A stretch of DNA of 64,000 nt, taken from positions 1 to 64,000 of IMG/VR virus record IMGVR_UViG_3300003876_000001; one strand, written 5' to 3'. A program made the translations under genes and the position numbers. This document shows positions 1 to 64,000 of this stretch, piece after piece. How positions within the stretch are numbered: the first letter of the stretch is position 1; each line of letters begins with the position of its first letter. Source of the stretch: an uncultured virus (IMG/VR IMGVR_UViG_3300003876_000001) (lineage: Duplodnaviria > Heunggongvirae > Uroviricota > Caudoviricetes). The notes below the pieces were generated by a model, which did no database searches, was not told the origin of the DNA, and saw only the letters and a list, made by a program, of their open reading frames with translations.

Positions 1-15
1 AAAAAAAAATGAGGA

Positions 16-924
16 TTAAAAATCACCCTCTTGAACTTGGTAGCATTTTACTCCTAAATTTCTCCACATTTTACAAACAGAATTACGGTCATCATAAACT
101 GCTAATACATTATAATTTGGTTTAATGAAATTATGATAAATTTCTGTTTTATTTATAATATCTTTTCTGAAATCATTTTTAGGTTTAGTGAATAACATAT
201 CAAAAGGTATTTTATTATGTATTAACCAATCTTCTGTCATTTTTCGTGAAACACCATCTCTACCCGTAACAAAGATAATCTTATAACCATAGTCCTTATA
301 TGATTTAATTGTTTCAAGAACAATTTCATCTACAATATCAAGATTAACTTTATCCCAATCAAATATCCCTCTTTTACCTTGAGTATGTGCTATAGTACTA
401 TCAATGTCAAAAATCACTGCATCTGGTAAAGTACCATCACGCTCCCACTTGATGTTGGTAGCAATATGTGGTTTTCTTTTTCTTGTTGAGAAATCGAAAT
501 TAGAAGAGAATAGATTTAAGTAGTTTTTGTACATTTTTTTGATTACTTTTGCACCTACTTTAGCATCTCTATTTGAGTCTCTTTCGATGGCGACTTTTTC
601 TGTTATATCGAATATTTTAAACTCAACATCTGCAATTTTTTCACAAAATGCAACCATTTCATTCAAGTACTTTAAGTTAACATTAGTTTGGTCAACAAGT
701 ACGTTATACTTAGACTTTGTAGCCAAAACAATTGCATTATTAACTAATTCAGTTACTAACTTTTCTCCCTTAAAATCCATTATTTGAGAACCATCAAGCA
801 TTAAACGATACATATCTCTATTAATTCTAACATAATTAGAATTATTTAATATAAATTTATTTGCCCATGTAGATTTTCCACTAGCAGGGATTCCACAGAG
901 AAGAATTATTTTTTTATTTTTCAT
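16..924 (-). CDS. pseT: Polynucleotide 5'-kinase/3'-phosphatase (T4 PseT-like)
   Basis: N-terminal P-loop GIPASGKST and RINRD; C-terminal HAD motifs FDIDST, VTGR, YDDR. Confidence 0.92.
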   Translation of the reverse strand: MKNKKIILLCGIPASGKSTWANKFILNNSNYVRINRDMYRLMLDGSQIMDFKGEKLVTELVNNAIVLATKSKYNVLVDQTNVNLKYLNEMVAFCEKIADVEFKIFDITEKVAIERDSNRDAKVGAKVIKKMYKNYLNLFSSNFDFSTRKRKPHIATNIKWERDGTLPDAVIFDIDSTIAHTQGKRGIFDWDKVNLDIVDEIVLETIKSYKDYGYKIIFVTGRDGVSRKMTEDWLIHNKIPFDMLFTKPKNDFRKDIINKTEIYHNFIKPNYNVLAVYDDRNSVCKMWRNLGVKCYQVQEGDF

Positions 925-1378
925 AATATTTTTTTTTTAAATTTTCATATTTTTGAACTTTCAAATATTCTTCTATTTTTAGATAATGTGAAATCATGAA
1001 ATCAAAATCTTCTTCGTTTAAAGAATTAATATCTTTTGATAATAAATCAACTAAAAGTCTTTTCTCTGAACTTATTTCTACAAACTCTTTTTCAATTAAT
1101 AAGGCTTCTAAATATCCATTTACAGCAACTTTAAACATTTTAATTGCATTTTCAAAAGAAACTTTACTTTTAAAAAAATTCGGAATATTCCAAGAATTTG
1201 CATTTGGGGTTAATAAATCTAAAAGAACATAAATTTCATAGACATGTTCTAATTTTTTAATATGATTTCCATTAATATATACTGTTTTGTATTCAATTGA
1301 TTTTATAATTAATTCACCATCATATTTATTTTTATAATAATCAATTAATTCAATTGTTAGTTCTTCGTAATTTTTCAT
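914..1378 (-). CDS. Hypothetical protein
   Basis: 154-aa ORF overlapping the pseT start. Confidence 0.6.
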   Translation of the reverse strand: MKNYEELTIELIDYYKNKYDGELIIKSIEYKTVYINGNHIKKLEHVYEIYVLLDLLTPNANSWNIPNFFKSKVSFENAIKMFKVAVNGYLEALLIEKEFVEISSEKRLLVDLLSKDINSLNEEDFDFMISHYLKIEEYLKVQKYENLKKKYYEK

Positions 1379-1446
1379 GTTTTTATGTTTTAAAGTATTG
1401 TTAGTTCTTCGTAATTTTTCATGTTTTTATGTTTTAAAGTATTGTT
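1353..1446. repeat. 44-bp tandem duplication (~2.1 copies) covering a gene start
   Basis: attgttagttcttcgtaatttttcatgtttttatgttttaaagt at 1353 and 1397. Confidence 0.85.
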
Positions 1447-1891
1447 TGAAATATTCCAATACTGATAACCAATCAGGATATACTTCATTCCCAAAAACAA
1501 TGTGAGTTCCATTAAATTCGTTTTGTTTTGCTCTACCTTCTACCATATCATCAATAAGATAATCACCAATTAAAAGTGATTTATCTGGTGATAATATTAA
1601 TCGTTTAGCAGCATCAAAACCTAAATTTTTCTCTACCCATTCTCTTTTTTCAGTATAGCACATTGGATTTTGTACTGATGGTGCTGTTAATATCCAAACA
1701 TCAAAGTTTTTAGATAATACAGTAAATCCCATCAATGCACAATTAGTTGGTTCTAAATCTCTAAAGAAACCATATTGTGATTGTGGATAAACAATTTCAG
1801 GTTTATTCTTTATTGCTTCGTCATGTGCTTTTTGATAATCACATAAAACATTATCCATGTCTATGTAAATGCGTATGTGTTTATTATTCAT
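1427..1891 (-). CDS. 5'(3')-deoxyribonucleotidase (NT5C family HAD)
   Basis: YIDMDNVL, ILTAP, EKREWV, GDYLIDD motifs. Confidence 0.85.
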   Translation of the reverse strand: MNNKHIRIYIDMDNVLCDYQKAHDEAIKNKPEIVYPQSQYGFFRDLEPTNCALMGFTVLSKNFDVWILTAPSVQNPMCYTEKREWVEKNLGFDAAKRLILSPDKSLLIGDYLIDDMVEGRAKQNEFNGTHIVFGNEVYPDWLSVLEYFKQYFKT

Positions 1892-1922
1892 CTAAACATT
1901 TTTTATAAATTTCATTATTATT

Positions 1923-2123
1923 TTAATTATCACTTAAATTTTCACTTAAATTTATTGCAACATTTGCAAAAGCAAAAAACATAAATAATACTCTTCCTAA
2001 TGTCGATGTTATTATCCACCAATGCAATGGGTTTGCATCCCAAGCAATAAATGCACCAACAATATAGAGTAGTGCAAAATTCACTACAATTCCTAATATT
2101 CTAAATATCCAATTTCTATCCAT
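1923..2123 (-). CDS. Small membrane protein
   Basis: Two hydrophobic segments. Confidence 0.55.
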   Translation of the reverse strand: MDRNWIFRILGIVVNFALLYIVGAFIAWDANPLHWWIITSTLGRVLFMFFAFANVAINLSENLSDN

Positions 2124-2755
2124 TATTTTAATTTATTTGGTTTCCAAGTTTTTTTCCAATGTTCATCTGTTGATACATGTGCAGGTCTAACTGCTTTGGC
2201 AGTATGTGTTTGAAATTCATCATAACGAAATTTACAAGCAACTCTAACAACAATACCTTCTTGTTTATTAAAATCTAAATTTTCATAAATCTCTTTTATT
2301 TTAACATAATCGAAAACACCATCATAAAGAACAGGAACGTGTTCAATATCTAATATATCACAATGGTGTTCAAATTCATCCCAAGAGATACACATATTTA
2401 AATTATCCCACATGCTAAAAGCATAGAAGAATGTGTTTAATTCTTCATATTTTATTGAATGTTCAGCATACATACTTTCACCACATACCCTCCAATATTT
2501 AGGAATTTTATACTGAAAATTGGGTATATACCCTTTAAGCCAATTTCTAGATTCATGACCATCATCAATTACCGATCTTGGATGGTAATAGTCATTGTAA
2601 ATTGTCGAATTTTCTCCATCAAGTTTCTCGGTAACGATTACTCGTTTACCAATGAAACCTTCCAATGTCGTTAATCTTCTATCATCATTTTGTAATGATT
2701 CAGAGAAATCAAAATGCATTGTCTTTGGATATTTTGTTGCTTCTAAATAATTCAT
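2123..2755 (-). CDS. ATP-dependent RNA ligase domain protein
   Basis: KYPKT, adenylation motif TEKLDGEN, CGE, EGIVVR. Confidence 0.85.
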   Translation of the reverse strand: MNYLEATKYPKTMHFDFSESLQNDDRRLTTLEGFIGKRVIVTEKLDGENSTIYNDYYHPRSVIDDGHESRNWLKGYIPNFQYKIPKYWRVCGESMYAEHSIKYEELNTFFYAFSMWDNLNMCISWDEFEHHCDILDIEHVPVLYDGVFDYVKIKEIYENLDFNKQEGIVVRVACKFRYDEFQTHTAKAVRPAHVSTDEHWKKTWKPNKLK

Positions 2756-2760
2756 ATTAG

Positions 2761-2791
2761 TATATACGTTTAGGATGTCCTAAAGGTTACC
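2761..2791 (-). promoter_or_regulatory. Recurrent phage promoter (GTAAC-N17-CGTA)
   Basis: Same bipartite motif at about ten intergenic sites. Confidence 0.6.
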
Positions 2792-3023
2792 ATTTTATTT
2801 TTGTTGTAGAACCATCTCGTTGATCGTGATGGGTTTTTCCAACAATATATCCTTGTGATTCTAATTTTTCTCGAACAACATCATTAAATGATTCATACCA
2901 ATCCATATTATAATTACCTTTTTTTGCTTCAAAAATTATTTTTTCTATAATTTTAGCATATTGACTATTTGTATCATTTATATTTTTTTTATATGCTAAT
3001 GCTCTTGCTTCTGTTGCTTTCAT
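2787..3023 (-). CDS. Hypothetical protein
   Basis: 78-aa ORF in operon context. Confidence 0.55.
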   Translation of the reverse strand: MKATEARALAYKKNINDTNSQYAKIIEKIIFEAKKGNYNMDWYESFNDVVREKLESQGYIVGKTHHDQRDGSTTKIKW

Positions 3024-3059
3024 AATTTTATCTAATTTGAGATACTACACATTCTTGAA

Positions 3060-3398
3060 TTACATATTTATCAAACCATTTTTGGTTAACATTATTGATG
3101 CATCGAATGCTTCTTTTTCACTTGATCCAATTAATTCATAAAGATCATTAGGATGAAAACCCTTTTCACAATGTTCACCATTTGAAGAATGAAATTCTTC
3201 TGCTTTAATATGACATTCTTCTTGACACAAAGATATACCATTTTCTTTAATATATCCACCATTTGGCATTTTATTTCTATCTGTAATGTGATGTGCATCT
3301 AAATCAACGTTTTCTGCACCACATTTACGACACTTATGTTTATCACGTGCAAACACGGAATCTCTAAAATTTTGTCGTATTTTCTTTTTTTTGTTCAT
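3060..3398 (-). CDS. HNH endonuclease
   Basis: RDKHKCRKCG, DAHHI, NGISLC..CH. Confidence 0.8.
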   Translation of the reverse strand: MNKKKKIRQNFRDSVFARDKHKCRKCGAENVDLDAHHITDRNKMPNGGYIKENGISLCQEECHIKAEEFHSSNGEHCEKGFHPNDLYELIGSSEKEAFDASIMLTKNGLINM

Positions 3399-3451
3399 AC
3401 CAAGGGTAATTTCTATTTTCTAAGGGTAAAACCTATTTATTTAAATAAAAA

Positions 3452-3582
3452 AAGGGTAAGTCACTTTTAGTTGTTCGGACTGATTTGTATAATTTGAATG
3501 ACTATTGCTTCATTATACTCCTTACCTATTGACCTCTTCTGCACTAATACCGTCACATTCTCAACTAGCTTTGTAATACCCT
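3452..3582 (-). ncRNA. Candidate structured ncRNA, family unknown
   Basis: Nested helices GGGTA/TACCC, TTAC/GTGA, TAGTTG/CAACTA, GTATAA/TTATAC, then a T-tract. Confidence 0.45.
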
Positions 3583-3585
3583 CTT

Positions 3586-3798
3586 TTATTTTATTATAAA
3601 ATCAGCAACTATTTTCACTGATATCACTTCAATATCATTCACATCTTTTTTAAGTGACCCATCATCATCTAAAACAGATTTTGTTTCATTTTCAAATTTT
3701 AAAAATTTTAACAATTTATTAGCTGCTTCATCATATCCATTAGCTTCAACATAATGTCCCTTATAACCACCATCTATAATTACATCAAATAATTTCAT
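3586..3798 (-). CDS. Hypothetical protein
   Basis: 70-aa ORF coupled to the upstream gene. Confidence 0.55.
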   Translation of the reverse strand: MKLFDVIIDGGYKGHYVEANGYDEAANKLLKFLKFENETKSVLDDDGSLKKDVNDIEVISVKIVADFIIK

Positions 3799-4187
3799 TA
3801 TTTTAATAATTCTCTAACAATAGTAGATGCCATTTTACCATCATATTGTCCACCATATACTACTTTTAATTCACCCATAACTCTCCCCATATCTTTCATG
3901 GAAGGTGAATTTAAATTCATAATGTGATTCATTAAAACTCTTTTAAGTTCAAATTCGTCCATTTGTTGTGGAAGATATGCTTCAAGAATAGTTACTTCAA
4001 TTTCATTTCCTTGATCTTTAGCATTTTCAACCATTTTTTTCATAATAGCAATTGCTCTTTCATCAGATACTGTTTTACCTTCTCTGTTAAATTCACCAAT
4101 AACAACTCGCAATAAATTTTTTGCGTTTGTTTGTCCATTTTTCATGGCTATTTTAAGATCAGTCATTATTGTGTTTTGTACCGTCAT
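3798..4187 (-). CDS. GatB/YqeY domain protein
   Basis: DLKIAMK, EAYLPQQM, MKDMGRVMG, DGKMAS..V pattern. Confidence 0.9.
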   Translation of the reverse strand: MTVQNTIMTDLKIAMKNGQTNAKNLLRVVIGEFNREGKTVSDERAIAIMKKMVENAKDQGNEIEVTILEAYLPQQMDEFELKRVLMNHIMNLNSPSMKDMGRVMGELKVVYGGQYDGKMASTIVRELLK

Positions 4188-4777
4188 TCTTTTATATATT
4201 TATTAATTATTTCTTCACTTACATTTTTATAATCTGGATATGTTTTATGTAGTGTAGGATATCTATATTGTGTTCTACCTAACAATATCTTTTTCAATTT
4301 TGGTTGTAATATTGTTCTTGCTAACCCTTTAACTTTATCTGTTATACATATCCCATTAAGATGATCAATTTCGTGTTGAATTATTCTAGCAATATAACCT
4401 TCAAATTCTTCTGTCTTATTAATTAATACACCATCATCTAAAACTTGATATGATAATGTAATTGCTTTAGGTCTTTCAATATCAATACCAACATTTGGTA
4501 TTGATAAGCATCCTTCTTCTGCTGATTCTAATTCACCACTTTTAGTTAAAATTACTGAATTAATGAATTCAGATTGAAAATCATTATGTTTTGCAACAAA
4601 TACTCTTAAAGGCACACCTAATTGAGTAGCAGCTAAACCAACACCAGAACCTGATGTATTTAATGTATCAAATAAATCTTTAACTAAATCAACAATATTA
4701 TCATCTTGTTCAAGATCAACATCATACGCCTCTTCTTTTAAACATACATCACCATATAATCTTATTGGTACTATCAT
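4184..4777 (-). CDS. def: Peptide deformylase
   Basis: GVGLAATQ, EGCLS, QHEIDHL motifs. Confidence 0.95.
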   Translation of the reverse strand: MIVPIRLYGDVCLKEEAYDVDLEQDDNIVDLVKDLFDTLNTSGSGVGLAATQLGVPLRVFVAKHNDFQSEFINSVILTKSGELESAEEGCLSIPNVGIDIERPKAITLSYQVLDDGVLINKTEEFEGYIARIIQHEIDHLNGICITDKVKGLARTILQPKLKKILLGRTQYRYPTLHKTYPDYKNVSEEIINKYIKE

Positions 4778-5168
4778 GAATACTTCATATAGTTAATTAA
4801 AAAATCAATAAAATCTTTTGATTGTCTTAAACCTTCAGAAGTATAATCTTTAAAGATTTTAACTGCCATCAATTTTTCACCATTGCGAATATATGTTTTA
4901 ATTTCTTCCAATTCAATTATAGTGATAGGTTTAATATTAATTCCTGTTTTTCTCTTATATAAATCAAAAATATGTAATACAGGTTTCCTATCACTATTAT
5001 TAATGGTATTGAATGCATCTTGAAATGCACCACCTAAATCACCTAATTGTTCGGTGTTTAGTTTTTTTGTTTTGTTTTGTTTAAATCAACATTAAATGTT
5101 AATTTTCCTGTTGCATCAAATCCTATTGATACAAATGGTTTCTTTATTTTATTATTTACACTTTTCAT
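4774..5168 (-). pseudogene. Frameshifted ORF with ribosomal bL12 C-terminal-like domain
   Basis: C-terminus GEKLMAVKIFKDYTSEGLRQSKDFID; frame broken in an A-run near 5062-5068 (395 nt total). Confidence 0.55.
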
Positions 5169-5288
5169 AATTTTTATTTAGTAATATTCTTCTTCGTCAT
5201 CATCAATATACTCTAATCCACAAATAGGTCATTTATTGCCAAACAATTCAAATGGTGCAATATATCCACAAATTGAGCATTTATCTTA

Positions 5289-5957
5289 TTACAATTCAAA
5301 GTTTAATCCTGTTTTTTTGAGTTCATCGTACTTTTCTTTGTTGAACTCATATAGTTTTGCTGGTTTACCAACACCACCCACCGATTTGAAAGTTGTTTCT
5401 GTAAGTAATCCATAGCTTAATATTTTCTTATTAAAATTACGTCTATCTAATTCTTTACCTAATATTGCATTATATAATGCTAATAGTTCACTCATAGTAA
5501 AATATTTTGGTAATAATTCAAAACCAATAGGTTCGTATTGTAATTTATTTCTCAATCTCTCTAATGCATATTCAAAAATTCCCATATGGTCAAAGGCTAA
5601 TGGAATATATTTTATTCCATATGTTGGAAACCATTTAACTTCTTTTGCATGAATATTAGTAATTAAACTATGTTTATTGGGATTAATTAATCCATAATGT
5701 GCTATTGAGATTATTCTCTCTCTAGGATCACGATCAACATCAGTAAATGTACATAGTTGTTCTAAATAATCCAACTCAACATTGGTTTCTTCCTTTAATT
5801 GTCTAAGTACCCCATCCTCTGCTGTTTCATTATCTAAAAGAAATCCCCCTGCTAAAGCAAACATATCTAAGTATGGTTCAAATGCTCTTTTAATTAAAAG
5901 AACTTTTAATTCATCTTCATAATACGAGAATACGACTGCATCTACTGTAACTTTCAT
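5289..5957 (-). CDS. nrtR: NrtR-family NUDIX/wHTH regulator
   Basis: VTVDAVVF, degenerate NUDIX box, RDPRERIIS, LAFDH, FTMSEL, LDRRNF. Confidence 0.88.
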   Translation of the reverse strand: MKVTVDAVVFSYYEDELKVLLIKRAFEPYLDMFALAGGFLLDNETAEDGVLRQLKEETNVELDYLEQLCTFTDVDRDPRERIISIAHYGLINPNKHSLITNIHAKEVKWFPTYGIKYIPLAFDHMGIFEYALERLRNKLQYEPIGFELLPKYFTMSELLALYNAILGKELDRRNFNKKILSYGLLTETTFKSVGGVGKPAKLYEFNKEKYDELKKTGLNFEL

Positions 5958-6224
5958 TTTTCTTTATTAAATTCTTTAATAAAATTTATAATTTCATCAA
6001 CACTTTTTTTAGTATCAACTTTATCTTCTAAATATCGAATATCACTAATATAGTCTTGAATTAATAAATCATCTTTGAAATAAAATTCACAAAAAATTAT
6101 AAACCCTTCTCTTAATGTTTCAAGACTATTTTCATCTCTTGTTTTTTCTAAATTATCCATATGTAACTATGTATACGCAAATATATATAATTTTGTTACA
6201 ATATGTTAGGATTTTTTAAAAAAA

Positions 6225-6308
6225 TATAGAGGGTAGGATTCGAACCTACGCAACGACCTACCATTTTACTGGATTCGAAACCTCTTCTCATTACGGCAAC
6301 GCTCTATA
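6225..6308 (-). ncRNA. tRNA-like element (T arm plus acceptor-like stem, no clear anticodon arm)
   Basis: GTAGG-TTCGAAT-CCTAC arm enclosed by ATATAGAG/CTCTATAT. Confidence 0.45.
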
Positions 6309-6653
6309 TTATTGTTCTGTATTACATTTAGGACAAATATAAATTTCTATTAATGTATCATCGTCTTTATAATCTTCTCATGATAGTTCATATGTTGAAT
6401 AACATACTGTTGAATCATCTTCATTGGTAACTAACCAGAACCAATCCATATTACCATCATATTTACAATTATAGCAAATCACTCACAATCAAGTTCTTGA
6501 TTTATTTGATATCCCATTTTTATGGAATTTTCAAGACCAATTATTACACGCTCTCTTGGTAATCCAAGTTCTAATGAATGTTTAATTTGTTCTAATTCAG
6601 TATAGAAATGCGAATTAGGTTCAATATACATGTAATTTACTGATTCTTCTGTT

Positions 6654-7217
6654 TTATCTGTTTTCATATATCTCTTCCATTATCATTAAAAATTTATCAA
6701 CATTATAATTTCCAATCATTTTACTTATATCTTTATGTACCCATATTACATTATCTTTTTTATAACCCAATGCTGGTAATAATAATTGTAATTTAGCTGT
6801 TGTTTTATCTTTATCATATGGATAACCAGATAATTTAATTGGGATTTTAGATAAATTACATTTACTATCTTGTGATACAAAGATATCCCATGCTTCTTCA
6901 ATTCGCAAGTCAAATGGAATATTTTTTCTTTCAGCTCTTTTTTTTATTTGTGACCACATATCACCAGAAATTAATTCATATCCTTTTCTTCTTTTTTTAC
7001 CTGATTCAATATGACCACATGAATTACATTGAGTTGATGAACCATTCATTAGATTATTTAATGGTACAAATTGTTCATGTCCACATTCACATCTACAAAT
7101 CCAATTTGTAATATTACTAATTTTTTGTGTTCTTTCAGAAGTAATTTCCCACCTTCCAAACTTAGTACCAATTTCTAAATTTAATTTATTATTCATGTTT
7201 CTTTTGTTCAAAAACAT
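6654..7217 (-). CDS. Putative phage homing endonuclease (HNH/His-Cys-like)
   Basis: GTKFGRW, WICRCECG, GYKKDNVIWVH; directly downstream of RNR. Confidence 0.65.
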   Translation of the reverse strand: MFLNKRNMNNKLNLEIGTKFGRWEITSERTQKISNITNWICRCECGHEQFVPLNNLMNGSSTQCNSCGHIESGKKRRKGYELISGDMWSQIKKRAERKNIPFDLRIEEAWDIFVSQDSKCNLSKIPIKLSGYPYDKDKTTAKLQLLLPALGYKKDNVIWVHKDISKMIGNYNVDKFLMIMEEIYENR

Positions 7218-7266
7218 AGAGAGAATATAACCAATCCTCTCTACCTAAATATGTGTGTGTTATCAT

Positions 7267-10200
7267 TTATCCACATTTACTATTACCACATGATACACAT
7301 GTAAGGCAACCTTCTTTATATTCTAAATTATCTGACCCACAATTTGGACATGTACCATTTCCCTTTTCACCATCATTGATGTATTTTTTTATTACTCTAG
7401 CTACACCATTCTTCCAAGTATTTAAATGTTCATCATTTAAGTTAAGTGATTGTATTAAATCTAATACATAGATTATTGGCATACCATGACGTAATACTGA
7501 ACTAATCATTTTAGCATAGTTCCAATATTCTTCATTGAATGTATGATTTAATCCTGTATGTACAGCTTTTTCACCATTAGAATCAACATATTCAATATCA
7601 TATCTTTTAATACCATTTTCATCTCTTACTTTAACAACTTCACATTCAATAAGACTTGTAGGTAATTCAGATAAACCATTTTGCATACGACCAGTAAAAA
7701 CTTCATATGGTCTTCCATCCATCATACCAACAACACCAATCCATTTTTCAAGATTATTTTGAAATCTTATAATTTCAGCTTTTAATCTTTTAGGTCTTTT
7801 AGGTGCATGATTATCTTTAAATAACTTATCTTTTTCTTTCTTTTTCTTTTCTGTTTCAGTAACTAAAACACCAGAACGTGAACCATCACGATAAACAGTA
7901 ATTCCTTTACATCCATGTTTCCAACCAGCTTCATATACATTAGCAACTGTTTCTTCAGTTACATCATTAGGGAGATTTACAGTAACTGATATTGAATGAT
8001 CAATATGTTTTTGAACCATTCCTTGCATTTCTACTTTTTTAACCCAATCAACATCATTAGATGTTGCACCGTAATATGGTGAAAGTTTAACTAATTCGTT
8101 AATTTGATCTGAAGTATAGTGTTCAATAATATCTTCAACATCGTAACCATTAACTTCTAACCAAGTAACAAAATTATGATGAAATACTGGATATTCCATC
8201 CAAGTATCACCTAATTCATCGGTAAAATCAACTCTAACGTTTTTATCATTTGGATTTATTTTTCTTCTTCTAGTATAATAAACTAAGAACACAGGTTCAA
8301 TACCTGATGTAGTTTGAGTCATAATAGATACTGTACCCGTAGGTGCTATTGTAAGTAGTGCTAGATTACGTCTACCATACATTACCATCATATCATATAG
8401 ATCAGAGTCTTCGTCTTTTATACGTTGAATAAATGGATTATTTAATTCTCTTTCAGTATCATACATTGGGAAAGCACCTCTATCTCTTGCCATATATACT
8501 GATGAACGATATGCTTCAAGTTTTAATTGTTTATGTACTTCTTCTGAAAATTTATTAGCTTCGTCAGTACCATATGTTAAACCTAATGCAGCTAACATAT
8601 CACCTTCTGCTGTAATACCTAATCCTGTTCTACGACCTCTTTCTGCTTTATCTTTAATACTAACCCAAAGATTTCTTTCGGTTTCTCTAATGTGTAAATC
8701 TTCTGGATCGGAATCTATTTTAGCTAATATTTTATCTATTTTTTCTAATTCAAGATCAATAATATCATCCATTAATTTTTCAGCAATTCTAACATCTATT
8801 TTAAAAGATTCCCAATCAAAAAAAGCATTATCAGTAAATGGATTTACAACGTAACCAAATAAATTAATAGCTAATAATCTACAACTATCATTTGCACATA
8901 AAGGAATTTCACCACAATTATGTGTACTAATCCCATTTGCATCAAATTCATTTTTATCGGGGATTTGACAATCATAAACATTCTCAACACCAACATATTC
9001 AATAGATTTAATAGTATCAACAAATCTTTCTCTATATAACCCCCTATCTAAATTATTTAAAGCATTTTTTAATTTATTTTTTTTACTATTTTCAATAAAA
9101 TTTATTTCCTCTTGGAAGATTAATAGATTATCCTTAGATATTGATAACTCATGTTGTGACTTTGTTTTATACATTTTATACCCACCATTACCATCGGGCA
9201 TTTTTTTATATTGTTCTTCTCTTCTATTTTCATAAACGGTTGAGATAATACCAATTTTAGATAACATTCTTTGTGCCACATATAAATTTTCCAAAATTGA
9301 TGATGCTAGTCTAACGTTAACACCCTTTTCAATATTATTATTTACAGTTCCATCAGCATCAAACCACCCACATAAGAATCCCTTATAAAACTTACTACTT
9401 GCTTTTTCTATTTTATTGTTAATTCTTTTATCATTTAAAACACCATATTCGTATGATAATTTTTTTAAATTAACACTTTTAACTTGTTCGATTTCTAAAT
9501 CATCTTTAGAGTTACCCAAATCCAATCTATATTTTAAATTATTTTTTATACATTCAATAGCATAATTTTTAGTTTCTTTTCTATCTTCACCCCAATATCT
9601 TAAAATTGCGGATTCATTATCGAATGTTCCATCACCTAATAAACTTCCAATTAACCAACCTTCTTCAAAATTTCCTTCTCCATTCCAATTCATCCCAATA
9701 TTGTTGTTAAGATTAATAGTATCACCAATTTGAAAGTTTTTTAATTCAGTCCATTTATATTTCTTATCATTTCTATTTATTTCAAGTACTTGTTTAAATT
9801 CATGATTATCTGTTGACTTTATTTTAAATCCTTTTTTTGTAGTTATTTGAAAAACATCTCTATTTTCACCTGTTATAAAAAAACCTTTATCTGTCGATGA
9901 ATAAAAACCACCATCGACCATTGCGATGAATTTAACACCAATCAATTCTTCAACAGTTTTATTACCTTTATCTGTCATTATGTTCGAATCTAAAGTAAGA
10001 CAAGGGTTTGTTGATATTGTTTTAAAACCTAAATCACTATAACAATCAGGAACAGATTCATTAATTAAAGTATCCCAATATAAAATACCCGGTTCTGCCT
10101 TATCCCATGCATTATGGATAATTTTTTTCCATATTTTAGATGCATTAACTTCTTTAGTAAATGTTGGATTATTAGAATTTATTGGATATTGTTGTGTATA

Positions 10201-10929
10201 GGTTGTGCCTTGTGTAGCAGCTTCCATAAAATCATCATCAATTTTAACCGATACATTTGCACCTGTTACTTTAGTACCATCTAATTTGGCATCAATAAAT
10301 GCTTCAGCATCTGGGTGTTTAATTGAAATAGATTCCATTAAAGCACCACGTCTACCATCTTGTGCAACTTCTCTTGTTGTATTTGAGAACCTTTCCATAA
10401 ATGGAACGATACCTGTTGATGTTAATGCAGAATTTTTTACAGGTGAACCTTCAGGTCTTATAAAAGATAAATCTACACCAACACCTGCTCTTCTTTTTTG
10501 TAGTTGTGCAATTTCCTGATCTAATTTAAAAATACCACCATATGAATCTGCTTCATTTTCATTACCAATTACAAAACAATTTGAGATGGATACAATTTGA
10601 AAATCATTTCCAATGCCTGACATTGGTGAACCTTGTGGAACTATTTTCTTAAAATGTTTGATTTTTTCGTATATTTCTTCAGCGAATAAAGGGTTTGTAT
10701 ATTTCTTTTCTATTCTTGCTAATTCTTTTGCTAATCTCCAATGCATATCATCAGGAGTTTTTTCGTAAAGATTACCATCTGAATCTTTTAAACAGTATTT
10801 GTTTATCCAAACTTCTGTTGCTAAATTATCGCCATTAAAATAGGCTAATGTGGCTTCGTGAATTTCATCTCTTGTATATTTAGAATATACTTTACCCTCT
10901 TTAGGTTGTTCTTCTAAAGTTTCTTCCAT
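7267..10929 (-). CDS. nrdJ: Class II (AdoCbl-dependent) ribonucleotide reductase with intein
   Basis: SNCFV, TNP|CGE, TIAPTGT, KGITVYRDGSR, C-terminal Zn ribbon. Confidence 0.93.
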   Translation of the reverse strand: MEETLEEQPKEGKVYSKYTRDEIHEATLAYFNGDNLATEVWINKYCLKDSDGNLYEKTPDDMHWRLAKELARIEKKYTNPLFAEEIYEKIKHFKKIVPQGSPMSGIGNDFQIVSISNCFVIGNENEADSYGGIFKLDQEIAQLQKRRAGVGVDLSFIRPEGSPVKNSALTSTGIVPFMERFSNTTREVAQDGRRGALMESISIKHPDAEAFIDAKLDGTKVTGANVSVKIDDDFMEAATQGTTYTQQYPINSNNPTFTKEVNASKIWKKIIHNAWDKAEPGILYWDTLINESVPDCYSDLGFKTISTNPCLTLDSNIMTDKGNKTVEELIGVKFIAMVDGGFYSSTDKGFFITGENRDVFQITTKKGFKIKSTDNHEFKQVLEINRNDKKYKWTELKNFQIGDTINLNNNIGMNWNGEGNFEEGWLIGSLLGDGTFDNESAILRYWGEDRKETKNYAIECIKNNLKYRLDLGNSKDDLEIEQVKSVNLKKLSYEYGVLNDKRINNKIEKASSKFYKGFLCGWFDADGTVNNNIEKGVNVRLASSILENLYVAQRMLSKIGIISTVYENRREEQYKKMPDGNGGYKMYKTKSQHELSISKDNLLIFQEEINFIENSKKNKLKNALNNLDRGLYRERFVDTIKSIEYVGVENVYDCQIPDKNEFDANGISTHNCGEIPLCANDSCRLLAINLFGYVVNPFTDNAFFDWESFKIDVRIAEKLMDDIIDLELEKIDKILAKIDSDPEDLHIRETERNLWVSIKDKAERGRRTGLGITAEGDMLAALGLTYGTDEANKFSEEVHKQLKLEAYRSSVYMARDRGAFPMYDTERELNNPFIQRIKDEDSDLYDMMVMYGRRNLALLTIAPTGTVSIMTQTTSGIEPVFLVYYTRRRKINPNDKNVRVDFTDELGDTWMEYPVFHHNFVTWLEVNGYDVEDIIEHYTSDQINELVKLSPYYGATSNDVDWVKKVEMQGMVQKHIDHSISVTVNLPNDVTEETVANVYEAGWKHGCKGITVYRDGSRSGVLVTETEKKKKEKDKLFKDNHAPKRPKRLKAEIIRFQNNLEKWIGVVGMMDGRPYEVFTGRMQNGLSELPTSLIECEVVKVRDENGIKRYDIEYVDSNGEKAVHTGLNHTFNEEYWNYAKMISSVLRHGMPIIYVLDLIQSLNLNDEHLNTWKNGVARVIKKYINDGEKGNGTCPNCGSDNLEYKEGCLTCVSCGNSKCG
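8917..10002 (-). mobile_element. Intein (362 aa) with LAGLIDADG endonuclease in nrdJ
   Basis: Starts CLTLDS after TNP and ends THN before CGE; internal LIGSLLGDG and FLCGWFDADG. Confidence 0.92.
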
Positions 10930-11149
10930 GTATTTTATATAATTTTATTAAAGTTATTTAAGTATTTCAATGTTAGAATTGATTAACTTTTATCCTATAT
11001 TATTAAATTGGTGTATTTTTAAATACTCACAAAGATTGAAATATTCTTGCAGAAACGCAATTATTTTCAATTATTTTTTAATGTATTTTTTTCATAAAAA
11101 ACAATAGAACTTTAATTGTCTGGCAATGACCATATTAAAATTTTTATAA

Positions 11150-11177
11150 AAAAAAAGGTGTCGAATTCGACACCTTT
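11150..11177 (-). terminator. Intrinsic terminator
   Basis: AAAGGTGTCG/CGACACCTTT hairpin with T-tract on the minus strand. Confidence 0.75.
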
Positions 11178-11205
11178 AAACCTAAACAATTAAACAAAAA
11201 ATATT

Positions 11206-11973
11206 TTATTTCTTAATTTTATCTGAATTTATTTTTTTCTCACCAACAACACCACTACCGTCTGTGACTGTTGACATTAGATTTGCACTATCACTAGTAA
11301 AAGTTGCACTAGATTTACTCATACCTCTATAATTAGTTGAAGCCATTGATAGTGTATCAAATACTACTGCATTTCCAGTAGTACTATTGGTATAGCTTAA
11401 CGTACTACCACGACTAACACCAATTGCACTTGAAGCAACTGTTGCATCTTGATCAGCAGCTAAATAAAGAAATTGCCAATCTTGCTTTTCTTGTTTACTA
11501 ATAAGTGTCTTAATTGAACTCTGAGTGAATTCTCTACTTGCATTTTCATGCCCATCAGTCACAATTGCAAATAAAACCTTATCTGGTCTATCTGCTTTCT
11601 TCATTTTTTTATGTGCAGCAGATATATCAGTAATAGCTTTACCAATTGCATCATATAATGCAGTCAGACCATTACCATACCAATCTTCTTGTGTTAAATG
11701 TTCTACATTATTAAGTGAAACATCATTGAATAGTAATTCATAACCATTATTTTCACCACCTGAAGAGAATGTTGCAACAGTTAAAGATGCTTCATCACCA
11801 AGTTTTTTCTGATCATCAATGAATTTATTAAATCCATCTCTTGCTTCATCTATAATTGAGTTCATTGAACTTGAAGCATCTAATATGCAAACAATTTGGG
11901 TCTTGCTTGCTACAACTTCTTCTGTTACCACAGTTGTCGTGGTTGTCTTTTTTACCGTTTTTTTCTTTGTCAT
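11206..11973 (-). CDS. vWA domain protein
   Basis: MIDAS motif ILDASSSM, TALYDAIG, VTDGHENAS. Confidence 0.88.
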   Translation of the reverse strand: MTKKKTVKKTTTTTVVTEEVVASKTQIVCILDASSSMNSIIDEARDGFNKFIDDQKKLGDEASLTVATFSSGGENNGYELLFNDVSLNNVEHLTQEDWYGNGLTALYDAIGKAITDISAAHKKMKKADRPDKVLFAIVTDGHENASREFTQSSIKTLISKQEKQDWQFLYLAADQDATVASSAIGVSRGSTLSYTNSTTGNAVVFDTLSMASTNYRGMSKSSATFTSDSANLMSTVTDGSGVVGEKKINSDKIKK

Positions 11974-12430
11974 TTTTAAACAGGGATTAAAATAATATTA
12001 TTATCCTGTAAATATATAACAATTATTTTGTATTGTCAAGATTTTGACAATAGAATTTAAAAAAAGTGATTTATCTTAAATCACCTATTTCAGAATTGAG
12101 CATTATTTCGTCATTATCTTCTTCTGTTTTCTTTTTTGTTTTTACTTTTTTAGCTAATTTTAACTTACCTTTATAGAGTCTTTCGTTTAATAATGTGTCC
12201 ATATGACCTTCCTTTTGTTCGACATCATATTCAAATAGAACACCTTCAGTATTTTCTAAACAAAGTTCTTTTAAATCTTCTTCCGAATAAGCCATTGCAA
12301 TTAGACTGTCCTGTTCTTTATTCGAATATAGCGAGTAGTATATCAATTTTTTCTTCATACATTCTTTTACGTATAAATAAAGATATATGTTACAAAAACA
12401 CAACAATTATTAAATTATATTTTACATTAT

Positions 12431-12652
12431 TCAAGTATAATCATGGCAACAATCTTCATTTGCTTCAACAGATTGATCCCAATACCATTCACATGATCTA
12501 AATTCTGCTGGATCGTCACCACAACCATAAGAAGTTTCTCTAAATCTAGATTCAACTTCCCATGCTTCATATTCTTCAGGAAAACGACCAACTAACCATC
12601 GATCATTCCCTTCACAAGATACAAATTCAATTTCCCATAATCTAGTTTCCAT
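12431..12652 (-). CDS. Hypothetical acidic protein
   Basis: 73-aa ORF. Confidence 0.5.
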   Translation of the reverse strand: METRLWEIEFVSCEGNDRWLVGRFPEEYEAWEVESRFRETSYGCGDDPAEFRSCEWYWDQSVEANEDCCHDYT

Positions 12653-12657
12653 AATTT

Positions 12658-13095
12658 TTAATTTAATTCATTAACATACCAACTATATTGCGTTGCTGTT
12701 CTTCTCATATGACAATTAGCACAACGCACATCACATTTTTTAATTTCTTTCATTATTGTTTCCCAAGAGTATCCACCATTTGTCATTGTTGAAAGTTGGT
12801 ATTTTTTATTATTAAGATGATCAAACTGTAAAACTATTGGATCATCTTCACCGCAATCTACACATGAATGGGTTGATTTATATTCAAATATCTTTTTTCT
12901 ATTTTCATCAATTCTTCTTTTATTTCCAATACTTATTTGTTTTCTCATTTTTTCATTATTCTCACTATAATATTTTTTTGAATGTGATCTCATACATTCT
13001 TTACAATAGTTATTGTGACCATCTTTACGAGATTTGTTTTTACTAAATTCATCAATCTCTTTTTCATCTTTACATTTACTACATATTTTTTTCAT
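12658..13095 (-). CDS. HNH endonuclease with N-terminal Zn finger
   Basis: CSKC..CKEC, CVDCG, FDH, CANCH. Confidence 0.8.
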   Translation of the reverse strand: MKKICSKCKDEKEIDEFSKNKSRKDGHNNYCKECMRSHSKKYYSENNEKMRKQISIGNKRRIDENRKKIFEYKSTHSCVDCGEDDPIVLQFDHLNNKKYQLSTMTNGGYSWETIMKEIKKCDVRCANCHMRRTATQYSWYVNELN

Positions 13096-13144
13096 ATTAT
13101 CAGCTTTTAAATATAAATACTATTTAAAAACCAAAAGTAACTAG

Positions 13145-13217
13145 TACCACCAGAGGGACTTGAACCCTCAACTCTTCCGTTAAAAGCGGAATACTCTACC
13201 AATTGAGTTATGATGGC
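13145..13217 (-). tRNA. tRNA-Lys(TTT)
   Basis: Cloverleaf; TTCCG-CTTTTAA-CGGAA. Confidence 0.92.
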
Positions 13218-13268
13218 ATATTTTATCTTTATATTGTAACAATTAAAACAATTTAAAGATAATTATTG

Positions 13269-13351
13269 TACATCGGGTGGGATTCGAACCCACGTTGTTG
13301 CGAACAACCCTGATTAAAAGTCAGGTGCATAAGCCTCTCTGCCACCGATGT
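13269..13351 (-). tRNA. tRNA-Lys(TTT) with long variable arm
   Basis: CCTGA-CTTTTAA-TCAGG; V arm GTTGT-TCGCA-ACAAC; perfect acceptor and T stems. Confidence 0.85.
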
Positions 13352-13513
13352 ATTTAGTAATTTTTAGAGATAAGTACCGAAAAACAATACTTTACTCAAA
13401 TTATTACTATATCGCATATCGCAATACACGATATTTGATTATAATATATTAATAATCAACAAATTAAAAATTTTTATTTTGATTTGCGATACACTACACA
13501 ATGTGTAGTGTTG

Positions 13514-13586
13514 TGCATCCGAAGGGAGTCGAACCCTTATCTCGATAATTAAGAGTTACCTACTTTACCAGTTAAGTTACGGATGC
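13514..13586 (-). tRNA. tRNA-Lys(CTT)
   Basis: GGTAA-CTCTTAA-TTATC; acceptor GCATCCG/CGGATGC. Confidence 0.9.
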
Positions 13587-13783
13587 ATAGGAGAACCTCT
13601 ACACACCCGAAAGGGGAAATGTAGAAGGTCTACTGTTTATGTTTAAATTTAGTTCTCATTATATTAATTCTTTATCTTCGAACAAATCTCTTTGTCCATT
13701 AAATTCATTTAAAAGTGTTTGTTCACCTAATCTTGCTCTTACTTTATCAATCCATTCATTTGTTTTTACTTTGGACATCCAAA

Positions 13784-14131
13784 CTAATTCAGCAGCTTTT
13801 CATTTAATTTAATTACAAAAACATTTTTCTTTGAAGTTCTCACCATTAGAAACTTCCTTAATTCTTCAGTTAAACTATTGGTAATATTTGATGTTGCTAA
13901 ATTTTCTATACCGAAAATCTGTAACTGCAATTGCCAAATATCTCTATCCATTAAGCTAAACATTAAATCTCCAATATCCATAAAGAAATCCTTATGAATG
14001 AAATCTATGTCAATCTCTATGTCACCTTCAATAGTTTCTCCATTAACTCTGATTTGCTTTTGGGCAATCCTAGTTTTGAAGTCTTTTGAAAAGACACCAC
14101 TTCCATGCAATATTTCACTTAACCTTACCAT
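13784..14131 (-). CDS. S4-like RNA-binding protein resembling the TyrRS C-terminal domain
   Basis: LSEILHGSGV..IAQKQIRVNGETI and C-terminal FLMVRTSKKNVFVI. Confidence 0.5.
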   Translation of the reverse strand: MVRLSEILHGSGVFSKDFKTRIAQKQIRVNGETIEGDIEIDIDFIHKDFFMDIGDLMFSLMDRDIWQLQLQIFGIENLATSNITNSLTEELRKFLMVRTSKKNVFVIKLNEKLLN

Positions 14132-14315
14132 TATTTTATCATTTTAAATTATCCATAATAATAAATTTTCCAATTATCAGGTAAATATTCTGATAATGGA
14201 ATTATATTATTTTTATCAATAAGTCCTTCATGTACCATTCTATGACAATTTTAATATTGTTTTTTGAACTATATTACTTTTTAATATAGTCTAATTCAAT
14301 TAACAATGTTAATTG

Positions 14316-14396
14316 TTGTACGGAAGGGAATCGAACCCCCATAGCCGAAGCAGCACATTTACAGTGTGCGGAACTCACCACCTGTTCAACCGTACA
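14316..14396 (-). tRNA. tRNA-Tyr(GTA)
   Basis: GCACA-CTGTAAA-TGTGC, long V arm, acceptor TGTACGG/CCGTACA. Confidence 0.92.
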
Positions 14397-14405
14397 ATAT
14401 GGCAT

Positions 14406-14439
14406 AAAAAAACCCTGACTCATTTCTGAATCAGGGTTT
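14406..14439 (-). terminator. Attenuator terminator ahead of tRNA-Tyr/Lys operon
   Basis: AAACCCTGATTCA-gaaa-TGAGTCAGGGTTT plus T-tract. Confidence 0.85.
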
Positions 14440-14461
14440 CTATATTTTAAACTTTATGGCT

Positions 14462-14545
14462 TTAGCCACCAAAGTTAGTACATAGAATACCTGATCCAGT
14501 ATCTGGATAGTTTTTATATTTCTTATATGTATTAACTTTTGTCAT
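14462..14545 (-). CDS. Putative attenuation leader peptide MTKVNTYKKYKNYPDTGSGILCTNFGG
   Basis: 27-aa ORF with TAT AAG AAA TAT AAA AAC TAT run, followed by antiterminator, terminator and tRNA-Tyr/Lys. Confidence 0.75.
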   Translation of the reverse strand: MTKVNTYKKYKNYPDTGSGILCTNFGG

Positions 14546-14644
14546 GATTTCTAATTTATTTTGGTGGTATTACACTACCACCAGTTATGTCTTTTTTACT
14601 TATTATAATATCTTTTTTCATTAATTGTTTACAAAAATCGTTTA

Positions 14645-14675
14645 TAAATACGTAACATGCAAGAAAAAGGTTACA
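14645..14675 (-). promoter_or_regulatory. Phage promoter TGTAAC-N17-CGTATTTA
   Basis: Recurrent motif upstream of the Tyr/Lys leader. Confidence 0.65.
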
Positions 14676-14680
14676 AATTT

Positions 14681-14989
14681 TTAATAAAATTTAATAAAAG
14701 TGTTTAATTCGTTTAAATATAGTTGAATATGTGGGTATTTTTCAATAAATTTTTCTCTTTCATTTTTATTCCCACACACTAATAAATGCTCATAATATGT
14801 ACTCATTTCAGTTGGGAACATATGTATCGTCCACTTACGGATTTTCTTTCCCTTACTATTGTAGAGATGCTTTCTTGGTATAAATCTATATACTTGTTTT
14901 TTGAAGAACCATAAAAATCTTTCAGTACTTTCAAATCTCAAATATGCTTTATTATTATGTTTATATATAGTGTATTCTGTTAGTTCCAT
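14681..14989 (-). CDS. Hypothetical protein
   Basis: 102-aa ORF preceded by TATATTTG. Confidence 0.55.
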   Translation of the reverse strand: MELTEYTIYKHNNKAYLRFESTERFLWFFKKQVYRFIPRKHLYNSKGKKIRKWTIHMFPTEMSTYYEHLLVCGNKNEREKFIEKYPHIQLYLNELNTFIKFY

Positions 14990-15081
14990 TTTTTTATTTA
15001 TCTACAAATATAAATACTTTTATATCTAATGTAAAATACTATAAAATGAAAAAGGAGCGAATTATCGCCCCTTTATTTTTA

Positions 15082-16179
15082 CTAATTTTCATACCCATCT
15101 CTAAATGGTGTTGACCAGTCTGGTTTAATCATTTTCCAAATTGCTTCAGAATAATTTTTATTATTATACATAGAAAATAATAATCCAGAATGTTTAAATT
15201 CTTTTGCTATTAAAGCAAATTCTTTCTTTCTTTCAAAAGGATCAAATCCATTTTTCAAACTAACTAAATTAGTTACCCTAACGAATTCACGTAATGTTTC
15301 AACTTCAATTTCAATATACATATCATTTAAACCCTTTTCAGTACGTCTAACCCAATTGTAGAATTCATCAGGAACTCTATCAATAACTTCATCCAATCCT
15401 TCACCATTTTTCAATGATTCCCAAATTGTCTTATTAGATACGTTAGTAACGATTCTATGTAATCTGCAATATTCATCGAATTTTACTTTTACACGGAAGC
15501 CATTAGAATAACGTACAACAAATCCTTCTTTGTTATCTTCTTCTAATTCCTTTAATTTAGAAATATCAGATGTTACATCATACTTTTCAACAATAGTAAA
15601 TTCATCAGAGTGATTATACACCATATCATCATATGACATTTCATCACCACCATCAGTATTGATAACACCTAAAAGAACCAAATCTTCAGTCTTACCATAA
15701 TCAATAACAATACGATTTTCAGGATATATAATTTCAAATACATATGTATTATCACCATTTAAAAATCTATAAGAATTTTCAATATTAAGCATGATTTCAC
15801 CACCTTTAATGGCTTGTTCTGATTCAAATGAACCTCTTGAAGCAAATATCCAATCACCTTCATAATTAAATAAAATACCCAATGAACCATCCATTTTTTC
15901 AAATGCTTCAAATGATAAATCAGTTGGAATATCAGAAGGATCGTGTTCTTCTAAATTGAAGAATTTTTTCATGCTTCGACCAACAATATTACCATCGATG
16001 TCAACAAAAAGTCCACGACAAGATAATGTAATTAAATCCCATTCCTTTTCAAATGCACATGTTTTAGAATAATTTAGAACCCATATATCTTTAGTTGGGT
16101 GTTTATTAGTAATTAATAAACCCTTTTCAATATATTCATTAATAACACTCCATTCTATTTTAGTAAGTATTTTTTCCAT
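15082..16179 (-). CDS. rnlA: T4 RNA ligase 1-like (RnlA)
   Basis: CRGL, KKFFN, EKMDGSLG, SRGSF, FEII, EGFVV, KVKFDEY. Confidence 0.9.
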   Translation of the reverse strand: MEKILTKIEWSVINEYIEKGLLITNKHPTKDIWVLNYSKTCAFEKEWDLITLSCRGLFVDIDGNIVGRSMKKFFNLEEHDPSDIPTDLSFEAFEKMDGSLGILFNYEGDWIFASRGSFESEQAIKGGEIMLNIENSYRFLNGDNTYVFEIIYPENRIVIDYGKTEDLVLLGVINTDGGDEMSYDDMVYNHSDEFTIVEKYDVTSDISKLKELEEDNKEGFVVRYSNGFRVKVKFDEYCRLHRIVTNVSNKTIWESLKNGEGLDEVIDRVPDEFYNWVRRTEKGLNDMYIEIEVETLREFVRVTNLVSLKNGFDPFERKKEFALIAKEFKHSGLLFSMYNNKNYSEAIWKMIKPDWSTPFRDGYEN

Positions 16180-16387
16180 TTTTCTTATTATATTTATAAT
16201 TATATACAGTCCTTTTATTAATATTAAGTTTTTCTGCTATAATTTTTGGTTCTACATTTTCATTTAATAAATTATCTATTTTTCTATTTAATAAACCATA
16301 TTTATAATATTTTGTCTTAGTTAAATAATTTTTTTTAAAGTCAATATATTTTTTATATTTAGGACTATCAATATATATTGGGTCATT

Positions 16388-16795
16388 CTATAACCAATCA
16401 CTAAATTCAATTCCTATTTTACCCAAAAATTTAATTTCATAAAATTTATTATTAACTTTTCTTAGTTTAGGTTTTGTAGGTAATAAATTTATAATACTAT
16501 CTTTAAAATCTTCATTACCAAAAAAACTAATATAATAATAGTCAGTTGTTGAACTATTATATATTCCAACACAACCATCACCCTCAACATAACCCTGTAA
16601 AAATTCATTAAACAATGCAATGTTATTATATTTATACGTAAAACTTTTGTTTGGGGTTACATTATGTTCATTTAATTTTGTAACCATATTTTTTGATGTA
16701 ATAGTGATTGAATGTGCTAATTCATGTGTTGTTTTTTTGTGATATATTTTACCATCATATTCCAACCATTTTTGAACCATTTCAATTAATTTCAA
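16388..16795 (-). CDS. LAGLIDADG homing endonuclease fragment
   Basis: FLQGYVEGDG motif; appears truncated or frameshifted. Confidence 0.6.
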   Translation of the reverse strand: MKLIEMVQKWLEYDGKIYHKKTTHELAHSITITSKNMVTKLNEHNVTPNKSFTYKYNNIALFNEFLQGYVEGDGCVGIYNSSTTDYYYISFFGNEDFKDSIINLLPTKPKLRKVNNKFYEIKFLGKIGIEFSDWL

Positions 16796-16848
16796 ATCAT
16801 TATCACCTATAAATACTCTTTCAAATTAAAAATATTATAAAATGGTTA

Positions 16849-17343
16849 CTATCTTTTAGGTCTTATTTGGTGGATAATTCTTTTTCCTTTAAAGACTATA
16901 TCCAAATTAAATATACCAATATCTATAAGTTCGTTTAAGAATTTAAATAATACTTCCTTACCTCTATCTTTATGTGCAATTTCTCTTCCTTTAAAGAATA
17001 CATGTATGTTAATTACACTTCCCTTTTCAAGAAATTTTCTAGCTTGTTTTACTTTTACATTCAAATCATTGTCAGTAATATTTGGAGTAAATTTTATTTC
17101 TTTTAGTTTTGGAGAACTACTTTTCTTTTCATTCTTTTTTTGATTATATGTGAATTTATTATAATCCATAATCTTACAAATAGCAGGTGACTCGTTTGGA
17201 TTTATTAATACCAAGTCTAACCCTTCTGTATTTGCTAAATTTAATGCTTCGGCAGTTGGTATAATATTATTTTCATAAATTTGATGTCCTACTAATCTAA
17301 TTTCAGAGCCTCTTATTCTTTCATTAAGAATATGTTTTTTCAT
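16849..17343 (-). CDS. infC: Translation initiation factor IF-3
   Basis: NERIR, GLDLV, CKIMDY, KEIKF, FKGRE. Confidence 0.95.
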   Translation of the reverse strand: MKKHILNERIRGSEIRLVGHQIYENNIIPTAEALNLANTEGLDLVLINPNESPAICKIMDYNKFTYNQKKNEKKSSSPKLKEIKFTPNITDNDLNVKVKQARKFLEKGSVINIHVFFKGREIAHKDRGKEVLFKFLNELIDIGIFNLDIVFKGKRIIHQIRPKR

Positions 17344-17352
17344 TTATTTTAT

Positions 17353-18396
17353 TTACTTTAAATACTCATATTTCTTAAAAACAAATATTGGTTCATATTT
17401 AAATGCTGATGTTCTATTTTTCATGTTTGGATTTGATAATGCCAATTTTAATGTGTCAACATGTTTAAATCCACAACTAATTGCTGTATCGATAGTTGCT
17501 TGTTCTAGTGAAATATTGTTATTTTTCTTTGAGTCAGCAATATTAATTAACATGTGTCCATTATTTTTTAAACCGTAATAACAATTATTAAAAGTGTTTT
17601 TTAAAAAACCACTAACCCAATCTTGTTTATTACTATATTTAATATAGCTTTGACTATCTTCATCCGAATATTTTTCTAAATCAAAATATGGTGGAGATGT
17701 AAAACATAAATTTAATGAATTTTTTTCAGGTATAAATATTTCACTACCTTGTGCTGATAAAACAAATTCCATATTAACACCAACTTTTGATATTAATTTA
17801 GATAAATCAACCAATCCAAGAAATGTTTTTATTGATGGTTCAGTTGTAATATATTTCTTAACGCTACTTATCGCAGCACCAAGCATTCTACCTCCCCAAC
17901 CACCAGACATATCCCATACAACACCATTAGCTGCATATTTATCATATATTGCTGCTGCTGCTGTTGGTCTAAAATTAGAAACACCTTGTGTATTGGTAAA
18001 CATTTTTAACATTTTTCGAATTCCAGCATCTGAAATAAATGTTCCTATTTGTAATCGTTTACTAATCACTTCCATAAAAAAATCATCATTATTAAATACT
18101 TCTATGGGTGTTTTTTTATTATTACATTTAACATCAAATGAGTGTGGAAAGTATGACCATGCAAGACCAAGACCATGCATTGTTTGTTTAACAATTCCAT
18201 TTTCAATTAATTCAGAATAATTATATTTTTGAAGTTTATTAAATTCCCTTTTACGATATTCATCATCCGTTGGATAATATGGAAATCCATTCTCACAATA
18301 GTATTTAAAAATTTTTGTTTGATATGATAATAATTCAATTTCTGTCATATTCACCCAATGTGATTTGTTTTTAAAGATTTCTGATTTATTAATCAT
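17353..18396 (-). CDS. DNA methyltransferase (amino-MTase type)
   Basis: SNFRP, DMSGGWGGR SAM-binding motif, FTSPPY. Confidence 0.82.
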   Translation of the reverse strand: MINKSEIFKNKSHWVNMTEIELLSYQTKIFKYYCENGFPYYPTDDEYRKREFNKLQKYNYSELIENGIVKQTMHGLGLAWSYFPHSFDVKCNNKKTPIEVFNNDDFFMEVISKRLQIGTFISDAGIRKMLKMFTNTQGVSNFRPTAAAAIYDKYAANGVVWDMSGGWGGRMLGAAISSVKKYITTEPSIKTFLGLVDLSKLISKVGVNMEFVLSAQGSEIFIPEKNSLNLCFTSPPYFDLEKYSDEDSQSYIKYSNKQDWVSGFLKNTFNNCYYGLKNNGHMLINIADSKKNNNISLEQATIDTAISCGFKHVDTLKLALSNPNMKNRTSAFKYEPIFVFKKYEYLK

Positions 18397-18486
18397 TTTA
18401 TTCTATATTTTATTATATATTTTTTTATCATTTTATAAAATTTTACATAAGAAAAATAAGTATTTATTTTTATATAATCTAAACTT

Positions 18487-18744
18487 ATGAAACTAAAAAA
18501 ATACATATTATTTTTATTATTATTATTATTACCATATTCATGTGTTACATTAAAGAAAACAAATAAATATCCAATTAATTCTGCATGGTATTATGATGAT
18601 GGTGATCATCGTATTATTGTTTATATTGATCGTATTTCAATTATCGAAGGTATATTAATTAGGGATACTAAAGTTAGAAATGATAGTATGGTCTTTGGTC
18701 GAGTTAATAGAAAGTATTTATATCCTATTGTCATTGTAGATTAA
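18487..18744 (+). CDS. Putative lipoprotein
   Basis: Basic N-terminus, hydrophobic stretch, YSC lipobox-like. Confidence 0.5.
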   Translation: MKLKKYILFLLLLLLPYSCVTLKKTNKYPINSAWYYDDGDHRIIVYIDRISIIEGILIRDTKVRNDSMVFGRVNRKYLYPIVIVD

Positions 18745-19241
18745 ATAAAATATTTTGAAGGTACTTCTTCTGTTAAATATATTCCATTTTCAGATTTATA
18801 AAATTCATAACCATCTTTATTCAATTGTTTTGCATCAATAGTAATCATCCAAATTTTATTTTGATATTTGGCATATCTCATTCCTACCGAATATGCAGTT
18901 TCTCTATTATCTGTTAAATGAACATGATTTCTATTCATTTTATTTAAACCACTCTTATGTATTTTTTCAGCATTAGCTATTGTAGTACCATGATATAATA
19001 AATCTGGTGGTAATATTCTTTTCATTTTAAGATCAACATCAATAGAATGTCCTTGTGCTGCACGTATCATTGTTTCATCAGCATTAAAACTAAATCTTTT
19101 TTTATCATTATTATCGATAATCCACTTGAGATCAGTAATTGTGATTTCAAGTTTATTTATTAATTCATCAACTAAGACATAACCTTGAGAATCAAGATTT
19201 AAATCTTCTTTCTCTGGTTTATGTCTTAATAATAATGACAT
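18741..19241 (-). CDS. kptA: RNA 2'-phosphotransferase (Tpt1/KptA)
   Basis: LRH, KKRF, IRAAQGHS, LYHGT, RNHVHL. Confidence 0.93.
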   Translation of the reverse strand: MSLLLRHKPEKEDLNLDSQGYVLVDELINKLEITITDLKWIIDNNDKKRFSFNADETMIRAAQGHSIDVDLKMKRILPPDLLYHGTTIANAEKIHKSGLNKMNRNHVHLTDNRETAYSVGMRYAKYQNKIWMITIDAKQLNKDGYEFYKSENGIYLTEEVPSKYFI

Positions 19242-19270
19242 ATATCATCCTTTATCTTTTAAAAATTTAC

Positions 19271-19540
19271 TCATGTTAAAAACCCAATTACCATTAAAAG
19301 ATTTTCTCTATTATATGGTATGTTTTCTGTTATAGTAACATAATTTTGATTATCGTCCATAGTATCAATATTAATCATTGCTTTATTTTGAAAATCTTGG
19401 ACATCTATTAGGCATTTACCTAGAACGAAATGTTTAATTTTTTTTGTATACCAAACCCCTAAATTATCATCAAAACCATCTTTTTTAAAACCTAGTGATT
19501 TTAAAAATTTTATTTCTTTTTTGTTATTTTCTATTACCAT
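19271..19540 (-). CDS. Hypothetical protein
   Basis: 89-aa ORF. Confidence 0.5.
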   Translation of the reverse strand: MVIENNKKEIKFLKSLGFKKDGFDDNLGVWYTKKIKHFVLGKCLIDVQDFQNKAMINIDTMDDNQNYVTITENIPYNRENLLMVIGFLT

Positions 19541-19580
19541 AATTCAAAAATACATAAATCTCCTGACAATTGCAAGAGAT

Positions 19581-20228
19581 TCAGAAATTAATTATAATGC
19601 CTGATCTAACAGGATGATATCTACCATCTAAAACAGATGCACATATATGTGTAGTCTCACCAACTACTCTAGTCCCATACATCTCATGTATATGACCAAA
19701 TACATGATATTTAGGCTTCACTCTTTCTTGAATTGTTTCAAGAAGATAAGGACACCCTACACTTCCACCATTTTTATAATCAACCCAATCCAAAATACCA
19801 TTGGCAGGACCGTGAGTGATTAGAAAATCAGTATCATCAGGAATTGCATCCCAATGCTTTTTGATTTGTTCTTCGTCACGCATAAATGCCCAATTGAAAA
19901 ATGGTGGTGTCATAGGTGAACCCCAAAACTTAATTCCTTCAATCTCTACTCCAGAATCTTCAAGATAATGGATTTCACTATCTTGAATCATATCAAGCAT
20001 AGTATATCTGTTAAAATTATCAAGACCTTTATCGTGATTTCCTGCAATCATTATTTTATATTCAATATCAAGATTCTTAAACCAAAACATAAATTCATTC
20101 ATTTCATGAATTGCACCTACATTAGTTAGATCACCTGCATGAATTATCATATCAACTTTAGGGAGGGGGAAGATTTTTTCCCATGCTTTGTGTAGTCCAT
20201 GACTATCACTAATTAATAATATTTTCAT
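19581..20228 (-). CDS. Metallophosphoesterase
   Basis: SDSH, HAGD, GNHD, THGP, FGHIH. Confidence 0.92.
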   Translation of the reverse strand: MKILLISDSHGLHKAWEKIFPLPKVDMIIHAGDLTNVGAIHEMNEFMFWFKNLDIEYKIMIAGNHDKGLDNFNRYTMLDMIQDSEIHYLEDSGVEIEGIKFWGSPMTPPFFNWAFMRDEEQIKKHWDAIPDDTDFLITHGPANGILDWVDYKNGGSVGCPYLLETIQERVKPKYHVFGHIHEMYGTRVVGETTHICASVLDGRYHPVRSGIIINF

Positions 20229-20435
20229 TTTATTTTCTTATATATTCATTTAATGCTATTACTTGTGTATCATGAATTAATTCTAATGCATCATCAAAAT
20301 CAACCCATTTAAATTTATCTACTTCTGGAAATGGTTTTTAACCATCAATTTCAACCATACTTTCACAACTTTGTTATTAAAAATATTCCAATTGTATTAT
20401 CCATTATTTTTTTGCTTTAATCAAAACTTCTCATA
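20225..20435 (-). pseudogene. Disrupted NUDIX-like ORF
   Basis: C-terminal FPEVDKFKWVDFDDALELIHDTQ; middle of gene appears missing. Confidence 0.4.
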
Positions 20436-20885
20436 ATACAAATATAGTTTAAAAATTTTTAAAAAGAAAGAAGAATTAATCCCCCTTCTTATATGCTAAC
20501 CAATAACGTTTTCTATCCATCTTTGGATCAAATACTAAATCGGAATAATAACTATCTGATACATTATATTTTTTATGATTAATGTTCCAATTATTTCTAA
20601 GAAACTTCTTTATTTGGAAATTTGATTTAGCACCTCTAAATGGATCGTGCATAAAAATGATTTAATATCATTCTAATACATGCACATCCACAAGTATAAT
20701 TAGTATCTTGACTATAAAGGGGGAGAGGAATCACCGATAAATTCTATTCGTGATCCGCAAAAGGTGATTAACCTTGTTCGATTAACGAGATAGAAAAACG
20801 TGAAGTTCTCAACGAACCTGTAACAGTATTTAACATGTATTCCGCTTCCAAGCGGTATGTTATTTTTCATATTCTTATAGTTTAG

Positions 20886-20969
20886 TAGCGAGTGAAGGAC
20901 TCGAACCTTCGTAAACCCGTAGGGACTCTACCTTATGAGGACAGCGAGATGCCACTTCTCCAACTCACG
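20886..20969 (-). tRNA. tRNA-Met(CAT), initiator-like, long variable arm
   Basis: C1xT72 mismatch, A11-T24, CTCATAA loop, 17-nt V region. Confidence 0.8.
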
Positions 20970-21116
20970 ATATACTAGTTTACGTTTCAAACTAGAAAAG
21001 CAGGTTTAGTTGCGAACTTTCCTTTCAGTGGGTGGTTCTTTTTGCTTTTCAGCTATCAGGCACGTTATCCCACAATTTCAACACGAAGCCAACGTGTTAC
21101 TAATCGTCTTTAATAT

Positions 21117-22871
21117 TTATATAAAAAGATTCATTATAGAATCTTTTTCAATTGTATTTAAACTTAAATCATTATCTGCCTTTTCAGGATCAGTAACAAA
21201 TTCAACACCTAATTTTCCAATTACTTCTCTCAAAGTAAGTGCATTGTTCCATTGTTGATAAAGTGCCTTTGTTGTTATATTTGCAACTTCACCATAACTA
21301 GAAATATGTTCTCTACCAGAACCGAAGTTCAAAATAACAAAAGATTGTCTCTCGTTACCAACTGGAAGAAATATACCTAACACACTTTGAGTTTGAACTG
21401 ATTGTGTCTTAATATCCACGAACAACTTTTCAGGGTTCATCATATAATTCTTATTGATATTATCACCTTTACCTACGATGATCTTGAATTCTGAATCAGG
21501 GTTTCCACTAAATACATTATTCATTACCAAAGTTGGTTCACTAAGTCCTCTATTTGCATAAAGATACTCAACAGCACCATTAGGTGCGTTGGTAATATCA
21601 CCAGAGAAATACAATGATCCACCTTGTTTATAATCTGAATTCCAACCGACTTTTCCACCGATATTCAAACCAGATAAATCAAGGTCAGTTGCACCCCAAG
21701 AGTTTTTCCAATAAATACCAACAGCAAGAGCATTACCATAGAATCTTGTTCCTGTTGGAACATTACCTACGTACATCTTTTCAGATGTTGGTAAAGCATA
21801 TTCTACATCTTCTGGAAGAAATATTTTCTTACCTGAAAGATCAAATCTATTTTTAATATAATTAAGAATATGTCCATAATTATATCCTGCAATACCTGCA
21901 TCAGTAGAATTCATCTTAGCAAATGATTTACCATTTCTAATTCTATATACAAAAGCATCTTGTCCATTCATTCTTGTCCAACAAGCAGACAATGCTTTAA
22001 ATAAAGCAAATGGTGTTGCATTATCTAACCAGTGATCATCACCTTCATTAAATGTAACCGAAGTTACTTCATTTAATGGATTACTAAGAAGTGGCTTATG
22101 ATATTTTTTAGATAACTTTGAAATTCTATTAATAGTACCACTACATTTAGGTTTAAAAGCTAAAAATAACGGCTTAAATCTATTAAATATTTCAGAAAGT
22201 TTTTCTAATCCAAATTTCTTAAATTGTGCAGATGGATTATAATTACTATCTTTTATCAATTCAATCATTTTATAATTTTTAATTAATAATGATTGTCCTG
22301 TTGTACGATAGATAATATATCTAAAAAACTCCATAGTATCTATTGGTAATACCCCATATATATCTGCAATTTTAATTATTGCTTCTTTGTTACGAATATT
22401 TTCTTTACCAGTAAATTCATAATCAAGTTCATCTACAAGAATTGATAATAAATCATTTATTGTTTCTTCTTTCAAAGCAATACCAGATTGAAGTAATGAT
22501 AATGATTTATCAATTAATTCATCTTTAGTATATGCTTTAACAACTTTAAATGATATTTTTAATCCTGAAATATCTAATACTTCATCAGGGATATAAACAT
22601 CATCTTTAAATCCACTACCATATGTAGATATATAATGTTTTATTTGATCAACCAATAGTTCATATCTTGAACTATTTTTTATTTTTAACCATGATTTATG
22701 AAATGTTTTATTTAAATCATTACCATTTAATCTACGACTATTATAATAGGTTACAATTCTATCTTTTGCCCATAAAGCACCAGATTCGATAATATATCCA
22801 TCTTCTGATACAAAAACATTATCTTTTGTATCTTTTTTTACAACCGCATTAAATAGTTCTAAAGTTTTCAT
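21117..22871 (-). CDS. Large protein with C-terminal TerD-like motifs
   Basis: SEKMYVGNVP, DLDLS, FSGDITNAPNGAVE. Confidence 0.55.
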   Translation of the reverse strand: MKTLELFNAVVKKDTKDNVFVSEDGYIIESGALWAKDRIVTYYNSRRLNGNDLNKTFHKSWLKIKNSSRYELLVDQIKHYISTYGSGFKDDVYIPDEVLDISGLKISFKVVKAYTKDELIDKSLSLLQSGIALKEETINDLLSILVDELDYEFTGKENIRNKEAIIKIADIYGVLPIDTMEFFRYIIYRTTGQSLLIKNYKMIELIKDSNYNPSAQFKKFGLEKLSEIFNRFKPLFLAFKPKCSGTINRISKLSKKYHKPLLSNPLNEVTSVTFNEGDDHWLDNATPFALFKALSACWTRMNGQDAFVYRIRNGKSFAKMNSTDAGIAGYNYGHILNYIKNRFDLSGKKIFLPEDVEYALPTSEKMYVGNVPTGTRFYGNALAVGIYWKNSWGATDLDLSGLNIGGKVGWNSDYKQGGSLYFSGDITNAPNGAVEYLYANRGLSEPTLVMNNVFSGNPDSEFKIIVGKGDNINKNYMMNPEKLFVDIKTQSVQTQSVLGIFLPVGNERQSFVILNFGSGREHISSYGEVANITTKALYQQWNNALTLREVIGKLGVEFVTDPEKADNDLSLNTIEKDSIMNLFI

Positions 22872-22886
22872 AATTTAATTTTTTAA

Positions 22887-23033
22887 AAAGGTGAGATGTA
22901 TTTACAGTAAAAATAGGGTTTCCCCTATTGAGTTTTATAGGAACATCATTTACCTTTATGTTTTAATTTATAAAAAAACAGACGAAAAGTATTTTTTATC
23001 CAAATATAAATTATAGGAACTTTTGTTGTCTGT
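22887..23033 (-). ncRNA. Two tandem copies of a stem-loop motif (GTTCCTATAA...AATAC)
   Basis: 22978-23033 and 22887-22957 share the loop core but have different stems; each is followed by a T-tract. Confidence 0.55.
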
Positions 23034-23102
23034 TATATTACAAATATACGTAAATATTTTTAATATGTTACAATTTTCTTATTTATTTTTAATTCTTTTT
23101 AG

Positions 23103-23188
23103 TAGCGAGTGAGGGATTCGAACCCCCGTAAACCCCGTAGGGACTCTGGCTTATGAAACCAGCGAGATACCAACTTCTCCAACTCACA
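23103..23188 (-). tRNA. tRNA-Met(CAT), initiator-like, long variable arm (paralog)
   Basis: T1xT72 mismatch, CTGGT-TTCATAA-GCCAG, V arm AGTCCCTACGGGGTTTAC. Confidence 0.8.
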
Positions 23189-23427
23189 ATATTTCATTAT
23201 AACTACCAATATGTTAATAGTTAAGTATATTTTTATATGATAACTAATCATATTTTAAAAGTTAAATTAATTAGTGTTGTTAATAAGTAGCAAGAGTCGA
23301 ACTTACCTACCAAATACTTACAAATGTGTTCACGTTTTAAACCGCTAATAACACCCCTGATCAGAGTAACAGTCGAAATCAAACCCAACCCACTAATCAA
23401 TATGACTCTTTAAATTTATTATTTTTG

Positions 23428-23502
23428 TACTCGGTACGGGGGTCGAACCCGTTATACCACCTTGAAAGGGTGGTGACTTAACCTACCGTTGTCCAACCGA
23501 GC
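23428..23502 (-). tRNA. tRNA-Glu(TTC)
   Basis: CCACC-CTTTCAA-GGTGG. Confidence 0.9.
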
Positions 23503-23592
23503 ATAGTTTTACGTCTGCTCGGTGACCGTTATACTATATCACTAGAGCAGAATTAATCTCTTGTTCACTTTCAAATATGTTGTTAATTCTGT

Positions 23593-23808
23593 TCATTTTC
23601 TTATTATTTTAACTATTTCTTTACTATTAATTATTGTGCACTTTGCACTTATTTCTTTTATTCTTCTTTTAGGTATATCATAATGATCTTTATGAAACCA
23701 ACATCTTTTGATGTTTAAATCATCAGCCATCAAATGTAGGTTCTCTTTTGAATAAGGAACACACACTAAATGTCTTTGTTCATCACAATAATATTTCAAG
23801 TTCAACAT
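23593..23808 (-). CDS. Small protein, DUF4031-like
   Basis: LHLMA..L.IKRCWFH..HYDI pattern. Confidence 0.5.
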   Translation of the reverse strand: MLNLKYYCDEQRHLVCVPYSKENLHLMADDLNIKRCWFHKDHYDIPKRRIKEISAKCTIINSKEIVKIIRK

Positions 23809-24101
23809 CTAATATTTTAGCATCTTCTTCTTTAGGATATTTATCAAAAATTTTACCTTTAGTTTTTGTACCTAATCTATTGTCTTTAAAATATTCATTA
23901 CCTTTTTCATCAATATATTTAGTTGTTCCACCATCCATATACTTTGTAACTTCTTTTACTTTAATCATAATTTGTTTTCTTAACTCTTCAATAACTTCAT
24001 GCATTAAATCATCATAAGATTCCCTACTCATATGAACAACTAAATCACCTTCTTTAACTAAAGCAAATTTTGCACCAACAATATCATCTTTTCCATTCAT
24101 G

Positions 24102-24186
24102 TACCCTAAGTAGGATTCGAACCTACACGCCAGTTTATTAGCAACAGGGTTTGAACCTGCCGTGTCTACCTTTTCACCATTAGGGC
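24102..24186 (-). tRNA. tRNA-Leu(CAA)
   Basis: GCAGG-TTCAAAC-CCTGT, long V arm, A73. Confidence 0.88.
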
Positions 24187-24443
24187 ATTTTTAAATCACC
24201 TTCTTTTTTTGTTAAAATGAGTATATCAACAATCCAACGATTAAGTAATTTTGCATCCATTTGCTTATCAAAGTCTGCATCACCCATATCATCAACAGGT
24301 ATTTCAAAAAATACTGAATGACTATATGGTTCTTCTTCTATTCTTAATATTGTATTATAATAAGCAATACCTCTTCTAATATGTGTAAATTCAGCCTTTG
24401 GCTTTTGCTTATATAATGCTTTCTTTATTTCTGTTTTATTCAT
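24180..24443 (-). CDS. Hypothetical protein
   Basis: 87-aa ORF whose stop overlaps the tRNA-Leu 5' end. Confidence 0.55.
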   Translation of the reverse strand: MNKTEIKKALYKQKPKAEFTHIRRGIAYYNTILRIEEEPYSHSVFFEIPVDDMGDADFDKQMDAKLLNRWIVDILILTKKEGDLKMP

Positions 24444-24449
24444 TTTATA

Positions 24450-24707
24450 TTATTTATTAATCATTTCTAATATACCATATTTAATACACCATTTTCTAAC
24501 AGCATTATCACTTACATTAAATTCTTTCCCAACCCTAACAAATGTTTTATATTTTTTAAACATTTTTAATAATTCAGGTACTTTAGGAATATTTAATTCC
24601 ATGTCTTTATTATAACAATCTCTTGAACAATATTTTCTTTTATGTTTAAAGCAAAATTTTCCACAAAATATACATTTAGGATACTCCCTGTTGTTTATTG
24701 CACTCAT
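24450..24707 (-). CDS. Zn-finger plus HTH small protein (start moved to MSAINN)
   Basis: CIFCGK..YCSRDC; GKEFNVSDNAVRKW. Confidence 0.55.
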   Translation of the reverse strand: MSAINNREYPKCIFCGKFCFKHKRKYCSRDCYNKDMELNIPKVPELLKMFKKYKTFVRVGKEFNVSDNAVRKWCIKYGILEMINK

Positions 24708-24758
24708 TTTCTTTTTTAGATTTATTTTTTTATGTGTGCCTATTCGAAAATAAATTAG

Positions 24759-24833
24759 TACCAACGGAGGGACTCGAACCCTCGAAAAACATCGCTTAAA
24801 AATGTCGTGTATTCCCACGTCCACCACGCTGGC
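24759..24833 (-). tRNA. tRNA-Leu(TAA) with short variable loop
   Basis: ACATT-TTTAAGC-GATGT; only 5-nt V region. Confidence 0.7.
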
Positions 24834-25144
24834 ATCTTAAATCTGCTTCAGTGGTGGATAATCGTTCACTATGTATTTTATTCTTTCTCATTATTTCTTC
24901 TCATTTTTTTATAACTTTTAATACCTTCCTCTGTTAATTTATATTCATCATCTACTAATTTAAAATATCCTAAGTTAGTTGTTGTAGAGGTATCTCCTTC
25001 AATTAAAGAATTATGTGGTTTATTATGTTTAATATCCCACCAATATCTATCAATTAAAAAACCTATATTAAACATCTTTATTTAATCTTATTCTTAATTC
25101 TCTATTTTCATTTAAGGCTTCTAACCATTTCAAGTATTGCTCCA

Positions 25145-25558
25145 CTATACGTGTTCAATACATTCAAAATCTTTATTATATATTTTCCAAAAACATCCTT
25201 GACCACAAATTAATTGAAACCAATAATCTTTAAAAAACCAAATACCAGAACTAAAATCACCACTAAATTTTTCATTTTCAACAGTTTCAATTCTAGTAGT
25301 TATATAGCCACAAAGAAATTCCATTAAAGGTGTACCATTTTTTTCATGTCCTTTATTAAAACAATATGTACTTCTTTCATCACCATTTTTTTCTAGCAAT
25401 TTTTGGAAAATAGGTTCAAACTCGTTTGTTTCTAACCATTTTTCAAATTTATTATATCTTTTCTCAAGATTAGCATTTTTTTTTGCCAATCTAGCAAAGA
25501 AACCATCAGGATTTTCCATATCTTCTTTCATATCCCTTTTAAACTTTTCAATATCCAT
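25145..25558 (-). CDS. Hypothetical protein
   Basis: 137-aa ORF. Confidence 0.6.
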   Translation of the reverse strand: MDIEKFKRDMKEDMENPDGFFARLAKKNANLEKRYNKFEKWLETNEFEPIFQKLLEKNGDERSTYCFNKGHEKNGTPLMEFLCGYITTRIETVENEKFSGDFSSGIWFFKDYWFQLICGQGCFWKIYNKDFECIEHV

Positions 25559-25576
25559 ATTAGTTTTTTATTTAAG

Positions 25577-25673
25577 TGGCGATCAGGGGATTCGAACCAA
25601 TATAACTCATATTCATCATTAAAGTTATCCTTCTACTTCCCGATGAAAGGCGTGTAGATACCAATAGATCACC
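25577..25673 (-). ncRNA. Degenerate tRNA-like element
   Basis: Acceptor GGTGATC/GATCGCC and GGTTCGAATCC; no canonical anticodon arm. Confidence 0.45.
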
Positions 25674-25679
25674 ATATTG

Positions 25680-26033
25680 TGGAAGTAAGGAGACTTGAAC
25701 TCCTGTCCAGTTATATTACAAATAAAAAGTCATTCACAAGTTTAGTTTGTTTATTATTTTTAAGTCATTATGTTTTTTATTTACAAACACTTTATTACAT
25801 TAGACTTTTTGGTTTTATGTTCCACAACATTTTTTGATCTCTTTACGTGATCAGTATCTATGAGAACACCTACCTAGTTGGTGGTATCTCGAATGGTACA
25901 AAAACCTTTCGGTTATGCTGCCATTGCAAGTGCTTCGCCACTTAAACGTTCATTACCTATTTTTAATGAGTAGAGCAATTTCCTCATACTTGCACCGTCT
26001 ACCTATCGTATCCTGTCAATTCCTGTTACCCCC
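25680..26033 (-). ncRNA. ssrA: tmRNA, tag (A)GEALAMAA* at 25939..25913
   Basis: GGGGGTA/TACTTCCA acceptor with G3.U70, GGAATTGAC, GGAGTTCAAGTCTCC T arm, tag ending AA-stop. Confidence 0.93.
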
Positions 26034-26072
26034 ATATTTCAATTTTTATTATATCCGTTTGATATAATTTAG

Positions 26073-26291
26073 TGAAGATGGAAGGACTCGAACCCTCAAA
26101 CCAGACTTTCTCTCTTACCTCTACTATCATTTAGATTTCGATTTCTATTTTACCGACATATCCCGAAGGGTAACTTGGTTCAACTAAGCAGTAAGCATTA
26201 TGGTATTCATCTCTTCATCAGTATTATTTATTCCCAAATGAACTTTGTACTTATTCTAAAACAAGCGTGTTTACCTTTCCACCACATCCTC
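26073..26291 (-). tRNA. Leu-like tRNA with ~135-nt insertion in the anticodon region
   Basis: Acceptor GAGGATG/CATCTTC, D arm GTGGAAAGGTAAACAC, T arm GAGGGTTCGAGTCCTTC. Confidence 0.6.
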
Positions 26292-26324
26292 ATATTTTCA
26301 TTATATCCGTTTGATATAATATTG

Positions 26325-26479
26325 CTAACTAAATAGGATTCGAACCTATGACCCCTTTCGATATTTGCTTCTCGTAATCAGGGTAATTGTTTCCGTTCAT
26401 GAGCAAAAGATAAAGAAGTTCACCCTCTATCAATCATATAGAACTAGACATCCGCATTAAGCCACTCTGCCATTAGTTA
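26325..26479 (-). tRNA. tRNA scaffold with 83-nt anticodon loop
   Basis: TAACTAA/TTAGTTA, D arm GCAGAGTGGCTTAATGC, stem GATGT/ATATC, T arm ATAGGTTCGAATCCTAT. Confidence 0.6.
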
Positions 26480-26512
26480 ATTTTAAATTATATCCGTTTG
26501 ATATAATATTTG

Positions 26513-26695
26513 TAGCGTAGACAGGTATCGAACCTGCTTTCTCTCCCTTTGACGAGTGCGAAGTGCGTTCATTCAAAATAGTAACTTCATATATCGGTTA
26601 ATACGTACTCACCTCAAATATAAACTATTCTTTATTGTCAGTATTCAGGAGCGACCCAAATATTAAACAAACATGAACTTCAATTCTTCCACATC
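26513..26695 (-). ncRNA. tRNA-like element with large insert (5' boundary uncertain)
   Basis: GCAGGTTCGATACCTGT T arm and 3' CTACGCTA; weak 5' acceptor. Confidence 0.35.
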
Positions 26696-26707
26696 ACAGA
26701 AGTTTAG

Positions 26708-26779
26708 TTAACTAGGTAGGATTCGAACCCACGTTCTCCCCATTTAAAAGGGGCGACTTTACCACTTGTCCACTAGTTA
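26708..26779 (-). tRNA. Class I tRNA, anticodon ambiguous (TAA as read)
   Basis: TAACTAG/CTAGTTA; CCCC-TTTTAAAT-GGGG anticodon arm. Confidence 0.65.
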
Positions 26780-26880
26780 AACATTTACTATCTCCACACG
26801 ACAATGCTTCGAGTTCAATGTGTCCTTCATTTTCTGCTATCGGTATTGTCGTACCTATCGCATACTTCTGCCAGACTTTT

Positions 26881-26982
26881 GTGAAGTATAAGGAATTGAA
26901 CCTTAACGATAAACTACATATTTAAATATTGAAACTATTTTAAGCCAAGACATTTAAATCATCATTTAACCCTTTTACTTCA
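26881..26982 (-). ncRNA. tRNA-like top half (acceptor plus T arm) with AT-rich interior
   Basis: TGAAGTA/TACTTCA; TAAGG-TTCAATT-CCTTA. Confidence 0.4.
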
Positions 26983-27223
26983 TTTGTTAACATATCCGTT
27001 TGATCTGCACCTATTCTTTCGAAGGTCACACCCACATGTATACCAATTCCATCATACCATAATTTTGTGCCATATTGGGGACTCGAACCCATAATAGGAA
27101 ATTACCCCTATGTTAAATGATTAATGCCAATTATCGCTAGTGACTAATAGTTTCCACGATATTTCAATGCATTATACTTTATCGTTTTCACTTCATTCCA
27201 TTACAGCATATTTTTTTAGGTCT

Positions 27224-27342
27224 TCAAGTAATAAGGAATTTAACCTTAATCCTTTACTTCTGTTGCCAACCTATTGTCACCATACTAATAGGCTATCGTT
27301 GGTCGGTACATGGAAGTATCGTGCACATTACACCATACTTTA
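27224..27342 (-). ncRNA. tRNA-like element with 52-nt anticodon loop
   Basis: D-like GTGTAATGTGCAC, stem TACTTC/GAAGTA, T-like TAAGGTTAAATTCCTTA. Confidence 0.4.
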
Positions 27343-27352
27343 ATGACCAGTG

Positions 27353-27424
27353 CGGAACATAGGGGAATCGAACCCCTACCCTATGAGTGATAGTCATATA
27401 TCCTAGCCGTTAGACCAATGCTCC
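27353..27424 (-). tRNA. tRNA-Asp with ATC anticodon
   Basis: TATGA-CTATCAC-TCATA; GGAGCAT/ATGTTCC, G73. Confidence 0.8.
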
Positions 27425-27931
27425 GTTTATATTTCAAATATACGTAAACTTTTTTAAAAGGTTACATATTAATGTAAATAAATTTCAAAATCTTTAAAAA
27501 TTTTAACAACTTCTTTACGTTTTAGTTTTTTATCTTTTCTACTATAAAAATGATAATATTTATTATTTAATAATTTAACAAATCCCATTTTATTAAGAAT
27601 GCCACCATATACTTCAGTACATTTATCTGTTGCATCTGTATGTGCACTAAAACAAACATAATCAAAAGATTTAAGTTCATCATTGTAAATATTACTAATT
27701 TTTCTAATTAATTTAATCAGTTTTACTTACATATGTACTTCTTTTACTATTAGAAGATTTGGTTGTAATTAATATACTAGGCATTGAAATTTTAATATTA
27801 CCATATTGAAATATTAAATGGCTTATTTGATATTCAATATCTTCATATTTAAATCTACATATTTCTTTATCAACCATATATTTATAATACGTAAACTTTT
27901 TTAAAAGGTTACAATTTATTTAAAAATTTTG

Positions 27932-28003
27932 TACCGATGGAGTGAATCGAACACTCGTATACATTCTTATGAGAAATGTGCCTTACCACTTGGCGACATC
28001 GGC
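27932..28003 (-). tRNA. tRNA-CAT (elongator Met or Ile2)
   Basis: CATTT-CTCATAA-GAATG. Confidence 0.85.
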
Positions 28004-28380
28004 ATTTATAAATTCTTTGAATTGTTCTTCAACAAACTTTTTATTATATGAACCCATATCTTTTATTATGTACGGTTCATATCCATAATTTTTAATTTCA
28101 ATTAATTTCAATCTATCCCTATTTTGTACTTGTTTTACTGAATGATTTTTGATTATTTTTTCATAATGCCATTTACCATTCCATAAAATTGCTATTTTAA
28201 TATCGTGAATAATAACATCAGCATCCCATCCATTAAAAATTTTTTCATTAGTTTCAACATTTTTAAAATATTCTATACATAAATCCGCAAAATAGATTTC
28301 ATTTTTACTTCGTCTAACTTTATTTGATTTTTTTACTTTATTTGCTCTATATTTACCAACACAAGAACGACTACAAAATT
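27983..28380 (-). CDS. PD-(D/E)XK/DUF559-like endonuclease (N-terminus uncertain)
   Basis: FCSRSC, RSKNE, ADVII..IAILWNGKWH; the computed start lies inside tRNA-Asp. Confidence 0.55.
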
Positions 28381-28383
28381 TTG

Positions 28384-28454
28384 CCGTCCATGAGGGAATC
28401 AAACCCTCGGCAATCGGGAGACAACCGATCATGTTATCATTACACCAATGGACG
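28384..28454 (-). tRNA. tRNA-Asp(GTC)
   Basis: ATCGG-TTGTCTC-CCGAT; G73. Confidence 0.82.
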
Positions 28455-28488
28455 TTATGTTATAACTAGTTGATTTTCAACTACTTTG

Positions 28489-28561
28489 CTCGCCCTGAAA
28501 GATTTGAACTTTCATCTTCAGTTTTGGAGACTGCTATGTTACCGTTGATCACCAAGAGCGA
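28489..28561 (-). tRNA. tRNA-Trp(CCA)
   Basis: GCAGT-CTCCAAA-ACTGA; G73. Confidence 0.88.
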
Positions 28562-28634
28562 ATATAAAACAACGTTGATATCTGGTTCAACGTTGAAAAC
28601 CTTTTTTAAATCCAGACCATAAGGTAAAGACCAG

Positions 28635-28707
28635 TTGGGTGTGTGGGACTCGAACCCACGATATTCTGCATGTAAAACAGATGCCTTTGCCACTAGACGA
28701 ACACCCA
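28635..28707 (-). tRNA. tRNA-Val(TAC)
   Basis: TCTGT-TTTACAT-GCAGA; A73. Confidence 0.88.
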
Positions 28708-28718
28708 ATAAATTATGA

Positions 28719-28841
28719 ACCACTAGGTAGGACTCGAACCTACAAGGGATGTCCCACATGTTACCATGCAGCAGGGGTTTTCTATAACCCCTACAAACCA
28801 CCTTCAACGGTGATAGTGTATACCTGTTCCACCACTAACAA
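28719..28841 (-). tRNA. Atypical 123-nt tRNA with multi-hairpin variable region
   Basis: Leu-like D arm, ATCAC/GTGGT stem with 8-nt loop, three V hairpins, GTAGGTTCGAGTCCTAC. Confidence 0.55.
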
Positions 28842-28848
28842 TTCATAG

Positions 28849-28924
28849 TAATCGGTAAAGGATTTAAACCTCTATCTGGTGGCTTTTGACCCCACCTATC
28901 CTAGTTCCATTAGACGAACCGATC
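28849..28924 (-). tRNA. tRNA-Glu paralog with 9-nt anticodon loop
   Basis: GGTGG-GGTCAAAAG-CCACC; body similar to 29694-29765. Confidence 0.6.
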
Positions 28925-28997
28925 ATAAACAACGTTGATTAACGGGTTCAACGTTGAAAACCTTTGTAGAATCCAAACCAAAGGTAAGGATCAAAAT

Positions 28998-29642
28998 TTA
29001 TATTATACGACCTTTAATCCAATCGTTTTTTATATAGTCATTTAAATCAAATAATTTAATTTTTTTATTAACATCATTTTTTGTTATCCAACATGTTCCA
29101 TATTGGGAGTTACTTTTCCCTTTTCCCATTCCCTTGCTAGATTCACTCATTTTTCTTTTACTTTCTTCATTATGATATTTATTTTTAAAATTATTATATT
29201 TAAGTTTTCCTTCTTTATGTGTTTTTTTTATTCTTTCCGAAGAAAGTTTTATTTGCATTTTTCTATATGAAGGGTCTTTCCATTTTTCTTTTAAAAATTT
29301 AGATGCACCATTACGAATATTTTCTCTTTTGTCTTCAGATAATCCTATTAATCCACCACCACCACCAACAACTAAATTCATACAATCTTTTTTGGCAATT
29401 TCATTTAAATTAATAATCTCCTTTTCTTTATTTTTTAAATCAATTCTATTTTCAAAGAACTCTAATACTTCAACACTATGATTTTCTTTACCATATTTAT
29501 TAATCGAATATCTTAATCTTTTACCTGAACCATAATAACCATCATTTAAATCATCAGTACTATGCATACCATAATAGTATTTACCGTTTAAATTATTTGT
29601 TGTCTTATACAAATAATGATATTTCTTTTGTTTTCTTGCCAT
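28998..29642 (-). CDS. GIY-YIG homing endonuclease (Seg-like, NUMOD3)
   Basis: YLYKTTN..KYYYG.H, YYGSG, HNEESKRKMS. Confidence 0.85.
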   Translation of the reverse strand: MARKQKKYHYLYKTTNNLNGKYYYGMHSTDDLNDGYYGSGKRLRYSINKYGKENHSVEVLEFFENRIDLKNKEKEIINLNEIAKKDCMNLVVGGGGGLIGLSEDKRENIRNGASKFLKEKWKDPSYRKMQIKLSSERIKKTHKEGKLKYNNFKNKYHNEESKRKMSESSKGMGKGKSNSQYGTCWITKNDVNKKIKLFDLNDYIKNDWIKGRII

Positions 29643-29693
29643 ATTTACAATGTTTAATTATAAATATTACAAAGGTACAAAAACGACCAAAAG

Positions 29694-29765
29694 TACTCGG
29701 TAGGGGAATCGAACCCCTATCTGATGGCTGAAAACCACCCGTCCTAACCGTTAGACGAACCGAGC
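29694..29765 (-). tRNA. tRNA-Glu(TTC)
   Basis: GGTGG-TTTTCAG-CCATC. Confidence 0.9.
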
Positions 29766-29770
29766 AAATA

Positions 29771-29942
29771 AATGTTGAGTTTATAGTTCTTTCACATATT
29801 GGTGTAATCTAACAGTACGAGTACGGTTTCAATATATGATGTTGGAAAAGCCAGACCATGTTAGAGTCGTCATATTACACATAAAGCCGATACTAATCTT
29901 ATGCTGTCGATAGTCTATAAACAACCGCTTCCTTTCAACATT
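29771..29942 (-). ncRNA. ~172-nt rod-like RNA with internal bubbles (6S-like candidate)
   Basis: AATGTTGA/TCAACATT, GTTTATAG/CTATAAAC, GTGTAAT/ATTACAC, TCTAACA/TGTTAGA. Confidence 0.55.
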
Positions 29943-29944
29943 AG

Positions 29945-30016
29945 TGGAGAGTAAGGGAGTCGAACCCTTATCCATTGAGTGCAAGTCAATAATAATAGCC
30001 ATTATACTAACTCCCC
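29945..30016 (-). tRNA. tRNA-Ala(TGC)
   Basis: ATTGA-CTTGCAC-TCAAT; G3.U70. Confidence 0.9.
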
Positions 30017-30151
30017 ATATATTTGCTTATCACGGACAATACACACGACATGTATTTGTTCGAAGCCACCATTATAGTGCTGCCGTCAAGAGTCTCTGCT
30101 CTCTCTTCACAAATAATTTTTTAATAAACAATACGTCAAATAACTTTATTG

Positions 30152-30221
30152 TGGATACTGTCGGAATCGAACCGAAACGTTTGGTATGCAAAACCAACGA
30201 CCTGCCTTTAGCATCAGACCC
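30152..30221 (-). tRNA. tRNA-Ala(TGC), irregular acceptor/D arm
   Basis: TTGGT-TTTGCAT-ACCAA; G3.U70. Confidence 0.7.
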
Positions 30222-30223
30222 AT

Positions 30224-30367
30224 TTACTTTTTAATCACTTCAAAATACTTATCAATCTTTTTATCGACTTCTTCTTTTGTTTTACCTTGGCTGCAAATTG
30301 CTGGTACATCTTTTATGTACGCAAATACTACACCCTTTTCTTTATCTTCAATATAAACTCTTATCAT
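30224..30367 (-). CDS. 47-aa HicB-like (antitoxin N-terminal domain) protein, absent from ORF track
   Basis: MIRVYIEDKEKGVVFAYIKDVPAICSQGKTKEEV. Confidence 0.6.
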   Translation of the reverse strand: MIRVYIEDKEKGVVFAYIKDVPAICSQGKTKEEVDKKIDKYFEVIKK

Positions 30368-30389
30368 AATTTCTAAACCCTTATAAAAC

Positions 30390-30416
30390 AAAAAACCCAA
30401 TCTGTTAGGATTGGGT
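30390..30416 (-). terminator. Attenuator terminator ahead of tRNA-Ala/Glu/Val/Asp operon
   Basis: ACCCAATC-ctaaca-GATTGGGT plus T-tract. Confidence 0.85.
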
Positions 30417-30444
30417 CTTCAATTTCGTTTGGATGTTTTAGTAG

Positions 30445-30532
30445 TTAAACTAATTCACCTTCTCCTGAAGACCCTAGACACAAATCGTCCACCTCAACTG
30501 CTTCCGCAACTAATTGTTCTTGAATTCTTCAT
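30445..30532 (-). CDS. Putative leader peptide ...IQEQLVAEAVEVDDLCLGSSGEGELV (1 nt out of frame with the ATG)
   Basis: Nine consecutive GNN codons at 30510..30484; antiterminator GGGTCTTCA at 30474..30466. Confidence 0.6.
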
Positions 30533-30619
30533 CTTTTTAATTATTTTAAAGTTATTATACTTTGTTCTATATTAAATACGTTGCAAATATAAAAAAGGTT
30601 TAGTTAAGATGCAAGTTTT

Positions 30620-31009
30620 TTAAAAAATATTTTTAAAAAACCCCCTTTTAGATAAAATAGTCTTTGGTGGTGCTTGTAATTTTCTATCCCAATCATGACC
30701 AAAATCTTGCCCTTTAATATATTCTAATAAGATTGGTCTATGTTTCCCATCAAATCTAAAATTACAAATATAGCTATTAAATATAATCATTTGAAAAACA
30801 TCAGATTCAATATTTTTTCTTTTTTTTGCTTTATTAATAATTTTTTTACCCTTTTTATCTATTAAAGTTTCAATAGCATCTAAAAGTTCACTTTGATTTA
30901 ATTTAGTTTTTGTTAATGATATTAAATCCTCTAACGCAAATCTTAATAATCTATGATTATTTTCTTTTGCATTTGTATAATCGAATATAATTTTTTCTCT
31001 AACTTCCAT
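30620..31009 (-). CDS. Hypothetical protein
   Basis: 129-aa ORF downstream of a promoter motif. Confidence 0.55.
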   Translation of the reverse strand: MEVREKIIFDYTNAKENNHRLLRFALEDLISLTKTKLNQSELLDAIETLIDKKGKKIINKAKKRKNIESDVFQMIIFNSYICNFRFDGKHRPILLEYIKGQDFGHDWDRKLQAPPKTILSKRGFFKNIF

Positions 31010-31444
31010 AAAACATTATACGCAACAATAATATGAAAGGTTACATTAATCTTTAAATAACCATTTTCTTAATTTAAGATAGAAAACGGCAATTATTAAA
31101 ATAAGTGCCATATAGCCAAATATTGTCATATTATATATTTTTCTTTTAGAATTTCAATAAATTTTTTTCTTGCAACATTACCCCTAGTATCATTAATAAA
31201 AATAGATTCGATACCATGTCTCATAAATTCCCATTTATCACCTCTAAAATAACCAAGCCAACCAAATTCAAGATTTTCTTTAGTTAACTTATTATTTTCT
31301 TCTTCTATAATTTGCTTTTGTATTGTTGTTAGTTCCGTTTCTTCGATGGAATCTCTTGGCATAATACCATAAAACCAGTATTTCTTCATTCAGTATTAAT
31401 TTTAAAAATAAAATGATTCTAAAATTAAATACTCAAGAATAAAA

Positions 31445-31735
31445 TTAGTGTTCTAACGCTATTTGTCGTATAACTTCTTTACCATCACCCGTTAGTTCAT
31501 AGAATATACTAAATGCTTCTTCATCTTCCTCTAATAGATCAAGTTCAACTAATTCATCACAAACTTTCCATGAAAGTAAATTACCATCAATATCTTCATC
31601 GTGATTAGGATCACGATTTTCAAATTCAGCACACCCATCATTTGCATTAATTAAAAATAATGTTTCAAGATGTTCTTGAGTTAAATCATATGTAAAATAT
31701 AATTTATTACTTAGATATTTAATTGTTTTCTTCAT
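31445..31735 (-). CDS. Hypothetical protein (possible winged helix)
   Basis: ELVELDLL..YELTGDGKE. Confidence 0.45.
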   Translation of the reverse strand: MKKTIKYLSNKLYFTYDLTQEHLETLFLINANDGCAEFENRDPNHDEDIDGNLLSWKVCDELVELDLLEEDEEAFSIFYELTGDGKEVIRQIALEH

Positions 31736-32144
31736 GTTTTCTATAATTTAATAAATAATTATCAATATTTTCTCTACCTGCTGGATTCATTGAATGTCCA
31801 AACCAATCAGGTAATTTTAAATTATTATCCATACAGAATTCTACTAACCACTTAGCACAATCCATACCTGTTTTTTCTTTAAATCCTTGATTTTCTGCCC
31901 ATGAATCATATTTATCATCCCAATGTTCTTTTGGTGCATAATGTTCATCGGCAAGGTCGTGATCAAAACCAATTATAGTTGGCATTACATCATGTTTTTC
32001 ATAATTACGTGTAATATAATCTACGAATTGATTATAATCACGTACAATTTTCCAATGATCATCTCTATATGATGTAAAACTAGTATATTCATACGCATCA
32101 ATTGGATTGCGTATGTCGTCTAAAAATAACCTATATCCTTTCAT
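31719..32144 (-). CDS. Cyclic-phosphate processing receiver-domain protein
   Basis: LFLDDIR, FDHDL, TGMDCAKW, HSMNPAG. Confidence 0.75.
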   Translation of the reverse strand: MKGYRLFLDDIRNPIDAYEYTSFTSYRDDHWKIVRDYNQFVDYITRNYEKHDVMPTIIGFDHDLADEHYAPKEHWDDKYDSWAENQGFKEKTGMDCAKWLVEFCMDNNLKLPDWFGHSMNPAGRENIDNYLLNYRKHEENN

Positions 32145-32716
32145 CTATTTGAGTTTAAATAATAATTTCTTTGTGTAGTATCCATACTTTTTTTAGCAAA
32201 TTTGTCCAATTCATCATTGTCCATATAAACTAATGTTCTTCTTAATACGGAATACATAAACAAATGTTCGCTTTCTATCGATATTTTTTGTGCTTTAGGT
32301 TGAACTTTAATTATACATCTACCCTTTTCACTTACATATATCAATCCCCAATTCTTGGGTAATTCTTCTTCTTTAATTAAATTAGTTGGACAAGCATAAA
32401 ATCTATACTTACCCATTCCTAGTTCAGGATGTTTTCTAAAGTGTTTCTTCTTATCTTTTAAGAAATCAGTTCTACTTACTTTTGCTTCAATAAGTGATGA
32501 TATTCCACTACCAAATCCTATAACATCTGGTCTTTCAGCAGAAGCACTAGAAATTTCTTTAAATATTACACCACATTTCCAATTATAACCTGATCTATTT
32601 AATACTTTTGCACTATAATCTACAACATCTTGATGTGATAAACCCTTTCCTTTCTTTTTAAGAACTTTTTTCTTCCTTTTTTTATAACTACGTTTAATTC
32701 TACTCTTTACTCCCAC
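32141..32716 (-). CDS. MmcB-like PD-(D/E)XK protein
   Basis: ERPDVIG, IEAKVSRTDFLKD, ELPKNWGL. Confidence 0.65.
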   Translation of the reverse strand: MGVKSRIKRSYKKRKKKVLKKKGKGLSHQDVVDYSAKVLNRSGYNWKCGVIFKEISSASAERPDVIGFGSGISSLIEAKVSRTDFLKDKKKHFRKHPELGMGKYRFYACPTNLIKEEELPKNWGLIYVSEKGRCIIKVQPKAQKISIESEHLFMYSVLRRTLVYMDNDELDKFAKKSMDTTQRNYYLNSNR

Positions 32717-33039
32717 TAATAATACTCTTCTAAATCTTTCATATAATCAAAATTTTTAGGTACTTCTTTTAATAGTTTATGATAAAATTCGTTATCAATA
32801 TTACCTAAAATTTCCCATTCAACAGTAGAACATAACATATCATGTGCTCTATACTCATAATTTTCATCAGTCATATATCCAAATTCGATAGCATCAAATT
32901 TAGCTTCAAATTTATTGTAAAGTATTACACAAGGATAGTTATCACCATATCCTAGAATATCACCTTCTTTAATTTCATTACCACATTTAGTATATGTACA
33001 AAGAGTCGAATCACCTTTCTTCAGTCTATTTAATATCAT
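32716..33039 (-). CDS. YopX-like protein
   Basis: GNEIKEGDIL and WEILGNI. Confidence 0.55.
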   Translation of the reverse strand: MILNRLKKGDSTLCTYTKCGNEIKEGDILGYGDNYPCVILYNKFEAKFDAIEFGYMTDENYEYRAHDMLCSTVEWEILGNIDNEFYHKLLKEVPKNFDYMKDLEEYY

Positions 33040-33077
33040 ACGGCAAATATATTAAATAATATTAATAATATCAAGGA

Positions 33078-33533
33078 TTATCCTAAAAATGGTTGAATTA
33101 AACTTTCAATTAGTCTTTTATATAACTCATTATTTTTTTCTACCCACCCCATTTTGATTTGATCACCAGCTTTAGAAAATAATTTAATGTCAAAATTTTC
33201 AAAATTTATTTTATCGTTTTCTTGATCACCATCAATAAATAAAATTAAATCATAATCTTTTTCATCAAACGTATATGTTAATTCAATTTCTAATTCAATA
33301 TTTTCAGTATCATTATTAACATTAGTTTCTTTATTTACAAATGTTGATGAAAATTTCTTGAATTTATTTTTATCACTTAGGCTTGTGATAATATCTTTAA
33401 TTAAATTTGTTTGGAATTCTTTTGAGTTAAGAAGATTATTATGTTCGAATTCGTCTTTAACACCTGTCATACCTAAAAAATCAAATTCAGACAGTTCTTC
33501 ATTGATTACTCTATATAGTTCTTTTCTTTTCAT
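33078..33533 (-). CDS. Hypothetical protein
   Basis: 151-aa ORF preceded by TATTTATA. Confidence 0.6.
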   Translation of the reverse strand: MKRKELYRVINEELSEFDFLGMTGVKDEFEHNNLLNSKEFQTNLIKDIITSLSDKNKFKKFSSTFVNKETNVNNDTENIELEIELTYTFDEKDYDLILFIDGDQENDKINFENFDIKLFSKAGDQIKMGWVEKNNELYKRLIESLIQPFLG

Positions 33534-33586
33534 AAAATCTTTATTATAAATACATTATAGTTTAATAAAAATAAATTTTAAATTTT

Positions 33587-33617
33587 TGTAACCAAAACCT
33601 AAAGTACTACGTATTTA
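33587..33617 (+). promoter_or_regulatory. Phage promoter TGTAAC-N17-CGTATTTA
   Basis: Recurrent motif upstream of the Pro/Gln/His leader. Confidence 0.65.
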
Positions 33618-33788
33618 TTAGCAAGAAAGCGAAGTTATCGCTTAAACGTTTAAGTTAAGTCTTTAAAAAAGAAAAGAAAATAGCTTCTCCCTAGTGTAAT
33701 AACTGAGGGTAGGTAAAAGTTTTTTGCAAAATGACTTGTTTATTTAAATTATATGTATTATAATTGCGTTGAATTAAAAAATAGAACA

Positions 33789-33872
33789 ATGAAAAGATTA
33801 GTTAACATAGTAGGTCAACCCCAACCGCAGCATCAACATCAGATGTTGAACGGGGAGAATATGTCTAGTTAA
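33789..33872 (+). CDS. Putative attenuation leader peptide MKRLVNIVGQPQPQHQHQMLNGENMSS
   Basis: 27-aa ORF with CAA CCC CAA CCG CAG CAT CAA CAT CAG run, followed by antiterminator, terminator and tRNA-Pro/Gln/His. Confidence 0.8.
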   Translation: MKRLVNIVGQPQPQHQHQMLNGENMSS

Positions 33873-33897
33873 CTATTGTAATTATAATAATTAATAG

Positions 33898-33932
33898 AAC
33901 CCTGTTCACATCAAAATGAACAGGGTTTTTTT
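33898..33932 (+). terminator. Attenuator terminator ahead of tRNA-Pro/His/Gln operon
   Basis: AACCCTGTTCA-catcaaaa-TGAACAGGGTT plus T-tract. Confidence 0.87.
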
Positions 33933-33977
33933 ATGTTCATACTTTTGTAAAACGTTACAAATTTTAATATTAAATAT

Positions 33978-34053
33978 CTAGGTGCGATCCATGAGGTGTG
34001 GTTGCTCGACTTGGAATCGAGATTATTTACAGGTTCAACTCCTGTCACTTAGA
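33978..34053 (+). tRNA. tRNA-Pro(TGG)
   Basis: CTCGA-CTTGGAA-TCGAG; C1-G72, A73. Confidence 0.82.
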
Positions 34054-34079
34054 CTTATTGTTCTTTGATTTATTAATAT

Positions 34080-34155
34080 CGGGTAATGGACTAATCAGGT
34101 AAGTCGCTTCGTTTGGGACGAAGACATCATGGGGGTTCGATTCCCTCTTACCCGA
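34080..34155 (+). tRNA. tRNA-Pro(TGG)
   Basis: CTTCG-TTTGGGA-CGAAG; CGGGTAA/TTACCCG. Confidence 0.9.
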
Positions 34156-34169
34156 CTTATAACTTTTCA

Positions 34170-34236
34170 TATATGAAAGGTAGCATTGTCGGGTCGTGAC
34201 CCCGAAGGTATGGATTCGATTTCCATTAAACACCCA
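34170..34236 (+). pseudogene. tRNA-His(GTG)-like, 5' acceptor strand missing
   Basis: TCGGG-TCGTGAC-CCCGA; ATGGA-TTCGATT-TCCAT. Confidence 0.55.
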
Positions 34237-34239
34237 TAT

Positions 34240-34312
34240 TGACTTATTGTATAACGGTTTATTACGCCAAATTTTGAATTTGGAGATTCTGGTTCGATTC
34301 CAGATAGGTCAG
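34240..34312 (+). tRNA. tRNA-Gln(TTG)
   Basis: CCAAA-TTTTGAA-TTTGG; T1-A72, G73. Confidence 0.9.
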
Positions 34313-34317
34313 CAAAT

Positions 34318-34390
34318 GGTGTTCGTAGTATAACGGTAAACACGCTTGATTGTGATTCAAGTAATGCCTGTTCGATTCTGGTCGAACACC
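34318..34390 (+). tRNA. tRNA-His(GTG)
   Basis: CTTGA-TTGTGAT-TCAAG; G-1/C73. Confidence 0.9.
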
Positions 34391-34398
34391 CAAAATAT

Positions 34399-34469
34399 TC
34401 CCATATGGGGTAATAGTAACTCGCAACACTTTGAATGTTGAGCCATAGGAGCGTAACCTATTATGGGTG
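34399..34469 (+). tRNA. tRNA-Gln(TTG), atypical T loop
   Basis: CAACA-CTTTGAA-TGTTG; T loop AGCGTAA. Confidence 0.78.
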
Positions 34470-34479
34470 CAAATAAATA

Positions 34480-34758
34480 TTGATTGAAAATTCAGAATAT
34501 AGACACACTTCCAATTTAAAAGAAAGATTATATAAAGAAGGTTTAAAAAAACGTGAATGTGAATTATGTGGACAAGGTGAAGAATGGAGAGGAAAAAAAA
34601 TGAGTCTAATTCTTGATCATATTAATGGAACGAATAATGATAATAGGATTAAAAACCTAAGAATTGCATGTCCAAATTGTAATGCAACATTAGATACACA
34701 TTGTGGAAAAAATAAAAATTCAAGAGGTACTAAAAGAATCATCAATAACAAAAAATAA
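34480..34758 (+). CDS. HNH endonuclease (C-terminal domain)
   Basis: CELCG, LDHING..DNR..NLR..CPNC. Confidence 0.8.
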   Translation: MIENSEYRHTSNLKERLYKEGLKKRECELCGQGEEWRGKKMSLILDHINGTNNDNRIKNLRIACPNCNATLDTHCGKNKNSRGTKRIINNKK

Positions 34759-34945
34759 ACACATTCCATGATCTTCAGTAACCCATCCTAAATCAGTCAT
34801 ACGATTGACTAACTTAGGTGCTATAAACATTCTACCTTTCATTATTTCTTGATATGCATTATGTTTTTTGAAGTCTTTTGAAAAAAAGACTTTCTTGATT
34901 TCCTTTTTAGTTTTCTAGGAATTCTCTTAGGATTTTTTATTGCTT

Positions 34946-37042
34946 TCATTCCATTATGCTTGGAGCAGGACTTTTTGGTCTTACAAGTTCATATTTAGTT
35001 TCAAAATGATTAAATTTATCGTGTAAATTATAATATTTTTCTAAGTCTTTATTATCAACATTATAATTTAATCTATCTAAAACTTCAATTATTTGTTCCT
35101 TTTTCATTTGAGAATTTTGGGATAGATATTTTGATAATTCTATTAATAATATTTTATTTTCATTTAAACACTTTTCGGCTTCTTTATAACATTCATTAAC
35201 CCAAGTTTTTGCCTCAATATCTGTTGCTTGAGTATCTTTAAATTCATTATATTGTGTTGGTGCATTAGGAATACCAAATGCACTATTTTCAGATAACATA
35301 CCATATCTTTGTGCTGCAATTAATGCATTATTAGTTGCTCTTACTAAATCACTTTCAGAACCACTAGATTGGAAATCTTCACCAAAAATCATTTTTTCAG
35401 CAATCATCCCACTTAATGATACAATAATATCATTTTCATACCAAGTTTTTAAATGCATACTAGGTTGTTTTGAATTAGTAAATGCATTATCACTTTCACT
35501 TGTTTTACTTACAATAACTTGTGGAATGATACCCATTATTAACATACACGTTACTGCATGTCCACTTTCATGTACAGCATTTAATAATTGAATCTCACTA
35601 CCATCAGATTTTCTTCTATTTTCTAATTTTAGTTTAACATCATATTTTTTATTTAATATGGTTTTATTTTTATGAACAAAATCAATAATATGATAAGCAT
35701 CTTCATCATATTCAAAAGACCAATTTATTTGATCCACATCTTTACTAGAAATAGCAATATCCAATGTAATTTTACTCATTGTTGATTCAATCATTGAATT
35801 GATTGTTGTAAATACTGGTCTTGTTCCTAATGTTGGAAATACACCTTCTTTATATAGGATGTCATTAATAGAATCATCGAAATTAACATCAATTTCAAAT
35901 CTTTCCATTATATCATTTTTTACTCTATTTAATTCTAGATTAATTAAATCTCTATATGTTTGAGAACTAAATGCTTTGTAAATAATATGATTATTTCCCA
36001 ATCTACCTATTTGTTCAACTCTAAATCTGGTTTTTAATGATGCTTTAATTTCACTTAAACCGATTGATAATGAATGTTTATGGAAATCATCTGCATTATT
36101 ATCTGGTGAAACTTGTGATGTCATTTGATATGCTTCATCTAAATTACCTATAATGAATATACAAGATTTAGTATAATCATATAATCTAGGTTTAAAGACT
36201 ACTTTTAATTTTAACTCTAATAAATCGATAGTTTGTTTTGCATTTAAATTTTTAAATGCTTCATATATTAAATTTTCAGAATAATATTCATCATTAAAAC
36301 AATTCTTCATTGAATAAATATATGATGATGGTATAACGAAGTTTTCAGGTATGCTACTTCTTTTTACCATTTTTTTATTAGAACCACTACCTGTTGTTTG
36401 AGGTTCGGCTATTTCTTCTTCTTCAACTTCATCATCAAGATCAAAAATATCTTTAAATTTATTTAATCCTTTTGTAATAATACCATTTTCAACTTCAACA
36501 CCTTCATTAACACATTTTTCTAATTTATAAACAAATCTCATTATTTCACCACCAGACCAACTATAATCAATGTGTTCCAATTTACCAGAATCAAGTAAAT
36601 CCCATATAACCCTTAATCCTGATTTTTGAACTTCAGCACCATTTTCATCGATAGTTCTACCTAATTGGAATTCATCAAACATTACAGCAACAGGTTTATT
36701 TTCTTTATCTTTTAAATCTCTACTGAAAACATGTGATAATGAACCATCACCCTGACCAGCATAATCACCAACATTAAATTTATATATAATGTCGTCTAAA
36801 TTAATATGTTTAAACATAGCTTGAACTAGTGATGTTTTACCAACACCAGTTAAACCCCATAAATTAATAATAGTTGGTCTTATTTGACCTTCTGGAAATA
36901 GATACCAAGATTGAATATCATCTAATAGTTCATCTATTACATCATCAATACCAACAAATTCTTTTTTTAAATTTATTTTAGCATTATTTAGAATTTCTTT
37001 TTTTTCAAGAATTTCTCTTTTTTTCTCTTTTAATATTTTCAT
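34946..37042 (-). CDS. AAA+ ATPase fused to M41-type Zn peptidase
   Basis: GLTGVGKT, MFDEFQ, HESGH, LSGMIAE, SGSESDL..AT. Confidence 0.82.
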   Translation of the reverse strand: MKILKEKKREILEKKEILNNAKINLKKEFVGIDDVIDELLDDIQSWYLFPEGQIRPTIINLWGLTGVGKTSLVQAMFKHINLDDIIYKFNVGDYAGQGDGSLSHVFSRDLKDKENKPVAVMFDEFQLGRTIDENGAEVQKSGLRVIWDLLDSGKLEHIDYSWSGGEIMRFVYKLEKCVNEGVEVENGIITKGLNKFKDIFDLDDEVEEEEIAEPQTTGSGSNKKMVKRSSIPENFVIPSSYIYSMKNCFNDEYYSENLIYEAFKNLNAKQTIDLLELKLKVVFKPRLYDYTKSCIFIIGNLDEAYQMTSQVSPDNNADDFHKHSLSIGLSEIKASLKTRFRVEQIGRLGNNHIIYKAFSSQTYRDLINLELNRVKNDIMERFEIDVNFDDSINDILYKEGVFPTLGTRPVFTTINSMIESTMSKITLDIAISSKDVDQINWSFEYDEDAYHIIDFVHKNKTILNKKYDVKLKLENRRKSDGSEIQLLNAVHESGHAVTCMLIMGIIPQVIVSKTSESDNAFTNSKQPSMHLKTWYENDIIVSLSGMIAEKMIFGEDFQSSGSESDLVRATNNALIAAQRYGMLSENSAFGIPNAPTQYNEFKDTQATDIEAKTWVNECYKEAEKCLNENKILLIELSKYLSQNSQMKKEQIIEVLDRLNYNVDNKDLEKYYNLHDKFNHFETKYELVRPKSPAPSIME

Positions 37043-37637
37043 ATTTGTTTTTTATTACTATATTTATTTTTTTCTTTAAATTCGATATCATAATAATATT
37101 TATATTATTCTAATACTTAATGGGTAATCATTTATATCTACAAAATATATTTGAATAATATCACACTTTTGTCTAGAATGAAAAAAGTTTTTTTATCTTA
37201 TAATCACAAATATATATATATTATTTTAATTTTGATATTTTCCAACAATATAAACATGTAATTGTTTTATTACTACCATCATACTCGTGTGGGGTTGTTA
37301 TTCCTTCTGAAAAGTTTTTAATAATATCACCATTAAATTCTTTTCTACATTGCCTACTATCACATATTTGTACAAATTTAAACTTTCTACCACTATATAT
37401 TTTTTTTCTCATAAAATAAATAATATAACTTTTTAAATTTCTTTACAGAAAAAAACTATTTATTATAAATAAAGTAATTATTTTTATTCTGATTAATGTC
37501 AAAAGGTAATTATTGGCGAAGTTAATAAAAAGATATCTAAAATACAAGAAAAATATTTATTTATGTTAAATCACATGATTTTCATAAAATCAAATTTCTT
37601 AAATAATAGCAATATATAACACTAAATTATAATTGAA

Positions 37638-38090
37638 ATGAACCCAGTTTGTAAAGAAGAATTTAAAAAAGCGAAAAATCTAATTAAGTTAAGAATAGAT
37701 GATATTGGTTCACATATTAAACCTGATATTCAAAATCTTGATTCTGGAATTTTTTTACAATTTTTTGAAAATTGGGAAGATATTGTTAAGGTATATAATG
37801 GTACTAAAATCGGTATTAAAAGAAGAGTTTTTGATGTTTTAAATAAAGAGAATATTGAGGATGTTATTATGTATTTTGCTAATGATTTTGAGGTTAAAAG
37901 TTTTGAATTAGAGTATGATGTTCTTTATATTAATCTTGATGGGTCTTTCGACTTTATTGTTGATGGTGAGATTATACATATGAAACCATTTTCTGTTGTA
38001 AGTTTTATGAAAGGAACAAAATTAGAAATTCAAAATTTTGATGATGTTAATTATCTTATTAGTATTAAGTTCAAATCACCACTCTTTTAA
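37638..38090 (+). CDS. Hypothetical protein (possible cupin-like C-terminus)
   Basis: 150-aa ORF. Confidence 0.5.
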   Translation: MNPVCKEEFKKAKNLIKLRIDDIGSHIKPDIQNLDSGIFLQFFENWEDIVKVYNGTKIGIKRRVFDVLNKENIEDVIMYFANDFEVKSFELEYDVLYINLDGSFDFIVDGEIIHMKPFSVVSFMKGTKLEIQNFDDVNYLISIKFKSPLF

Positions 38091-38279
38091 AGGGCAAGTT
38101 GCATTCTCACACCTAACTTTAGCTGGCATAAAACAACCACACATACCACATCTTTTATTATCTTTTAATTTAGGACATTCTAAACAAATTTTCATACGTT
38201 TAGTTGCTAATTTTTCTGCTTTTTCATTCAGAAAAATATAATTCTTCCAACCCATAATAATTTCATTTAATTGTGACAT
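38076..38279 (-). CDS. Small Cys-rich protein
   Basis: RMKICLECP, CGMCGCFMPAK, CPL..W. Confidence 0.65.
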   Translation of the reverse strand: MSQLNEIIMGWKNYIFLNEKAEKLATKRMKICLECPKLKDNKRCGMCGCFMPAKVRCENATCPLKEW

Positions 38280-38486
38280 ATTATTGTGATATATTTTCTA
38301 GTGTTTTAGATAATGCAACAGCAGCATCATCAATTGTAATTTTATACTTTTTTGCTATTATATTTAAAAGCATTTCAATATCTTTTTTATTATCTGTTAA
38401 TAATAAATTTGGAGATATAATACGATGATTTTCTTCGATTTTTTTATTTTTCATAATTGTAAAATTAATTAAAATTTTTCATATAA

Positions 38487-40577
38487 TCAACTATAAATAA
38501 TTCTACCACCACCTCTAATGATGAGTCCATATTCTGGATTATTAATTGATTCATATTTTGCATTATGTAAAACTTCTTGTGAATTAAATGCAATATCATA
38601 AATTCTTAATTTTTGAATACCACCAATATATGATGAATCAAAATTTTGTTGAACCAATAAATTATCTTTTGTTGAATCTTGATTTAGAATATCAGAACCA
38701 ATATATTTAAAATTATTGATATATAATTTACCATCTTCAGTGATTGGTACTGTTGATTCAATTAATATTCCAACACGAAAAATTTGATTACTCGTATTCT
38801 TTTTAGTTTCTATCTTGGCTTTTAATCTATGCCATTCATCTTCACCAGTAACAATTGAATTTTCCAAATCTTGTTGAAGAATAGCTAGATTAGCACTATT
38901 AATAATAGGATAACCAGTTGTACCGTCAATTAATAAACCTGTTGCTTCATCTTCATATTCAAATACTGATTTATGAATAGGAAATGGTGCATCAATATTC
39001 AAATCTTCTTCTGTTATAGGTTGTTTATATACTACATCACTAATAATTGATACATCTTCAGTTCCATACACAACCAAACTAATCGAACTTACAACAGTTT
39101 CATTATCAAAATTTGATTGAAATATTCCATTATTATATATATCAACACTAAAATCGTAATCCCTATTACTTATTAATTCTATTGGTTCTGAAAATTCAAT
39201 AAAATATTCATTTAAAGTATTTCCAGTTGCACCGCTATATGCTGTTTCCATTACTGTAATTGTAGTACCAGTTGTTGGATCACAATCATCTTCAATCATG
39301 AAAGTATTATTATTTTCTAATAGGATAAGAGAATTACCTGTTGCTCCTGTTGTTATTGGTGGTATTATATTACATGTATCATCAACTAATGGATTATCTG
39401 TTACAATAAAATAGTTATCAATATATTGTCGTGTTTGCCCTGTATATAATTCATATGTTTCTAAATCATAATGCCATGAATGTTTTAATCCAAAAGAACC
39501 ACCACCCCAACTTATATTATATGGAAGACCGATAACTTTTTCACCATGATTTTTAATATCTACAAAATAATATTCAGAATAATCGTTTAGTGTCCAGAAT
39601 AATCTACCATTAACATAAAATTTTAATGTTCCTAATCTTCTTTCTGCACATTTTAATTCTTCAGGATCAAGAATTATATCATCTGGTGTAAATACATGTG
39701 TTATAATTGTCCAACCAGTTGTTGGAATTATTTGTGGTGATGTTTTTATTACTAAAACACCTTCATCATTAATTCTTTTTATTCGAAGTCTTTTATCTGT
39801 TGTTATTTCAAATGCAATTATATTTTCAAATGTTGCATCTTTAGGTTGTTCTATTTCTTTAGTTTCAAATGCATCTTGAAAGTCAGCGAATGCTTCTTTT
39901 CTAACTTCTTCCTCTAAAAATGCATTTAGATAATGTATTTTACTTGTGGTTACACCACTAAATCCTGTTGTAGAATTTAAAATTTGATTATATTTTCCAA
40001 CAATACCTGTTTTTACCTTTTCTACGGTTGTTTCGGTAATTAATTTTGTTTCACCAGAAAAGAATGAATTATATTTATCTTCTGCTCTTGCACCCATTAA
40101 ATAAAAGATACCTGAAGAATTTACATCAATTCTTATAATATTTTCAATTGTAATACCTTCACCATATCTAGGTGGAAGTATTTCATAATTTTCATCTTGT
40201 AATTTAAAAAATCCGTTTAAATAACCACCATTCAATTCAAAGTAGTTTCCTACTGTTGTACCTGTTGTTACACCACTCATTGAATAGAGGTCATAGAAAG
40301 TACCACCAGTAGCATTATTATACCCTACTCTATATAAATTTAATTTCACATCGTCAGGTATTAATGTTAGATCGGCTTTCATATCATTAACTCTTCCATT
40401 ATCGTAACCCATTAATCCAAAATCATATAAATATATATTATCTGATACAGCACCAGACCATGTATTTAAACTAATAGATGTATATGCTGTGTTTAAATTC
40501 CATGAATTTATATCACTAACATCTATGTGTATTGCGAGTCTATCGCTAATTATATTATTATAACATTCTAGATTCAT
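38487..40577 (-). CDS. Putative virion structural protein (LamG-like elements)
   Basis: LKFYVNG, ISWGGGS, YIGGIQKLRIYD; TATTTATA upstream of MNLEC start. Confidence 0.55.
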   Translation of the reverse strand: MNLECYNNIISDRLAIHIDVSDINSWNLNTAYTSISLNTWSGAVSDNIYLYDFGLMGYDNGRVNDMKADLTLIPDDVKLNLYRVGYNNATGGTFYDLYSMSGVTTGTTVGNYFELNGGYLNGFFKLQDENYEILPPRYGEGITIENIIRIDVNSSGIFYLMGARAEDKYNSFFSGETKLITETTVEKVKTGIVGKYNQILNSTTGFSGVTTSKIHYLNAFLEEEVRKEAFADFQDAFETKEIEQPKDATFENIIAFEITTDKRLRIKRINDEGVLVIKTSPQIIPTTGWTIITHVFTPDDIILDPEELKCAERRLGTLKFYVNGRLFWTLNDYSEYYFVDIKNHGEKVIGLPYNISWGGGSFGLKHSWHYDLETYELYTGQTRQYIDNYFIVTDNPLVDDTCNIIPPITTGATGNSLILLENNNTFMIEDDCDPTTGTTITVMETAYSGATGNTLNEYFIEFSEPIELISNRDYDFSVDIYNNGIFQSNFDNETVVSSISLVVYGTEDVSIISDVVYKQPITEEDLNIDAPFPIHKSVFEYEDEATGLLIDGTTGYPIINSANLAILQQDLENSIVTGEDEWHRLKAKIETKKNTSNQIFRVGILIESTVPITEDGKLYINNFKYIGSDILNQDSTKDNLLVQQNFDSSYIGGIQKLRIYDIAFNSQEVLHNAKYESINNPEYGLIIRGGGRIIYS

Positions 40578-40731
40578 TTTGGTATTTTGTTTTCTATAAA
40601 TACTTCTTAATATAAACAAGTATTTATAGAAAACAAAATTTTATGGAAAAATTATCAATATATATATATTATTTTCCTATTAAACAAATTTGAATCATAT
40701 AAAGATTCAATATATTAGTATTTATAATAAT

Positions 40732-41676
40732 ATGAAGAAAGTTTTTACTAAAAATATAATAACAAATCAAATTAACGAGGTGGATTTACCACCAGCATTA
40801 TTAGATGTAGTAGATTCACAAATGTCTATGAAAAAAAATAAATCATTTAAATCTCGTAATGAGAATAAAAAAGACAAAAAAAATCCTAGATATTGGTCAG
40901 CACCTTATTGGGATAAAAATCCAGTAACAGATATATTAAATGAAATTATTGAACCAGATTCTGTTGATGTCAAAGATTTACATTTAAAAGATGAACTATC
41001 ACCTAAAATTTGGTGTGATGATAGTATGGATGATGAAGTTAGAAAAGTTCTATTAAAAAATGCATTAGAATTTATTAAATATTCAAAAATTGATAATCAA
41101 AAATTTAAAGATATTACTGTTACTGGTAGTATGGCAAATTATAATTATGGTAAAAATTCCGATATTGATGTTCACATATTAATGAATTTTGATCAAATTT
41201 CTGAAGATAAAGAATTTGTTGGTGAGTATTTTAGAAATAAAAAAAATCTATGGAATGAAACATATCCAGCTAAAATAAAAGGTCATGATGTTGAACTTTA
41301 TATACAAGATATTTCTGAACCACATACATCAACAGGTGTATATTCATTAATGAATAATGAATGGTTAACTAAACCAATAAAAAAAATGATTGCAATTGAT
41401 ACTGTAAATGTGCAATTAAAAGCTGCACATATTATGAATGCTATTGATGATCTTAAAGAAACACATAATAATGTTGATGTTGTTGGTAAAGTTGATAGTC
41501 TTATGGAAAAAATTAAACTAATGAGAGAGGATGGTTTATCTAAAGAGGGTGAATTTTCAACTGAAAATATAGTATTTAAAGTATTAAGAAACAATGGTTA
41601 TTTAAAAGACCTTGTAGATATTAAGAAAGATTATTTAACAAAAGAATTAACTTTAGAGGGTGATTTTTTTAATTAA
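40732..41676 (+). CDS. Nucleotidyltransferase (Pol beta superfamily)
   Basis: TGSMANYNY..SDIDVHI; VELYIQD. Confidence 0.75.
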   Translation: MKKVFTKNIITNQINEVDLPPALLDVVDSQMSMKKNKSFKSRNENKKDKKNPRYWSAPYWDKNPVTDILNEIIEPDSVDVKDLHLKDELSPKIWCDDSMDDEVRKVLLKNALEFIKYSKIDNQKFKDITVTGSMANYNYGKNSDIDVHILMNFDQISEDKEFVGEYFRNKKNLWNETYPAKIKGHDVELYIQDISEPHTSTGVYSLMNNEWLTKPIKKMIAIDTVNVQLKAAHIMNAIDDLKETHNNVDVVGKVDSLMEKIKLMREDGLSKEGEFSTENIVFKVLRNNGYLKDLVDIKKDYLTKELTLEGDFFN

Positions 41677-41687
41677 AAATAAAGTAT

Positions 41688-41942
41688 ATGAAATATATTA
41701 TTAAAGAAAGTCAAATTAATGAACTTATCCAAAGAAAACAAGATAAGAAAATAGTAAGTAAAATTATTGCTAAAATTGATAAAGTGAATAAAAATTTAAA
41801 TGAAAGTATTATTATAAATGAAGCTGTAAGTGATATATTAAAAATTTATAATAAAAAGGGATTAATAAATAATTACATTAAAGATCAACTAATAAATTCA
41901 GGAAAAGTAACAGAATCACAATTAAAAAACATAAAATTATAA
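41688..41942 (+). CDS. Hypothetical protein
   Basis: MKYIIKESQ-type small late protein. Confidence 0.55.
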   Translation: MKYIIKESQINELIQRKQDKKIVSKIIAKIDKVNKNLNESIIINEAVSDILKIYNKKGLINNYIKDQLINSGKVTESQLKNIKL

Positions 41943-42484
41943 TAAAATGTTTTTTTCCTTTAAAAATAGTATTTATAAAAAAATGCGAACAATTTTATAA
42001 AAGACTTAAAACATTATCTGGTATTACACCAATAGCCGAGTCAAAGAATGAAACTAATACCAAAACTCTTATTGGATTTGAAAGAGCAGACAATGGGACT
42101 GCTTATGGTATTGTAAAAGAAAATCATAATTATTTCATAAAGAAAGCATTAGTAAAAGAAGGTGACGTAAAAGTAACAGATTTTACATATATTGATGGGG
42201 TAGAAAACAAAGGTAAATATCAATACGGAAGTATTGCTGAAGCAGAAAAACAAAGAAATTTCTATCTTAATGGTATTAATGAAGCATGGGATCAAGGTGG
42301 TGTTTATTTTGTAAACGAAACTAAAGAATCCAAAACACCTTCATTAGATACTGAAGAAAATTTTTCTACTTTAGTAAAGAGAACCATATCAGAAGGAAAA
42401 AAAAACATAGTTCAGAGTAGAGAAAAAAAATTTAAAGCTACTCTTCCAGAAAATCAAACAGAAAATAGTAAAACAAAAGGTTTA

Positions 42485-44968
42485 ATGCCAGAAGCTGCTG
42501 ATTTAGCAGTTAAGAATGCATTGGGTATTGTAAGTGAAGAAGCAGTGGTTACTGCTGATTCTGAAATTAAAGATGGTGATATCATGTCTGATAAAAAAGG
42601 TAAAGAAGCACCTCAAGCACCTATCAATGATAAAAATGCTAAAGCTAAAGCTGAAAAAGCAACAGGTACAAGTAAAAAAGATGCCAATAAGAAACCTGCT
42701 GCTGGTGATTCAATAGCTGTTAATCAAGCTGATAAAGTATTAAAAGAAGAAGCTAGTCCTTTAGTGACTGATGATTCTGAAATTAATGATGCTGATAATG
42801 TTGCTGATAAAGTAAATCAAAAACATGAACCCTCACAAGCACCTATCAACGATACTAACGCAAAAGCAGAAGCTGATAAAGCAACAGGTAGTAGAAGTAC
42901 AAGTTCAGCAATTCAAAATAATGTAGAAGAACAACCTGAAAGTGATCCATTTGATGATAAAGAAAATGTTGGTGATGGAAAAGGTGATATTGTAACTGAA
43001 GGTCATGAACATAAAGATAGTGAACCTTTTGATGATAAAGCTAAACTTAATACTAGTGGTGATATTGTAGCTGCTGATTCAGATGAAAAGGATGTTGATA
43101 GAGTTGATGATGAAACAAAACATGAAAACCCTGATGCTGATTATAATAATTATAATCAACCTGAAAAAGGTCAAAAAGAAGAAAAGGGTGAACCATTGAA
43201 AGATACTGCTAAGGAAAAAGTAATTGGAGAAGGTGAATCTTTAATTGTTAAAGATTCTGAAATTAAAGCTGCCGATGCTCTTGCTGATATGACAAAAACT
43301 AATTTACCAAAAAAAACAAGTAAATCAGAGATTGTTGCAGATTCAGATATGAATCCAAAAGAAACATTAGCAAATAAAACAACAACAAATTTACCTGATG
43401 CAATTGCAGAAGGTATTGATGATGATGATGATGCAGATGCTGCTGAATTAGCTAATATAGAAGCTGCTGCTGGTGATGCACAAGCTGCTGCTAAAGCAGA
43501 CATGTCAGAAGGAGAATCATTAATTACTAAAGATTCACATATTAAACCTGCAGATTCTATTGCTAATCAAGATAAGGGTGGTGATATTGATTATAATGTT
43601 GGAAAACTAGTACAAGGAACATCACTTCATATGAATGATAATGCAATTGCTGAAGCAGAAGAAGCTGGTGAAGAAATTGATGCTGCTGCAAGTGCTCTTG
43701 ATGATTTAGATATTGCTACCGATGCAGAAGAAACTGCACCAGAAATGAGTACTAGTGAAGAACCTGTTGATACTGAAATGGGTGCTGAATTAGGTGGTGA
43801 AATGGGTGATGAAATACCTGATGAAGAAAGTGAAGAAGGAAATGCAGAAAACCTTGCAGTTCAAGAAATTGAAAAATTAGTAGGTAAGGTTACTGAAAAA
43901 ATTAGAACAACTAATTTAGAACCAGAAACTGCTGAAGGTTTCTTGAAATCAGTAGTCACATCGTTTAAAGATAAGTTACCTGAAATTGATTTAGATGCTA
44001 GAGAAGAAGTGGCTAAAGACATAAAAAATCCAGATCAAATGGGTGGTCATACTGATGGGAATGTTGCACCAGAAATGGGTGGTGAAGAAGAAGTTGCACC
44101 AGAAATGAGTGGTGAAGAAGAAGTTGCACCAGAAATGAGTGGTGAACCAGCTATGGATACTGCTGAAGAACCACAAATGGAAGAAGATGCACCTATTGAA
44201 ATTAATGGTGAACCTAAATTAGATGATGCTATTCCTGATGGTGAAGGTGCTGGAAGTACTTTTGAAACATATATGGAATCAAGAGGATATTCTAAAGATA
44301 ATCTTGAAGAATGTTCAGATTCTGAAATGGGAAGCATTATGAGTGGTTATGCTACTGAAAATGGTGAAGGTTTAGGAGAATCTGATTACCAAGAAATTGG
44401 TAAATATATGAACGATAATGTTGCAACTGAACTTATTGAATACGGTCATGGTGAATTTGCTAATAAAGTAAAACCATTTATGGAAGGTGAAGGAATGAGT
44501 TTTGGTATGACAGAACCAACATTACCTGCAATTGAAATGGAAGAAGAAGGAATTGCAGATGAAATTGAAGATGTTGATGGTATTGAACATGCAGAAATAG
44601 ATGGTGGTGAAAAAGCTGGTGCGGTTTCAATAGGTGAACCTGCCGATGAACCAGTAGATGTTGCACCTGCAATGGGATTTGCAACAGATACTGAAGTTAT
44701 GGGTGCTGGAATGCCAAGACCAGATAATGGACTTGCTCCTAAAACAAAATCTGTTGAAGTTGATGTTAATGCTGGAACTGTTAAACTTGAAGTTACCGAA
44801 GGTGAAAATAAGGTTAGAAAATATGTTAAAGAAAAATTAGAAGAACTTGCAGGTAAGAAGAAAATGAATATCAATGAAAGTAAGAAATCAGATAATTTAA
44901 AAAAATTAGATAAACTTATTGAACAACAATGGAAGATGCTTGGTGAAAGTGTTAAAAAATGTGTATAA
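42485..44968 (+). CDS. Large acidic low-complexity protein (frame open from ~41987)
   Basis: D/E-rich with EEEVAPEM repeats; located in the head module. Confidence 0.7.
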   Translation: MPEAADLAVKNALGIVSEEAVVTADSEIKDGDIMSDKKGKEAPQAPINDKNAKAKAEKATGTSKKDANKKPAAGDSIAVNQADKVLKEEASPLVTDDSEINDADNVADKVNQKHEPSQAPINDTNAKAEADKATGSRSTSSAIQNNVEEQPESDPFDDKENVGDGKGDIVTEGHEHKDSEPFDDKAKLNTSGDIVAADSDEKDVDRVDDETKHENPDADYNNYNQPEKGQKEEKGEPLKDTAKEKVIGEGESLIVKDSEIKAADALADMTKTNLPKKTSKSEIVADSDMNPKETLANKTTTNLPDAIAEGIDDDDDADAAELANIEAAAGDAQAAAKADMSEGESLITKDSHIKPADSIANQDKGGDIDYNVGKLVQGTSLHMNDNAIAEAEEAGEEIDAAASALDDLDIATDAEETAPEMSTSEEPVDTEMGAELGGEMGDEIPDEESEEGNAENLAVQEIEKLVGKVTEKIRTTNLEPETAEGFLKSVVTSFKDKLPEIDLDAREEVAKDIKNPDQMGGHTDGNVAPEMGGEEEVAPEMSGEEEVAPEMSGEPAMDTAEEPQMEEDAPIEINGEPKLDDAIPDGEGAGSTFETYMESRGYSKDNLEECSDSEMGSIMSGYATENGEGLGESDYQEIGKYMNDNVATELIEYGHGEFANKVKPFMEGEGMSFGMTEPTLPAIEMEEEGIADEIEDVDGIEHAEIDGGEKAGAVSIGEPADEPVDVAPAMGFATDTEVMGAGMPRPDNGLAPKTKSVEVDVNAGTVKLEVTEGENKVRKYVKEKLEELAGKKKMNINESKKSDNLKKLDKLIEQQWKMLGESVKKCV
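44062..44146 (+). repeat. 30-bp coding tandem repeat (VAPEM(G/S)GEEE)
   Basis: gttgcaccagaaatg(g/a)gtggtgaa x3. Confidence 0.8.
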
Positions 44969-44978
44969 ATAAATTAAT

Positions 44979-45476
44979 ATGAGTACAGATAAACTAAAAC
45001 TCATATATATTCTCAAAGTTGGTAAGAATTCCAAAAATGAGGGTGTCTATGAGTTTATTTTTTCAGATAATCCTGATAGTATTAATGCTGATATATGGGA
45101 AATGTGGAATTGGGATAGATCACCAGCGATAGAACATAAAGAATATAGTGTCCCAGACTCTGAATATATTTCTAAAGTATTTTCATTAACTACAAGTGAT
45201 TTTACGTTGTTTTGTCTACATGATGCTGTTGATAGACCCTATATTCATGGTTATCATTTGATACATGCTTTAGCATATGAAGATGAAGATATTGATTCTC
45301 CCGAATATGAAAGTGAATTTAAAGATTATGATGAAATGTTTGAAAATAATGATGATTTACCTTTATTAGTTTTTCATTATGGAAATACATTAAAAGATGT
45401 TGAAAATAAATTATATGAAAGAAATATTATCTTAAAAGGAGAAAAATTTATTAACACAAGTGCACTCACAAAATAG
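44979..45476 (+). CDS. Hypothetical protein upstream of terminase
   Basis: 165-aa ORF. Confidence 0.65.
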   Translation: MSTDKLKLIYILKVGKNSKNEGVYEFIFSDNPDSINADIWEMWNWDRSPAIEHKEYSVPDSEYISKVFSLTTSDFTLFCLHDAVDRPYIHGYHLIHALAYEDEDIDSPEYESEFKDYDEMFENNDDLPLLVFHYGNTLKDVENKLYERNIILKGEKFINTSALTK

Positions 45477-45527
45477 AATACACCTAAAACTCACAAATTA
45501 AGTATTTATAAACATATAAATTTATAA

Positions 45528-47594
45528 ATGGTTAAAAAAATCAAAAAAATTGAATCAGTAAAAGATAGTGGTGTAGAGCATGTTTCGGTTATTCCAATGA
45601 ATATTGAGTTGGAAGAGAAGAAAAAGAAAGCAAGAATTTTAGCTAAAAAATTAAGAGAAGATACTGGAAATCTTGAAGCTGTTATTGTTACTGCTGATGG
45701 AACTCCTAAACTAGCTAGTCAACTGGATTTAGTTGAAAGAGAAATTGAAATTGCTAAATGTGCTGTTAATGCTATTTATTTTATTGAAACATATTTTACA
45801 ATTTTTGATCAGACTGATAAAACACAAGGTGAAGATGGTAGTATTGTACCATTTAAATTGTTTGATTTCCAAAAAGACCTTATTCATGATTATCAAAAAA
45901 ATAGGTTAAATATTGCAAATAAATATCGTCAGGCAGGTATTTCAACATCAACATCCGCATATATTGCTTGGTATATGGCATTTACTACTATTGCAAGAAA
46001 CGTTGCAATAGTTGCCGATAAGCAAGAAACTGCAATGAATGAGATGATGAAGGATGTTGTTGATTTTCTTGAAGCATGTCCTGATTGGTTAGTCCCTCAA
46101 CCAACTGAAAAAGATAATGAAAAACATAAGATTTATTCTAATGGTTCTCAAATAAAAGCATTTGCAACTTCAGGTCTTCGAGGTTATACTCCAACATTAC
46201 TTTTTTGGGATGAAACTGCTTGGGCAGATAATAGTGAGAAGTTCTGGACTGCAACTAGACCTGCTGTAATGAATACTGGTGGTAGAGCAATTTTTGTATC
46301 AACACCTAATGGTCTTGACCCAATTTTTTATAAAACATTTGATGCTGCTAGAAAGGGTAAAAGTAAATTTAATGCTGTTGAACTTTGGTGGTTTAATGAT
46401 CCAAGATATATTGTTCATGAAGAAACACGTGAACTTGATTTAAAATGGGTTAAAAATAGAGGACATCAAGATGAAATTGTATTAGAAGACGAAGGTTGGT
46501 CTAAAGAAAAAAGAATTCAAATGCATAATGATGGTTGGTTAGCAGTTTCTTCATGGATGGATGATCAAATTATGGAATATAATGGTGATAATAAGAAACT
46601 TGCACAAGAGTTACTTTGTTCATTCTTAGGTTCTGGTGACAACTTTATTGCTGAAGAATATATTAAATATATTGAAGATAATCAAATTCAAACACCTCTT
46701 CGTCAAGAATATTTAGATAATGAAATGTATATTTGGGAAGACCCTGAACCAGATGAGACATACATTCAATCTATTGATGTTTCTTCTGGTCATGGTTTAG
46801 ATTATTCAACAGTTAATATATTTAGAATAGAAGAAACTATTGAAATTAAAAAACTTACCAAAAATGGTAAAACTAAAGAAAAGAAAGTTAGAAGACATAA
46901 AGCAGTTCAAGTTGCAGAATATTATAATAAAGTCCTTCCTAGTGTATTAGGTGAAATTGGATATGAGTATGGTGTTAGATATAATAATGCATATACTATT
47001 GTTGATGTTACTGGTGGTTATGGTGCACAAACATTAGAAAAATTATTCGAATTAGGTTATGAACATATCCATTATGGTGAAATAACTCATAAACCAACTA
47101 GAGATAGATTAAATGGATATATTAAAGTATCTCAAAAAACAATGCCCGATGGTAAAATAAGTAAAATAGATTTAATTCCGGGTTTCTTTATTGGGAGTAA
47201 TAGAGGTTCAGTTTTAATTGAACTACAAAGAAGTATCAACATGGGTGATGTAACTATACGCTCAGTACGTTTACTTGATGAATTAAAGACTTTCGTGACT
47301 GTTGCAGGTAATCGAGTTGCTGACCATAAAAGATCGTTTCACGATGATTCTATTATGGGAACTGCTATGGCATTATATTCTTTGTTCCATGAACTATTTA
47401 AAATGGTAGAAAGCAAAGAAAGAATAAAAAAAATGCTTGATGCAATAATAGTTTTAGGTAGTGATGTTATAGTTGAAGATGTAAAAAAAGAAAAAGATAA
47501 ACATAATGTTCTTACTAGAACACCCGATTATAGGGTTACTAGAACAAACCCAAATGGTGCAAATTCTTGGTTATTTGATGGATTAAAAAATTAA
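45528..47594 (+). CDS. terL: Terminase large subunit (gp17-like)
   Basis: KYRQAGIST, FWDETAW, STPNG, IDVSSG, HDD. Confidence 0.93.
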   Translation: MVKKIKKIESVKDSGVEHVSVIPMNIELEEKKKKARILAKKLREDTGNLEAVIVTADGTPKLASQLDLVEREIEIAKCAVNAIYFIETYFTIFDQTDKTQGEDGSIVPFKLFDFQKDLIHDYQKNRLNIANKYRQAGISTSTSAYIAWYMAFTTIARNVAIVADKQETAMNEMMKDVVDFLEACPDWLVPQPTEKDNEKHKIYSNGSQIKAFATSGLRGYTPTLLFWDETAWADNSEKFWTATRPAVMNTGGRAIFVSTPNGLDPIFYKTFDAARKGKSKFNAVELWWFNDPRYIVHEETRELDLKWVKNRGHQDEIVLEDEGWSKEKRIQMHNDGWLAVSSWMDDQIMEYNGDNKKLAQELLCSFLGSGDNFIAEEYIKYIEDNQIQTPLRQEYLDNEMYIWEDPEPDETYIQSIDVSSGHGLDYSTVNIFRIEETIEIKKLTKNGKTKEKKVRRHKAVQVAEYYNKVLPSVLGEIGYEYGVRYNNAYTIVDVTGGYGAQTLEKLFELGYEHIHYGEITHKPTRDRLNGYIKVSQKTMPDGKISKIDLIPGFFIGSNRGSVLIELQRSINMGDVTIRSVRLLDELKTFVTVAGNRVADHKRSFHDDSIMGTAMALYSLFHELFKMVESKERIKKMLDAIIVLGSDVIVEDVKKEKDKHNVLTRTPDYRVTRTNPNGANSWLFDGLKN

Positions 47595-47670
47595 GAATTA
47601 TAAATGTATTTATAATTGAGATTTTTCATGAAAAATTAGTATTTATAATAAATTATAAATTTTTATAATA

Positions 47671-49743
47671 ATGGCAAAACAAAATAAAACAGTATATCAA
47701 AATTTAAATTCAATGATGAATTTAGATGGGACTGGGTATGATATAGTAGAACCCTTACAAAACAAGAAGGTTGTAATTAGAGGTAATTCACCTGACGAAA
47801 TTAAAAGAAAAGGTCTTGAACTACAGCAACAAGAGGCACTTAAAAATAAAATGTTCAGCACCATTGATCATGGCTTTCAAAAGGCTATGCAATATGAAGC
47901 TGCTCGTTTACCTGCATATTTAGATTATGAAGGTATGGAATATTACCCAATAATAGCATCTTCATTGGATTTATTGATGGAAGAAGCAACTACTATTGGT
48001 TCTGATGGTCAAATGTTGAAAATTTATTCAGATAAAGAAAGAATAAAAAATCATCTTGAAGAATTATTTTATGATATTGTAAATGTAAACGTAAACTTAC
48101 CGTTTTGGACTAGAAATTTAGTTAAATATGGTGATAATTTTGTTTATATGTTAGGTGAGAAGAAAAGAGGTATTACCTTCATGAAGCAAATGGTTAACTA
48201 TGAAATGGAACGTATTGAACGTATTCATAATGGTAAGGCATCAGTTAAGTTTAAACAAAGAGAAACTAATGATGAATTTAATTTATTTGAAATTGCACAT
48301 TTTAGATTGCTTGGTGATGATAAATATTTACCATATGGTTCATCTACATTAAACAAAGTACGTAGAGTTTTCCGTCAATTAATTATGGCTGAAGATGCTA
48401 TGCTTACATATCGTATTATACGTGCAGGTGAAAAAAGAGTATTTAAAATTGATGTTGGTAATATTGATGAAGATGATATTGAATCATACACACAAAAAAT
48501 AGCTGCTAGATTTAAAAAGCAACAACAAGTACATGGTGATACAGGTCAAATTGATTACCGTTTTAATATTTTAGGTAATGATGAAGATTATATTATTCCA
48601 GTAAGAAATGCCAATGTTCAAACAGGTATAGATACATTACCCGGTGCTTCTAACTTAGATCAAATACAAGATATTGAATATCTAAGAGATAATTTATTTA
48701 CAGGTTTAGGAATTCCGAAACCATTTCTCGGATTTCAAGAATCAGCAGGTGATGGTAAAAATCTTGCACAAATGGATATACGTTTCTCTAAGAAGATTAA
48801 TCGTATTCAACAAGCAGTTATACAGGAATTAAATAAAATGGCTATAATTCATCTTTATTTACTTGGTTTTAGTAAAGAAGATTTAAGTAATTTTAGTCTT
48901 TCATTAACTAATCCTTCAACACAACAAGATATTTTACAAACTGAATTATTACAATCTAAGGCACAAGTTTATACTGAACTTACTAGAAGTGAAGGTGGAA
49001 TTGCTGCAATGTCACATACTGAAGCTAAGAAACTAGTATTAAATATGTCAGAAAAAGAGATTATTAATGATCTTAAAATGCAAAGAATGGAACGTGCAGT
49101 ATCTCAAGAACTTCAAGATTCACCTCTGGTTATTAGAGAAACTGGATTATTTACCGATATTGATAATAAATATGGTTCTGGTGAATTACCAATTAGTGGT
49201 GATACTGCTGGTGGAATGGATGATGAATTTGGTGATGCTGGTGGTGATATGAATATTCCACCAGCAGATGGTGGTGGAATGGATGCACCACAATCTCCAA
49301 ATGATTTACCAGTAGTAATTGGTCAAGGTCAAGGATTTGGAGATAAAAGACCTATAATAGGTTACGGTAAACGACCATCAATAGTTTCAGAAGATAATTA
49401 TAAAAAATATGGTGCTAAATTCGATAATTTTATTGAAGAAATGGTAAATAATGACAATAAAAAAGTCCAAAAGAAAGCTGAAACAAAGAAAATTATAAGA
49501 GAAAACGATTCTAAAAATAAAAAACTTAACGAAAAAGCTGATCAAATGACTAGTGAAATAGATGCTTTGTTAGAAAATTCTGATACTATTAATACAAATA
49601 AAGATGAAGTATCTACAAGAAATTTCGAAAGTAAAAGAAATGATATCGATAAACCAACTAAAGATTCTAAAAAGAAAATTGCTGAAGGTGTTGATATTAT
49701 GAATTTAAATATTGAAGATGTTGAAAACATTAAAAAGAAATAA
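47671..49743 (+). CDS. Portal protein (T4 gp20-like)
   Basis: EDAMLTYRIIRA.EKRVFKIDVGN, EDY..P.R, IDTLPG. Confidence 0.93.
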   Translation: MAKQNKTVYQNLNSMMNLDGTGYDIVEPLQNKKVVIRGNSPDEIKRKGLELQQQEALKNKMFSTIDHGFQKAMQYEAARLPAYLDYEGMEYYPIIASSLDLLMEEATTIGSDGQMLKIYSDKERIKNHLEELFYDIVNVNVNLPFWTRNLVKYGDNFVYMLGEKKRGITFMKQMVNYEMERIERIHNGKASVKFKQRETNDEFNLFEIAHFRLLGDDKYLPYGSSTLNKVRRVFRQLIMAEDAMLTYRIIRAGEKRVFKIDVGNIDEDDIESYTQKIAARFKKQQQVHGDTGQIDYRFNILGNDEDYIIPVRNANVQTGIDTLPGASNLDQIQDIEYLRDNLFTGLGIPKPFLGFQESAGDGKNLAQMDIRFSKKINRIQQAVIQELNKMAIIHLYLLGFSKEDLSNFSLSLTNPSTQQDILQTELLQSKAQVYTELTRSEGGIAAMSHTEAKKLVLNMSEKEIINDLKMQRMERAVSQELQDSPLVIRETGLFTDIDNKYGSGELPISGDTAGGMDDEFGDAGGDMNIPPADGGGMDAPQSPNDLPVVIGQGQGFGDKRPIIGYGKRPSIVSEDNYKKYGAKFDNFIEEMVNNDNKKVQKKAETKKIIRENDSKNKKLNEKADQMTSEIDALLENSDTINTNKDEVSTRNFESKRNDIDKPTKDSKKKIAEGVDIMNLNIEDVENIKKK

Positions 49744-49744
49744 T

Positions 49745-50116
49745 CTATAATAAACTATATTTTGGTGTTTTAATTTCAGTAATACCATTTCTAAATGCGT
49801 ATTCTAAATATATTATGTTTTTAAATTTTTTGAAAATCTTTAATATTTCACTGTTTTTTAGTTTGATTTGATTATTGTCAATATCTAATTCTATTATAAA
49901 AAATTTAATTATATGTGTTAATAATATAGACATTTCTTCATAATATTCAGTATTATTTGTTTCAAATAATATAATAAGACGAACCCATTTAACAATTGTT
50001 GAATCGTTTCTAGTTTTTACCCACTTATCAATATCATTGAAATCATCAATAAATTGTTCTGATTTTTTTAGAAAACAATTATAATGGTTTGGTGTATAAA
50101 ATTTTATGAATTTCAT
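49745..50116 (-). CDS. Hypothetical protein (start moved to MKFIKF)
   Basis: TATTTATA immediately upstream on the minus strand. Confidence 0.45.
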   Translation of the reverse strand: MKFIKFYTPNHYNCFLKKSEQFIDDFNDIDKWVKTRNDSTIVKWVRLIILFETNNTEYYEEMSILLTHIIKFFIIELDIDNNQIKLKNSEILKIFKKFKNIIYLEYAFRNGITEIKTPKYSLL

Positions 50117-50285
50117 ATCTATAAATACTAATTGATTTTTAATACTGGAAGATAAGAATTTTGGTATTGCTAAAACAATAGTAGCGAATAAAGTTAGTAA
50201 TGAATTTTTAAATGAATCGAATATTAACAACTCAAAAAAATTAGCAAGTAATTTTATTAATGTAGTAAAAGAATCTCCAATTTTA

Positions 50286-50939
50286 ATGTTTGAATATTCA
50301 ATTATAGAAAATATTGAGAATAAACATATTGAAAATGATGTTTTAGCTGCAAAATATATTGATGAAAATGTAAAATTATTTGAAGCATTTACTCAAGAAG
50401 AAGTAATTGATGTACATGAGAAATTAAATGAGTTTATTACTAATGAAGATACTGTTAATATATCTGAATCAAAAAAATTATTATATAAATCAATTAGTAC
50501 ATTGGTTTTTGAAAAAGCTAAAGGATCAAATAATATTAATGAATCACATAATGCATATTCAAATGTATTAAATTATCTAAAAGAAAACATCAATGAAGGA
50601 ACTGAAATTGAAGATAAATTTGAATTACTTGATGAAAATATTGATTTAGATGCTGTTGTTGAAGTAGCAATTGAAAAATTTAATACTAAGTTTGAAACAC
50701 TTAATGAAGATGAAAAAAATATGTTGATTGATATTATTTATGGTGATCCAAAAAAGAAAGAAGATTTATTTGAATCTTTAAAAACTGAAAATATAAACAT
50801 TTTAACTCATAGTGAAAAAAACGGTGTAGAAGATAAAATAAATGAAGGTATTGATAAACTAAATCAAATGGATTTTAATGTTGATACTGTTAATGAAAAT
50901 CTTATTTTATTATACAATCTTAAACAAAACTTAATTTAA
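50286..50939 (+). CDS. Hypothetical helical protein (frame open from ~50145)
   Basis: Acidic ORF downstream of portal. Confidence 0.6.
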   Translation: MFEYSIIENIENKHIENDVLAAKYIDENVKLFEAFTQEEVIDVHEKLNEFITNEDTVNISESKKLLYKSISTLVFEKAKGSNNINESHNAYSNVLNYLKENINEGTEIEDKFELLDENIDLDAVVEVAIEKFNTKFETLNEDEKNMLIDIIYGDPKKKEDLFESLKTENINILTHSEKNGVEDKINEGIDKLNQMDFNVDTVNENLILLYNLKQNLI

Positions 50940-52276
50940 ACATATTTTTGATATTTCATACTACCGTCAGTACCTAGTGTTGCCAATTTAGCATGTTTTT
51001 TATTAACACCTGCGGCATTATGAGAAATATGTATCCAAATCGATGTAATATTTTCACTCTTTTTTTCATAGATAATTTGATCATAGGGTATTGTTGATAC
51101 AACAATTTCTTGAAATACTTTAAACAAGTCTTTACTATTTGTTGCACTAATACGCACATCAGCAGCTTCCCCTGTTTGATGTTGGCTGGTAACAACCCCA
51201 CCAACCTTAGAATTCAATTGTTTATTTCTGAACGAACTATTCACCGTTAACTTTTCACCACCAATAATATCATCTGTTATTCTTTGTAATACGTTTTTAG
51301 CTAATGATTCTAAATTATTAATTTCAGCTTTATTTGGAATATTTAATATTCCTGTACTAGTTACAATTAAATCACCTAAAACATAATCTTTAGATAATAT
51401 TTTTGTTCTGTCAACATTATCTATATCAATATTAGATGTTTCAACATCTGCTTGAAAAGTATCAAATGTGAAATCAATATCATATCCAAACCAAATACCT
51501 TGTGGTTTGTGATCTGTTTTATTAATATTACCTAACACATTAAATATTCTTTTAATATAATTAATTCCTTCATCATACCCCTTTTTATTTTCAGCTAATT
51601 TAGCTGTTCCTGTAAATGTTGATCTTACATATTTTGATCCTTGATTATAACCATATAAACTACTAGCTGCGTTATATGCTGCTTTATACCCAATACCAGC
51701 CATAAGTCTACATTGTGCTTTAATTATTAAATCAGGATTATCCATAATATTTTGAAAAAATGGGATTTTATTGTTTTTTGCTGTTTGTAATGCTGGATTT
51801 GAATCTTTATATACGTATGAATTTTGTTGTTTTCCGTTTGTTAGATTTAATATTAATTTATCTTTTTCATCATCAGTAAATTCTATACTAATATGACTCG
51901 CATCACCAAAACCACCAATAGCAACATCATATAATGTTGCACTTAAAAATTGACTAATTCCTTGTGCACCAGTACTTGAGTATGCCCATAAATTATATTT
52001 ACTTTCAATATATGCTTGTGCTGCAATAATATTAGCATCTAAATCATATAAATCTGCATAAAAATTAAACCATTGTATTAGGGACTCTCCTAATTGAAAA
52101 TTAGTAACAATGGGTTCTCCATTTAATGTAGGATTAGCAGTATAAATAGTACTTGAAGGATTACCACTATTTGGTAATCCATATGATTGTTTACCTACAA
52201 GTAAACTATTACTAGTTCCTTTACATATTGTTTTAATAAACTGTATTCCTGTATTTGTTAATTTTTTATATGGCAT
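50936..52276 (-). CDS. Peptidoglycan hydrolase: SLT transglycosylase plus M15 peptidase
   Basis: IES..GAQGISQF..YNQG; SSFR, SQHQTGEAAD, WIHIS. Confidence 0.85.
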   Translation of the reverse strand: MPYKKLTNTGIQFIKTICKGTSNSLLVGKQSYGLPNSGNPSSTIYTANPTLNGEPIVTNFQLGESLIQWFNFYADLYDLDANIIAAQAYIESKYNLWAYSSTGAQGISQFLSATLYDVAIGGFGDASHISIEFTDDEKDKLILNLTNGKQQNSYVYKDSNPALQTAKNNKIPFFQNIMDNPDLIIKAQCRLMAGIGYKAAYNAASSLYGYNQGSKYVRSTFTGTAKLAENKKGYDEGINYIKRIFNVLGNINKTDHKPQGIWFGYDIDFTFDTFQADVETSNIDIDNVDRTKILSKDYVLGDLIVTSTGILNIPNKAEINNLESLAKNVLQRITDDIIGGEKLTVNSSFRNKQLNSKVGGVVTSQHQTGEAADVRISATNSKDLFKVFQEIVVSTIPYDQIIYEKKSENITSIWIHISHNAAGVNKKHAKLATLGTDGSMKYQKYV

Positions 52277-52286
52277 ATTTATTTTT

Positions 52287-55200
52287 TTAATTTGGGCTTA
52301 TTGATAATCCAAACATTGAGTTATTATAATTTGGTTCACCGTTTACATCTTTAACATTTTTTAATGTTGATGATGACATTAGTATCACATCATCACTCCC
52401 ATTATTACTACTTAAATCTTCAGCACTACCTGTTTCAATACCTACTATGGTTGCAAAACTTTTTACAAATGGATTAGGATATTTTAATATTTTAACACCT
52501 TCAAATTCTGTTGTCATATGATTTGCTTTTACCGTATGCTTAACATCAGTAATCATATATGCACCAGAATACATTGGTATATTTTCTAATTGAAAATATT
52601 GCGTTGGTTGTATCATTACATTACCCAACATACTTACCTTAACAGAATATGCCCTATTTTCATAAAGACTAAATAAATTTTGACCTTTAGGTACTGGTGC
52701 TGTTGTTTTACCATCACCTGCAATACGAGATAAAATAGCTAACGAGTCTGCGGTTTCTGGAAATTCTCTACCCTCTAATTGAATATCCGTAAAAAATGAT
52801 TGATTTTGTTCACCAAATCTTACTCTAAATGCTTTAGGTTCAGAATAATTAAATTTGGGTTCATTAGGATTTGTAGGTCTTTTTGCTGCATTCTTAACTT
52901 CTAGTGAATCATCACATTCACCAACATTTATAAAATCAGGTAAACCACCTTCCTCCAAATCAAGTATACCATCATTATCGTATTGACTATTAACATTATC
53001 TAATGTAGATGATGTACCACCAATATACATACATACAAATGCTGCTGTTGCAGGTTGTTCTACTGTTTCAAAAATACTAAATGCATTTTCCCAACTATCA
53101 TTACCATTACCTGTTTTTTTATCATCATCTTTATTACCATCAAAAACCATAAAATTTTGTAATGGAAAGAATTCGAACCCATTTAAAGATAATATTCTTG
53201 AAAATACTTGGAACATATTTAAATCGTAATCTTGTGACATTTCAATAATTGCATCAACATTTATTACAACATCATCACCAATAGGATTCATTGCTCTATC
53301 AACAAATGCAAATTTACTAATTAAACTATCTTTATCATTAATATTTAATGGGAATCCTCTTTTTTCAGTATCAATACCAGATACCCATTTATCTGATATA
53401 TTTTTAAATGAATAATATAATTGTGTTTTAATATCCTCGTCTTCAACTTGACTTCTAAACCCACTATCTATTTCTGTTAATTCTTTTTTTCTTTTTGGTA
53501 ACACTTCACTTAATTTAAGCCAAAATGCTTCAAAAAAAGTATCGTTTGCTTTTTTTCTTTCTGCATTACCATTAGAATCTAATAAAGATTGATAACTTCT
53601 AGTTGGATTTGGTTGCGTACTATCGATATTTTTAAAAGTATATTCAGAAAAATTAAGTATTGATCTTGTCAAAAACATATTATCTGTGATTTCATTATCA
53701 ATATTTTTTTTAATCATATAATCCTTAATGAAATCATATACTTCACCATTATCGGTTTTATCTAAATCTGTTGCATCATCAACAGCACTCATAATATCTA
53801 ATATTAAGTCAAGATAATCATTATATCCACCATTCCCTCTCGTAATCCAATCATCTAAAAAATCTAAAAATGAAGCACTATCTTTAGCTGATAATTGATT
53901 AATAGTATTTGTATCAATTTTAATATAATGTCCATTAAAACTAAGTGCTTTAAACCAATTTTGATCTAGAAGAGTATTAATTTCACTTTTTACTGGAATA
54001 CTTGAATTATTATATTCAATTAATGACCCCATATATAAAACACTAAAATTGGGTACTTCAACAACTGCTGGCGTTAGAAAAGAATCATTAACAGTAATAG
54101 CATCATCGTCTAGATCAATTTGTAATTTACTAAAATATGATCTAGAATTTCCAAACATTGATGACAATAAAAAAGCATTTGTTCTAATATTATAAGAACC
54201 ACCCGTTAAAACATCTCTAATTTCTGTTCCATAATTTGCAAGTGATGTTGCTAAATTAAATCCAAAATTACCATTTCCTTTTCTTTTTTCTTGATCATCT
54301 GTAAATGTTACGGTATCTAGAAATGATAAAAATGAATTTTCACTATCAGTATAATCATTGATAATTGAATTATCTATTCTATTTTGATAAATTGTATTAA
54401 GATTACCAGTAAAATCATCTGCTGAATCAGGAAAATATGGTATATTTTCTTTTGTAAATTGTTTAATATTTGAACGATCATTATTATACATCCAATCAAT
54501 AAATGTATTTTTAGTATCATTTAAAAATCCACCAATTGGATTATTAGTATCTTCATTCATATTTGTACTAGGTGGGTTATCAAGTATTGACATTCCTTCA
54601 AAATTTGGATCATCAGTATTTCTATATAGTTTTGTTTCACCGTTGGTTAATGTTTGAAATATACCATTTACTGAATTAAATGAGGTAATATCTTTTATTG
54701 TATCATAAAATAAATCAGCATCACCTTTAAATCCACCATATTTATTTATTGCTTCAGCATTTGCAATATATTTAATTAAATCATCTCTTTTTAATCCACC
54801 ACCACCAAACCATGCAAATGATGGTACGGTTAATCCTACTGGTACTACAATACCAAGTGCTGCATTTCTTTCATCTGAATAGAATGTATCACCATATGTA
54901 AATTGTGATGCTATATAAAATCTATTTAATAGTCTATCATTATATCCCCAAGGTCTTTATATAAAGAACTATCAGCAGGTGTTATAGGTATCCATTCGTT
55001 ATTACCATTAGAATCTATTTGAGTTCTCATTTCTGCAATTGTTTCTTCTTTTTTAATTGCAATAATTTTATCTATAAATTTTTCAATAAAATCTACTTCA
55101 GGAAATTGTTCATCTATTTTAAATTCTGGCATTCTACGAACTTTTCTAGTAACACCACAAGTAATATCTTCTTTAACATATAAAGGAAACGGATATATTT

Positions 55201-56806
55201 TTTTTGTAACATTTTTACTTTTTTGTTCTTGAATTTCACCAATAATATTATTAAAGAATTTATTATGATGTGTTTCTGCATTTTTACTAACACCACCCAA
55301 AACCTTGAAGAAATTATCAATATCATCACAAAGTATTTTAAATATATTATATATTGATGGTTTAAAACCAAGTATATCTTCGATTTTATTGTTAACAACA
55401 CCAACTAATTCTTGTTGTGATTCTTTAACAATATCTTGTTTTTCTTTAATAATTTTTCTTAATTTAATATAAAATTCAGTTACGTCAATTACATTGTATT
55501 GATCATAATCATTTTCAGTAGTTGCGTTTGGTGGTGTTTGATCTTTAATGAAAATAGGTTGTCCTATATCAGTATCAACAATATTATTTCTTGAAAATAT
55601 TTTACCTTCATCTAATAAGGCTGTTCTATAACTAAGTAAAGCATCTTTCATTTTAGTTGCTGCATCATCAGGTAATGGAACATTAATATTACCATCTCTA
55701 GATGGTATATATTGAATACCCATATACATTCTAGTATCTTCTGTTTTACTATTATTACCACTATCGGTAGCTTCTTTTATAATACTATCATATACACTTA
55801 CGTTTTCAGGTTGCACAATACTAAAATCACCACCATCATCAGATGTCTGATTTTCAGGTATTGTACCATTATTTTTAAGTATTAAATGAGCATTTTTTTG
55901 AAATATACTATCTACCCTTCCACTAAACTGATTCATAGTATTAATAACATCTTTACCATTCTGAAGACCTAATTTAGCATCATCAAATTTTTTCGATTCT
56001 CTTGATGTATTTTTTAATTTCTTTAATTCATCCATTAATCTTTTTAATTTTTGAACTAATTCATATGTATTTCTTGGTACTACTCTAGGATCAGAATTTA
56101 ATTGATTTGGATTAATTGGATTCACATTATCTTGCATTGCAGATTCATTAACCTTTTCATCTGGTTCTAGATGTGTGTTTGTTGACATTAATGATACTAT
56201 TTCAGCAAATTTAAATGGAATATCTGCTAATGGTGCAAATGTTCTTGCAACAAAATCAACAGTAATATAATAATTACCTGTTTTAGAATCAAATCTTGTT
56301 TTATGTTTAACTAAATGTAAATCATAATCTAATGCTCTACCATAATATCCTTTTAAAGTCATTTTAAATATTGGTGGTGGAAAATCATATATTAATGAAT
56401 ATGGTGATTTTTCACCTAAATTAAAAAACGTCATACCACGAATATCAACAAATTCAATAGTTACCGTTGGTATAAATGATGAATTAATATTAACATTTAT
56501 TTTTGATACACCAAAACCATCGAGAATTTTTTCATTTTGACTTGTACTATCAGTCCATTTTGTTGTAAATTTTGATGAATTTTTTACATTTTCATTAAAA
56601 TCAACACCCATCATATTAACATTAGTATTACTTAATGCAGTTTTAAGAGACACACCGCCTTGATTAGCATTTAATGTAAGTATACTTCTTTCTCTTCTTT
56701 CACCTAATAATTCTGCGAACATGAACATTTTTTCATATTCAGGAGTTCCATTAGGTAGTTTTGTTACCGAATCTAAAGGATCTATTAATTTAACGCTGTT
56801 TGCCAT
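52287..56806 (-). CDS. Large baseplate/tail-associated protein, split by a frameshift near 54930
   Basis: Frame of 52287..54593 stays open to ~54930 (LLNRFY); C-terminal MLGNVMIQPTQYF..GAYMITDVKH is hub-like. Confidence 0.6.
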
Positions 56807-56893
56807 TATGTTTTATAATTTAATATAAATAGTCATTTCAAAAAAACCCTATTCGTTTAGAGAATTAAAAACTATTTATATAAAACAATAAAT

Positions 56894-57298
56894 ATGAATT
56901 TTATATTATCCATATTACCAATATTAGGACAAATTAATTTAGAGGGATTTGAGGCAGCAGCAGAACAGAATACAATTTTTGCGATTTTGGTGTCTTTAGT
57001 ATTAATCTTGTTTGGTATTATTCTTTTTTTATTTAATGAACTTAGAAAAATACAAGAAACATATTTAAAAAAAATTGATGAAATTAGAAAAGATGGTATT
57101 GTGAAGGAAGATGAGAGAAATCTTCATTGGAGAGAATCTGAAAAGGAAACATTAACAGTTTTAAAGGGTGTAAATAGTGTATTAGAAATGAGTGAAAAAA
57201 TGAAAGAAAATGATACCGAAAAAATTATTAATAAAATTGATTCATTAGAGACATCTATTAAAACAACAATTGAAATAAACAAAAAAAGAAATGGATAA
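56894..57298 (+). CDS. Membrane protein (holin-like)
   Basis: One TM helix followed by coiled coil. Confidence 0.45.
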   Translation: MNFILSILPILGQINLEGFEAAAEQNTIFAILVSLVLILFGIILFLFNELRKIQETYLKKIDEIRKDGIVKEDERNLHWRESEKETLTVLKGVNSVLEMSEKMKENDTEKIINKIDSLETSIKTTIEINKKRNG

Positions 57299-57728
57299 AA
57301 TTAGTGAATTAAAAAAGACAAATAATTTTATACAACATCGAATTAAAGAAATAACAAATAATAGTTGTCTTACAACAAATAATGAAAGTAATGATTATCT
57401 TGTTGATGTAAAATATCATGGAGAAAATGATACGACCTCTACCAATATTTTTAAATTAAAGAAGGGTATGAAGTCCAATATTATTACGAATGATGTATTT
57501 AATAGAATTGTTTGTACTAAAGGATCAATAAAAATAAAATACATCAGATTTAAAGATGATGTAATTATTACAACACCAAATACACAATTAATACTCCCAA
57601 ACAGTAGATATATAATTGAAGCACTTGAAGATTGTGAACTCATAAGTATATATATATCAAAGAAAACTGCTAAGAATTTTATAATAAAACAACAAGAAAC
57701 TATTTATAATAAAAAAATTAAGGTATGA
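57291..57728 (+). CDS. Hypothetical protein (cupin-like)
   Basis: CTKGSI..YIIEALEDC. Confidence 0.45.
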   Translation: MDKISELKKTNNFIQHRIKEITNNSCLTTNNESNDYLVDVKYHGENDTTSTNIFKLKKGMKSNIITNDVFNRIVCTKGSIKIKYIRFKDDVIITTPNTQLILPNSRYIIEALEDCELISIYISKKTAKNFIIKQQETIYNKKIKV

Positions 57729-58393
57729 GCAAAATTTTAGAACGTGGCGAAACAGGCTTCGGTATATTAATAGAAACGGATGCTGGTTATATTTCGAGTG
57801 ATTTAAATCAACATTTAATAACTGAAGGTTTTGTAGTAAAACCGAATGAACCAGTATTAATTAATTGTATTCTTCAAAAATGGGGAGTAGAAAATAAGAA
57901 TAATAGAATATATCCAAAGGAAGTATTAATACCACAAGTTGAAGAATATCAAAAATTGGTTGATACCAATTCTGCAATATCTGAAGCAGATCATCCTGAT
58001 TCATCAGTAGTATCATTACTTAATACATCACATTTAATAAAAAAAATATGGTGGGGTGAAGGAGAGAAAGAAAAATATATGCGTGAAGGAATTGTGTCTA
58101 TGGTTGGAGATAAAATTGTTGAGTATTTAAAGAGAGGTATTAGATTAGGTATATCATCACGTGGTGTTGGGTCATTAAAAGAATCAAACGGTAAAAATAT
58201 TGTTCAAAAAGATTTTGAATTAATATGTTTTGATTTGGTTGCTAGTCCAAGTACACCGGGTGCATATTTATTTCCTGATAGAAATGAAATGCAAGTTGGT
58301 GAGAATAAATTCTTAAAAACTGGAAATGGAATTGTGAATTTAAATGAAAATGATAAAAAAGTTCTTGATGCAATTGATCAGTTTTTATTATAA
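57725..58393 (+). CDS. Prohead protease (T4 gp21-like)
   Basis: NKNNRIYP, EADHP, GISSRGVGS, DLVASPS. Confidence 0.92.
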   Translation: MSKILERGETGFGILIETDAGYISSDLNQHLITEGFVVKPNEPVLINCILQKWGVENKNNRIYPKEVLIPQVEEYQKLVDTNSAISEADHPDSSVVSLLNTSHLIKKIWWGEGEKEKYMREGIVSMVGDKIVEYLKRGIRLGISSRGVGSLKESNGKNIVQKDFELICFDLVASPSTPGAYLFPDRNEMQVGENKFLKTGNGIVNLNENDKKVLDAIDQFLL

Positions 58394-58733
58394 TAATAAA
58401 AAATAACGAAAAAAGTTGTAAAAATAACGAAAAAAATACAAAAAATCAAGAAATTTAAAGCAAAAATATAAAATTTTGTACTTTTTATAAAATAAAAAAA
58501 AGAAGTCTATTTTAGAAGAAGCAGTAATCGAGTTACAATCAATTATTGAAGCTGCCGATAAATCTGCTAAAGATAGAATAGCAAAAGAACTACCTGAAAA
58601 ATTTGAATCTCTTCTTAAAGAGGAAATTTTAAAGAATAAAGAATCGGTAAAAGAGTCTATTGAAGATAATGTTAAAGAACCCGTAATTGAGGGTAAAAAA
58701 AATACTGATAATATTAAAGAATCTCTAAACGAG

Positions 58734-60008
58734 ATGGAAGAAATTGATTTAAGAGAATTGTCAATCGATGATATTGAGGAAGCATATAATAATGCAAGTA
58801 CTTCTGATGAATTTGAAGTTTCTACTGACCAAATCAACATCGATGATGTTAGTAGAGAATTAGGTGAAATGGAAGGACAAACAAATGAAGTTGAAGCTAT
58901 CCTTAATGGGAAAAGTGAAACTGATCCTTATGATAAAAAAATAAAAAAAATATACGAAATGCTTGGAGAAATGGTAAATGAAATGAATGGTGTTGAACAG
59001 CACATCGAAACTAATGAAATGCATGAGAAAGTACCACATGGTGCTACTGCTCCTGCTGAAACTGGACACAATACAACTCCTAACGGAATCAATGAAGTTG
59101 TGATTGATGAAGCTGTTGATCCTACTATGCTTAGTGCAATTGGTGGTGCTGTTGGTGTATTAGTTGCTGGTGGGGGTGCTGCTGCATTAATGCAATGGTT
59201 AAAACAAAAAAACCCTAAAGCTGCTGCTGCTCTAGAACAATTAGGTACTGCTGCTAATGCAAATAAAAGTCCTGAACAATATAGAATGGGTGAATCTGAA
59301 GAAAATGAAAAAGTTCTTGATGAAGTTGATACTGTTGATGATAAAGAAACTGTTGATGAAATTCATGGACAATCATTCTCAAGTGGTAAGGTAAGAGCAG
59401 GTACACTTCCTAACGATGGTGCAGAGTATAGAGATCGTAAAGGTCATAGTAGAAATCGTCCTCAATGGTCAAATGAAAGCGTAGAAAAATTGAATGTATC
59501 TAAAGCAATAATGGAAAAACGTATGGCAAGTTTGATTAATGAAAATAAAAAAGTAACTAAAGAATTAAATGTAATTAAAGATGATTCTAAGAAATTCGAA
59601 AGTCTTTCTAATGATCAAAAGAAACTTTCAGAAGCTTTAGTTAAGTATCGTAATCAATTACAAGAAATGGCAGTATTTAATACTAATCTTGCTAGTGTGA
59701 ATAACATTTTAGTAAACGAAAGTTTAGCATTAACTGCTGAAGATAAGAAAAACGTAATTAACCAATTTAAAGATGTTAGTACTATTACTGAATCTGAAGA
59801 AACTTACAAAAGAGTAGTTGCAGAAATGCAAACTAAAAAACCTCTTGAAGAAAGTGTTGAAGAAAAAGTGAATGATAGTATCGAAACTTCTTCAGTAAAA
59901 AGTGAGAAAATTATCGAGCAAACAGCTTTTAAAAATGAACATGTTGATAAAATCAAGCAATTGATGGAATATGTTGATAATCATGGTAACAAAAAAATCT
60001 TATCATAA
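58734..60008 (+). CDS. Prohead scaffold/core protein (frame open from ~58491)
   Basis: Acidic coiled coil between protease and capsid genes. Confidence 0.7.
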   Translation: MEEIDLRELSIDDIEEAYNNASTSDEFEVSTDQINIDDVSRELGEMEGQTNEVEAILNGKSETDPYDKKIKKIYEMLGEMVNEMNGVEQHIETNEMHEKVPHGATAPAETGHNTTPNGINEVVIDEAVDPTMLSAIGGAVGVLVAGGGAAALMQWLKQKNPKAAAALEQLGTAANANKSPEQYRMGESEENEKVLDEVDTVDDKETVDEIHGQSFSSGKVRAGTLPNDGAEYRDRKGHSRNRPQWSNESVEKLNVSKAIMEKRMASLINENKKVTKELNVIKDDSKKFESLSNDQKKLSEALVKYRNQLQEMAVFNTNLASVNNILVNESLALTAEDKKNVINQFKDVSTITESEETYKRVVAEMQTKKPLEESVEEKVNDSIETSSVKSEKIIEQTAFKNEHVDKIKQLMEYVDNHGNKKILS

Positions 60009-60046
60009 ATTAATAATAATAATAAAGAAAATAAACAATAAATAAA

Positions 60047-61676
60047 ATGAGTTTTTTAACAGAATCGGCTGAAGTAGGTAACATCGGTCTTAAACAATTA
60101 AGAGAACAAAGAGAGATAACTACACAGAAATGGGATAGTATCGGTCTTTTAGAAGGTCTTGATGGAAACGTTAGAGAGAACTGTGCACAATTATTCGAAA
60201 ATCAATTGTCTCACATGATTAATGAATCAACAGATTCAGCATCAAGTGGTCAATTCGAAACTGTTGCGTTCCCTGTAATTAGAAGAGTATTTGCTAAATT
60301 ATTAGCAAACGACTTAGTTTCAGTTCAGGCTTTAAACTTACCAATAGGTAAGTTATATTACATTAACCCTAAAGTATCTGTAAGAGTAAACGGTACTGAG
60401 CATACATCACCTGATGGTGCTTATTCGAATGCTGCAACTACTTCTGGTGGTACTCCATTCGAATCTAGATCATTATACGATGCGTTCTACGCAACAGAGT
60501 ATGATAAAGAAGGTACTGGTCTATTTGACAGAAGTAAGGGTAGAATCCAATTCATAACAGGTACTAGTGTTCAATCACCTGCATATATTGCTGGTGATAG
60601 AAGTGTTACTGTTACTGTTAACGGATTTACAATTACAGAACAAGGTAAATTGGTAGGACCTGCTGGTGTACCAATGGACACTGAATCATTCTTAGCATCA
60701 CTAATAATGACATCTAATGTTGATTTAACTGCACCTGCACCTTTTGCAGATGCAACTATTACTGCTGGTGATGGTGTTCCTTATAGTGTGAAGGTACAAA
60801 AATACGGTCAAGCTATCGTTAACGAAGCTGGTGATTTAGTATTAATAATTGACTTAACTTATGCTGGTCAAGATGGGTATCAACCATTCAGTGCTGCAAG
60901 TACTCCTGTATTTAATTATACATATAGAGTATATTCTGATCTTGAAGAAGATTCGGAAATGGCAGAAGTTACATTTGGTCTTGATGAAGTAACTGTTTCA
61001 GTAGAAACAAGAAAAATGAGAGCACAATGGACTCCTGAATTAGCACAAGATGTTAGTGCATTCCACAACATCGATGCCGAAGCAGAATTAACTGCTTTAT
61101 TATCAGAGCAAATGGCTGCTGAAATCGATAGAGAAATCTTGAGAGATTTAAGAAGAGGTGCTGCTTGGACTTTACGTTGGGATTACAACGGTTTAAGAAA
61201 ACAAACTTCTACATATTATGGTACACAGAAGGATTGGAATCAAACTTTGATTACTAAAATTAATCAAATCTCAGCTCAAATCCATAAAGCTGTTCTTAGA
61301 GGTGGTGCATCATGGGTAGTTGTTTCTCCTGAAATTTCTGCTGTATTTGATGACTTGGAGTATTTCCATGTTTCTAATGCTGCCCCAGAACAAGATAAGT
61401 ATAATATGGGTATCGAGAAGATAGGTACTCTTTCAGGAAGATACCAAGTGTATCGTGATCCTTATGCTCCTGCTAACACTATGTTAATAGGTCACAAAGG
61501 TTCATCAATCCTTGAAAGTGGATATATCTATGCTCCATACATACCTATGCAGTTAACTCCTGTTATGTATAATCCTTTTGATTTCAAACCATGCTAAGAA
61601 AATGATACTTAATAGATATTATGGTAGAGTATACTGTGACGGTCTTGAAGTATTCGGAATTGGTGATTTACAATAA
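60047..61676 (+). CDS. Major capsid protein (T4 gp23-like); frameshift near 61590
   Basis: TRKMRAQWTPELAQD, EIDREI, YIYAPYIP; the tail AKKMILNRYYG continues in another frame to 61676. Confidence 0.93.
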
Positions 61677-61698
61677 TACGTAAATAAATTATAAAGTT

Positions 61699-61729
61699 AA
61701 AAAGGTTGCATTTATGTAACCTTTTTTTT
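61699..61729 (+). terminator. Intrinsic terminator overlapping a TGTAAC-N16-CGTA promoter
   Basis: AAAAAGGTTGCAT/ATGTAACCTTTTT plus T-tract. Confidence 0.75.
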
Positions 61730-61761
61730 ATTTATACGTATTTATTATTGTAAACCATTTA

Positions 61762-63399
61762 ATGGATATGAAAAATAAGAAAGAATTAACTAAATATGAA
61801 ATAAATAAAATTAAAGAGTTATATTATAAGAAAAAAAAATCAATTAGAAAAGTAAGTGAAAATTTTCCATACTCATATTCATTTATACAAAAACAAATTC
61901 ATTCATTCGAGTTTGAAAAACATATAAAAAATAATTATCCTTTAAAAAATAATTATCAATTAACATTAAAATGTAAAAAAACAAATAAAATTTTTGTGGA
62001 TTACAAAAATCAATCTGGCGTTATTACTAGTCATATCCTAAATATATTTCCAAATATTATCATTGACTCAAACTATAAAAGAAAATCTATTGAGTATAAA
62101 ACAGGTAAATTTTGGTATGATAATTATTTTACAATAAATTATATTCCAATAAAAAAAGTAAAAAAATGTTCATATTGTGATTGGATGACTAAGGACATAT
62201 ATAATAAATCTGGTGCATATGAAAAGCATTTAATTAATATTCACAATATAAATCTTAAAACACATTTAAAAAATTATCCTGAAGATCGAGATTTTATTAA
62301 AAAAGAAATTTATAATATCTTAATTACTTGTAAAATTTGTAATGAAGAATTTAAATCAATAACTAATACTCATTTAAAAGAAAAACACAATATAACACCT
62401 GAAGAATATAAATTAAGATATGGATATTATCTTATTTCACCAAAAACAAGAAATAAATTAATTAAAACATATAATAAATATTTAAAATTTTACTCTGGAA
62501 ATAAGAAATCAAAATTAGAAGAATTTATAAAAGAAAATGTTAATATAAAATTTATTGAGAATAATAGAAAAATTTTAAATGGTAAAGAAATTGATTTAAT
62601 TGATGAAAAAAATAAAATTGGTATTGAAATTAATGGTAATATTTTCCATACTGAATTATTTGGTGGTAAAGATAAAAATTATCATTTAAATAAAACTGAG
62701 TTGGCTTTAAAAGAGGGTTATGATTTAATACATATTTTTAGTGATGAATTATTAAATAACCCAACCCTAATTATAAATAAAATTAATCATATTCTTAATT
62801 TAAATGAATCCACAAAAATTCATGCAAGAAAATGTATTATTTCTGAAAATATTGCGAAAAATGATAAAAGTATATTCTTAAATGAAAATCATATACAAGG
62901 TAATGATAAATCAAAAATTTCAATAGTTGCCCATTATAATGATGAAATTGTTGGAATTATGACATTTGATAATAAAAGATATATGAATAAATCAAATAAT
63001 CATAATAACACAGTATATGAACTAGCAAGATTTACAATTAAAAATGAATATGTTATAACAGGTATTGCCTCTAGATTATTATCATATTTTATTAAAACAT
63101 ATGAACCAACCAAAATTATATCATTTGCAGATAGAAGGTGGACACCAAATTCAAATAATAATTTATATTCTAAATTAGGGTTTGAATTAACTAAAACATT
63201 AAAACCAGATTATTGGTATTTTAACCCTAAATACTCTAGAGATAAAAGATTTCATAAATTTGGTTTTGGTAAAAATAGTATTAAGAAAAAATTTCCAAGT
63301 CACTATAACGAAAATAAAACTGAGTGGGAAATGATGCAAGAATTGGGATTTGATAGAATTTGGGATTGTGGTAAATTTAAATATGAGTTAAATTTTTAA
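61762..63399 (+). CDS. Hef-like homing endonuclease with Zn fingers
   Basis: KEIDL..IGIEING..FH, FLNENHIQG, ELARF, ISFADRRW, IWDCG. Confidence 0.75.
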   Translation: MDMKNKKELTKYEINKIKELYYKKKKSIRKVSENFPYSYSFIQKQIHSFEFEKHIKNNYPLKNNYQLTLKCKKTNKIFVDYKNQSGVITSHILNIFPNIIIDSNYKRKSIEYKTGKFWYDNYFTINYIPIKKVKKCSYCDWMTKDIYNKSGAYEKHLINIHNINLKTHLKNYPEDRDFIKKEIYNILITCKICNEEFKSITNTHLKEKHNITPEEYKLRYGYYLISPKTRNKLIKTYNKYLKFYSGNKKSKLEEFIKENVNIKFIENNRKILNGKEIDLIDEKNKIGIEINGNIFHTELFGGKDKNYHLNKTELALKEGYDLIHIFSDELLNNPTLIINKINHILNLNESTKIHARKCIISENIAKNDKSIFLNENHIQGNDKSKISIVAHYNDEIVGIMTFDNKRYMNKSNNHNNTVYELARFTIKNEYVITGIASRLLSYFIKTYEPTKIISFADRRWTPNSNNNLYSKLGFELTKTLKPDYWYFNPKYSRDKRFHKFGFGKNSIKKKFPSHYNENKTEWEMMQELGFDRIWDCGKFKYELNF

Positions 63400-63432
63400 A
63401 TTGATAGTATTTATGGTTAGAATATAAATATT

Positions 63433-63903
63433 ATGTATAAATTCATATTAATAATTATCCTTTTTATATTTACTTCTTTTGGTTTGAGTACTAAAAATTT
63501 ACATAGTGAAATATTATTAAATTTTGAATTATTAAATCAAGGTTATGTTTATAGAACATTAGGTACATATGCTTTGCAAATGGCAGATGGTTCATTAATT
63601 AGTGTTGAAGCATATATATGGAAAAGAGAAAATAATAGTGGAATATATAAACAATTTAAATATGAATATGTATTAACTGCTGTTAGTAAATCCGTACATA
63701 ATAGACAAACAACTAAAACATGGCTATATAATACTAGAGTATTTTTAGATAATAATGAATTAACATATAATCAATATCCCAATGGTGTGACTGTTTATGT
63801 TAACACATCACCAACAGCCATTTATAATTGGTATACTAGTGCAGAAAATATTGGTGTCTTTTATTTAAAATGGGAATCTTCAGCTTACGAACCAAGAATT
63901 TAA
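63433..63903 (+). CDS. Hypothetical exported protein
   Basis: N-terminal signal-like segment. Confidence 0.55.
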   Translation: MYKFILIIILFIFTSFGLSTKNLHSEILLNFELLNQGYVYRTLGTYALQMADGSLISVEAYIWKRENNSGIYKQFKYEYVLTAVSKSVHNRQTTKTWLYNTRVFLDNNELTYNQYPNGVTVYVNTSPTAIYNWYTSAENIGVFYLKWESSAYEPRI

Positions 63904-64000
63904 CTAAAATGTCAAAAAAACTAAACGAACAAACAAAAATAGAAGTAGGATTTAAACATGTAATTAGTTTCCTTCTAGGGATATTAAGTATTATGTATGG

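Follow-up and report, generated by a model that had tools for sequence, protein, structure and literature searches.

A candidate leader-peptide transcription attenuator upstream of phage tRNA-Tyr and tRNA-Lys genes

What decides when a phage transcribes its tRNA genes? The presence of such genes is explained by codon-usage compensation and, lately, by escape from tRNA-cleaving defences, and to our knowledge their regulation has hardly been addressed. The question is raised by a locus in an uncultured virus of the Caudoviricetes (IMG/VR record IMGVR_UViG_3300003876_000001), of which positions 1 to 64,000 were analysed; this stretch of 64,000 nucleotides is the window. Here, a small ORF rich in Tyr and Lys codons lies upstream of one tRNA-Tyr and three tRNA-Lys genes. 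An earlier note, made from the sequence alone, had read it as a translated leader whose mutually exclusive antiterminator and terminator gate these tRNAs. Our analysis supports that reading, on the strength of three sibling leaders in the same phage, a diverged relative and the cultured Maribacter phage Panino. The locus is best explained as a ribosome-mediated (leader-peptide) transcription attenuator that would control the tRNA operon by sensing the supply of its own products, to which we assign a probability of roughly 0.8.

The leader region is composed of the following elements, listed in the direction of transcription.

14636..14677, minus strand: promoter-like motif TTTGTAACCTTTTTCTTGCATGTTACGTATTTATAAACG, of the phage-wide GTAACCTTT...ACGTAT type.
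14556..14621, minus strand: insertion of ~70 nt in the 5' leader, with a mini-ORF MKKDIIISKKDITGGSVIPPK and a hairpin (14584..14560); lineage-specific.
14462..14545, minus strand: leader ORF of 27 codons, ATG at 14545, translation MTKVNTYKKYKNYPDTGSGILCTNFGG.
14507..14527, minus strand: control run TAT AAG AAA TAT AAA AAC TAT (YKKYKNY), Tyr and Lys codons with one Asn.
14494..14508, minus strand: small hairpin AUCCAG-AUA-CUGGAU, its 3' arm overlapping the antiterminator 5' arm.
14480..14499, minus strand: antiterminator 5' arm CUGGAUCAGG-UA-UUCUAUGU, inside the leader ORF; part of the minimum-energy fold of the cut-off RNA.
14426..14445, minus strand: antiterminator 3' arm AUAUAGAA-AC-CCUGAUUCAG, overlapping the terminator 5' arm.
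14406..14439, minus strand: intrinsic terminator with a 13-bp stem, a GAAA loop and seven T.

The leader (14545..14462) and its run (14527..14507) are both present where the earlier note had placed them. Six of the seven run codons are Tyr or Lys, matching the identities of the tRNA-Tyr and three tRNA-Lys genes downstream, and 11 of the first 12 codons after the initiator encode Tyr, Lys, Thr or Asn. The AAC (Asn) codon of the run has no cognate tRNA in the Tyr/Lys operon. The start context is A-rich and without a Shine-Dalgarno sequence, resembling that of the phage's own genes (GGAG stands upstream of 1 of 93 long ORFs). The small hairpin sits where classical attenuators have their 1:2 pairing. 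Upstream of the leader, the promoter-like motif sits between the preceding gene, which ends at 14681, and the ORF. Its TAACCTTT core, in most cases with a CGTAT-type box after it, recurs 16 times in the 139-kb record, largely upstream of genes; the motif is conserved in the diverged relative (metagenome contig L126) and also precedes leaders 3 and 4, described below. The ~70-nt insertion is absent from L126 and is skipped by one contig from metagenome run X4 (joint 14557->14628), indicating that it is dispensable for the switch.

In a genome of 28% GC, the Tyr/Lys run alone is weak evidence. Across all six frames, the 139-kb record has 16 sites with at least six Tyr/Lys codons in seven, and by our arithmetic the chance that one falls within 150 nt upstream of the tRNA on the correct strand is ~1%. 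The exact degenerate heptapeptide pattern is found in at least 115 viral contigs; among the matches listed, 1 of the 116 scanned had a tRNA in the locus, and that one was the same phage. The back-translated heptapeptide was dropped as a search probe, being too common in AT-rich DNA. We take the decisive support to come from the three sibling leaders and the relatives.

The earlier note had proposed that ATCAGG-TA-TTCTATGT (14495..14480) can pair with ATATAGAA-AC-CCTGAT (14445..14430), and this complementarity is present. Folding lengthened the outer helix to 10 bp (CUGGAUCAGG, 14499..14490, with CCUGAUUCAG, 14435..14426), giving an antiterminator of 10 + 8 bp that occupies 11 of the 13 bases of the terminator 5' arm and encloses the leader stop codon (14464..14462) in its loop. 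The terminator (AAACCCUGAUUCA-GAAA-UGAGUCAGGGUUU, 14439..14410, with seven T at 14412..14406) has an energy of -18.9 kcal/mol folded with its tail and -19.2 kcal/mol in the terminator scan, where it is the strongest hairpin-plus-T-tract site in 12-35 kb. The 214-nt region has a fold z of -6.57, with none of 200 shuffles folding equally well. Complementarity between the upstream ORF region and the terminator 5' arm was equalled by 24 of 2000 dinucleotide shuffles.

When the full RNA was folded at equilibrium, the terminator was retained under every ribosome mask position, and therefore the switch would have to be kinetic, as in classical attenuators. For the same reason, we examined the switch by folding the RNA cut before the terminator 3' arm. 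In this cut RNA, the antiterminator is the minimum-energy fold (-34.4 kcal/mol). A ribosome stall simulated at run codons 1-5 left it intact, with 11/13 terminator 5'-arm bases paired, while stalls at codons 6 and 7 lowered the pairing to 10/13 and 7/13. The outer antiterminator helix persisted in silico under a static ribosome mask at the stop codon; a ribosome at this position would be expected to exclude the antiterminator on steric grounds. We infer that the leader is translated and that the switch is kinetic.

Downstream of the terminator, the operon is predicted to comprise the following genes.

14315..14396, minus strand: tRNA-Tyr(GTA), starting 9 nt past the T-tract.
13659..14131, minus strand: two ORFs (115 aa, 39 aa) separating tRNA-Tyr from the Lys genes.
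13586..13513, minus strand: tRNA-Lys(CTT).
13351..13268, minus strand: tRNA-Lys(TTT), the middle gene, 84 nt with a long variable arm.
13217..13144, minus strand: tRNA-Lys(TTT), the last gene.

The start of tRNA-Tyr, 14396, is the 10th base after the T-tract, in agreement with the 10 nt of the earlier note, and the Lys(CTT) gene and two Lys(TTT) genes that it had listed next were all found. Between the leader start and tRNA-Tyr, there is neither a consensus promoter match nor the phage motif; together with the 9-nt gap, this leaves no room for a separate tRNA-Tyr promoter. The consensus scan yields promoter-like sites in about the number expected from shuffles (27 against 22.9), in a phage whose own promoter types are not established. 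A weak consensus match lies directly after tRNA-Tyr (14312..14283), and from tRNA-Tyr to the Lys genes the scan detected neither a terminator-like hairpin nor the phage promoter motif. Although they lie 730 nt downstream, the Lys genes are probably co-transcribed with tRNA-Tyr. Neither Pfam nor PHROG yielded a family for the 115-aa ORF, and Pfam yielded none for the 39-aa ORF. At least one other tRNA of the phage, Asp(ATC) at 27424, lies directly behind the promoter motif and has no leader.

The complete genome of the same phage (G001; 325,854 bp, 49 tRNA hits) carries the leader design at all four of its multi-tRNA arrays. Each of the four leaders consists of an ORF, an antiterminator arm within that ORF, a stop codon in the loop and a terminator. 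Two of the siblings have copies in the window.

33789..33932, plus strand: sibling leader 2, with ORF 33789..33872, MKRLVNIVGQPQPQHQHQMLNGENMSS.
33847..33855, plus strand: leader 2 antiterminator arm UGAACGGGG.
33897..33925, plus strand: leader 2 terminator, with seven T at 33926..33932.
30390..30532, minus strand: sibling leader 3, window copy, with run VAEAVEVDDLCL, antiterminator GGGUCUUCAG/UUGAAGACCC and terminator 30416..30390.

Leader 2 has a hairpin of 6 bp with a 3-nt loop (33834..33848), equivalent to the small hairpin of the Tyr/Lys leader. Its run, QPQPQHQHQ, precedes Pro, Pro, weak His-like, Gln, His and Gln-like tRNAs, and the record contains just 2 sites with a comparable 9/9 window. 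Leader 3 is intact in G001, with a normal ATG frame, MKNSRTILNTNMEAMLWSVAEAVEVDDLCLGSSGEGELV, and its MEAMLWSVAEAVEVDDLCL precedes Cys-like, Ala, Glu, Leu, Val, Trp, Asp, Met and further tRNAs. Compared with G001, the window copy lacks 32 nt through a deletion, and its ATG frame ends early (MKNSRTISCGSS*); an ATT or GTG start considered for this copy was dropped in view of the deletion and the normal G001 frame. A genuine deletion would mean that leaders are open to loss. Leader 4, NNNTYISRISNLLTSSICGNGTFNGRR, precedes an array of Thr, Gly, Leu, Ile, Asn, Phe, Ser and Arg tRNAs; it contains Asn, Thr, Ile, Ser, Arg, Leu, Gly and Phe residues, and the array holds 21 tRNAs, tRNA-Asn among them. 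In shuffle tests of the antiterminators of leaders 2, 3 and 4, respectively 4, 3 and 10 of 2000 sequences were as good.

The longest run of each leader best fits its own array, with one exception: a 12-residue stretch in the 3' half of leader 1, the Tyr/Lys leader, fits the broad array-4 set. Beyond this match to their own arrays, the sibling peptides have no common sequence. Codons that are uncommon in the phage's genes (CCC 3%, CCG 2%, CAG 5%, GCG 2%, CGA 2%, CTC 1% and AAG 13%) are over-represented in the leaders, which fits the sampling of each anticodon.

Comparison to L126, which is 74-94% identical in nucleotides, indicates what has been kept at the Tyr/Lys locus. The L126 leader has 28 codons (MTTYKTYKKYKTYPDTGSGFVCHDVIIS), and its first 12 codons after the initiator all encode Tyr, Lys or Thr. 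The run is kept and extended (TYKTYKKYKTY), with synonymous AAA/AAG swaps, while neighbouring codons differ. The middle loop base is the sole difference in the small hairpin, and a single loop base is all that differs in the terminator. The outer 10-bp antiterminator helix is identical and the inner helices are re-formed by different sequence; none of 2000 shuffles matched the L126 antiterminator complementarity. Between 14508 and 14489, the two substitutions relative to the window both fall at unpaired bases (14501 and 14489). Downstream, the L126 array reads Tyr, Tyr, Lys, Lys, Lys, with the three Lys genes in the same order as in the window, and the 115-aa ORF is 89% identical and at the same position.

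The earlier note had also pointed to Asn codons in the leader with no tRNA-Asn nearby, and had suggested that relatives be checked for one in this cluster. The window array indeed lacks tRNA-Asn, as does that of L126, and in G001 tRNA-Asn belongs to another array with its own Asn-rich leader. The window run does contain one Asn, but this residue is not conserved, being Thr in L126.

Contigs from two other metagenome runs, X4 and X6, leave codons 1-19 unchanged except for a synonymous AAA>AAG at 14519, the one change listed there, while both substitutions and indels are seen in the 3' half of the ORF. In these contigs, the pair 14486/14439 changes from U-A to C-G. No RNA run is recorded to contain this DNA; run X4, labelled RNA-Seq, is probably DNA. 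In IMG/VR, searches with adjacent proteins or with the 3' end of tRNA-Tyr led back to the same phage (G001) only, and megablast of 12500-16500 against GenBank phages gave no match. An RNA ligase of 48% identity occurs in two other phages, which have no tRNA close to it and show 1 and 0 tRNA hits in their records.

Maribacter phage Panino, which is cultured, has three codon-matched leaders, each followed by a terminator. FSWFNYSN precedes Tyr, Ser, Ser, Asn, Trp and Phe tRNAs; QRLHQELEQP precedes Pro, Glu, Gln, His, Leu, Leu and Arg tRNAs; and AATGIAIIGRTK precedes Ala, Lys, Ile and Gly tRNAs. Tyr and Lys codons here move together with the tRNA genes. The same design of ORF, codon run, competing helices and terminator is thus seen at every multi-tRNA array of our phage, with counterparts in Panino.

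These observations bear on three other explanations. The switch could be real and read translation generally, through ribosome-polymerase coupling or a protein or RNA factor, with the Tyr/Lys codons an AT-rich by-product. Without a ribosome, the antiterminator is already the minimum-energy nascent fold, so any translation failure would open the operon, and the 16 sites found in the genome make Tyr/Lys-rich runs common. Set against this, three sibling and three Panino leaders are spelled in the amino acids of their own arrays, the leaders use GC-rich codons disfavoured by composition, and L126 keeps and extends the Tyr/Lys run as adjacent codons change, which together make general sensing improbable. 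We consider it very improbable that the ORF is there by chance and the hairpin is the ordinary terminator of an upstream transcript, with tRNA-Tyr expressed by read-through or from an unrecognised promoter. The ~1% positional chance of the run alone and the promoter figures given above lend this some room. Yet the conserved promoter motif follows the upstream gene, so the hairpin would end a transcript containing the leader alone; the T-tract is 9 nt from the tRNA, all four arrays share the layout, and frame, run and competing helix are all retained in the relatives.

A functional micro-protein, with RNA structures that are incidental or serve tRNA precursor processing, would account for the PDTGSG amino acids being identical between the window and L126. 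However, the small hairpin and the antiterminator arm are encoded by this very stretch, where both substitutions lie on unpaired bases, so RNA constraint explains the conservation. The C-terminal third of the peptide varies freely, indels included, and the sibling peptides are alike only in matching their own arrays. This explanation is scarcely credible to us.

An attenuator would work as follows. Transcription would start at the phage promoter motif near 14677..14636, and a ribosome would translate the 27-codon leader. When charged tRNA-Tyr and tRNA-Lys are plentiful, the ribosome would pass the antiterminator 5' arm (14499..14480) and reach the stop codon in the loop. The arm would then be unable to pair, the terminator (14439..14406) would form, and RNA polymerase would stop 9 nt before tRNA-Tyr. 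With slow decoding of Tyr or Lys, the ribosome would stall in the run (14527..14507), allowing the arm to pair with the terminator 5' strand and the polymerase to continue into tRNA-Tyr, the two small ORFs and the three tRNA-Lys genes. The newly made tRNAs would relieve the stall, a negative feedback on tRNA supply. In nature, the shortage may arise from the demand that an AT-rich phage makes on certain codons, from the loss of tRNA in the host or from anticodon nucleases of the host.

The closest known systems are the leader-peptide attenuators of enterobacterial amino-acid operons (trpL, hisL, leuL, thrL, ilvL and pheL). They share a short translated ORF with a regulatory codon run and an antiterminator that competes with an intrinsic terminator, the position of the ribosome deciding between the two. 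The multivalent thr and ilv leaders are nearest, since one leader senses several amino acids, as here. Enterobacterial leaders control biosynthetic enzymes, whereas the phage leader would control tRNAs, so that the charged A-site tRNA being sensed is the product itself. Unlike the enterobacterial leaders, the element belongs to a phage, has no Shine-Dalgarno sequence and places its stop codon inside the antiterminator loop rather than before region 2. The pheM leader of pheST (phenylalanyl-tRNA synthetase) in E. coli, where attenuation answers the supply of cognate charged tRNA, is likewise leader-peptide attenuation of a gene of the translation apparatus, but it is chromosomal and controls a synthetase protein rather than tRNA genes. 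A Phe-rich leader before the E. coli tRNA-Phe genes pheV and pheU was considered as a precedent and discarded, as no such ORF lies upstream of either in K-12. T-box riboswitches also use a terminator/antiterminator switch to report the state of a specific tRNA and control translation-related genes, but they bind uncharged tRNA via a specifier codon and the T-box sequence, without translation, unlike the proposed leader. No T-box was matched in the window at the gathering threshold, nor in 14380..14720 up to an E-value of 10. Rfam leader families scored below their gathering thresholds over the leader: PyrR (RF00515) 28.1 against 54, L10_leader (RF00557) 22.5 against 44 and Thr_leader (RF00506) 21.9 bits against a cut-off of 55. 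These sub-threshold matches are driven by the terminator, and only tRNAs scored above threshold in the window. Because the controlled genes are tRNAs and two small ORFs, not biosynthesis or synthetase genes, the element falls outside the described attenuator families.

On the best reading, the mechanism itself, ribosome-mediated attenuation, is known and its application to tRNA genes is what would be new. We found no description of leader-peptide attenuation of tRNA genes in a literature search that did not reach subscription journals and old scans, where an older description is possible. The Panino paper (PMC11590407) does not use the word 'leader', and 'attenuat' appears in its reference list only. 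If the reading is correct, the leader is a self-measuring feedback loop: the ribosome tests whether the tRNA set is limiting, and the phage transcribes the set only then. Attenuation, known for about fifty years from amino-acid operons, would extend to genes whose product is the thing sensed. It would also give a rule for annotation, namely that small 'hypothetical proteins' before tRNA arrays, such as PANI_CDS0108, are regulatory leaders. Since the same design occurs in a cultured pair, Maribacter phage Panino and Maribacter halichondriae, the idea is directly testable.

Alternatively, the Tyr/Lys leader may serve counter-defence as an inducible sensor and not simply regulate supply, a reading that we regard as doubtful. 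Host tRNA cleavage would then stall leader ribosomes, and replacement tRNAs would be made only when a defence fires. A T5-like tRNA-Tyr counters retron-Eco7 PtuAB and phage tRNA-Lys counters PrrC170, according to PMC11555353, and tRNA-Lys, Thr and Asn of T5 counter PARIS AriB according to PMC12409363. What these studies report are strong constitutive promoters and tRNA variants that resist nucleases; a sensing leader is not among their findings. That arrays covering all 20 amino acids have leaders argues for general supply control over a Lys-specific defence sensor. The Tyr, Lys, Thr and Asn codons that dominate the start of the leader correspond to tRNAs targeted by known anticodon nucleases: PrrC cleaves tRNA-Lys, PARIS AriB cleaves Lys, Thr and Asn tRNAs and retron PtuAB degrades tRNA-Tyr. 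The present locus resembles the counter-defence cases in the Tyr and Lys identities of its phage tRNAs and in its neighbourhood: RNA-repair-type genes, namely an Rnl1-type ligase, Tpt1 and a metallophosphoesterase, adjoin the operon.

Leader 1, upstream of tRNA-Tyr and three tRNA-Lys, is encoded on the minus strand, and the coordinates that the earlier note assigned to it all hold. The leader comprises:

14545..14462, minus strand: leader ORF, 27 codons, encoding MTKVNTYKKYKNYPDTGSGILCTNFGG
14527..14507, minus strand: control run, TAT AAG AAA TAT AAA AAC TAT
14508..14494, minus strand: small hairpin overlapping the antiterminator 5′ arm
14439..14410, minus strand: terminator, −19.2 kcal/mol, with seven T at 14412..14406

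A scan of 12 to 35 kb turned up no stronger hairpin-plus-T-tract site than this terminator on either strand, and tRNA-Tyr starts at 14396, 9 nt past the T-tract. Structure is unusually pronounced in 14610..14397 (minimum free energy −58.6 kcal/mol, z = −6.57), with 0 of 200 shuffles as stable. The complementary segments proposed earlier are correct, and in the fold the outer helix reaches 10 bp (14499..14490 with 14435..14426). The small hairpin sits where classical attenuators have their 1:2 pairing. The 5′ region also carries an insertion of ~70 nt (14621..14556, minus strand) with a 21-codon mini-ORF and a 9-bp hairpin; it is missing in L126, a diverged metagenomic relative, and in a contig of metagenome X4.

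The best-supported reading is that classical ribosome-mediated attenuation is applied here to tRNA genes. With the ribosome delayed at a Tyr or Lys codon, the antiterminator would be able to form, and transcription would then run into tRNA-Tyr and presumably on into the Lys genes. As the products would relieve the stall, the circuit would act as negative feedback on tRNA supply. Neither a terminator-like hairpin nor a phage promoter motif turned up in a scan of the stretch between 14315 and 13144; there is a weak consensus promoter match at 14312..14283.

Whole-RNA equilibrium folds of leader 1 retained the terminator under every ribosome mask position. The RNA was also cut before the terminator 3′ arm, mimicking the state with the polymerase still upstream. 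The minimum-energy fold of this cut RNA is the antiterminator (−34.4 kcal/mol), with 11 of 13 terminator 5′-arm bases paired. That pairing was still 11/13 when the stalled ribosome was placed on run codons 1–5, and fell to 10/13 and 7/13 with stalls at codons 6 and 7. The stop codon is inside the loop closed by the antiterminator arms, so an undelayed ribosome would have to traverse, and then sit between, both arms. In silico, the default of leader 1 without ribosomes is the antiterminator, whereas in leader 2 upstream pairing holds the antiterminator arm.

Taken alone, the Tyr/Lys run provides weak evidence. The six frames of the whole 138,979-bp record have 16 sites where 6 or more of 7 consecutive codons are Tyr or Lys, and the exact run pattern is present in at least 115 viral contigs; among 116 pattern matches scanned, a tRNA occurs in the locus of only one, which comes from the phage itself. 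Of 2000 dinucleotide shuffles, 24 equalled the complementarity of the ORF region to the terminator 5′ arm.

Inspection of the sequence upstream of every tRNA revealed three sibling leaders. The record that begins with the 64-kb window is 42% complete, and a complete viral contig of the same phage (G001, 325,854 bp), identical to the window over 12500-16500, was used alongside it. The siblings are:

33789..33872, plus strand: leader 2 ORF, 27 codons, encoding MKRLVNIVGQPQPQHQHQMLNGENMSS
33897..33932, plus strand: leader 2 terminator and seven T
33789-34469, plus strand: leader 2 with its array, tRNA-Pro, Pro, weak His-like, Gln, His, Gln-like
30532-30390, minus strand: leader 3, window copy, with run VAEAVEVDDLCL, antiterminator and terminator, and no ATG in the frame of the run
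L118:1831-2012 (G001:C1:144330-144511): leader 4, 41 codons, MKNNNTYISRISNLLTSSICGNGTFNGRRAKIGSNVDIVIS, with its own antiterminator and terminator

In the leader 2 array, the weak His-like tRNA (34163-34234) scores 29.8 bits and the Gln-like tRNA (34399-34469) has an Rfam match and no ARAGORN match. The leader 2 run, QPQPQHQHQ, is a 9/9 Pro/Gln/His window, of which the 138,979-bp record has only 2 sites, and its antiterminator arm, UGAACGGGG, lies within the ORF and mimics the terminator 3′ arm. Leader 3 heads a large minus-strand array (Cys-like, Ala, Glu, Leu, Val, Trp, Asp, Met and more). The intact G001 form, MKNSRTILNTNMEAMLWSVAEAVEVDDLCLGSSGEGELV, has codons for every one of the eight amino acids in its array. 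Compared through the G001 stretches L129 and L131, the window copy is without 32 nt; the resulting frame shift ends its ATG frame early as MKNSRTISCGSS, and the loss reflects either a genuine variant, in which the switch is altered, or a mistake of assembly. Leader 4 uses Asn, Thr, Ile, Ser, Arg, Leu, Gly and Phe codons, matching nearly every anticodon of array 4, whose 21 tRNAs (Thr, Gly, Leu, Ile, Asn, Phe, Ser, Arg) are present in G001 only and missing from the partial record. The tRNA-Asn that the earlier note did not find near leader 1 is located there.

When the four leaders and arrays were compared, the longest run of each leader best fitted its own array; the exception is a 12-residue stretch in the 3′ half of leader 1, which fits the broad array-4 set. 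Antiterminators as good arose in 4/2000, 3/2000 and 10/2000 shuffles for leaders 2, 3 and 4. The leaders over-use codons rare in phage genes (e.g. CCC, CCG, CAG, GCG, CGA, CTC, AAG), and between them the four arrays have tRNAs for all 20 amino acids.

In IMG/VR, G001 was the sole relative found. A metagenome scan yielded one 2,917-bp contig, L126 (74–94% nucleotide identity), with the order promoter motif, leader, terminator, tRNA-Tyr, second tRNA-Tyr, 115-aa ORF, Lys(CTT), long-arm Lys(TTT), Lys(TTT). Its leader, MTTYKTYKKYKTYPDTGSGFVCHDVIIS, keeps the Tyr/Lys core with synonymous AAA/AAG swaps and gains two more Tyr/Lys codons, and the Asn codon of the window is Thr. L126 shares the 10-bp outer helix, and its terminator differs by one loop base, with the inner antiterminator helices rebuilt out of different sequence. 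Contigs of two more sediment metagenomes, X4 (one contig) and X6 (several), also cover leader 1. Within codons 1–19, AAA>AAG at 14519 is the only difference listed; the ORF 3′ half has many substitutions and indels, and pair 14486/14439 is changed from U-A to C-G.

Sensitive blastn with the leader plus tRNA-Tyr as query led to Maribacter phage Panino (PP540027.1), a cultured phage that infects the flavobacterium Maribacter halichondriae. Panino has three codon-matched leaders with terminators before tRNA arrays:

L132:1349-1597
L134:25322-25460
about L134:26340-26467

PANI_CDS0108, annotated as a 33-aa 'hypothetical protein', is MKTKGNTFSWFNYSNCSDCNCGGTGCVCKFDLV; its terminator is followed by tRNA-Tyr, then tRNA-Ser, Ser, Asn, Trp and Phe, of which tRNA-Tyr and one tRNA-Ser are unannotated in the Panino record. 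MKTQRLHQELEQPTNIGRDFYGVDGY stands ahead of Pro, Glu, Gln, His, Leu, Leu and Arg, and MRAATGIAIIGRTKDKPLGRISVL ahead of Ala, Lys, Ile and Gly; thus, Tyr and Lys codons are placed in the leader whose array has those tRNAs. The description of Panino counts its tRNAs, and 'leader' occurs 0 times in its text (PMC11590407).

The earlier note connected leader 1 to the anticodon nuclease PrrC. Tyr and Lys tRNAs are targets of published defence systems (PMC11555353, PMC12409363), and genes for RNA repair and translation are grouped just upstream of the Tyr/Lys operon:

15082-20228, minus strand: whole gene run
16179..15082, minus strand: Rnl1-type RNA ligase
17343..16849, minus strand: IF3 homologue
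19241..18741, minus strand: Tpt1/KptA RNA 2′-phosphotransferase
20228..19581, minus strand: calcineurin-like metallophosphoesterase

Drawn from the tRNA identities and these adjoining RNA-repair genes, the PrrC link is suggestive only; general supply control is favoured because the arrays that have leaders serve all 20 amino acids. The mode of action proposed for the phage element is that of the attenuators of the trp, his, thr and ilv operons, but its targets are tRNAs, so it lacks one defining feature of that family. Rfam gave no family above threshold for the leader 1 element, which is not a T-box. A possible leader precedent at E. coli pheV and pheU was discarded, as the K-12 sequence upstream of these genes has none. 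Literature searches on the subject yielded no description of such a leader at tRNA genes, and only the Panino paper under the phage name. Attenuation is a known mechanism; control of tRNA genes would be the new feature here.

Leaders 1, 3 and 4 are preceded by a promoter-like motif, the core of which, TAACCTTT, occurs at 16 places in the record, for example (record coordinates):

14673, 27464, 27911 and 31043, minus strand
61717 and 81334, plus strand

At most sites the core is lengthened to TGTAACCTTT, followed after about 10–13 nt by ACGTAT(A/T)T. The motif may be a relative of the Bacteroidota TAnnTTTG box. The Panino leaders begin directly after TTGTATATTTGCAGT. Across 9 kb, array 4 has a single promoter-like motif and a single strong terminator. 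There is also a tRNA-Asp (27352-27424, minus strand) whose anticodon, ATC, is unusual; it lies directly behind the motif at 27464 and has no leader. Attenuators thus do not precede all tRNAs of the phage.

GC content is 27.9%. Shine-Dalgarno sequences are absent from the long phage ORFs (GGAG upstream in 1/93), and the upstream regions are A-rich. The window has 22 tRNA genes by ARAGORN and 21 by Rfam, and G001 has 49 tRNA matches. A tRNA with a UUU (Lys) anticodon (13268-13351, minus strand; 84 nt), kept in L126:2696-2778, has a long variable arm, a shape normal for Leu, Ser and Tyr tRNAs. Three CAT-anticodon tRNAs of 85–88 nt, called Met by ARAGORN (20885-20969 and 23102-23188, minus strand; 136529-136616 of the record, plus strand), have lengths that suggest a long variable arm; no codon-matched leader was obvious upstream of the one at 136529-136616. 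ARAGORN also called as tRNA-Pyl a tRNA with a CUA (amber-suppressor type) anticodon at L119:1218-1288 (G001:C1:157717-157787). An intein with a LAGLIDADG domain interrupts the ribonucleotide reductase large subunit (7267-10929, minus strand).

What the first reader, a model, noticed from the sequence alone, without database searches (positions are those of the whole stretch)
13145..34469. Leader-peptide attenuators controlling phage tRNA operons: codon-matched, on-demand tRNA supply
Seen: three unrelated loci share one architecture of promoter, 27-28-codon leader ORF with a run of control codons, a segment complementary to the 5' strand of a terminator, an intrinsic terminator, then a tRNA cluster. 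In each case the control codons are those read by the downstream tRNAs (Y/K; Q/P/H; V/A/E/D). The runs include GC-rich synonymous codons (CCC, CCG, CAG, GCG, GAG, GTG, GAC, AAG) that stand out in this AT-rich genome. Established: this is the logic of ribosome-mediated attenuation in the trp, his, thr, ilv and pheST operons. Inference: the phage senses loss of specific charged tRNAs, through starvation or host anticodon nucleases, and switches on the matching replacement tRNAs. I am not aware of this being described for tRNA operons or for phages; a literature search is needed.
Basis: partly seen in the sequence, partly recalled or inferred. Interest (0 to 1): 0.97.

Follow-up and report, generated by a model that had tools for sequence, protein, structure and literature searches.

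The report
Leader-peptide attenuators controlling phage tRNA operons
A 326-kb phage and its relatives put a tiny "test" gene and a transcription stop signal in front of each block of tRNA genes, and the test gene is built from the codons those tRNAs read, so the phage probably makes a set of tRNAs only when that set runs short.

Summary
The finding holds and is larger than reported. Two window loci are intact as described: leader MTKVNTYKKYKNY… before tRNA-Tyr/Lys, and leader …QPQPQHQHQ… before tRNA-Pro/His/Gln. In the window the third leader (VAEAVEVDD) is out of frame with its ATG. A complete copy of the same phage (G003) and an independent contig of run X1 carry 32 more bases, which give an in-frame 39-codon leader.

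G003 has a fourth leader outside the window, rich in N/T/I/S/R/L/G/F/C, before 21 tRNAs for those residues. Five related 320–360-kb phages (terminase 56–58% identical) have the same four units. That makes 24 of 24 loci with an ATG leader, a segment complementary to the terminator's 5' arm, a terminator, then tRNAs. The true leader-to-operon assignment ranks 1 of 24 permutations in 6 of 6 genomes. The antiterminator sequence changes together with the terminator.

Together the four operons cover all 20 amino acids. Most promoters look Bacteroidota-type.

Seven literature searches found no description of this. Lak-C1 and T5 lack it. The mechanism (trp/his-type attenuation) is inferred from sequence only; there are no RNA data. 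I rate it a new variant of a known kind, of high interest.

The parts
14602..14631 (-). Promoter-like site of the Tyr/Lys unit (TAAACA, 18 nt, TATAAT)
   Evidence: Consensus scan, 10 of 12 matches. In the five relatives the same position carries TAnnTTTG.
14462..14545 (-). Leader ORF C, 27 codons: MTKVNTYKKYKNYPDTGSGILCTNFGG
   Evidence: Homologous leaders in 5 relatives and 26 IMG/VR stretches.
14507..14527 (-). Control codons TAT AAG AAA TAT AAA AAC TAT (Y K K Y K N Y)
   Evidence: All 7 Tyr/Lys codons of the leader are read by operon anticodons GTA, CTT, TTT.
14503..14510 (-). Region 1 (pairs with region 2 when no ribosome is stalled on it)
   Evidence: Minimum-energy folds
14490..14499 (-). 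Region 2, antiterminator strand CUGGAUCAGG inside the ORF, complementary to the terminator 5' arm
   Evidence: Duplex -19.3 kcal/mol with flanks. With the 5' arm alone -12.4, reached by 1 of 200 shuffles.
14403..14439 (-). Intrinsic terminator (regions 3 and 4: 13-bp stem, 4-nt loop, T-run), 14 nt before tRNA-Tyr
13144..14396 (-). tRNA-Tyr(GTA), two ORFs, tRNA-Lys(CTT), tRNA-Lys(TTT) x2
30584..30591 (-). TATATTTG, a Bacteroidota-type -7 promoter motif of the B unit (TTG about 20 nt upstream)
   Evidence: The consensus itself is recalled, not from a call.
30445..30532 (-). Leader ORF B as it stands in the window. It is broken by a 32-base gap between 30512 and 30511. The intact form has 39 codons.
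   Evidence: window frames; G003; contig of run X1
30484..30510 (-). Control codons GTT GCG GAA GCA GTT GAG GTG GAC GAT (V A E A V E V D D). In the intact form they are preceded by M E A M L W.
30465..30474 (-). Region 2 of unit B, GGGUCUUCAG, complementary to UUGAAGACCC at the foot of the terminator
   Evidence: Duplex -16.8 kcal/mol; 2 of 200 shuffles reach it
30383..30420 (-). Intrinsic terminator of unit B (12 pairs, 6-nt loop, T-run)
20885..30016 (-). tRNAs of unit B in transcription order: Ala, Glu, Leu(CAA), Val, Trp, Asp, Met, Asp, Leu(TAA) x2, Leu(CAA), Glu, Met, Met. ORFs, a tmRNA-like gene and an intron-bearing tRNA lie in between.
   Evidence: Whether the distal ones still depend on this attenuator was not tested.
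33736..33764 (+). Promoter-like site of unit A (TTGTTT, 17 nt, TATAAT)
   Evidence: Read. The relatives have TAnnTTTG here.
33789..33872 (+). Leader ORF A, 27 codons: MKRLVNIVGQPQPQHQHQMLNGENMSS
33816..33842 (+). Control codons CAA CCC CAA CCG CAG CAT CAA CAT CAG (Q P Q P Q H Q H Q). Region 1 (33819-33834) lies inside this run.
   Evidence: 9 of 9 residues are in the set; only this ORF among 623 small ORFs reaches that.
33847..33855 (+). Region 2 of unit A, UGAACGGGG, complementary to CCCUGUUCA of the terminator
   Evidence: Duplex -14.9 kcal/mol; 0 of 200 shuffles reach it
33896..33937 (+). Intrinsic terminator of unit A (13-bp stem, 8-nt loop, T-run)
33978..34469 (+). tRNA-Pro(TGG) x2, tRNA-His (5' half missing in the window, whole in G003), Gln(TTG), His(GTG), Gln(UUG)

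Best explanation
Each tRNA operon of this phage lineage is preceded by a classical ribosome-mediated (trp/his-type) transcription attenuator.

The layout is as follows. A host-type promoter starts a transcript whose first element is a 22-45-codon leader ORF. The middle of the ORF is packed with codons for the amino acids whose tRNAs lie downstream. The 3' part of the ORF holds region 2, a near-copy of the terminator's 3' arm. Region 2 can pair either with an upstream region 1 or with the terminator's 5' arm (region 3).

The proposed switch works like this. If the cell can decode the control codons quickly, the ribosome runs to the stop codon, which lies -1 to 25 nt after region 2. Region 2 is then covered or re-captured by region 1, the 3:4 terminator forms, and transcription ends before the tRNAs. 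If charged tRNAs for those codons are scarce, the ribosome stalls on the control codons and on region 1. Region 2 then pairs with region 3, the terminator cannot form, and the tRNA operon is transcribed.

The products are the very tRNAs that relieve the stall, so each unit is a self-limiting feedback loop. Four units (A: P/H/Q; B: D/E/V/A/L/W/M; C: K/Y; D: T/C/N/I/S/F/G/R, plus L in this phage) cover all 20 amino acids.

Shown here: the anatomy, its conservation, the codon-to-tRNA matching and the coordinated change of the pairings. Inferred: translation of the leaders, coupling to transcription, and the response to tRNA supply.
For: (1) Anatomy is present in 24 of 24 loci (6 genomes x 4 units): ATG ORF, in-ORF complement of the terminator arm (-8.5 to -21.5 kcal/mol), terminator, then tRNAs.

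(2) The first tRNA starts at most 50 nt after the terminator in 19 of 24 loci (7-49 nt). That leaves no room for a separate promoter, so these tRNAs can only be reached by read-through.

(3) Matching. Leader residues are enriched for the operon's own amino-acid set (binomial p from 5e-2 to 4e-8) and never for another operon's set. The true assignment ranks 1 of 24 permutations in 6 of 6 genomes. Against 623 small ATG ORFs of the 139-kb contig, type A and B windows are reached by 0-2 null ORFs, the leader itself included.

(4) Codon level. 389 of 420 in-set leader codons are read by an operon anticodon under simple wobble; the rest are mostly in four-fold boxes with a U34 tRNA. In G003 the CUN-reading Leu tRNAs sit in operon D and leader D has CTA and CTC. 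The UUR-reading Leu tRNAs sit in operon B and leader B has TTA and TTG.

(5) Prediction fulfilled. A fourth leader outside the window, MKNNNTYISRISNLLTSSICGNGTFNGRR…, precedes Thr, Gly, Leu, Ile, Asn, Phe, Ser and Arg tRNAs. A tRNA-Cys there is seen by Rfam.

(6) The 2:3 pairing beats 200 dinucleotide shuffles (mean z -3.15; at most 9 of 200 shuffles reach it in 21 of 24 loci). The cognate arm is the best of the six same-type arms in 12 of 24 loci, where 4 are expected. There are base-for-base changes in regions 2, 3 and 4. In type A the triplet is C-G-C in G003 and G009 against U-A-U in the other four. In G007 type D a U in region 3 is met by an A in region 2.

(7) 1:2 hairpins overlap the control codons. 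Terminator and antiterminator energies are comparable.

(8) Specificity. In the 139-kb contig there are 50 terminator-like sites and 17 ORF-terminator combinations. The two with the strongest 2:3 pairing are leaders A and C, and both sit directly before tRNAs.

(9) Spread. The degenerate YYYxKKxYKK pattern hits 32 IMG/VR stretches. 26 are short ORFs, 26 of 26 have a terminator and tRNAs, and in 25 of 26 the tRNAs are Lys/Tyr only. Of 120 hits in bacterial and archaeal genomes only one has this layout, and it is the G010 phage contig filed in a MAG.

(10) TAnnTTTG lies within 100 nt upstream of 22 of 24 leaders, against a background of 0.08 per 100 nt.
Against: There are no expression data of any kind, so translation of the leaders, termination and read-through are all unobserved.

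- The 2:3 pairing is weak in some loci: G007 A (28 of 200 shuffles reach it), G007 C (19 of 200) and G008 B (13 of 200). The cognate arm ranks 4th to 6th of 6 in 6 loci.
- Type D enrichment is not exceptional against AT-rich off-frame ORFs: 2-22 of 623 null ORFs reach it.
- In type C, regions 2 and 3 are almost invariant across 20 sequences, so they give no covariation.
- In type C the stop codon lies 15-25 nt after region 2. A terminating ribosome would not cover region 2, and re-formation of 1:2 must be invoked.
- The six genomes are related, so the 24 loci are not independent.
- In the window's own assembly leader B is out of frame.
- In 5 of 24 loci the gap between terminator and first tRNA is 95-375 nt, which could hold another promoter.
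- No Shine-Dalgarno sequence precedes any leader. That fits Bacteroidota, but the host is only inferred.
Confidence: 0.8

Rival explanations
1. The units are translation-coupled attenuators that act as a general gauge of translation capacity, such as host shut-off, ribosome shortage or any slowing. In this view they are not amino-acid-specific sensors, and the composition of the leaders is secondary.
For: The same anatomy as in the best explanation. In type B the 1:2 helix encloses nearly the whole ORF, so a ribosome stalled anywhere in it would free region 2.
Against: It does not explain why each leader is enriched only for its own operon's amino acids (1 of 24 permutations in 6 of 6 genomes). 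It does not explain why the order of Q/P/H or Y/K residues is shuffled between genomes while the composition is kept. It does not explain why Leu CUN codons appear in leader D only where the CUN tRNAs moved to operon D.
Confidence: 0.08
2. The switch between terminator and antiterminator is set without a ribosome, by direct binding of tRNA (T-box-like) or of a phage or host protein. The ORFs would then be incidental.
For: The alternative pairings alone do not say what chooses between them. tRNA-sensing leaders (T-boxes) are established in Firmicutes; this point is recalled.
Against: No Rfam family, T-box included, matches the leaders at E up to 1 in window 12500-35500. The only overlap is a chance-level sRNA hit at E 0.15. 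All 24 loci keep an ATG, an open frame of 22-45 codons in DNA where 27% GC makes stop codons frequent, and a stop placed just after region 2. The composition is conserved at the level of residues, not of sequence. One leader lists up to eight amino acids, which a single specifier-type contact cannot read.
Confidence: 0.06
3. There is no regulation. The hairpins are ordinary terminators of short upstream transcripts or small-protein genes, and the likeness between leader composition and tRNA content is chance or compositional bias.
For: AT-rich genomes hold many short ORFs: 623 of 20-46 codons in 139 kb. Type D-like composition is common among them.
Against: 19 of 24 tRNA blocks begin within 50 nt of the terminator, so they could not be expressed without read-through. 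The matching, the excess 2:3 pairing and the conservation across phages with 56-58% identical terminases all speak against chance. Control hits of the same pattern elsewhere lack terminators and tRNAs: 6 of 32 in IMG/VR and 119 of 120 in cellular genomes.
Confidence: 0.03

Closest known systems
Leader-peptide attenuators of amino-acid biosynthesis operons (trp, his, leu, thr, ilvGMEDA, pheA of enterobacteria)
   Same: A short leader ORF with a run of regulatory codons, mutually exclusive 1:2 / 2:3 / 3:4 pairings, and an intrinsic terminator before the regulated genes. Multi-amino-acid leaders also exist there: thr senses Thr and Ile, ilv senses Ile, Leu and Val (recalled).
   Different: The regulated genes here are tRNA genes, not enzymes, so the product acts directly on the sensor. 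The element is in a phage. One leader lists up to eight amino acids. Four such units partition the whole code. There is no sequence likeness to the Rfam leader families (no hit).
pheST attenuator (phenylalanyl-tRNA synthetase) of E. coli
   Same: Leader-peptide attenuation applied to a gene of the translation apparatus, sensing charged tRNA of the matching amino acid (recalled).
   Different: It controls a synthetase, senses one amino acid and is cellular. Here the tRNAs themselves are controlled.
T-box riboswitches
   Same: Terminator/antiterminator leaders that respond to the state of a specific tRNA and control translation-related genes (recalled).
   Different: A T-box binds uncharged tRNA directly, without a leader ORF, and reads one specifier codon. 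No T-box match was found here. These leaders are ORFs with many codons.
tRNA gene arrays of other large phages (T5, Lak megaphages)
   Same: Dozens of phage tRNA genes in one region, interspersed with homing endonucleases and small ORFs.
   Different: In T5 (20-kb tRNA region) and Lak-C1 (two tRNA regions) my scan found no small ORF with a terminator-complementary segment ahead of tRNAs, and their tRNAs are not grouped by amino-acid set.

Membership tests
Ribosome-mediated (leader-peptide) transcription attenuator | Short translatable ORF between promoter and terminator | tested here: met
   24 of 24 loci in six genomes have an ATG ORF of 22-45 codons. In the window 2 of 3 are intact; the third is intact in G003 and in a contig of run X1. 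Translation itself was not observed.
Ribosome-mediated (leader-peptide) transcription attenuator | Regulatory codons that correspond to the regulated pathway | tested here: met
   Enrichment for the operon's own set only; true assignment ranks 1 of 24 in 6 of 6 genomes. 389 of 420 in-set codons are read by operon anticodons.
Ribosome-mediated (leader-peptide) transcription attenuator | Intrinsic terminator between the leader and the regulated genes | tested here: met
   A hairpin of 9-14 pairs plus a T-run in 24 of 24 loci, 17-35 nt after the stop codon. The window's three are seen; the consensus scan over 12500-32000 lists the one at 30420-30391.
Ribosome-mediated (leader-peptide) transcription attenuator | Antiterminator pairing (2:3) that excludes the terminator (3:4) | tested here: met
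   Found in 24 of 24 loci. Mean z is -3.15 against shuffles, with three weak loci. Regions 2, 3 and 4 change together.
Ribosome-mediated (leader-peptide) transcription attenuator | Region 1 that sequesters region 2 and lies under a ribosome stalled at the control codons | tested here: met
   Minimum-energy folds pair region 2 with an upstream segment that overlaps or flanks the control codons. This is a thermodynamic prediction only.
Ribosome-mediated (leader-peptide) transcription attenuator | Stop codon placed so that an unimpeded ribosome prevents 2:3 | tested here: inconclusive
   The distance from region 2 to the stop codon is -1 to 14 nt in 11 of 24 loci, within a ribosome's reach. It is 15-25 nt in the other 13, including all six type C loci.
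Ribosome-mediated (leader-peptide) transcription attenuator | Read-through rises when the cognate charged tRNA is scarce | not testable with these tools
   This needs reporters, in-vitro coupled systems or 3'-end mapping.
Rfam leader families (His_leader, Trp_leader, Thr_leader, Leu_leader and the like) | Match to the covariance model | tested here: not met
   No such hit at E up to 1 in window 12500-35500.
T-box riboswitch | Stem I specifier loop and T-box sequence (Rfam T-box model) | tested here: not met
   No hit at E up to 1. The leaders are ORFs with many different codons.

The most novel reading that the evidence does not exclude
A lineage of roughly 320-360-kb phages, probably of Bacteroidota, runs its near-complete tRNA set as four self-sensing modules. 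Each tRNA operon is switched on by ribosome stalling at exactly the codons its tRNAs decode. The phage would then continuously measure the host's decoding capacity codon group by codon group. It would replace whatever is missing, whether through codon-usage mismatch, its own host shut-off or tRNA-cleaving host defences, and would shut each module off again once supply is restored. This would be the first case of tRNA genes autoregulated through translation of a leader peptide, and the first leader-peptide attenuator found in a virus.
Probability: 0.6. Interest if true: 0.95.

Novelty: new variant of a known kind. Interest (0 to 1): 0.92.

Why it matters
It is an open question why large phages carry tRNAs and how they dose them. 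Codon-usage compensation, host tRNA decay and evasion of anticodon nucleases are all debated; I saw one such paper only as a listing and abstract (PMC11555353).

These leaders would give a direct, sequence-readable answer for one lineage. tRNA output would be coupled to the measured shortage of each codon group. They would extend a textbook mechanism, attenuation, to a new class of genes (stable RNAs whose product feeds back on its own sensor) and to viruses.

They are also practical tools. Each leader is a compact natural sensor for the decoding capacity of a defined set of amino acids. The leader composition predicts operon content, which helps annotate metagenomic phage genomes.

The hypothesis is directly testable with short reporter constructs.

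Tried and rejected
- The degenerate QPQPQHQHQ pattern in IMG/VR gave 25 stretches. Only 1 was a leader with tRNAs, and it was the same phage.
- I used neighbouring proteins as anchors. The AAA-protease-like ORF found only the same phage. The RNA ligase found two relatives (48% identity) whose flanks hold no tRNA; one of those contigs has a single tRNA and the other none. The terminase alone found only the same phage. An alignment of terminase homologues was needed.
- The scan's earlier findings held nothing for this genome.
- MAFFT alignments of the four leader types shift region 3 by one column in some rows. I therefore did not run the count of structure pairs on them and used structure-anchored tables instead.
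- The 20-sequence type C alignment shows regions 2 and 3 nearly invariant, so it is uninformative for covariation.
- Lak-C1 has no comparable leader in its two tRNA regions. T5 has none in its 20-kb tRNA region.
- Expression: no RNA holder was listed for the stretch searched, so there is no evidence either way.
- Runs X17 and X18 laid nothing on the stretch.
- The paper on 'moraphages' (PMC12619734; passages read via find) describes a different lineage of up to 307 kb and does not mention attenuation.
- Pfam found nothing for most small ORFs between the tRNAs, so I do not name them.
- I rejected an ATT start or a programmed frameshift for leader B once G003 showed the 32 missing bases.

Full report
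**What the window is.** The window is the first 64 kb of a 138,979-bp virus contig with 27% GC. The same phage exists as a complete 325,854-bp IMG/VR record (G003, IMGVR_UViG_3300003877_000001). CheckV estimates it as 100% complete and it carries 49 tRNA matches. The two assemblies are 100% identical over the shared tRNA region except for four indels of about 32-60 bases. The phage encodes a terminase, a portal and a T4-like major head protein. The head protein is only about 32% identical to that of any deposited phage, so there is no cultured relative.

**Checking the observation.** ARAGORN and Rfam find 22-26 tRNA genes between 13.1 and 34.5 kb.

- Window 14462-14545 (-) is a 27-codon ORF with Y K K Y K N Y. 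A terminator follows, and tRNA-Tyr starts 14 nt after it, followed by three tRNA-Lys.
- Window 33789-33872 (+) is a 27-codon ORF with Q P Q P Q H Q H Q. A terminator follows, then Pro, Pro, His, Gln, His, Gln.

The third leader is not an ORF in the window. The ATG at 30532 stops after 12 codons, and the VAEAVEVDD frame has no start codon. G003 has 32 extra bases exactly at window 30512/30511. They put the ATG in frame and give a 39-codon leader, MKNSRTILNTNMEAMLWSVAEAVEVDDLCLGSSGEGELV. A 42,938-base contig of sequencing run X1 carries that form with no difference and no gap. That run may be the source sample, so this shows only that the intact form is what another assembly yields. I therefore treat the window's gap as an assembly fault or a minor variant.

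**A prediction that came true.** G003 holds a further block of 21 tRNAs beyond the window's start. About 100 nt upstream of it lie the same kind of promoter region and a 41-codon ORF, MKNNNTYISRISNLLTSSICGNGTFNGRRAKIGSNVDIVIS. Inside the ORF the segment AGAUCGGGU is complementary to the terminator arm ACCCGAUCU, and a terminator follows. The tRNAs behind it are Thr, Gly, Leu(CUN) x3, Ile x4, Asn x2, Phe x2, Ser x2, Arg x5 and more. A tRNA-Cys(GCA) there is seen only by Rfam. With this unit the four operons of G003 cover all 20 amino acids.

**Relatives.** An alignment of terminase homologues retrieved 226 related stretches in IMG/VR, of which 80 were kept. Seven of those lie on contigs of 246-363 kb. 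Five of these (G005, G007, G008, G009, G010; terminase 56-58% identical) carry 42-65 tRNAs each, and two carry only 3-4.

I fetched the tRNA regions and scanned them for a terminator preceded by a small ORF. All five have the same four units in the same order.
- Unit A: leaders such as MKNLVHIQPQHQPQKVEWGYYA, before only Pro, His and Gln tRNAs.
- Unit B: leaders such as MKKVLDILMVALIAVLLWDDAEDMLYGVG, before Asp, Glu, Val, Leu, Ala, Trp and Met.
- Unit C: leaders such as MRTFGTYYYGKKSYKKQLIGIGNTMTKGKI, before only Lys and Tyr.
- Unit D: leaders such as MKTYRKISEDSTSTSSRNGNGIFCSIFTGRNNADTGSGFKDIDL, before Thr, Cys, Asn, Ile, Ser, Phe, Gly and Arg.

The order of the key residues differs between genomes while the composition is kept. 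That is what selection on codon content, rather than on a peptide, would give.

**Is the matching more than chance?**
- With the amino-acid frequencies of 94 long ORFs as background, each leader is enriched for its own operon's set (p from 5e-2 to 4e-8) and for no other set. The true leader-to-operon assignment is the best of 24 permutations in 6 of 6 genomes.
- I compared against all 623 ATG ORFs of 20-46 codons in the 139-kb contig. The best 9-residue window of type A (7-9 of 9) is reached by at most 2 ORFs, the leader itself included. Type B (11-12 of 12) is reached by none. Type C (6-7 of 9) is reached by 0-5.
- Type D (16-18 of 18) is reached by 2-22, so for D composition alone is weak evidence.
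- At codon level, 389 of 420 in-set codons are read by an operon anticodon under simple wobble.
- Where this phage differs from its relatives the leader follows. Its CUN-reading Leu tRNAs sit in operon D and leader D has CTA and CTC. Its UUR-reading Leu tRNAs sit in operon B and leader B has TTA and TTG.
In leader A 4 of 9 control codons end in G or C where 0.07 is expected from genome usage, and in leader D 7 of 31 where 0.08 is expected.

**The RNA switch.** In 24 of 24 loci a segment in the 3' part of the ORF (region 2) is complementary to the 5' arm of the terminator (region 3), with duplex energies of -8.5 to -21.5 kcal/mol.
- Against 200 dinucleotide shuffles of each upstream sequence the mean z is -3.15. 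At most 9 of 200 shuffles reach the observed value in 21 of 24 loci. The weak ones are G007 A (28 of 200), G007 C (19 of 200) and G008 B (13 of 200).
- The cognate arm is the best of the six arms of its type in 12 of 24 loci, where 4 are expected. It ranks 4th to 6th in 6 loci.
- A structure-anchored table shows regions 2, 3 and 4 changing together. In type A the triplet is C-G-C in G003 and G009 against U-A-U in the other four. In G007 type D a U in region 3 pairs with A in region 2 and with G in region 4.
- Folding the ORF up to region 2 pairs region 2 with an upstream region 1. In type A that partner is the CCCC of a proline control codon, and in the window's type C it is AUCCAG right after the last Tyr codon.
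- Terminator hairpins (-10.9 to -20.0 kcal/mol) and antiterminators (-7.6 to -30.1) are of similar strength.
- The last control codon lies 7-38 nt before region 2 and the first lies 30-89 nt before it. The stop codon follows region 2 by -1 to 25 nt.

**Dependence of the tRNAs on read-through.** The first tRNA begins 7-49 nt after the terminator in 19 of 24 loci. That is too close for a promoter of its own. The other five gaps are 95-375 nt. In the window's unit B the gap holds a 47-codon ORF and a tRNA-like remnant.

**Promoters and host.** The motif TAnnTTTG, with TTG or TTTG about 20 nt upstream, lies 30-73 nt before the ATG of 22 of 24 leaders. The background is 0.08 per 100 nt. I recall this as the -7/-33 consensus of Bacteroidota promoters; the consensus comes from no call. 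None of the leaders has a Shine-Dalgarno sequence, which I also recall as typical of that phylum. The two exceptions are the window's units A and C, which have sigma-70-like hexamers instead.

**Specificity and spread.**
- In the whole 139-kb contig there are 50 terminator-like sites and 17 combinations of a small ORF with a terminator. The two with the strongest 2:3 pairing are leaders A and C, and both stand directly before tRNAs. Leader B is missed there because of the 32-base gap.
- A degenerate pattern for YYYxKKxYKK hits 32 IMG/VR stretches. 26 are short ORFs of 26-31 codons (18 distinct sequences), 26 of 26 have a terminator and tRNAs in the 700-nt flank, and in 25 of 26 these are only Lys and Tyr. 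The six other hits have none of this.
Only one has the layout, and it is the G010 phage contig filed in a MAG.
- Two outgroups with large tRNA arrays, Prevotella phage Lak-C1 and phage T5, show no such leaders.

**How it most likely works.** The anatomy is that of trp/his-type attenuation. A ribosome that decodes the control codons without delay reaches the stop codon. Region 2 is then covered or re-captured by region 1, the terminator forms, and the tRNAs are not made. A ribosome stalled for lack of the cognate charged tRNAs sits on the control codons and region 1. Region 2 pairs with region 3 and RNA polymerase reads into the tRNA genes. The new tRNAs relieve the stall, so each unit limits itself. 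What depletes the pool is not shown by anything here. Candidates are codon-usage mismatch with the host, phage-induced decay of host tRNAs, starvation and host anticodon nucleases.

**Comparison with what is known.** All structural features that define a leader-peptide attenuator are met. The functional one cannot be tested here. The differences are the cargo (tRNA genes), the carrier (a phage), the breadth of each leader (two to eight amino acids) and the partition of the whole code into four units. No Rfam leader family or T-box matches.

Seven full-text searches found no paper that links leader peptides or attenuation with tRNA genes or phage tRNAs. The library lacks most subscription journals, so this is not proof of absence.

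**Verdict.** I rate it a new variant of a known kind and of high interest.

Noticed in passing
window 30511/30512, 34176-34178, 27716/27717, 17363/17364: The window's assembly differs from the complete record G003 by four indels of about 32-60 bases in otherwise identical sequence. One breaks leader B and one removes the 5' half of a tRNA-His.
   Followed up: partly
window 25677-26033 (-): A tmRNA-like gene lies inside tRNA operon B. It scores 43 bits against Rfam's gathering score of 47, with E 3e-14.
   Followed up: no
window 26073-26291 (-): A tRNA match is spread over 219 bases, so the tRNA gene probably carries an insertion or intron of about 150 nt.
   Followed up: no
window 15082-20228 (-): An RNA-repair and translation module lies between tRNA operons B and C. 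It comprises a T4-type RNA ligase (Pfam), an IF3-like initiation factor, an RNA 2'-phosphotransferase and a metallophosphoesterase (PHROGs).
   Followed up: partly
L030 18718-18788 (G003), and the end of operon D in G005, G007, G009, G010: A tRNA with anticodon CUA, an amber suppressor that ARAGORN calls Pyl, closes the tRNA region in 5 of 6 genomes. It hints that TAG may be read as sense in part of the infection cycle.
   Followed up: no
window 30153-30364 (-): Between terminator B and tRNA-Ala this phage alone has a 47-codon ORF with no family match and a degenerate tRNA-like sequence (24 bits, below threshold). The relatives have 41-43 nt here.
   Followed up: partly
L228 (JBAZIW010000001.1, 362,763 bp): The complete phage genome G010 is also deposited as a contig of a 'Candidatus Paceibacterota' MAG, with the same length and the same coordinates of the leader. 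It is most likely a phage genome binned with a bacterium.
   Followed up: no
window 34480-34758 (+) and 61762-63399 (+): HNH and homing endonuclease genes lie next to the tRNA block and next to the head gene (Pfam, PHROGs). Other small ORFs between the tRNAs have no family match.
   Followed up: partly
window about 30125-30145 (-) and L030 about 5690-5710: A shared motif TTATTTGACGTATTG follows the first tRNA or tRNA-like element of units B and D. The related CGTATTTA follows or precedes the -7 motif in most leaders. It may be a phage-specific promoter element.
   Followed up: no

Follow-up and report, generated by a model that had tools for sequence, protein, structure and literature searches.

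Several classes of leader regulate amino acid and tRNA supply. The attenuators of amino acid operons that depend on a leader peptide include trpL, hisL, leuL and pheL, as well as the multivalent thrL and ilvL. In the E. coli pheST leader (pheM), a Phe-rich peptide attenuates the genes for phenylalanyl-tRNA synthetase, and the T-box riboswitches, found mainly in Firmicutes, sense uncharged tRNA directly and control aminoacyl-tRNA synthetase or amino acid genes. To our knowledge, the control of phage tRNA genes has been little studied. The logic of transcription attenuation by leader peptides is set out in PMC1183508, and the purpose of phage tRNA genes is presented as debated, between codon compensation and escape from tRNA-targeting defences, in PMC10264068.

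We analyzed a window of 64,000 nucleotides from the 139-kb record of an uncultured virus (IMG/VR IMGVR_UViG_3300003876_000001, here G000), in which a preliminary description had proposed a leader peptide, marked by nine GNN codons, upstream of tRNA genes. The record was compared with a 326-kb record that is 100% identical to it (G001) and with a relative, L103, which shows 88% DNA identity over 437 nt. With a probability of about 70%, the flagged element appears to be one of four ribosome-mediated transcription attenuators that would gate the tRNA clusters of a T4-like giant phage by decoding speed (Table 1).

Table 1. Features of units 1, 3 and 4 and of the adjacent tRNA genes (window positions)
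Feature	Position	Strand	Details
Promoter-like stretch, unit 1	30584..30614	-	putative promoter; TTG 30614-30612, TATATTTG 30591-30584
Leader ORF 1, interrupted	30445..30532	-	ATG 30532-30530, TAA 30447-30445; 32 nt missing between 30512/30511
Region 1, unit 1 (anti-antiterminator 5' strand)	30512..30531	-	start-codon region UGAAGAAUUCAAGAACAAUU, predicted to pair with region 2
Surviving sensing run VAEAVEVDD	30484..30510	-	GTT GCG GAA GCA GTT GAG GTG GAC GAT
Region 2, unit 1	30465..30486	-	GAU UUG UGU CUA GGG UCU UCA (G)
Region 3, unit 1 (antiterminator partner)	30413..30421	-	TGAAGACCC, overlaps terminator 5' arm
Intrinsic terminator, unit 1	30390..30415	-	CCCAATC (30415-30409) / loop CTAACA / GATTGGG (30402-30396) + TTTTTT (30395-30390)
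47-aa ORF, conserved, first gene past terminator	30224..30367	-	five homologues, 85-91% identity
tRNA block behind unit 1	27931..30221	-	weak Ala-TGC-like, Ala-TGC, Glu-TTC, Leu-CAA-like, Val-TAC, Trp-CCA, Asp-GTC, Met-CAT
tRNA Ala-TGC	30016-29944	-	
Homing-endonuclease gene	29642-28998	-	within tRNA block, between Glu-TTC and Leu-CAA-like
Odd Leu-CAA-like tRNA	28924-28848	-	
Leader ORF 3	33789..33872	+	MKRLVNIVGQPQPQHQHQMLNGENMSS; sensing run 33816-33842, region 2 UGAACGGGG 33847-33855
Terminator, unit 3	33898..33932	+	AACCCTGTTCA / TGAACAGGGTT + T-tract (33926-32)
tRNA cluster 3	33978..34391	+	Pro-TGG, Pro-TGG, Gln-TTG, His-GTG
Leader ORF 4	14462..14545	-	MTKVNTYKKYKNYPDTGSGILCTNFGG; sensing run YKKYKNY 14527-14507
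Regions of unit 4		-	region 1 AUCCAG 14508-14503; region 2 GGAUCAGG 14497-14490
Terminator, unit 4	14406..14440	-	GAAACCCTGATTCA / TGAGTCAGGGTTTT + T-tract (14412-06); hairpin -20.4 kcal/mol
tRNA cluster 4	13144..14396	-	Tyr-GTA, Lys-CTT, Lys-TTT, Lys-TTT

As deposited, the frame that begins with the ATG at 30532 reads MKNSRTISCGSS* and is offset by one base from the GNN run, just as the preliminary description had it, with an indel error, an ATT start and a frameshift offered as explanations. Comparison of the orthologous leaders points to the indel: G001, L103 and Logan record 9 of run X4 all hold 32 extra nucleotides between window positions 30512 and 30511, and, with these restored, the ATG is in frame and opens a 39-aa ORF (MKNSRTILNTNMEAMLWSVAEAVEVDDLCLGSSGEGELV), so that neither an ATT start nor a frameshift is needed. 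The ORF encodes 39 aa in G001 (P0001), 38 aa in L103, and 39 aa in P0007 (82% identity). Over 139,141 aligned nucleotides, G000 and G001 show 3 mismatches, and at 13 junctions G000 is short of 32 to 64 nt, with 100% identity elsewhere; one of these drop-outs (34178/34179) truncates a tRNA-His. Such a set of drop-outs at otherwise complete identity is the signature of an assembly fault and, judging from these alignments, the broken unit 1 of the window is the product of such a fault, the loss of 32 bases, and of nothing else. That the one-base offset is biological, whether through a true deletion in a variant, programmed frameshifting or initiation at a codon other than ATG, seems extremely improbable. 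The deposited record does read out of frame, and a constitutive variant is conceivable, given that predicted energies of the shorter form are in favour of the antiterminator (5' domain of -13.9 vs -27.2 kcal/mol), but both the recurrent drop-outs, with the damaged tRNA-His among them, and the presence of the long form in G001, L103, the Logan contig and, as protein, P0007 argue against it.

The GNN codons are present on the minus strand as described, and VAEAVEVDD stands as part of the sensing stretch; its extent, however, was underestimated, given that MEAMLWS, inside the lost 32 bases, precedes it. All codons of the sensing run can be read by tRNAs encoded downstream. The leader core (MEAMLWSVAEAVEVDDLCL) has a GC3 of 0.45 compared with a gene mean of 0.127, and includes codons that are rare within their families (GCG, 0.02; GTG, 0.05; GAG, 0.08; GAC, 0.08). 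A GNN run as such marks coding-like sequence and is not a unique feature: the 139-kb record contains seven runs of at least nine such codons, and the other six are inside long ORFs. The lack of a Shine-Dalgarno sequence before the leader is normal for this phage, in which GGAG precedes only one of 112 long ORFs.

The RNA of unit 1 is predicted to form trp-like alternative pairings: region 2 can be joined to the start region or to region 3, and the terminator hairpin comes last. It had been noted that GGGTCTTCA (30474-30466, minus strand) is a perfect 9-nt complement of TGAAGACCC on the 5' side of the terminator, and this holds; it is not, however, the only partner, because a second one lies upstream, at the start codon, such that region 2 pairs either with region 1 or, via GGGUCUUCAG, with region 3. 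When the 131 nt upstream were shuffled 2000 times with dinucleotides preserved, 11 shuffles contained a perfect complement of at least 9 nt to the arm region. The minimum free energy (MFE) fold of the full leader combines the 1:2 pairing with the terminator (-51.0 kcal/mol in G001 and -48.1 in L103; z-scores of -3.57 and -3.59), and none of 200 shuffles folds as well; the separate energies are -19.2 kcal/mol for the 2:3 hairpin, -27.2 for the 5' domain, and -15.0 for the terminator. At -27.2 kcal/mol, a closing helix of some 19 bp is predicted to be stable without a ligand, which fits a switch opened by the ribosome and not by a small molecule. Behind the promoter label of the upstream stretch is TAnnTTTG, presumably the -7 box; with 92 occurrences vs 100 expected, the promoter-like motif shows no enrichment in the window.

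Between G001 and L103, leader codons 1-33 differ by one synonymous and one non-synonymous change, 20 of the 44 positions of the 2:3 loop are changed, and the promoter-like stretch together with the 5' UTR carries 8 changes in 83 nt. Region 3 of L103 (TAAAGACCC) introduces one C.A mismatch into the 2:3 helix, and the terminator hairpin with its T-tract is identical. Among the differences listed for the Logan variants, none falls in the ORF core or region 2, and one variant has an A>G replacement in the terminator that retains a G.U pair. The C-terminal tails of the leader vary (GEGELV, KDFGG, GIDELS). All these relatives of unit 1 are close, with at least 88% DNA identity, too near for compensatory changes to be scored.

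The 47-aa ORF past the terminator differs from its L103 counterpart by 12 synonymous and 6 non-synonymous codon changes and has no family in Pfam, PHROGs (best E-value 0.026), NCBIfam or PDB. A HicB-like antitoxin (HicB/UPF0150) was considered for this ORF but found no support: there was no such match in Pfam at E<=0.1 or in NCBIfam at E<=1, and the PDB profile search gave nothing with E<0.45 and nothing related. The downstream tRNAs previously listed for Ala, Glu, Val, Asp, Trp and CAT are borne out, except that the first 'Ala' (30221-30153) is sub-threshold, with 24.2 bits vs the Rfam cut-off of 29 and detection by ARAGORN at a relaxed setting only. Cluster 1 continues to position 20885 with Asp-ATC, two Leu-TAA, Leu-CAA, Glu and two Met; promoter-like sequences are found also inside the tRNA clusters, allowing for different extents of the regulated span.

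The phage encompasses three more leader/terminator units, each directly before a tRNA cluster, for a total of four; the leader ORFs of units 2, 3 and 4 encode 41, 27 and 27 aa, respectively. Unit 2, found only in G001, has a leader rich in N/S/I/T/G/R/L/F before 21 tRNAs and is preceded there by a 75%-identical paralogue of the unit 1 promoter-like stretch; the leaders of units 1 and 2 both start with MKN. In unit 3 (window 33789-33932, plus strand), QPQPQHQHQ is encoded before Pro/Pro/(His)/Gln/His, the extra tRNA-His of G001 cluster 3 having been lost from the window through the assembly drop-out at 34178/34179. QPQPQHQHQ is encoded at 25 IMG/VR loci, and tRNAs follow only in this phage. In the MFE fold of unit 3, region 1 is formed by the Pro/Gln/His codons themselves, and the terminator 5' arm is complementary to region 2 over 9 bp, one of them G.U. 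In unit 4 (window 14545-14406, minus strand), YKKYKNY is encoded before Tyr/Lys/Lys/Lys. In all four units, hairpins of -13.6 to -20.4 kcal/mol are followed by six or seven T, the stop codon lies between regions 2 and 3, the 3' part of the ORF includes a 9-nt complement to the terminator 5' arm and, in the MFE fold, region 2 is sequestered by upstream pairing with parts of the ORF. Such complements were reached in 8, 38 and 28 of 2000 shuffles for units 2, 3 and 4, respectively, with G.U pairs allowed for units 3 and 4. Two other phages that we examined contain no clear analogue of these units. The leader peptide proposed in the preliminary description is supported by the restored frame, and our reading of the element as an attenuator, most of all, by these additional units, with peptides that match their own tRNA clusters.

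With cluster limits, wobble rules and a 19-aa window of our choice, 17 of the 19 residues of the unit 1 core are amino acids of cluster 1, a level reached by none of the 35,726 19-aa windows of long ORFs, and the four leaders (L1 to L4) jointly contain a cognate codon for 30 of the 31 distinct anticodons of their own clusters. This coverage is 9/9 for L1 (reached by 1,026 of 100,000 random windows), 15/16 for L2 (reached by 3), and 3/3 for each of L3 and L4; L2 includes the rare codons CTA, CTC, CGA, CGT and ATA. Over the whole ORF, 31 of 40 codons match the own cluster in L2 (162 of 200,000 random windows, p of about 0.0008) and 8 of 26 in L3 (321 of 200,000, about 0.0016); the enrichment is modest in L1 (17/38; 7,428 of 200,000, about 0.04) and L4 (7/26; 19,055 of 200,000, about 0.10). 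Matches to the clusters of other units are mostly low, for instance, 2/40 for L2 against cluster 1 and 0/38 for L1 against cluster 3; L1 and L4 score fairly high also against cluster 2 (16/38 and 15/26), the codon set of which makes up 46% of background codons. The reading frames, complementary segments, terminators, codon matches and nucleotide conservation are direct properties of the sequence.

Under the mechanism that we propose, the promoter-like stretch would drive a short leader RNA with an ORF of 27 to 41 codons, in which the codons read by the tRNAs of the adjacent cluster are frequent and nearly all represented. Region 2, near the end of the ORF, would pair either with region 1, in the 5' part of the ORF, or with region 3, in the 5' arm of the terminator. 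If the leader is free of ribosomes, or if region 2 is masked by a ribosome that passes along the ORF unhindered, the terminator would form and the tRNA genes would be off. When the matching charged tRNAs are scarce, the ribosome would lag on the sensing codons, so that region 2 would pair with region 3 as the latter emerges, pre-empting the terminator and allowing transcription of the cluster. The outcome would be negative feedback of each tRNA set on its own supply. Translation of the leaders, stalling and the switch itself are what we infer here; no RNA run was found to contain the stretch. Equilibrium folding did not reproduce a switch: with the whole terminator present, the terminator is part of the MFE fold at most ribosome positions and, when the transcript ends ahead of the 3' arm, upstream pairing engages the 5' arm whether or not a ribosome is present; the decision would have to be kinetic. 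Furthermore, the sensing run of unit 1 is not part of region 1 but is flanked by regions 1 and 2, so that the former could pair again in the wake of a stalled ribosome. The stop codon of unit 1 is 18 nt past region 2, such that the footprint of a ribosome positioned there would leave a gap of about 3 nt to region 2.

The same architecture would serve translation-coupled attenuators that sense general translation capacity, with the codon match as a by-product. Ribosome availability, host shut-off, and the coupling of transcription and translation early vs late in infection are examples of such capacity. The modest enrichments of L1 and L4 are compatible with this possibility, and so is the location of the unit 1 start codon inside region 1, where the efficiency of initiation alone could decide the outcome. 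Nevertheless, we consider it unlikely because the four leaders have four compositions, each matching its own cluster, and because the rare codons of L2, with a coverage of anticodons that hardly any random window attains, and the QPQPQHQHQ run before Pro/Gln/His genes are hard to explain without codon-specific sensing.

The strong nucleotide conservation, with a single synonymous change in 33 codons, the high local GC and significant folding, and the multi-stem structure, in which the 3' strand of the closing helix overlaps the antiterminator as in OFF riboswitches, could also be expected of RNA switches that act independently of the ribosome, respond to tRNA (in a T-box-like manner), a protein or a small molecule, and contain reading frames only incidentally. 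This seems distinctly improbable, considering that a frame of 27-41 codons is open from ATG to stop in four unrelated leaders, and in L103 and P0007 too despite changes, that the stop is invariably located past region 2 and ahead of region 3, that the leaders match the clusters in frame and at the level of codons, and that unit 1, with so stable a closing helix, has no need of a ligand; nor did any Rfam family reach its threshold or the T-box model a match at E<=10. Even less credible, in our view, are ordinary small protein genes followed by ordinary terminators, with nothing but coincidence behind the complements and the match in composition. Acidic A/E/L/V/D/M stretches often form helices, GNN runs of this length recur in the 139-kb record, and gene callers do predict the ORF (P0007), but the codon usage departs strongly from the pattern of genes in this phage, the core DNA is frozen next to freely varying C-terminal tails, no protein family was found, and the 2:3 complement is present in all four units, before matching tRNA clusters.

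If the attenuators operate as proposed, the phage gauges the speed of decoding and replenishes its tRNAs as needed, and a textbook mechanism would be extended from the supply of amino acids to that of tRNAs. Being small and self-contained, the units could act as natural sensors that report whether specific tRNAs are available. A broader, tentative possibility, which we think may well not hold, is that modular sensors of decoding capacity run the tRNA operons of this phage, with each leader ORF evolved to sample every isoacceptor encoded, and with units 1 and 2 being diverged duplicates, as suggested by the shared MKN start and the similarity of the promoters. The phage would then replace exactly the limiting tRNAs, including those cut by host anticodon nucleases, in an inducible counter-defence and not merely in compensation of codon usage.

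We found no published account of leader-peptide attenuation of tRNA genes in literature searches, the coverage of which excluded most subscription journals. Among the Rfam leader families tested (Trp_leader, Thr_leader, Phe_leader, His_leader and Leu_leader), matches were below the gathering threshold (Thr_leader, 21.9 vs 55; Phe_leader, 18.9 vs 55; Trp_leader, 15.1 vs 41), with none at all for unit 1, and the T-box model had no match at E<=10 on any of the four units. With the amino acid attenuators, the phage units share the short leader ORF, the regulatory codons, the mutually exclusive 1:2, 2:3 and 3:4 pairings, and the terminator before the controlled genes and, as in thrL and ilvL, several amino acids would be sensed together. 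However, the phage units would control tRNA genes rather than biosynthetic enzymes, their leaders cover as many as 15 of 16 isoacceptors where the amino acid leaders repeat one or two codons and, in unit 1, region 1 includes the start codon and is followed by the sensing run, with region 2 coming after the latter. The T-box riboswitches are similar in that a choice between terminator and antiterminator reports tRNA status and the targets belong to the translation apparatus, but they employ no ribosome and pair one specifier codon with the anticodon, whereas the phage units have a frame from ATG to stop with many codons. The pheM leader is likewise a leader-peptide attenuator acting on a component of tRNA supply and not on amino acid synthesis; there, however, the target is a synthetase and sensing is confined to one amino acid, whereas in the phage the tRNA genes themselves would be gated, and whole sets of tRNAs sensed.

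The element in front of the first tRNA cluster of this uncultured T4-like giant phage (hereinafter unit 1) is, at an estimated probability of about 0.7, one of four leader-peptide attenuators that gate the phage tRNA clusters, each consisting of a leader ORF (L1-L4) and a terminator. The preliminary description had placed upstream of these tRNAs a leader with nine GNN codons, followed by GGGTCTTCA and its perfect complement TGAAGACCC; all three elements are present, and TGAAGACCC partly coincides with the 5' arm of a terminator-like hairpin that is followed by a T-tract. Complements of at least 9 nt arise in 11 of 2000 dinucleotide shuffles of unit 1, and runs of nine GNN codons, with seven found in 139 kb, are nothing unusual for this genome. 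The tRNAs that follow include, as described, Ala, Glu, Val, Trp, Asp and Met-CAT, as well as a Leu-CAA-like tRNA, but the first of the reported Ala genes scores below the Rfam threshold. The leader-peptide reading itself is supported by an intact ORF in a longer contig and by three further units.

In the window, the ATG of leader 1 is out of frame and yields MKNSRTISCGSS followed by a stop, exactly as noted previously, and an indel error had been among the explanations offered. The source record (G000) has 138,979 nt and is estimated to be 42% complete; a second IMG/VR contig, G001, reached via the gene upstream of unit 1, has 325,854 nt and is estimated to be 100% complete. G001 contains 32 additional bases between window positions 30512 and 30511, and with these bases the ATG opens a 39-aa ORF, MKNSRTILNTNMEAMLWSVAEAVEVDDLCLGSSGEGELV. 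The same bases, with one change, restore the frame in a relative from a metagenome (L103; 88% identity across 437 nt), are present in a Logan contig (sequencing run X4) that covers the site without interruption, and have their counterpart residues in a 39-aa database homologue of the leader (P0007, 82% identical); the GNN frame is kept in G001, L103 and P0007. Over 139,141 aligned bases, G000 and G001 show 3 mismatches and 13 junctions where G000 is missing 32-64 nt. The presence of the 32 bases in these four sequences, combined with the 13 drop-outs, leads us to conclude that the one-base offset is, by all appearances, an assembly fault of G000 and not biology; window frames or gene calls that cross any of these junctions are suspect as well.

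Positions of the leader units, neighboring features and assembly junctions
Feature	Sequence	Position	Strand	Details
ATG of leader 1	window	30532	-
Nine GNN codons, leader 1	window	30510-30484	-
GGGTCTTCA, leader 1	window	30474-30466	-
TGAAGACCC, unit 1	window	30421-30413	-
47-aa ORF	window	30224-30367	-	first gene after unit 1 terminator
Promoter-region copy, unit 2	G001	144261-144333
Leader ORF 2	G001			41 aa, MKNNNTYISRISNLLTSSICGNGTFNGRRAKIGSNVDIVIS; after promoter copy; G001 only, past the end of G000
Leader ORF 3	window	33789-33872	+	MKRLVNIVGQPQPQHQHQMLNGENMSS; terminator next
Leader ORF 4	window	14545-14462	-	MTKVNTYKKYKNYPDTGSGILCTNFGG; then terminator, tRNA Tyr, Lys, Lys, Lys
Small ORF MKKDIIISKKDITGGSVIPPK	window	14556-14621	-
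RNA ligase gene	window	15082-16179	-
tRNA-Asp (ATC)	window	27352-27424	-
Small ORF between tRNA genes	window	27983-28432	-
Repeat of ~65 nt	window	28560-28625, 28925-28990	-
tRNA-Ser(TGA)-like	window	28717-28842	-
Leu-CAA-like tRNA	window	28848-28924	-
Homing-endonuclease gene	window	28998-29642	-
Motif AAAGTTATTTGACGTATTG	window	30129-30144	-
Motif AAAGTTATTTGACGTATTG	L139	1925-1942
tRNA (CTA)	G001	157717-157787		outside window
Ribonucleotide reductase large subunit	window	7267-10929	-
cREC_REC protein	window	31719-32144	-
Phe-rich ORF	LR756508.1 (L189)	~5940-6100
Drop-out junctions, G000 vs G001	window	17363/4, 27716/7, 30511/2, 34178/9, 41985/6, 50146, 54743/4, 54940/1, 58075-9, 58488/9		34178/34179 truncates a tRNA-His
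Further drop-out junctions, G000 vs G001	G000	beyond 64000		three

The full leader 1 folds with predicted energies of -51.0 (G001) and -48.1 (L103) kcal/mol (z = -3.57 and -3.59; matched by 0 of 200 shuffles), the two not being independent tests of nearly identical sequences. In the prediction, a helix of ~19 bp joins the start-codon region (UGAAGA-A-UUC-A-AGA-ACAA) to codons 27-33, at the end of which lies GGGUCUUCA; the helix encloses two inner hairpins, and the terminator is downstream. Thus, GGGUCUUCA could pair either with the start region (1:2, the anti-antiterminator) or with the terminator 5' arm (2:3, the antiterminator), in the same layout as in the trp attenuator. By prediction, the 5' domain is worth -27.2 kcal/mol, the 2:3 pairing -19.2 and the terminator (3:4) -15.0; the 32-nt drop-out deletes one inner hairpin, and the 5' domain falls to -13.9 kcal/mol. 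The closing helix is long and stable alone, which favors opening by a ribosome over opening by a small ligand.

A comparison of G001 and L103 shows 2 changes in the 99 nt of leader codons 1-33 (one synonymous and one non-synonymous) and 1 in the 32 nt of the terminator region, and the 2:3 helix of L103 contains one mismatch; in the 2:3 loop, 20 of 44 nt are changed, with 2 gaps. The adjacent 47-aa ORF, for which a HicB-like identity was unsupported by Pfam, NCBIfam and PDB profile searches, has 20 of 141 nt changed (12 synonymous and 6 non-synonymous codon changes). At its synonymous rate, simple arithmetic predicts ~8 synonymous changes in leader 1 versus the one observed, so the leader DNA appears to be constrained beyond its peptide. 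In Logan contigs from four runs, among the differences listed, none falls at L002 3502-3576 and many occur from 3577 on; the ORF tails vary freely (GEGELV, KDFGG, GIDELS), with the stop always within the loop. The GC3 of the leader 1 core is 0.45, whereas the phage genes average 0.127 and reach at most 0.296. This phage generally does without Shine-Dalgarno sequences: of 112 long ORFs, one has GGAG upstream.

When the leader DNA was used to search G001, a second copy of the promoter region, 75% identical, came up, with unit 2 behind it; the ORF segment AGATCGGGT (9 nt) is a perfect complement of the terminator 5' arm, and a cluster of 21 tRNAs follows the terminator. Units 3 and 4 were found by listing small ORFs before gap-preceded tRNAs and by reading the window. 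The unit 3 tRNAs (Pro, Pro, Gln, His in the window; Pro, Pro, His, Gln, His in G001) start 46 nt past the T-tract in the window. In the predicted folds of all four leaders, region 2 is sequestered upstream and the terminator is formed; in unit 3, the Pro/Gln/His codons themselves comprise region 1. The 9-nt 2:3 complement is present in every unit, perfect in units 1 and 2 and with G.U pairs in units 3 and 4, and is reached in 11, 8, 38 and 28 of 2000 shuffles for units 1-4, respectively. A strict terminator/complement scan of 48 terminators found unit 1 alone, units 2-4 falling outside it because G.U pairs or a bulged stem are needed. In P0010, a homologue of leader 2, five residues are missing, region 2 among them, and this gap could reflect either a true variant or one more assembly fault.

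Unit 4 may also include a second small ORF, MKKDIIISKKDITGGSVIPPK (5 Lys among 21 residues), which is situated after the promoter-like stretch and before leader ORF 4 and ends in a GGTGGTA/TACCACC hairpin. Just upstream of this Tyr/Lys unit is a gene for a T4 Rnl1-type RNA ligase (Pfam, 1.1e-19; NCBIfam T4 RnlA family, 1.1e-22, below the cut-off of the model). The T4 Rnl1 mends tRNA-Lys cleaved by an anticodon nuclease.

To compare leaders with tRNAs, each cluster was taken from the leader's terminator to the next unit or the cluster end, conservative wobble rules were applied (G reads C/U, U reads A/G, C reads G, A reads U/C), and 200,000 random windows of long ORFs served as the null for readable codons. 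A leader's own cluster reads 17 of the 38 codons of L1 (a value reached by 7,428 windows), 31/40 in L2 (162), 8/26 in L3 (321) and 7/26 in L4 (19,055). Cross-comparisons are mostly low (L2 with cluster 1, 2/40; L1 with cluster 3, 0/38; L4 with cluster 1, 1/26); the large cluster 2, with a background of 0.46, reads 16/38 codons of L1 and 15/26 of L4. Anticodon coverage is 9/9 for L1, 15/16 for L2, 3/3 for L3 and 3/3 for L4, values reached by 1,026, 3, 6,408 and 18,805 of 100,000 random windows, respectively, and the four leaders together contain a cognate codon for 30 of the 31 distinct anticodons. In particular, three tRNA-Arg species are each represented in L2 by a codon of their own (CGA, AGA, CGT), and L2 also has CTA and CTC (Leu-TAG, Leu-GAG) and ATA (Ile-TAT), even though AGA and TTA dominate the phage genes. 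In the L1 core, a segment picked post hoc, 17 of 19 residues are cluster amino acids (reached by 0 of 35,726 windows), and in the whole peptide, 23 of 39 (p ~0.002). As a control, 25 IMG/VR loci encode QPQPQHQHQ, and tRNAs are located downstream only at the locus of this phage.

Under the proposed mechanism, without translation, regions 1 and 2 would pair and the terminator would then form; a ribosome running through would mask region 2, so that the terminator would form again. A ribosome slowed on the sensing codons would leave region 2 free to capture the emerging region 3, and the polymerase would enter the tRNA genes, such that decoding speed would exert feedback control over each tRNA set. 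The switch did not emerge from equilibrium folding in which ribosome footprints were masked; likewise, such folding is not known to yield one for the trp attenuator, in which the terminator also is the most stable hairpin, and the choice between terminator and antiterminator would be kinetic. Promoter-like sequences are present within the tRNA clusters, and the length of the regulated transcripts is not fixed by the unit positions. The motif AAAGTTATTTGACGTATTG, which follows the first tRNA or tRNA-like sequence after units 1 and 2 and also is found at contig ends of several Logan relatives, resembles ATTTGCAACGTATTTA of the leader promoters and may be an internal promoter.

Beside a normal Asp-GTC lies a tRNA-Asp whose anticodon, ATC, is unusual in having A at position 34 (Rfam, 59 bits), and a Glu-like tRNA with an anticodon arm that is now Leu-CAA adjoins a sequence with a good T-arm and a weak acceptor stem that ARAGORN calls tRNA-Ser(TGA) only when a 29-nt intron is allowed. 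Copies of a hairpin-forming ~65-nt repeat (..GGTTTTCAACGTTGAACC..ATCAACGTTG TTT..), one immediately preceding tRNA-Trp and the other the Leu-CAA-like tRNA, could be processing or termination signals. Among the cluster tRNA genes are also a homing-endonuclease gene (PHROG 314, 3e-34) and another small ORF. In G001, a tRNA with the anticodon CTA, labeled Pyl by ARAGORN, could be a phage amber suppressor. More generally, the window (25-31% GC) encodes 22 tRNAs, a T4-type major capsid protein, portal and terminase, a ribonucleotide reductase large subunit split by an intein with a LAGLIDADG endonuclease domain, and, ~1.1 kb upstream of the unit 1 promoter-like stretch, a protein with a cyclic-phosphate-processing receiver domain (4.9e-18).

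The relatives of unit 1 are all close, among the matches listed. The pattern GGGTCTTCA..TGAAGACCC retrieved 13 IMG/VR loci, the related one being that of the G001 contig only, and the degenerate MLWSVAEAVEVDD pattern retrieved G001 alone; the VAEAVEVDD pattern gave at least 120 metagenomic matches, nearly all high-GC chance, with L103 the one true relative among the matches listed. A genome-contig collection gave 0 matches, and isolated phages showed no DNA or protein match to leader 1, its upstream gene or unit 3. Two candidate proteins, P0008 and P0009, were rejected as a chance likeness, a LWSV..V.DLC motif within HYR-type repeats. With 3 matches versus 1.4 expected, GTTATTTGACGTATTG does not qualify as a repeated signal, and TAnnTTTG is not enriched in the window. 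The closest phage-collection records have capsid proteins only ~30% identical. No clear analogue was found in LR756508.1 (28 tRNAs; capsid protein 31.7% identical), nor any in Flavobacterium phage immuto_3-5A. In LR756508.1, a distant huge phage, a weak analogue may exist in the small ORF MNTQRPQPKYRFYFEPVSFG (3 Phe), which is located 163 nt before a tRNA-Phe and followed by a hairpin.

None of the four units reached the threshold for a known RNA family, and by sequence they belong neither to the Rfam leader families nor to the T-box family. The listed sequencing runs that carry this stretch include no RNA runs, and a full-text literature search turned up no publication in which tRNA genes are controlled by a leader peptide. 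The logic of the four units is the one known from leader-peptide attenuation of amino-acid operons, with the multivalent thr and ilv leaders as the closest parallel, but the units differ from these and other amino-acid leaders in that they target tRNA genes, reside in a phage and sample whole isoacceptor sets.

Follow-up and report, generated by a model that had tools for sequence, protein, structure and literature searches.

Organisation of the Pro/His/Gln tRNA locus

The window, by which we mean the whole 64-kb stretch of DNA analysed here, is the first part of a 139-kb viral record that has a G+C content of 28% and is estimated to be 42% complete. A contig of 325,854 bp (G001) is a complete copy of the same phage: a 698-aa gene neighbouring the locus described below is 100% identical in G001 and the record at the protein level, and the leader region is identical too. 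Genes for a gp23 capsid protein, a gp20 portal and a T4-type terminase mark the phage as T4-like. Rfam gives 50 tRNA matches in G001, and ARAGORN finds 22 tRNAs in the window.

The locus of interest is a block of six tRNA genes on the plus strand. Two tRNA-Pro genes (TGG) lie at 33978..34054 (ARAGORN) and 34080..34156 (ARAGORN and Rfam), followed at about 34179..34235 by the 3' part of a tRNA-His (GTG), as delimited by comparison with G001. Its 5' part is gone by a 62-nt deletion in the record, the gene being intact in G001. Next come a tRNA-Gln (TTG; 34240..34313) and a tRNA-His (GTG; 34319..34391), both found by ARAGORN as well as by Rfam, and finally a tRNA at 34399..34469 whose anticodon loop, read from the letters, is that of a tRNA-Gln (TTG); this last gene has an Rfam match only (44.5 bits) and no ARAGORN call. 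An initial annotation, made from the letters of the DNA, had given the order as Pro, Pro, His-like, Gln, His and Gln, which is correct, the His-like element being the truncated tRNA-His. An ORF for an HNH endonuclease (34480..34758, plus strand) closes the block, and the next gene beyond lies on the opposite strand.

Upstream of the tRNA genes, and on the same strand, is a small ORF of 27 codons at 33789..33872 (stop codon 33870-33872), which we term the leader. Its codons 10-18 (33816..33842) are the nine consecutive Gln/Pro/His codons that had first drawn attention to the locus. Segment 1 (33819..33834) lies within these putative regulatory codons and is the 5' strand of a predicted anti-antiterminator hairpin. 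Segment 2 (33842..33855) can pair with either segment 1 or segment 3, the latter pairing forming an antiterminator. Segment 3 (33900-33912) is also the 5' arm of an intrinsic terminator at 33898..33932, with segment 4 (33917-33925) as the 3' arm and a T run at 33926-33932. This terminator, likewise part of the initial annotation, was recovered by a terminator scan as a 13-pair stem (33896-33929) followed by a T run. Phage T4 is transcribed by the RNA polymerase of its host, an enzyme that obeys intrinsic terminators. By analogy with T4, the present T4-like phage probably uses the host enzyme as well, and its intrinsic terminators would hence be obeyed.

Two promoter candidates precede the leader, both on the plus strand. 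A promoter-like motif of putative function, GTAACC-N14-TACGTATTTA (33588..33617), is located 171 nt before the ATG and is common to several tRNA-block leaders of the phage and its relatives. Closer by, at 33736..33766, a TTG is followed after 20 nt by an 8-mer that is one base off TAnnTTTG, and this possible leader promoter ends 22 nt before the ATG. TAnnTTTG is what we take to be the promoter consensus, and we applied it to the regions upstream of the leaders. It occurs in exact form 26-77 nt before the ATG in nine of the 11 leader-family members inspected; the other two, namely the phage itself (G001 copy) and its nearest relative L098, in which the candidate promoter is conserved, both have an 8-mer one base off. 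A scan for sigma-70-type promoters found 12, with 12.0 expected from shuffles, i.e. no excess. There is no Shine-Dalgarno sequence before the leader ATG. The tRNA-Pro of the block is 85% identical to a tRNA-Pro of a Cellulophaga phage, and its closest cultured relatives, judged from the major capsid protein, are the Flavobacterium 'immuto' phages, with 41% identity over part of the protein. The missing Shine-Dalgarno sequence, the TAnnTTTG boxes, the Cellulophaga-phage-like tRNA-Pro and the Flavobacterium-phage capsid relatives all suggest that the host is probably a member of the Bacteroidota.

When 33000-36000 was compared with phage records by blastn, the only matches were short ones to tRNA or HNH sequences, and a tblastn search with the leader peptide gave nothing above chance-level matches. 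The 'immuto' phage record that was checked, NC_055915.1, has four annotated tRNAs, three of which are found by Rfam; no leader-like ORF was seen in the stretch with the three tRNAs other than tRNA-Cys. None of the sequencing runs listed as containing the phage stretch is recorded as RNA. Among contigs of four sequencing runs, only divergent partial matches to the locus were present, in two sediment runs, and the possible source run gave none. The Rfam leader families (His_leader, Trp_leader, Leu_leader, Thr_leader etc.) have no gathering-score match in the window, where only tRNA matches were obtained. When 33560-33980 was searched at E values up to 10, there was no leader family and no T-box, and all 15 matches listed were far below the cut-offs.

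Predicted alternative RNA structures of the leader and terminator region

Several features of the locus exceed chance expectation, the stronger argument being the comparative one given further on. Runs of at least nine Pro/Gln/His codons occur twice in the six-frame translation of the 139-kb record, the longest in 20 shuffled genomes being 4-5 codons. Nine of 25 leader residues are Pro, Gln or His, compared with 1.9 expected, and the 2 kb scanned contain three terminator-like sites vs. 0.6 expected. The RNA of 33772-33940 folds with a z-score of -6.4, and none of 200 shuffles is as stable.

In the minimum-energy fold of the ribosome-free RNA, segment 1 is paired with segment 2 and the terminator is present. 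A very different structure appears when 33804-33834 is masked, mimicking a ribosome stalled on the early regulatory codons, and the RNA ends at 33914: the minimum-energy fold is then the 13-pair antiterminator formed by 33842-33855 and 33900-33912. This helix uses up the 5' arm of the terminator, so that the two pairings are mutually exclusive. The initial annotation had predicted just this exclusion and had named constrained folding as a check; both the sequence itself and the masked fold bear the prediction out. With masks that represent a ribosome at the stop codon or on segment 2, on the other hand, the terminator forms. For the full-length RNA, the terminator state (-42.0 kcal/mol) is far more stable than a forced antiterminator (-26.3 kcal/mol), and a switch would therefore have to be kinetic, as it is in classical attenuators. 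Stalling at the last regulatory codons would place the ribosome over part of segment 2, which means that only the earlier codons could signal. The composition of the leader is also partly structural, since the CCCC of the Pro codons is needed to pair with the GGGG of segment 2.

Conservation and covariation in leader homologues

We searched viral and metagenome contigs for homologues with a degenerate pattern of the first 12 codons of the leader. The pattern matched 14 stretches in viral and 24 in metagenome contigs, and all 38 are short ORFs of the leader family, 29 of them distinct. In 38/38 copies there is a start codon, the frame is maintained, and the stop codon follows segment 2 at a fixed distance. 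At 36 of the 38 loci, ARAGORN finds downstream tRNAs on the same strand; every one that could be identified is a tRNA for Pro, His or Gln, and two have no identity call. As for the other two loci, one ends 127 nt after the ATG, and the other is a duplicate of another family locus whose first tRNA, at +970, is beyond the flank examined. Among the codons that the search pattern left free, 138 of 197 are for Pro, Gln or His, against a background of about 8%. An excess of third-position changes in the first 12 codons was dropped as evidence, since the homologues were found with a pattern that fixes the first and second codon positions, making the argument circular.

The first tRNA gene is a tRNA-Pro in all 25 copies measured. 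It starts at most 15 nt after the T run in nine of these copies, which leaves no room for a separate promoter. The distance is 60 nt or less in 15/25 copies and more than 100 nt in 10/25. In some of the latter, the gap contains a promoter-like motif or an ORF, and in members with such a long gap part of the tRNA expression may bypass the attenuator.

The RNA structures are conserved as well. A terminator is present in all 28 copies whose sequence extends far enough, 27 of the 28 can form an antiterminator duplex of at least -10 kcal/mol in strength, and in every one at least five of the eight bases of segment 2 pair back onto Pro/Gln codons. Both helices covary in an alignment of these 28 copies, as had been proposed as a further check on the initial annotation. 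In the antiterminator, 219 of 224 cells are paired (97.8%), with three pairs and ten cells changed on both sides; the covariation score is reached by none of 500 shuffles, and the best slid control has 63.8% of its cells paired. For the terminator, the corresponding values are 95.1% of cells paired, five pairs and 15 cells changed on both sides, 0/500 shuffles, and 63.4% for the best slid control. These figures come from related rows with few independent changes, and the search pattern fixes part of the leader. One column of segment 3 covaries with both of its partners, segments 2 and 4.

Codon composition of four leader families in three phage genomes

A search with the promoter motif gave 52 stretches, mostly chance matches, and was the route to two further complete jumbo phage genomes, G003 (362,603 bp; G+C about 40% in the loci read) and G004 (327,676 bp), which we compared with that of the phage itself (G001). 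Both carry a homologue of the leader upstream of a Pro/His/Gln block. All three genomes have four tRNA blocks that come after a promoter-like motif, a short ORF starting with Met-Lys or Met-Thr, and a terminator. The blocks are Pro/His/Gln, Tyr/Lys, a large block for Thr, Gly, Ile, Asn, Phe, Ser and Arg, in some cases also for Leu, Trp and Cys, and a block for Ala, Glu, Val, Asp and Leu, in some cases also for Met and Trp.

Two of the other units are located in the window, both on the minus strand. In the Tyr/Lys unit (14406..14545), a leader ORF rich in Tyr and Lys codons (14545-14462) is followed by a terminator at 14436-14406 and then immediately by a tRNA-Tyr (14396-14315) and three tRNA-Lys genes. 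A gene for a T4 RnlA-type RNA ligase (15082-16179) adjoins this block. The Ala/Glu-type unit (30390..30532) has a leader (30532-30445) rich in Ala, Glu, Val, Asp, Leu, Met and Trp codons and a terminator at 30415-30390, and precedes tRNAs for Ala, Glu, Leu, Val, Trp, Asp and Met. Its leader ORF is broken by a 32-nt deletion in the record and intact in G001. Two further small ORFs, one before a tRNA-Glu in the window (23534-23596) and the other near a tRNA in G004 (L068), have no terminator and were placed outside the leader/terminator class.

The composition of each leader follows that of its own block. When leaders and blocks are scored against each other by composition, the true pairing ranks first of 24 in each of the three genomes. 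For the leaders of the large block, the residues that match are 32/39, 37/40 and 33/37, and up to ten amino acids have codons in one leader. Taking the 12 leaders and 20 amino acids together, an amino acid is represented by a tRNA in the block in 60 cases, and in every one of them the leader has at least one codon for it. The correspondence also holds where tRNA content differs between genomes. The tRNA-Trp gene belongs to the large block in G003 and to the Ala/Glu block in the other two genomes, and the Trp codon moves along with it between these leader families; an extra Trp codon is present in the Pro/His/Gln leader of G004, within segment 2. In G004, tRNA-Leu is missing from the large block, as are Leu codons from the leader of that block. 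Even the type of Leu codon corresponds, with CTN codons where the block has tag, aag or gag isoacceptors and TTR codons where it has taa or caa: there are four CTN and one TTR codons in one leader family vs. one CTN and eight TTR codons in the other (Fisher p = 0.023). An antiterminator duplex rarer than 1% of shuffles is found in 9 of the 12 units and is weak in three.

A model for codon-matched attenuation of tRNA blocks

We consider it likely, on the strength of sequence comparisons, that the Pro/His/Gln element is a working ribosome-mediated transcription attenuator of its tRNA block. The initial annotation had proposed an attenuator, and those parts of the proposal that can be computed have held up, i.e. 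the exclusive helices, their covariation, the hairpin between segments 1 and 2, and the match between leader and tRNAs, which extends to four families. In the model, transcription would start shortly before 33789, and a ribosome would translate the 27-codon leader. When Gln-, Pro- and His-tRNAs are plentiful, it would run through the nine codons, leaving segment 2 either covered or paired again with segment 1. With segment 2 unavailable, the terminator would form and RNA polymerase would stop 46 nt before the first tRNA. Scarcity of any of the three aminoacyl-tRNAs would instead stall the ribosome on the early regulatory codons and hold segment 1 open; segment 2 could then pair with the emerging 5' arm of the terminator, no terminator would form, and the tRNA genes would be transcribed. 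The trigger would be a shortage of tRNA, which could arise from codon usage mismatched to that of the host, from a loss of tRNA synthesis in the host or from its anticodon nucleases.

The same leader-peptide attenuator could instead have amino-acid starvation or general translation speed as its natural signal, with the link to tRNA genes coupling output to demand. The architecture equals that of amino-acid operon attenuators, and what a ribosome senses is aminoacyl-tRNA, which falls in both situations. However, extra tRNA gives no relief from amino-acid starvation, and a signal from tRNA species fits better with the representation of all 60 tRNA identities of the 12 blocks in their own leaders, and with Leu codon families that follow the isoacceptors of the block. 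We regard starvation or translation speed as an improbable natural signal.

It is also conceivable that there is no switch at all, the leader being an ordinary tiny gene or a chance frame, its composition structural, and the hairpin a constitutive and possibly leaky terminator or an element for pre-tRNA processing or stability. The Pro codons do supply the C run that pairs with segment 2, and the terminator state is much the more stable one. Against this, leaders also match their blocks in composition in the three other families, which are unrelated in sequence and in amino-acid set, and the match tracks changes in tRNA content between genomes; segment 3 covaries with segment 2 and not just with segment 4; and the 11 leader ORFs measured differ in length by multiples of three only. 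These observations make a locus without any switch very unlikely. Least credible of all is a translation-independent, T-box-like sensor in which uncharged tRNAs or a protein bind the codon run and stabilise the antiterminator: T-boxes do choose between terminator and antiterminator, and the codon run is single-stranded only when the hairpin between segments 1 and 2 opens, but neither a T-box nor any other riboswitch is matched (in the window at the gathering threshold, and in 33560-33980 at E values of up to 10), all 38 copies retain a start codon, the frame and a constant spacing between segment 2 and the stop codon, and up to ten amino acids per leader could not be read by a specifier-type contact.

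Returning to a ribosome-mediated attenuator as the preferred reading, the unit would constitute a direct negative-feedback loop on decoding capacity, because the products of the genes are themselves the molecules that are sensed. The phage tRNAs would probably be made only when ribosomes read their codons slowly. As stalling reports aminoacyl-tRNA, starvation for an amino acid would be expected to open the switch too. Each tRNA block would have its own leader, written in the amino acids of that block. Extending this to large phages in general, we lean towards the view that they have a modular decoding-stress circuit, in which each tRNA block sits behind a codon-matched attenuator, decoding of each codon set in the infected cell is gauged separately for every block, and only those tRNAs that run short are topped up.

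Significance for phage tRNA genes

The reason for the presence of tRNA genes in phages has been under debate for some fifty years. Among the proposals are compensation for codon usage, a replacement for host tRNAs that have been degraded, and escape from defences that target tRNAs. This escape is the subject of PMC10264068 and PMC11464382. A term search of PMC10264068 gave no match for leaders, attenuation or terminators. Term searches in PMC10264068, PMC7824862, PMC2965389, PMC4810235 and PMC7412058 likewise did not find leader-peptide attenuation of tRNA genes. More generally, full-text searches, with a coverage that mostly excludes subscription journals and the older phage literature, found no published description of such attenuation.

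If our interpretation is correct, this would be the first case of tRNA genes that are controlled by translation of their own codons. The tRNA supply of the phage would be demand-driven, each block being switched on when its own codons are read slowly, and the debate about phage tRNAs would become a simple assay of which stress opens which leader. Leader-peptide attenuation would extend from metabolic genes to the decoding machinery, and to viruses. The leaders could also provide compact, codon-specific reporters of tRNA availability. The comparative signal, which comes from 29 distinct copies of the Pro/His/Gln element and from four families in three complete genomes, is unusually clean and recommends the locus as a template for experiments as well as for a systematic survey.

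Relation to known attenuators

The hisL, trpL, pheL and leuL leaders are single-amino-acid leader-peptide attenuators of bacterial biosynthesis genes. The Pro/His/Gln unit resembles them in having a short leader with putative regulatory codons, hairpins 1:2, 2:3 and 3:4, a terminator, and what would be a kinetic choice by ribosome position. It has no similarity to these leaders in sequence or by covariance model. The features of the class that we find here are the leader ORF, the matched codons, the terminator, the exclusive antiterminator and a 1:2 hairpin that contains the regulatory codons. In all leader-peptide attenuators known to us, the regulated genes are amino-acid biosynthesis or synthetase genes. 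The phage unit departs from this, as the genes it would regulate are six tRNA genes and the HNH ORF, with no biosynthesis or synthetase gene among them; in addition, three amino acids would be read and not one, as in hisL, trpL, pheL and leuL. The architecture is the one found in the his, trp, thr and ilv leaders, and the difference lies in the genes that are apparently regulated.

Multivalent attenuators have been described as well, i.e. the leader of the thr operon (Thr and Ile) and those of ilvGMEDA and ilvBN (Leu, Val and Ile). As in these, codons for several amino acids are combined in one phage leader, and a stall at any of them would lead to read-through. The sets in the thr and ilv leaders follow biosynthetic pathways, whereas those of the phage follow the downstream tRNA genes and include up to ten amino acids. 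Short ORFs do exist among the tRNA genes of phage T5, but none has a terminator before a tRNA, and no clear match in composition was seen.

Leader-peptide attenuation also extends to synthetase genes. The pheST operon of E. coli, with its pheM leader, is a synthetase operon under leader-peptide attenuation. In bacilli, a His-codon leader lies upstream of hisS/hisZ paralogues (PMC2965389). As in the phage model, what is regulated in both these cases is part of the translation apparatus, and the cognate aminoacyl-tRNA serves as the signal; they differ from it in that a synthetase is regulated there and tRNA genes in the phage. The proposed units are also like T-box riboswitches in that the state of a specific tRNA would be sensed and a choice made between terminator and antiterminator. 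T-boxes, however, bind the tRNA directly without translation, and they control synthetase, transport and biosynthesis genes. Finally, a 12-kb relative (G002) has a small ORF, with a composition match that is not convincing, and a near-identical terminator before a gene for a non-discriminating AspRS, and this arrangement may be a case of synthetase-type leader attenuation.

Further elements around the leaders

Two hairpins and a T run occupy positions 33618-33730 of the window, between a GTAACC-N14-TACGTATTTA motif and the likely promoter of the Pro/His/Gln leader (33789-33872). This structured stretch is kept in L098, the nearest relative, and may represent either a small RNA or a further layer of regulation. 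At the other end of the unit, some members of the Pro/His/Gln leader family (the sequence stretches L074, L076 and L081) carry, immediately 3' of the attenuator terminator, either a GTAAC motif that resembles a promoter or an ORF insertion. Transcription may enter the tRNAs of these stretches by a second route that escapes attenuation.

A possible leader was also found in front of a gene that does not encode a tRNA. In G002, a related 12-kb contig, a 14-codon ORF and a terminator (L007 1727-1831) lie 5' of the gene for a non-discriminating aspartyl-tRNA synthetase, an arrangement that may place this phage synthetase gene under attenuator control. The terminator is nearly identical to that in the window; the amino-acid composition of the 14 codons is unconvincing for an attenuator leader.

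Relative to G001, the 325,854-bp contig that holds the complete genome of the same phage, the window record has lost 62 nt between short direct repeats at 34170-34180, and with them the 5' part of a tRNA-His, and carries an internal 32-nt deletion in the leader ORF of the Ala/Glu-type block (30445-30532, minus strand). These deletions may be either strain variants or assembly errors.

Unusual tRNAs and neighbouring genes

All three jumbo phages (G001, G003 and G004) encode a tRNA with anticodon CTA, which reads TAG (L006 918-988 in G001; L063 2721-2793, minus strand, in G003; L065 977-1048, minus strand, in G004). These tRNAs are a hint that, in part of the genome, amber codons are suppressed or stop codons recoded. 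Within the window, a tRNA-Asp with anticodon ATC, with A at position 34 (27352-27424, minus strand), lies near a normal GTC copy (28383-28454). Several minus-strand tRNA-like sequences, in the window (30150-30225, 28720-28790 and 27100-27340) and at L062 3840-4140, were called by neither ARAGORN nor Rfam; some appear to be interrupted, and the sequences may be tRNAs within the blocks that have degenerated or that carry an intron.

A T4 RnlA-type RNA ligase gene (15082-16179, minus strand; Pfam RNA_lig_T4_1, with an NCBIfam match under its cut-off) adjoins the Tyr/Lys unit of leader and tRNA block. The T4 RnlA enzyme mends tRNA after cleavage by an anticodon nuclease. The Pro/His/Gln tRNA block is adjoined by a gene for an FtsH-like protein with AAA ATPase and M41 peptidase domains (34946-37042, minus strand). 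Elsewhere in the window, an intein that includes a LAGLIDADG domain interrupts the large subunit of a ribonucleotide reductase (7267-10929, minus strand).
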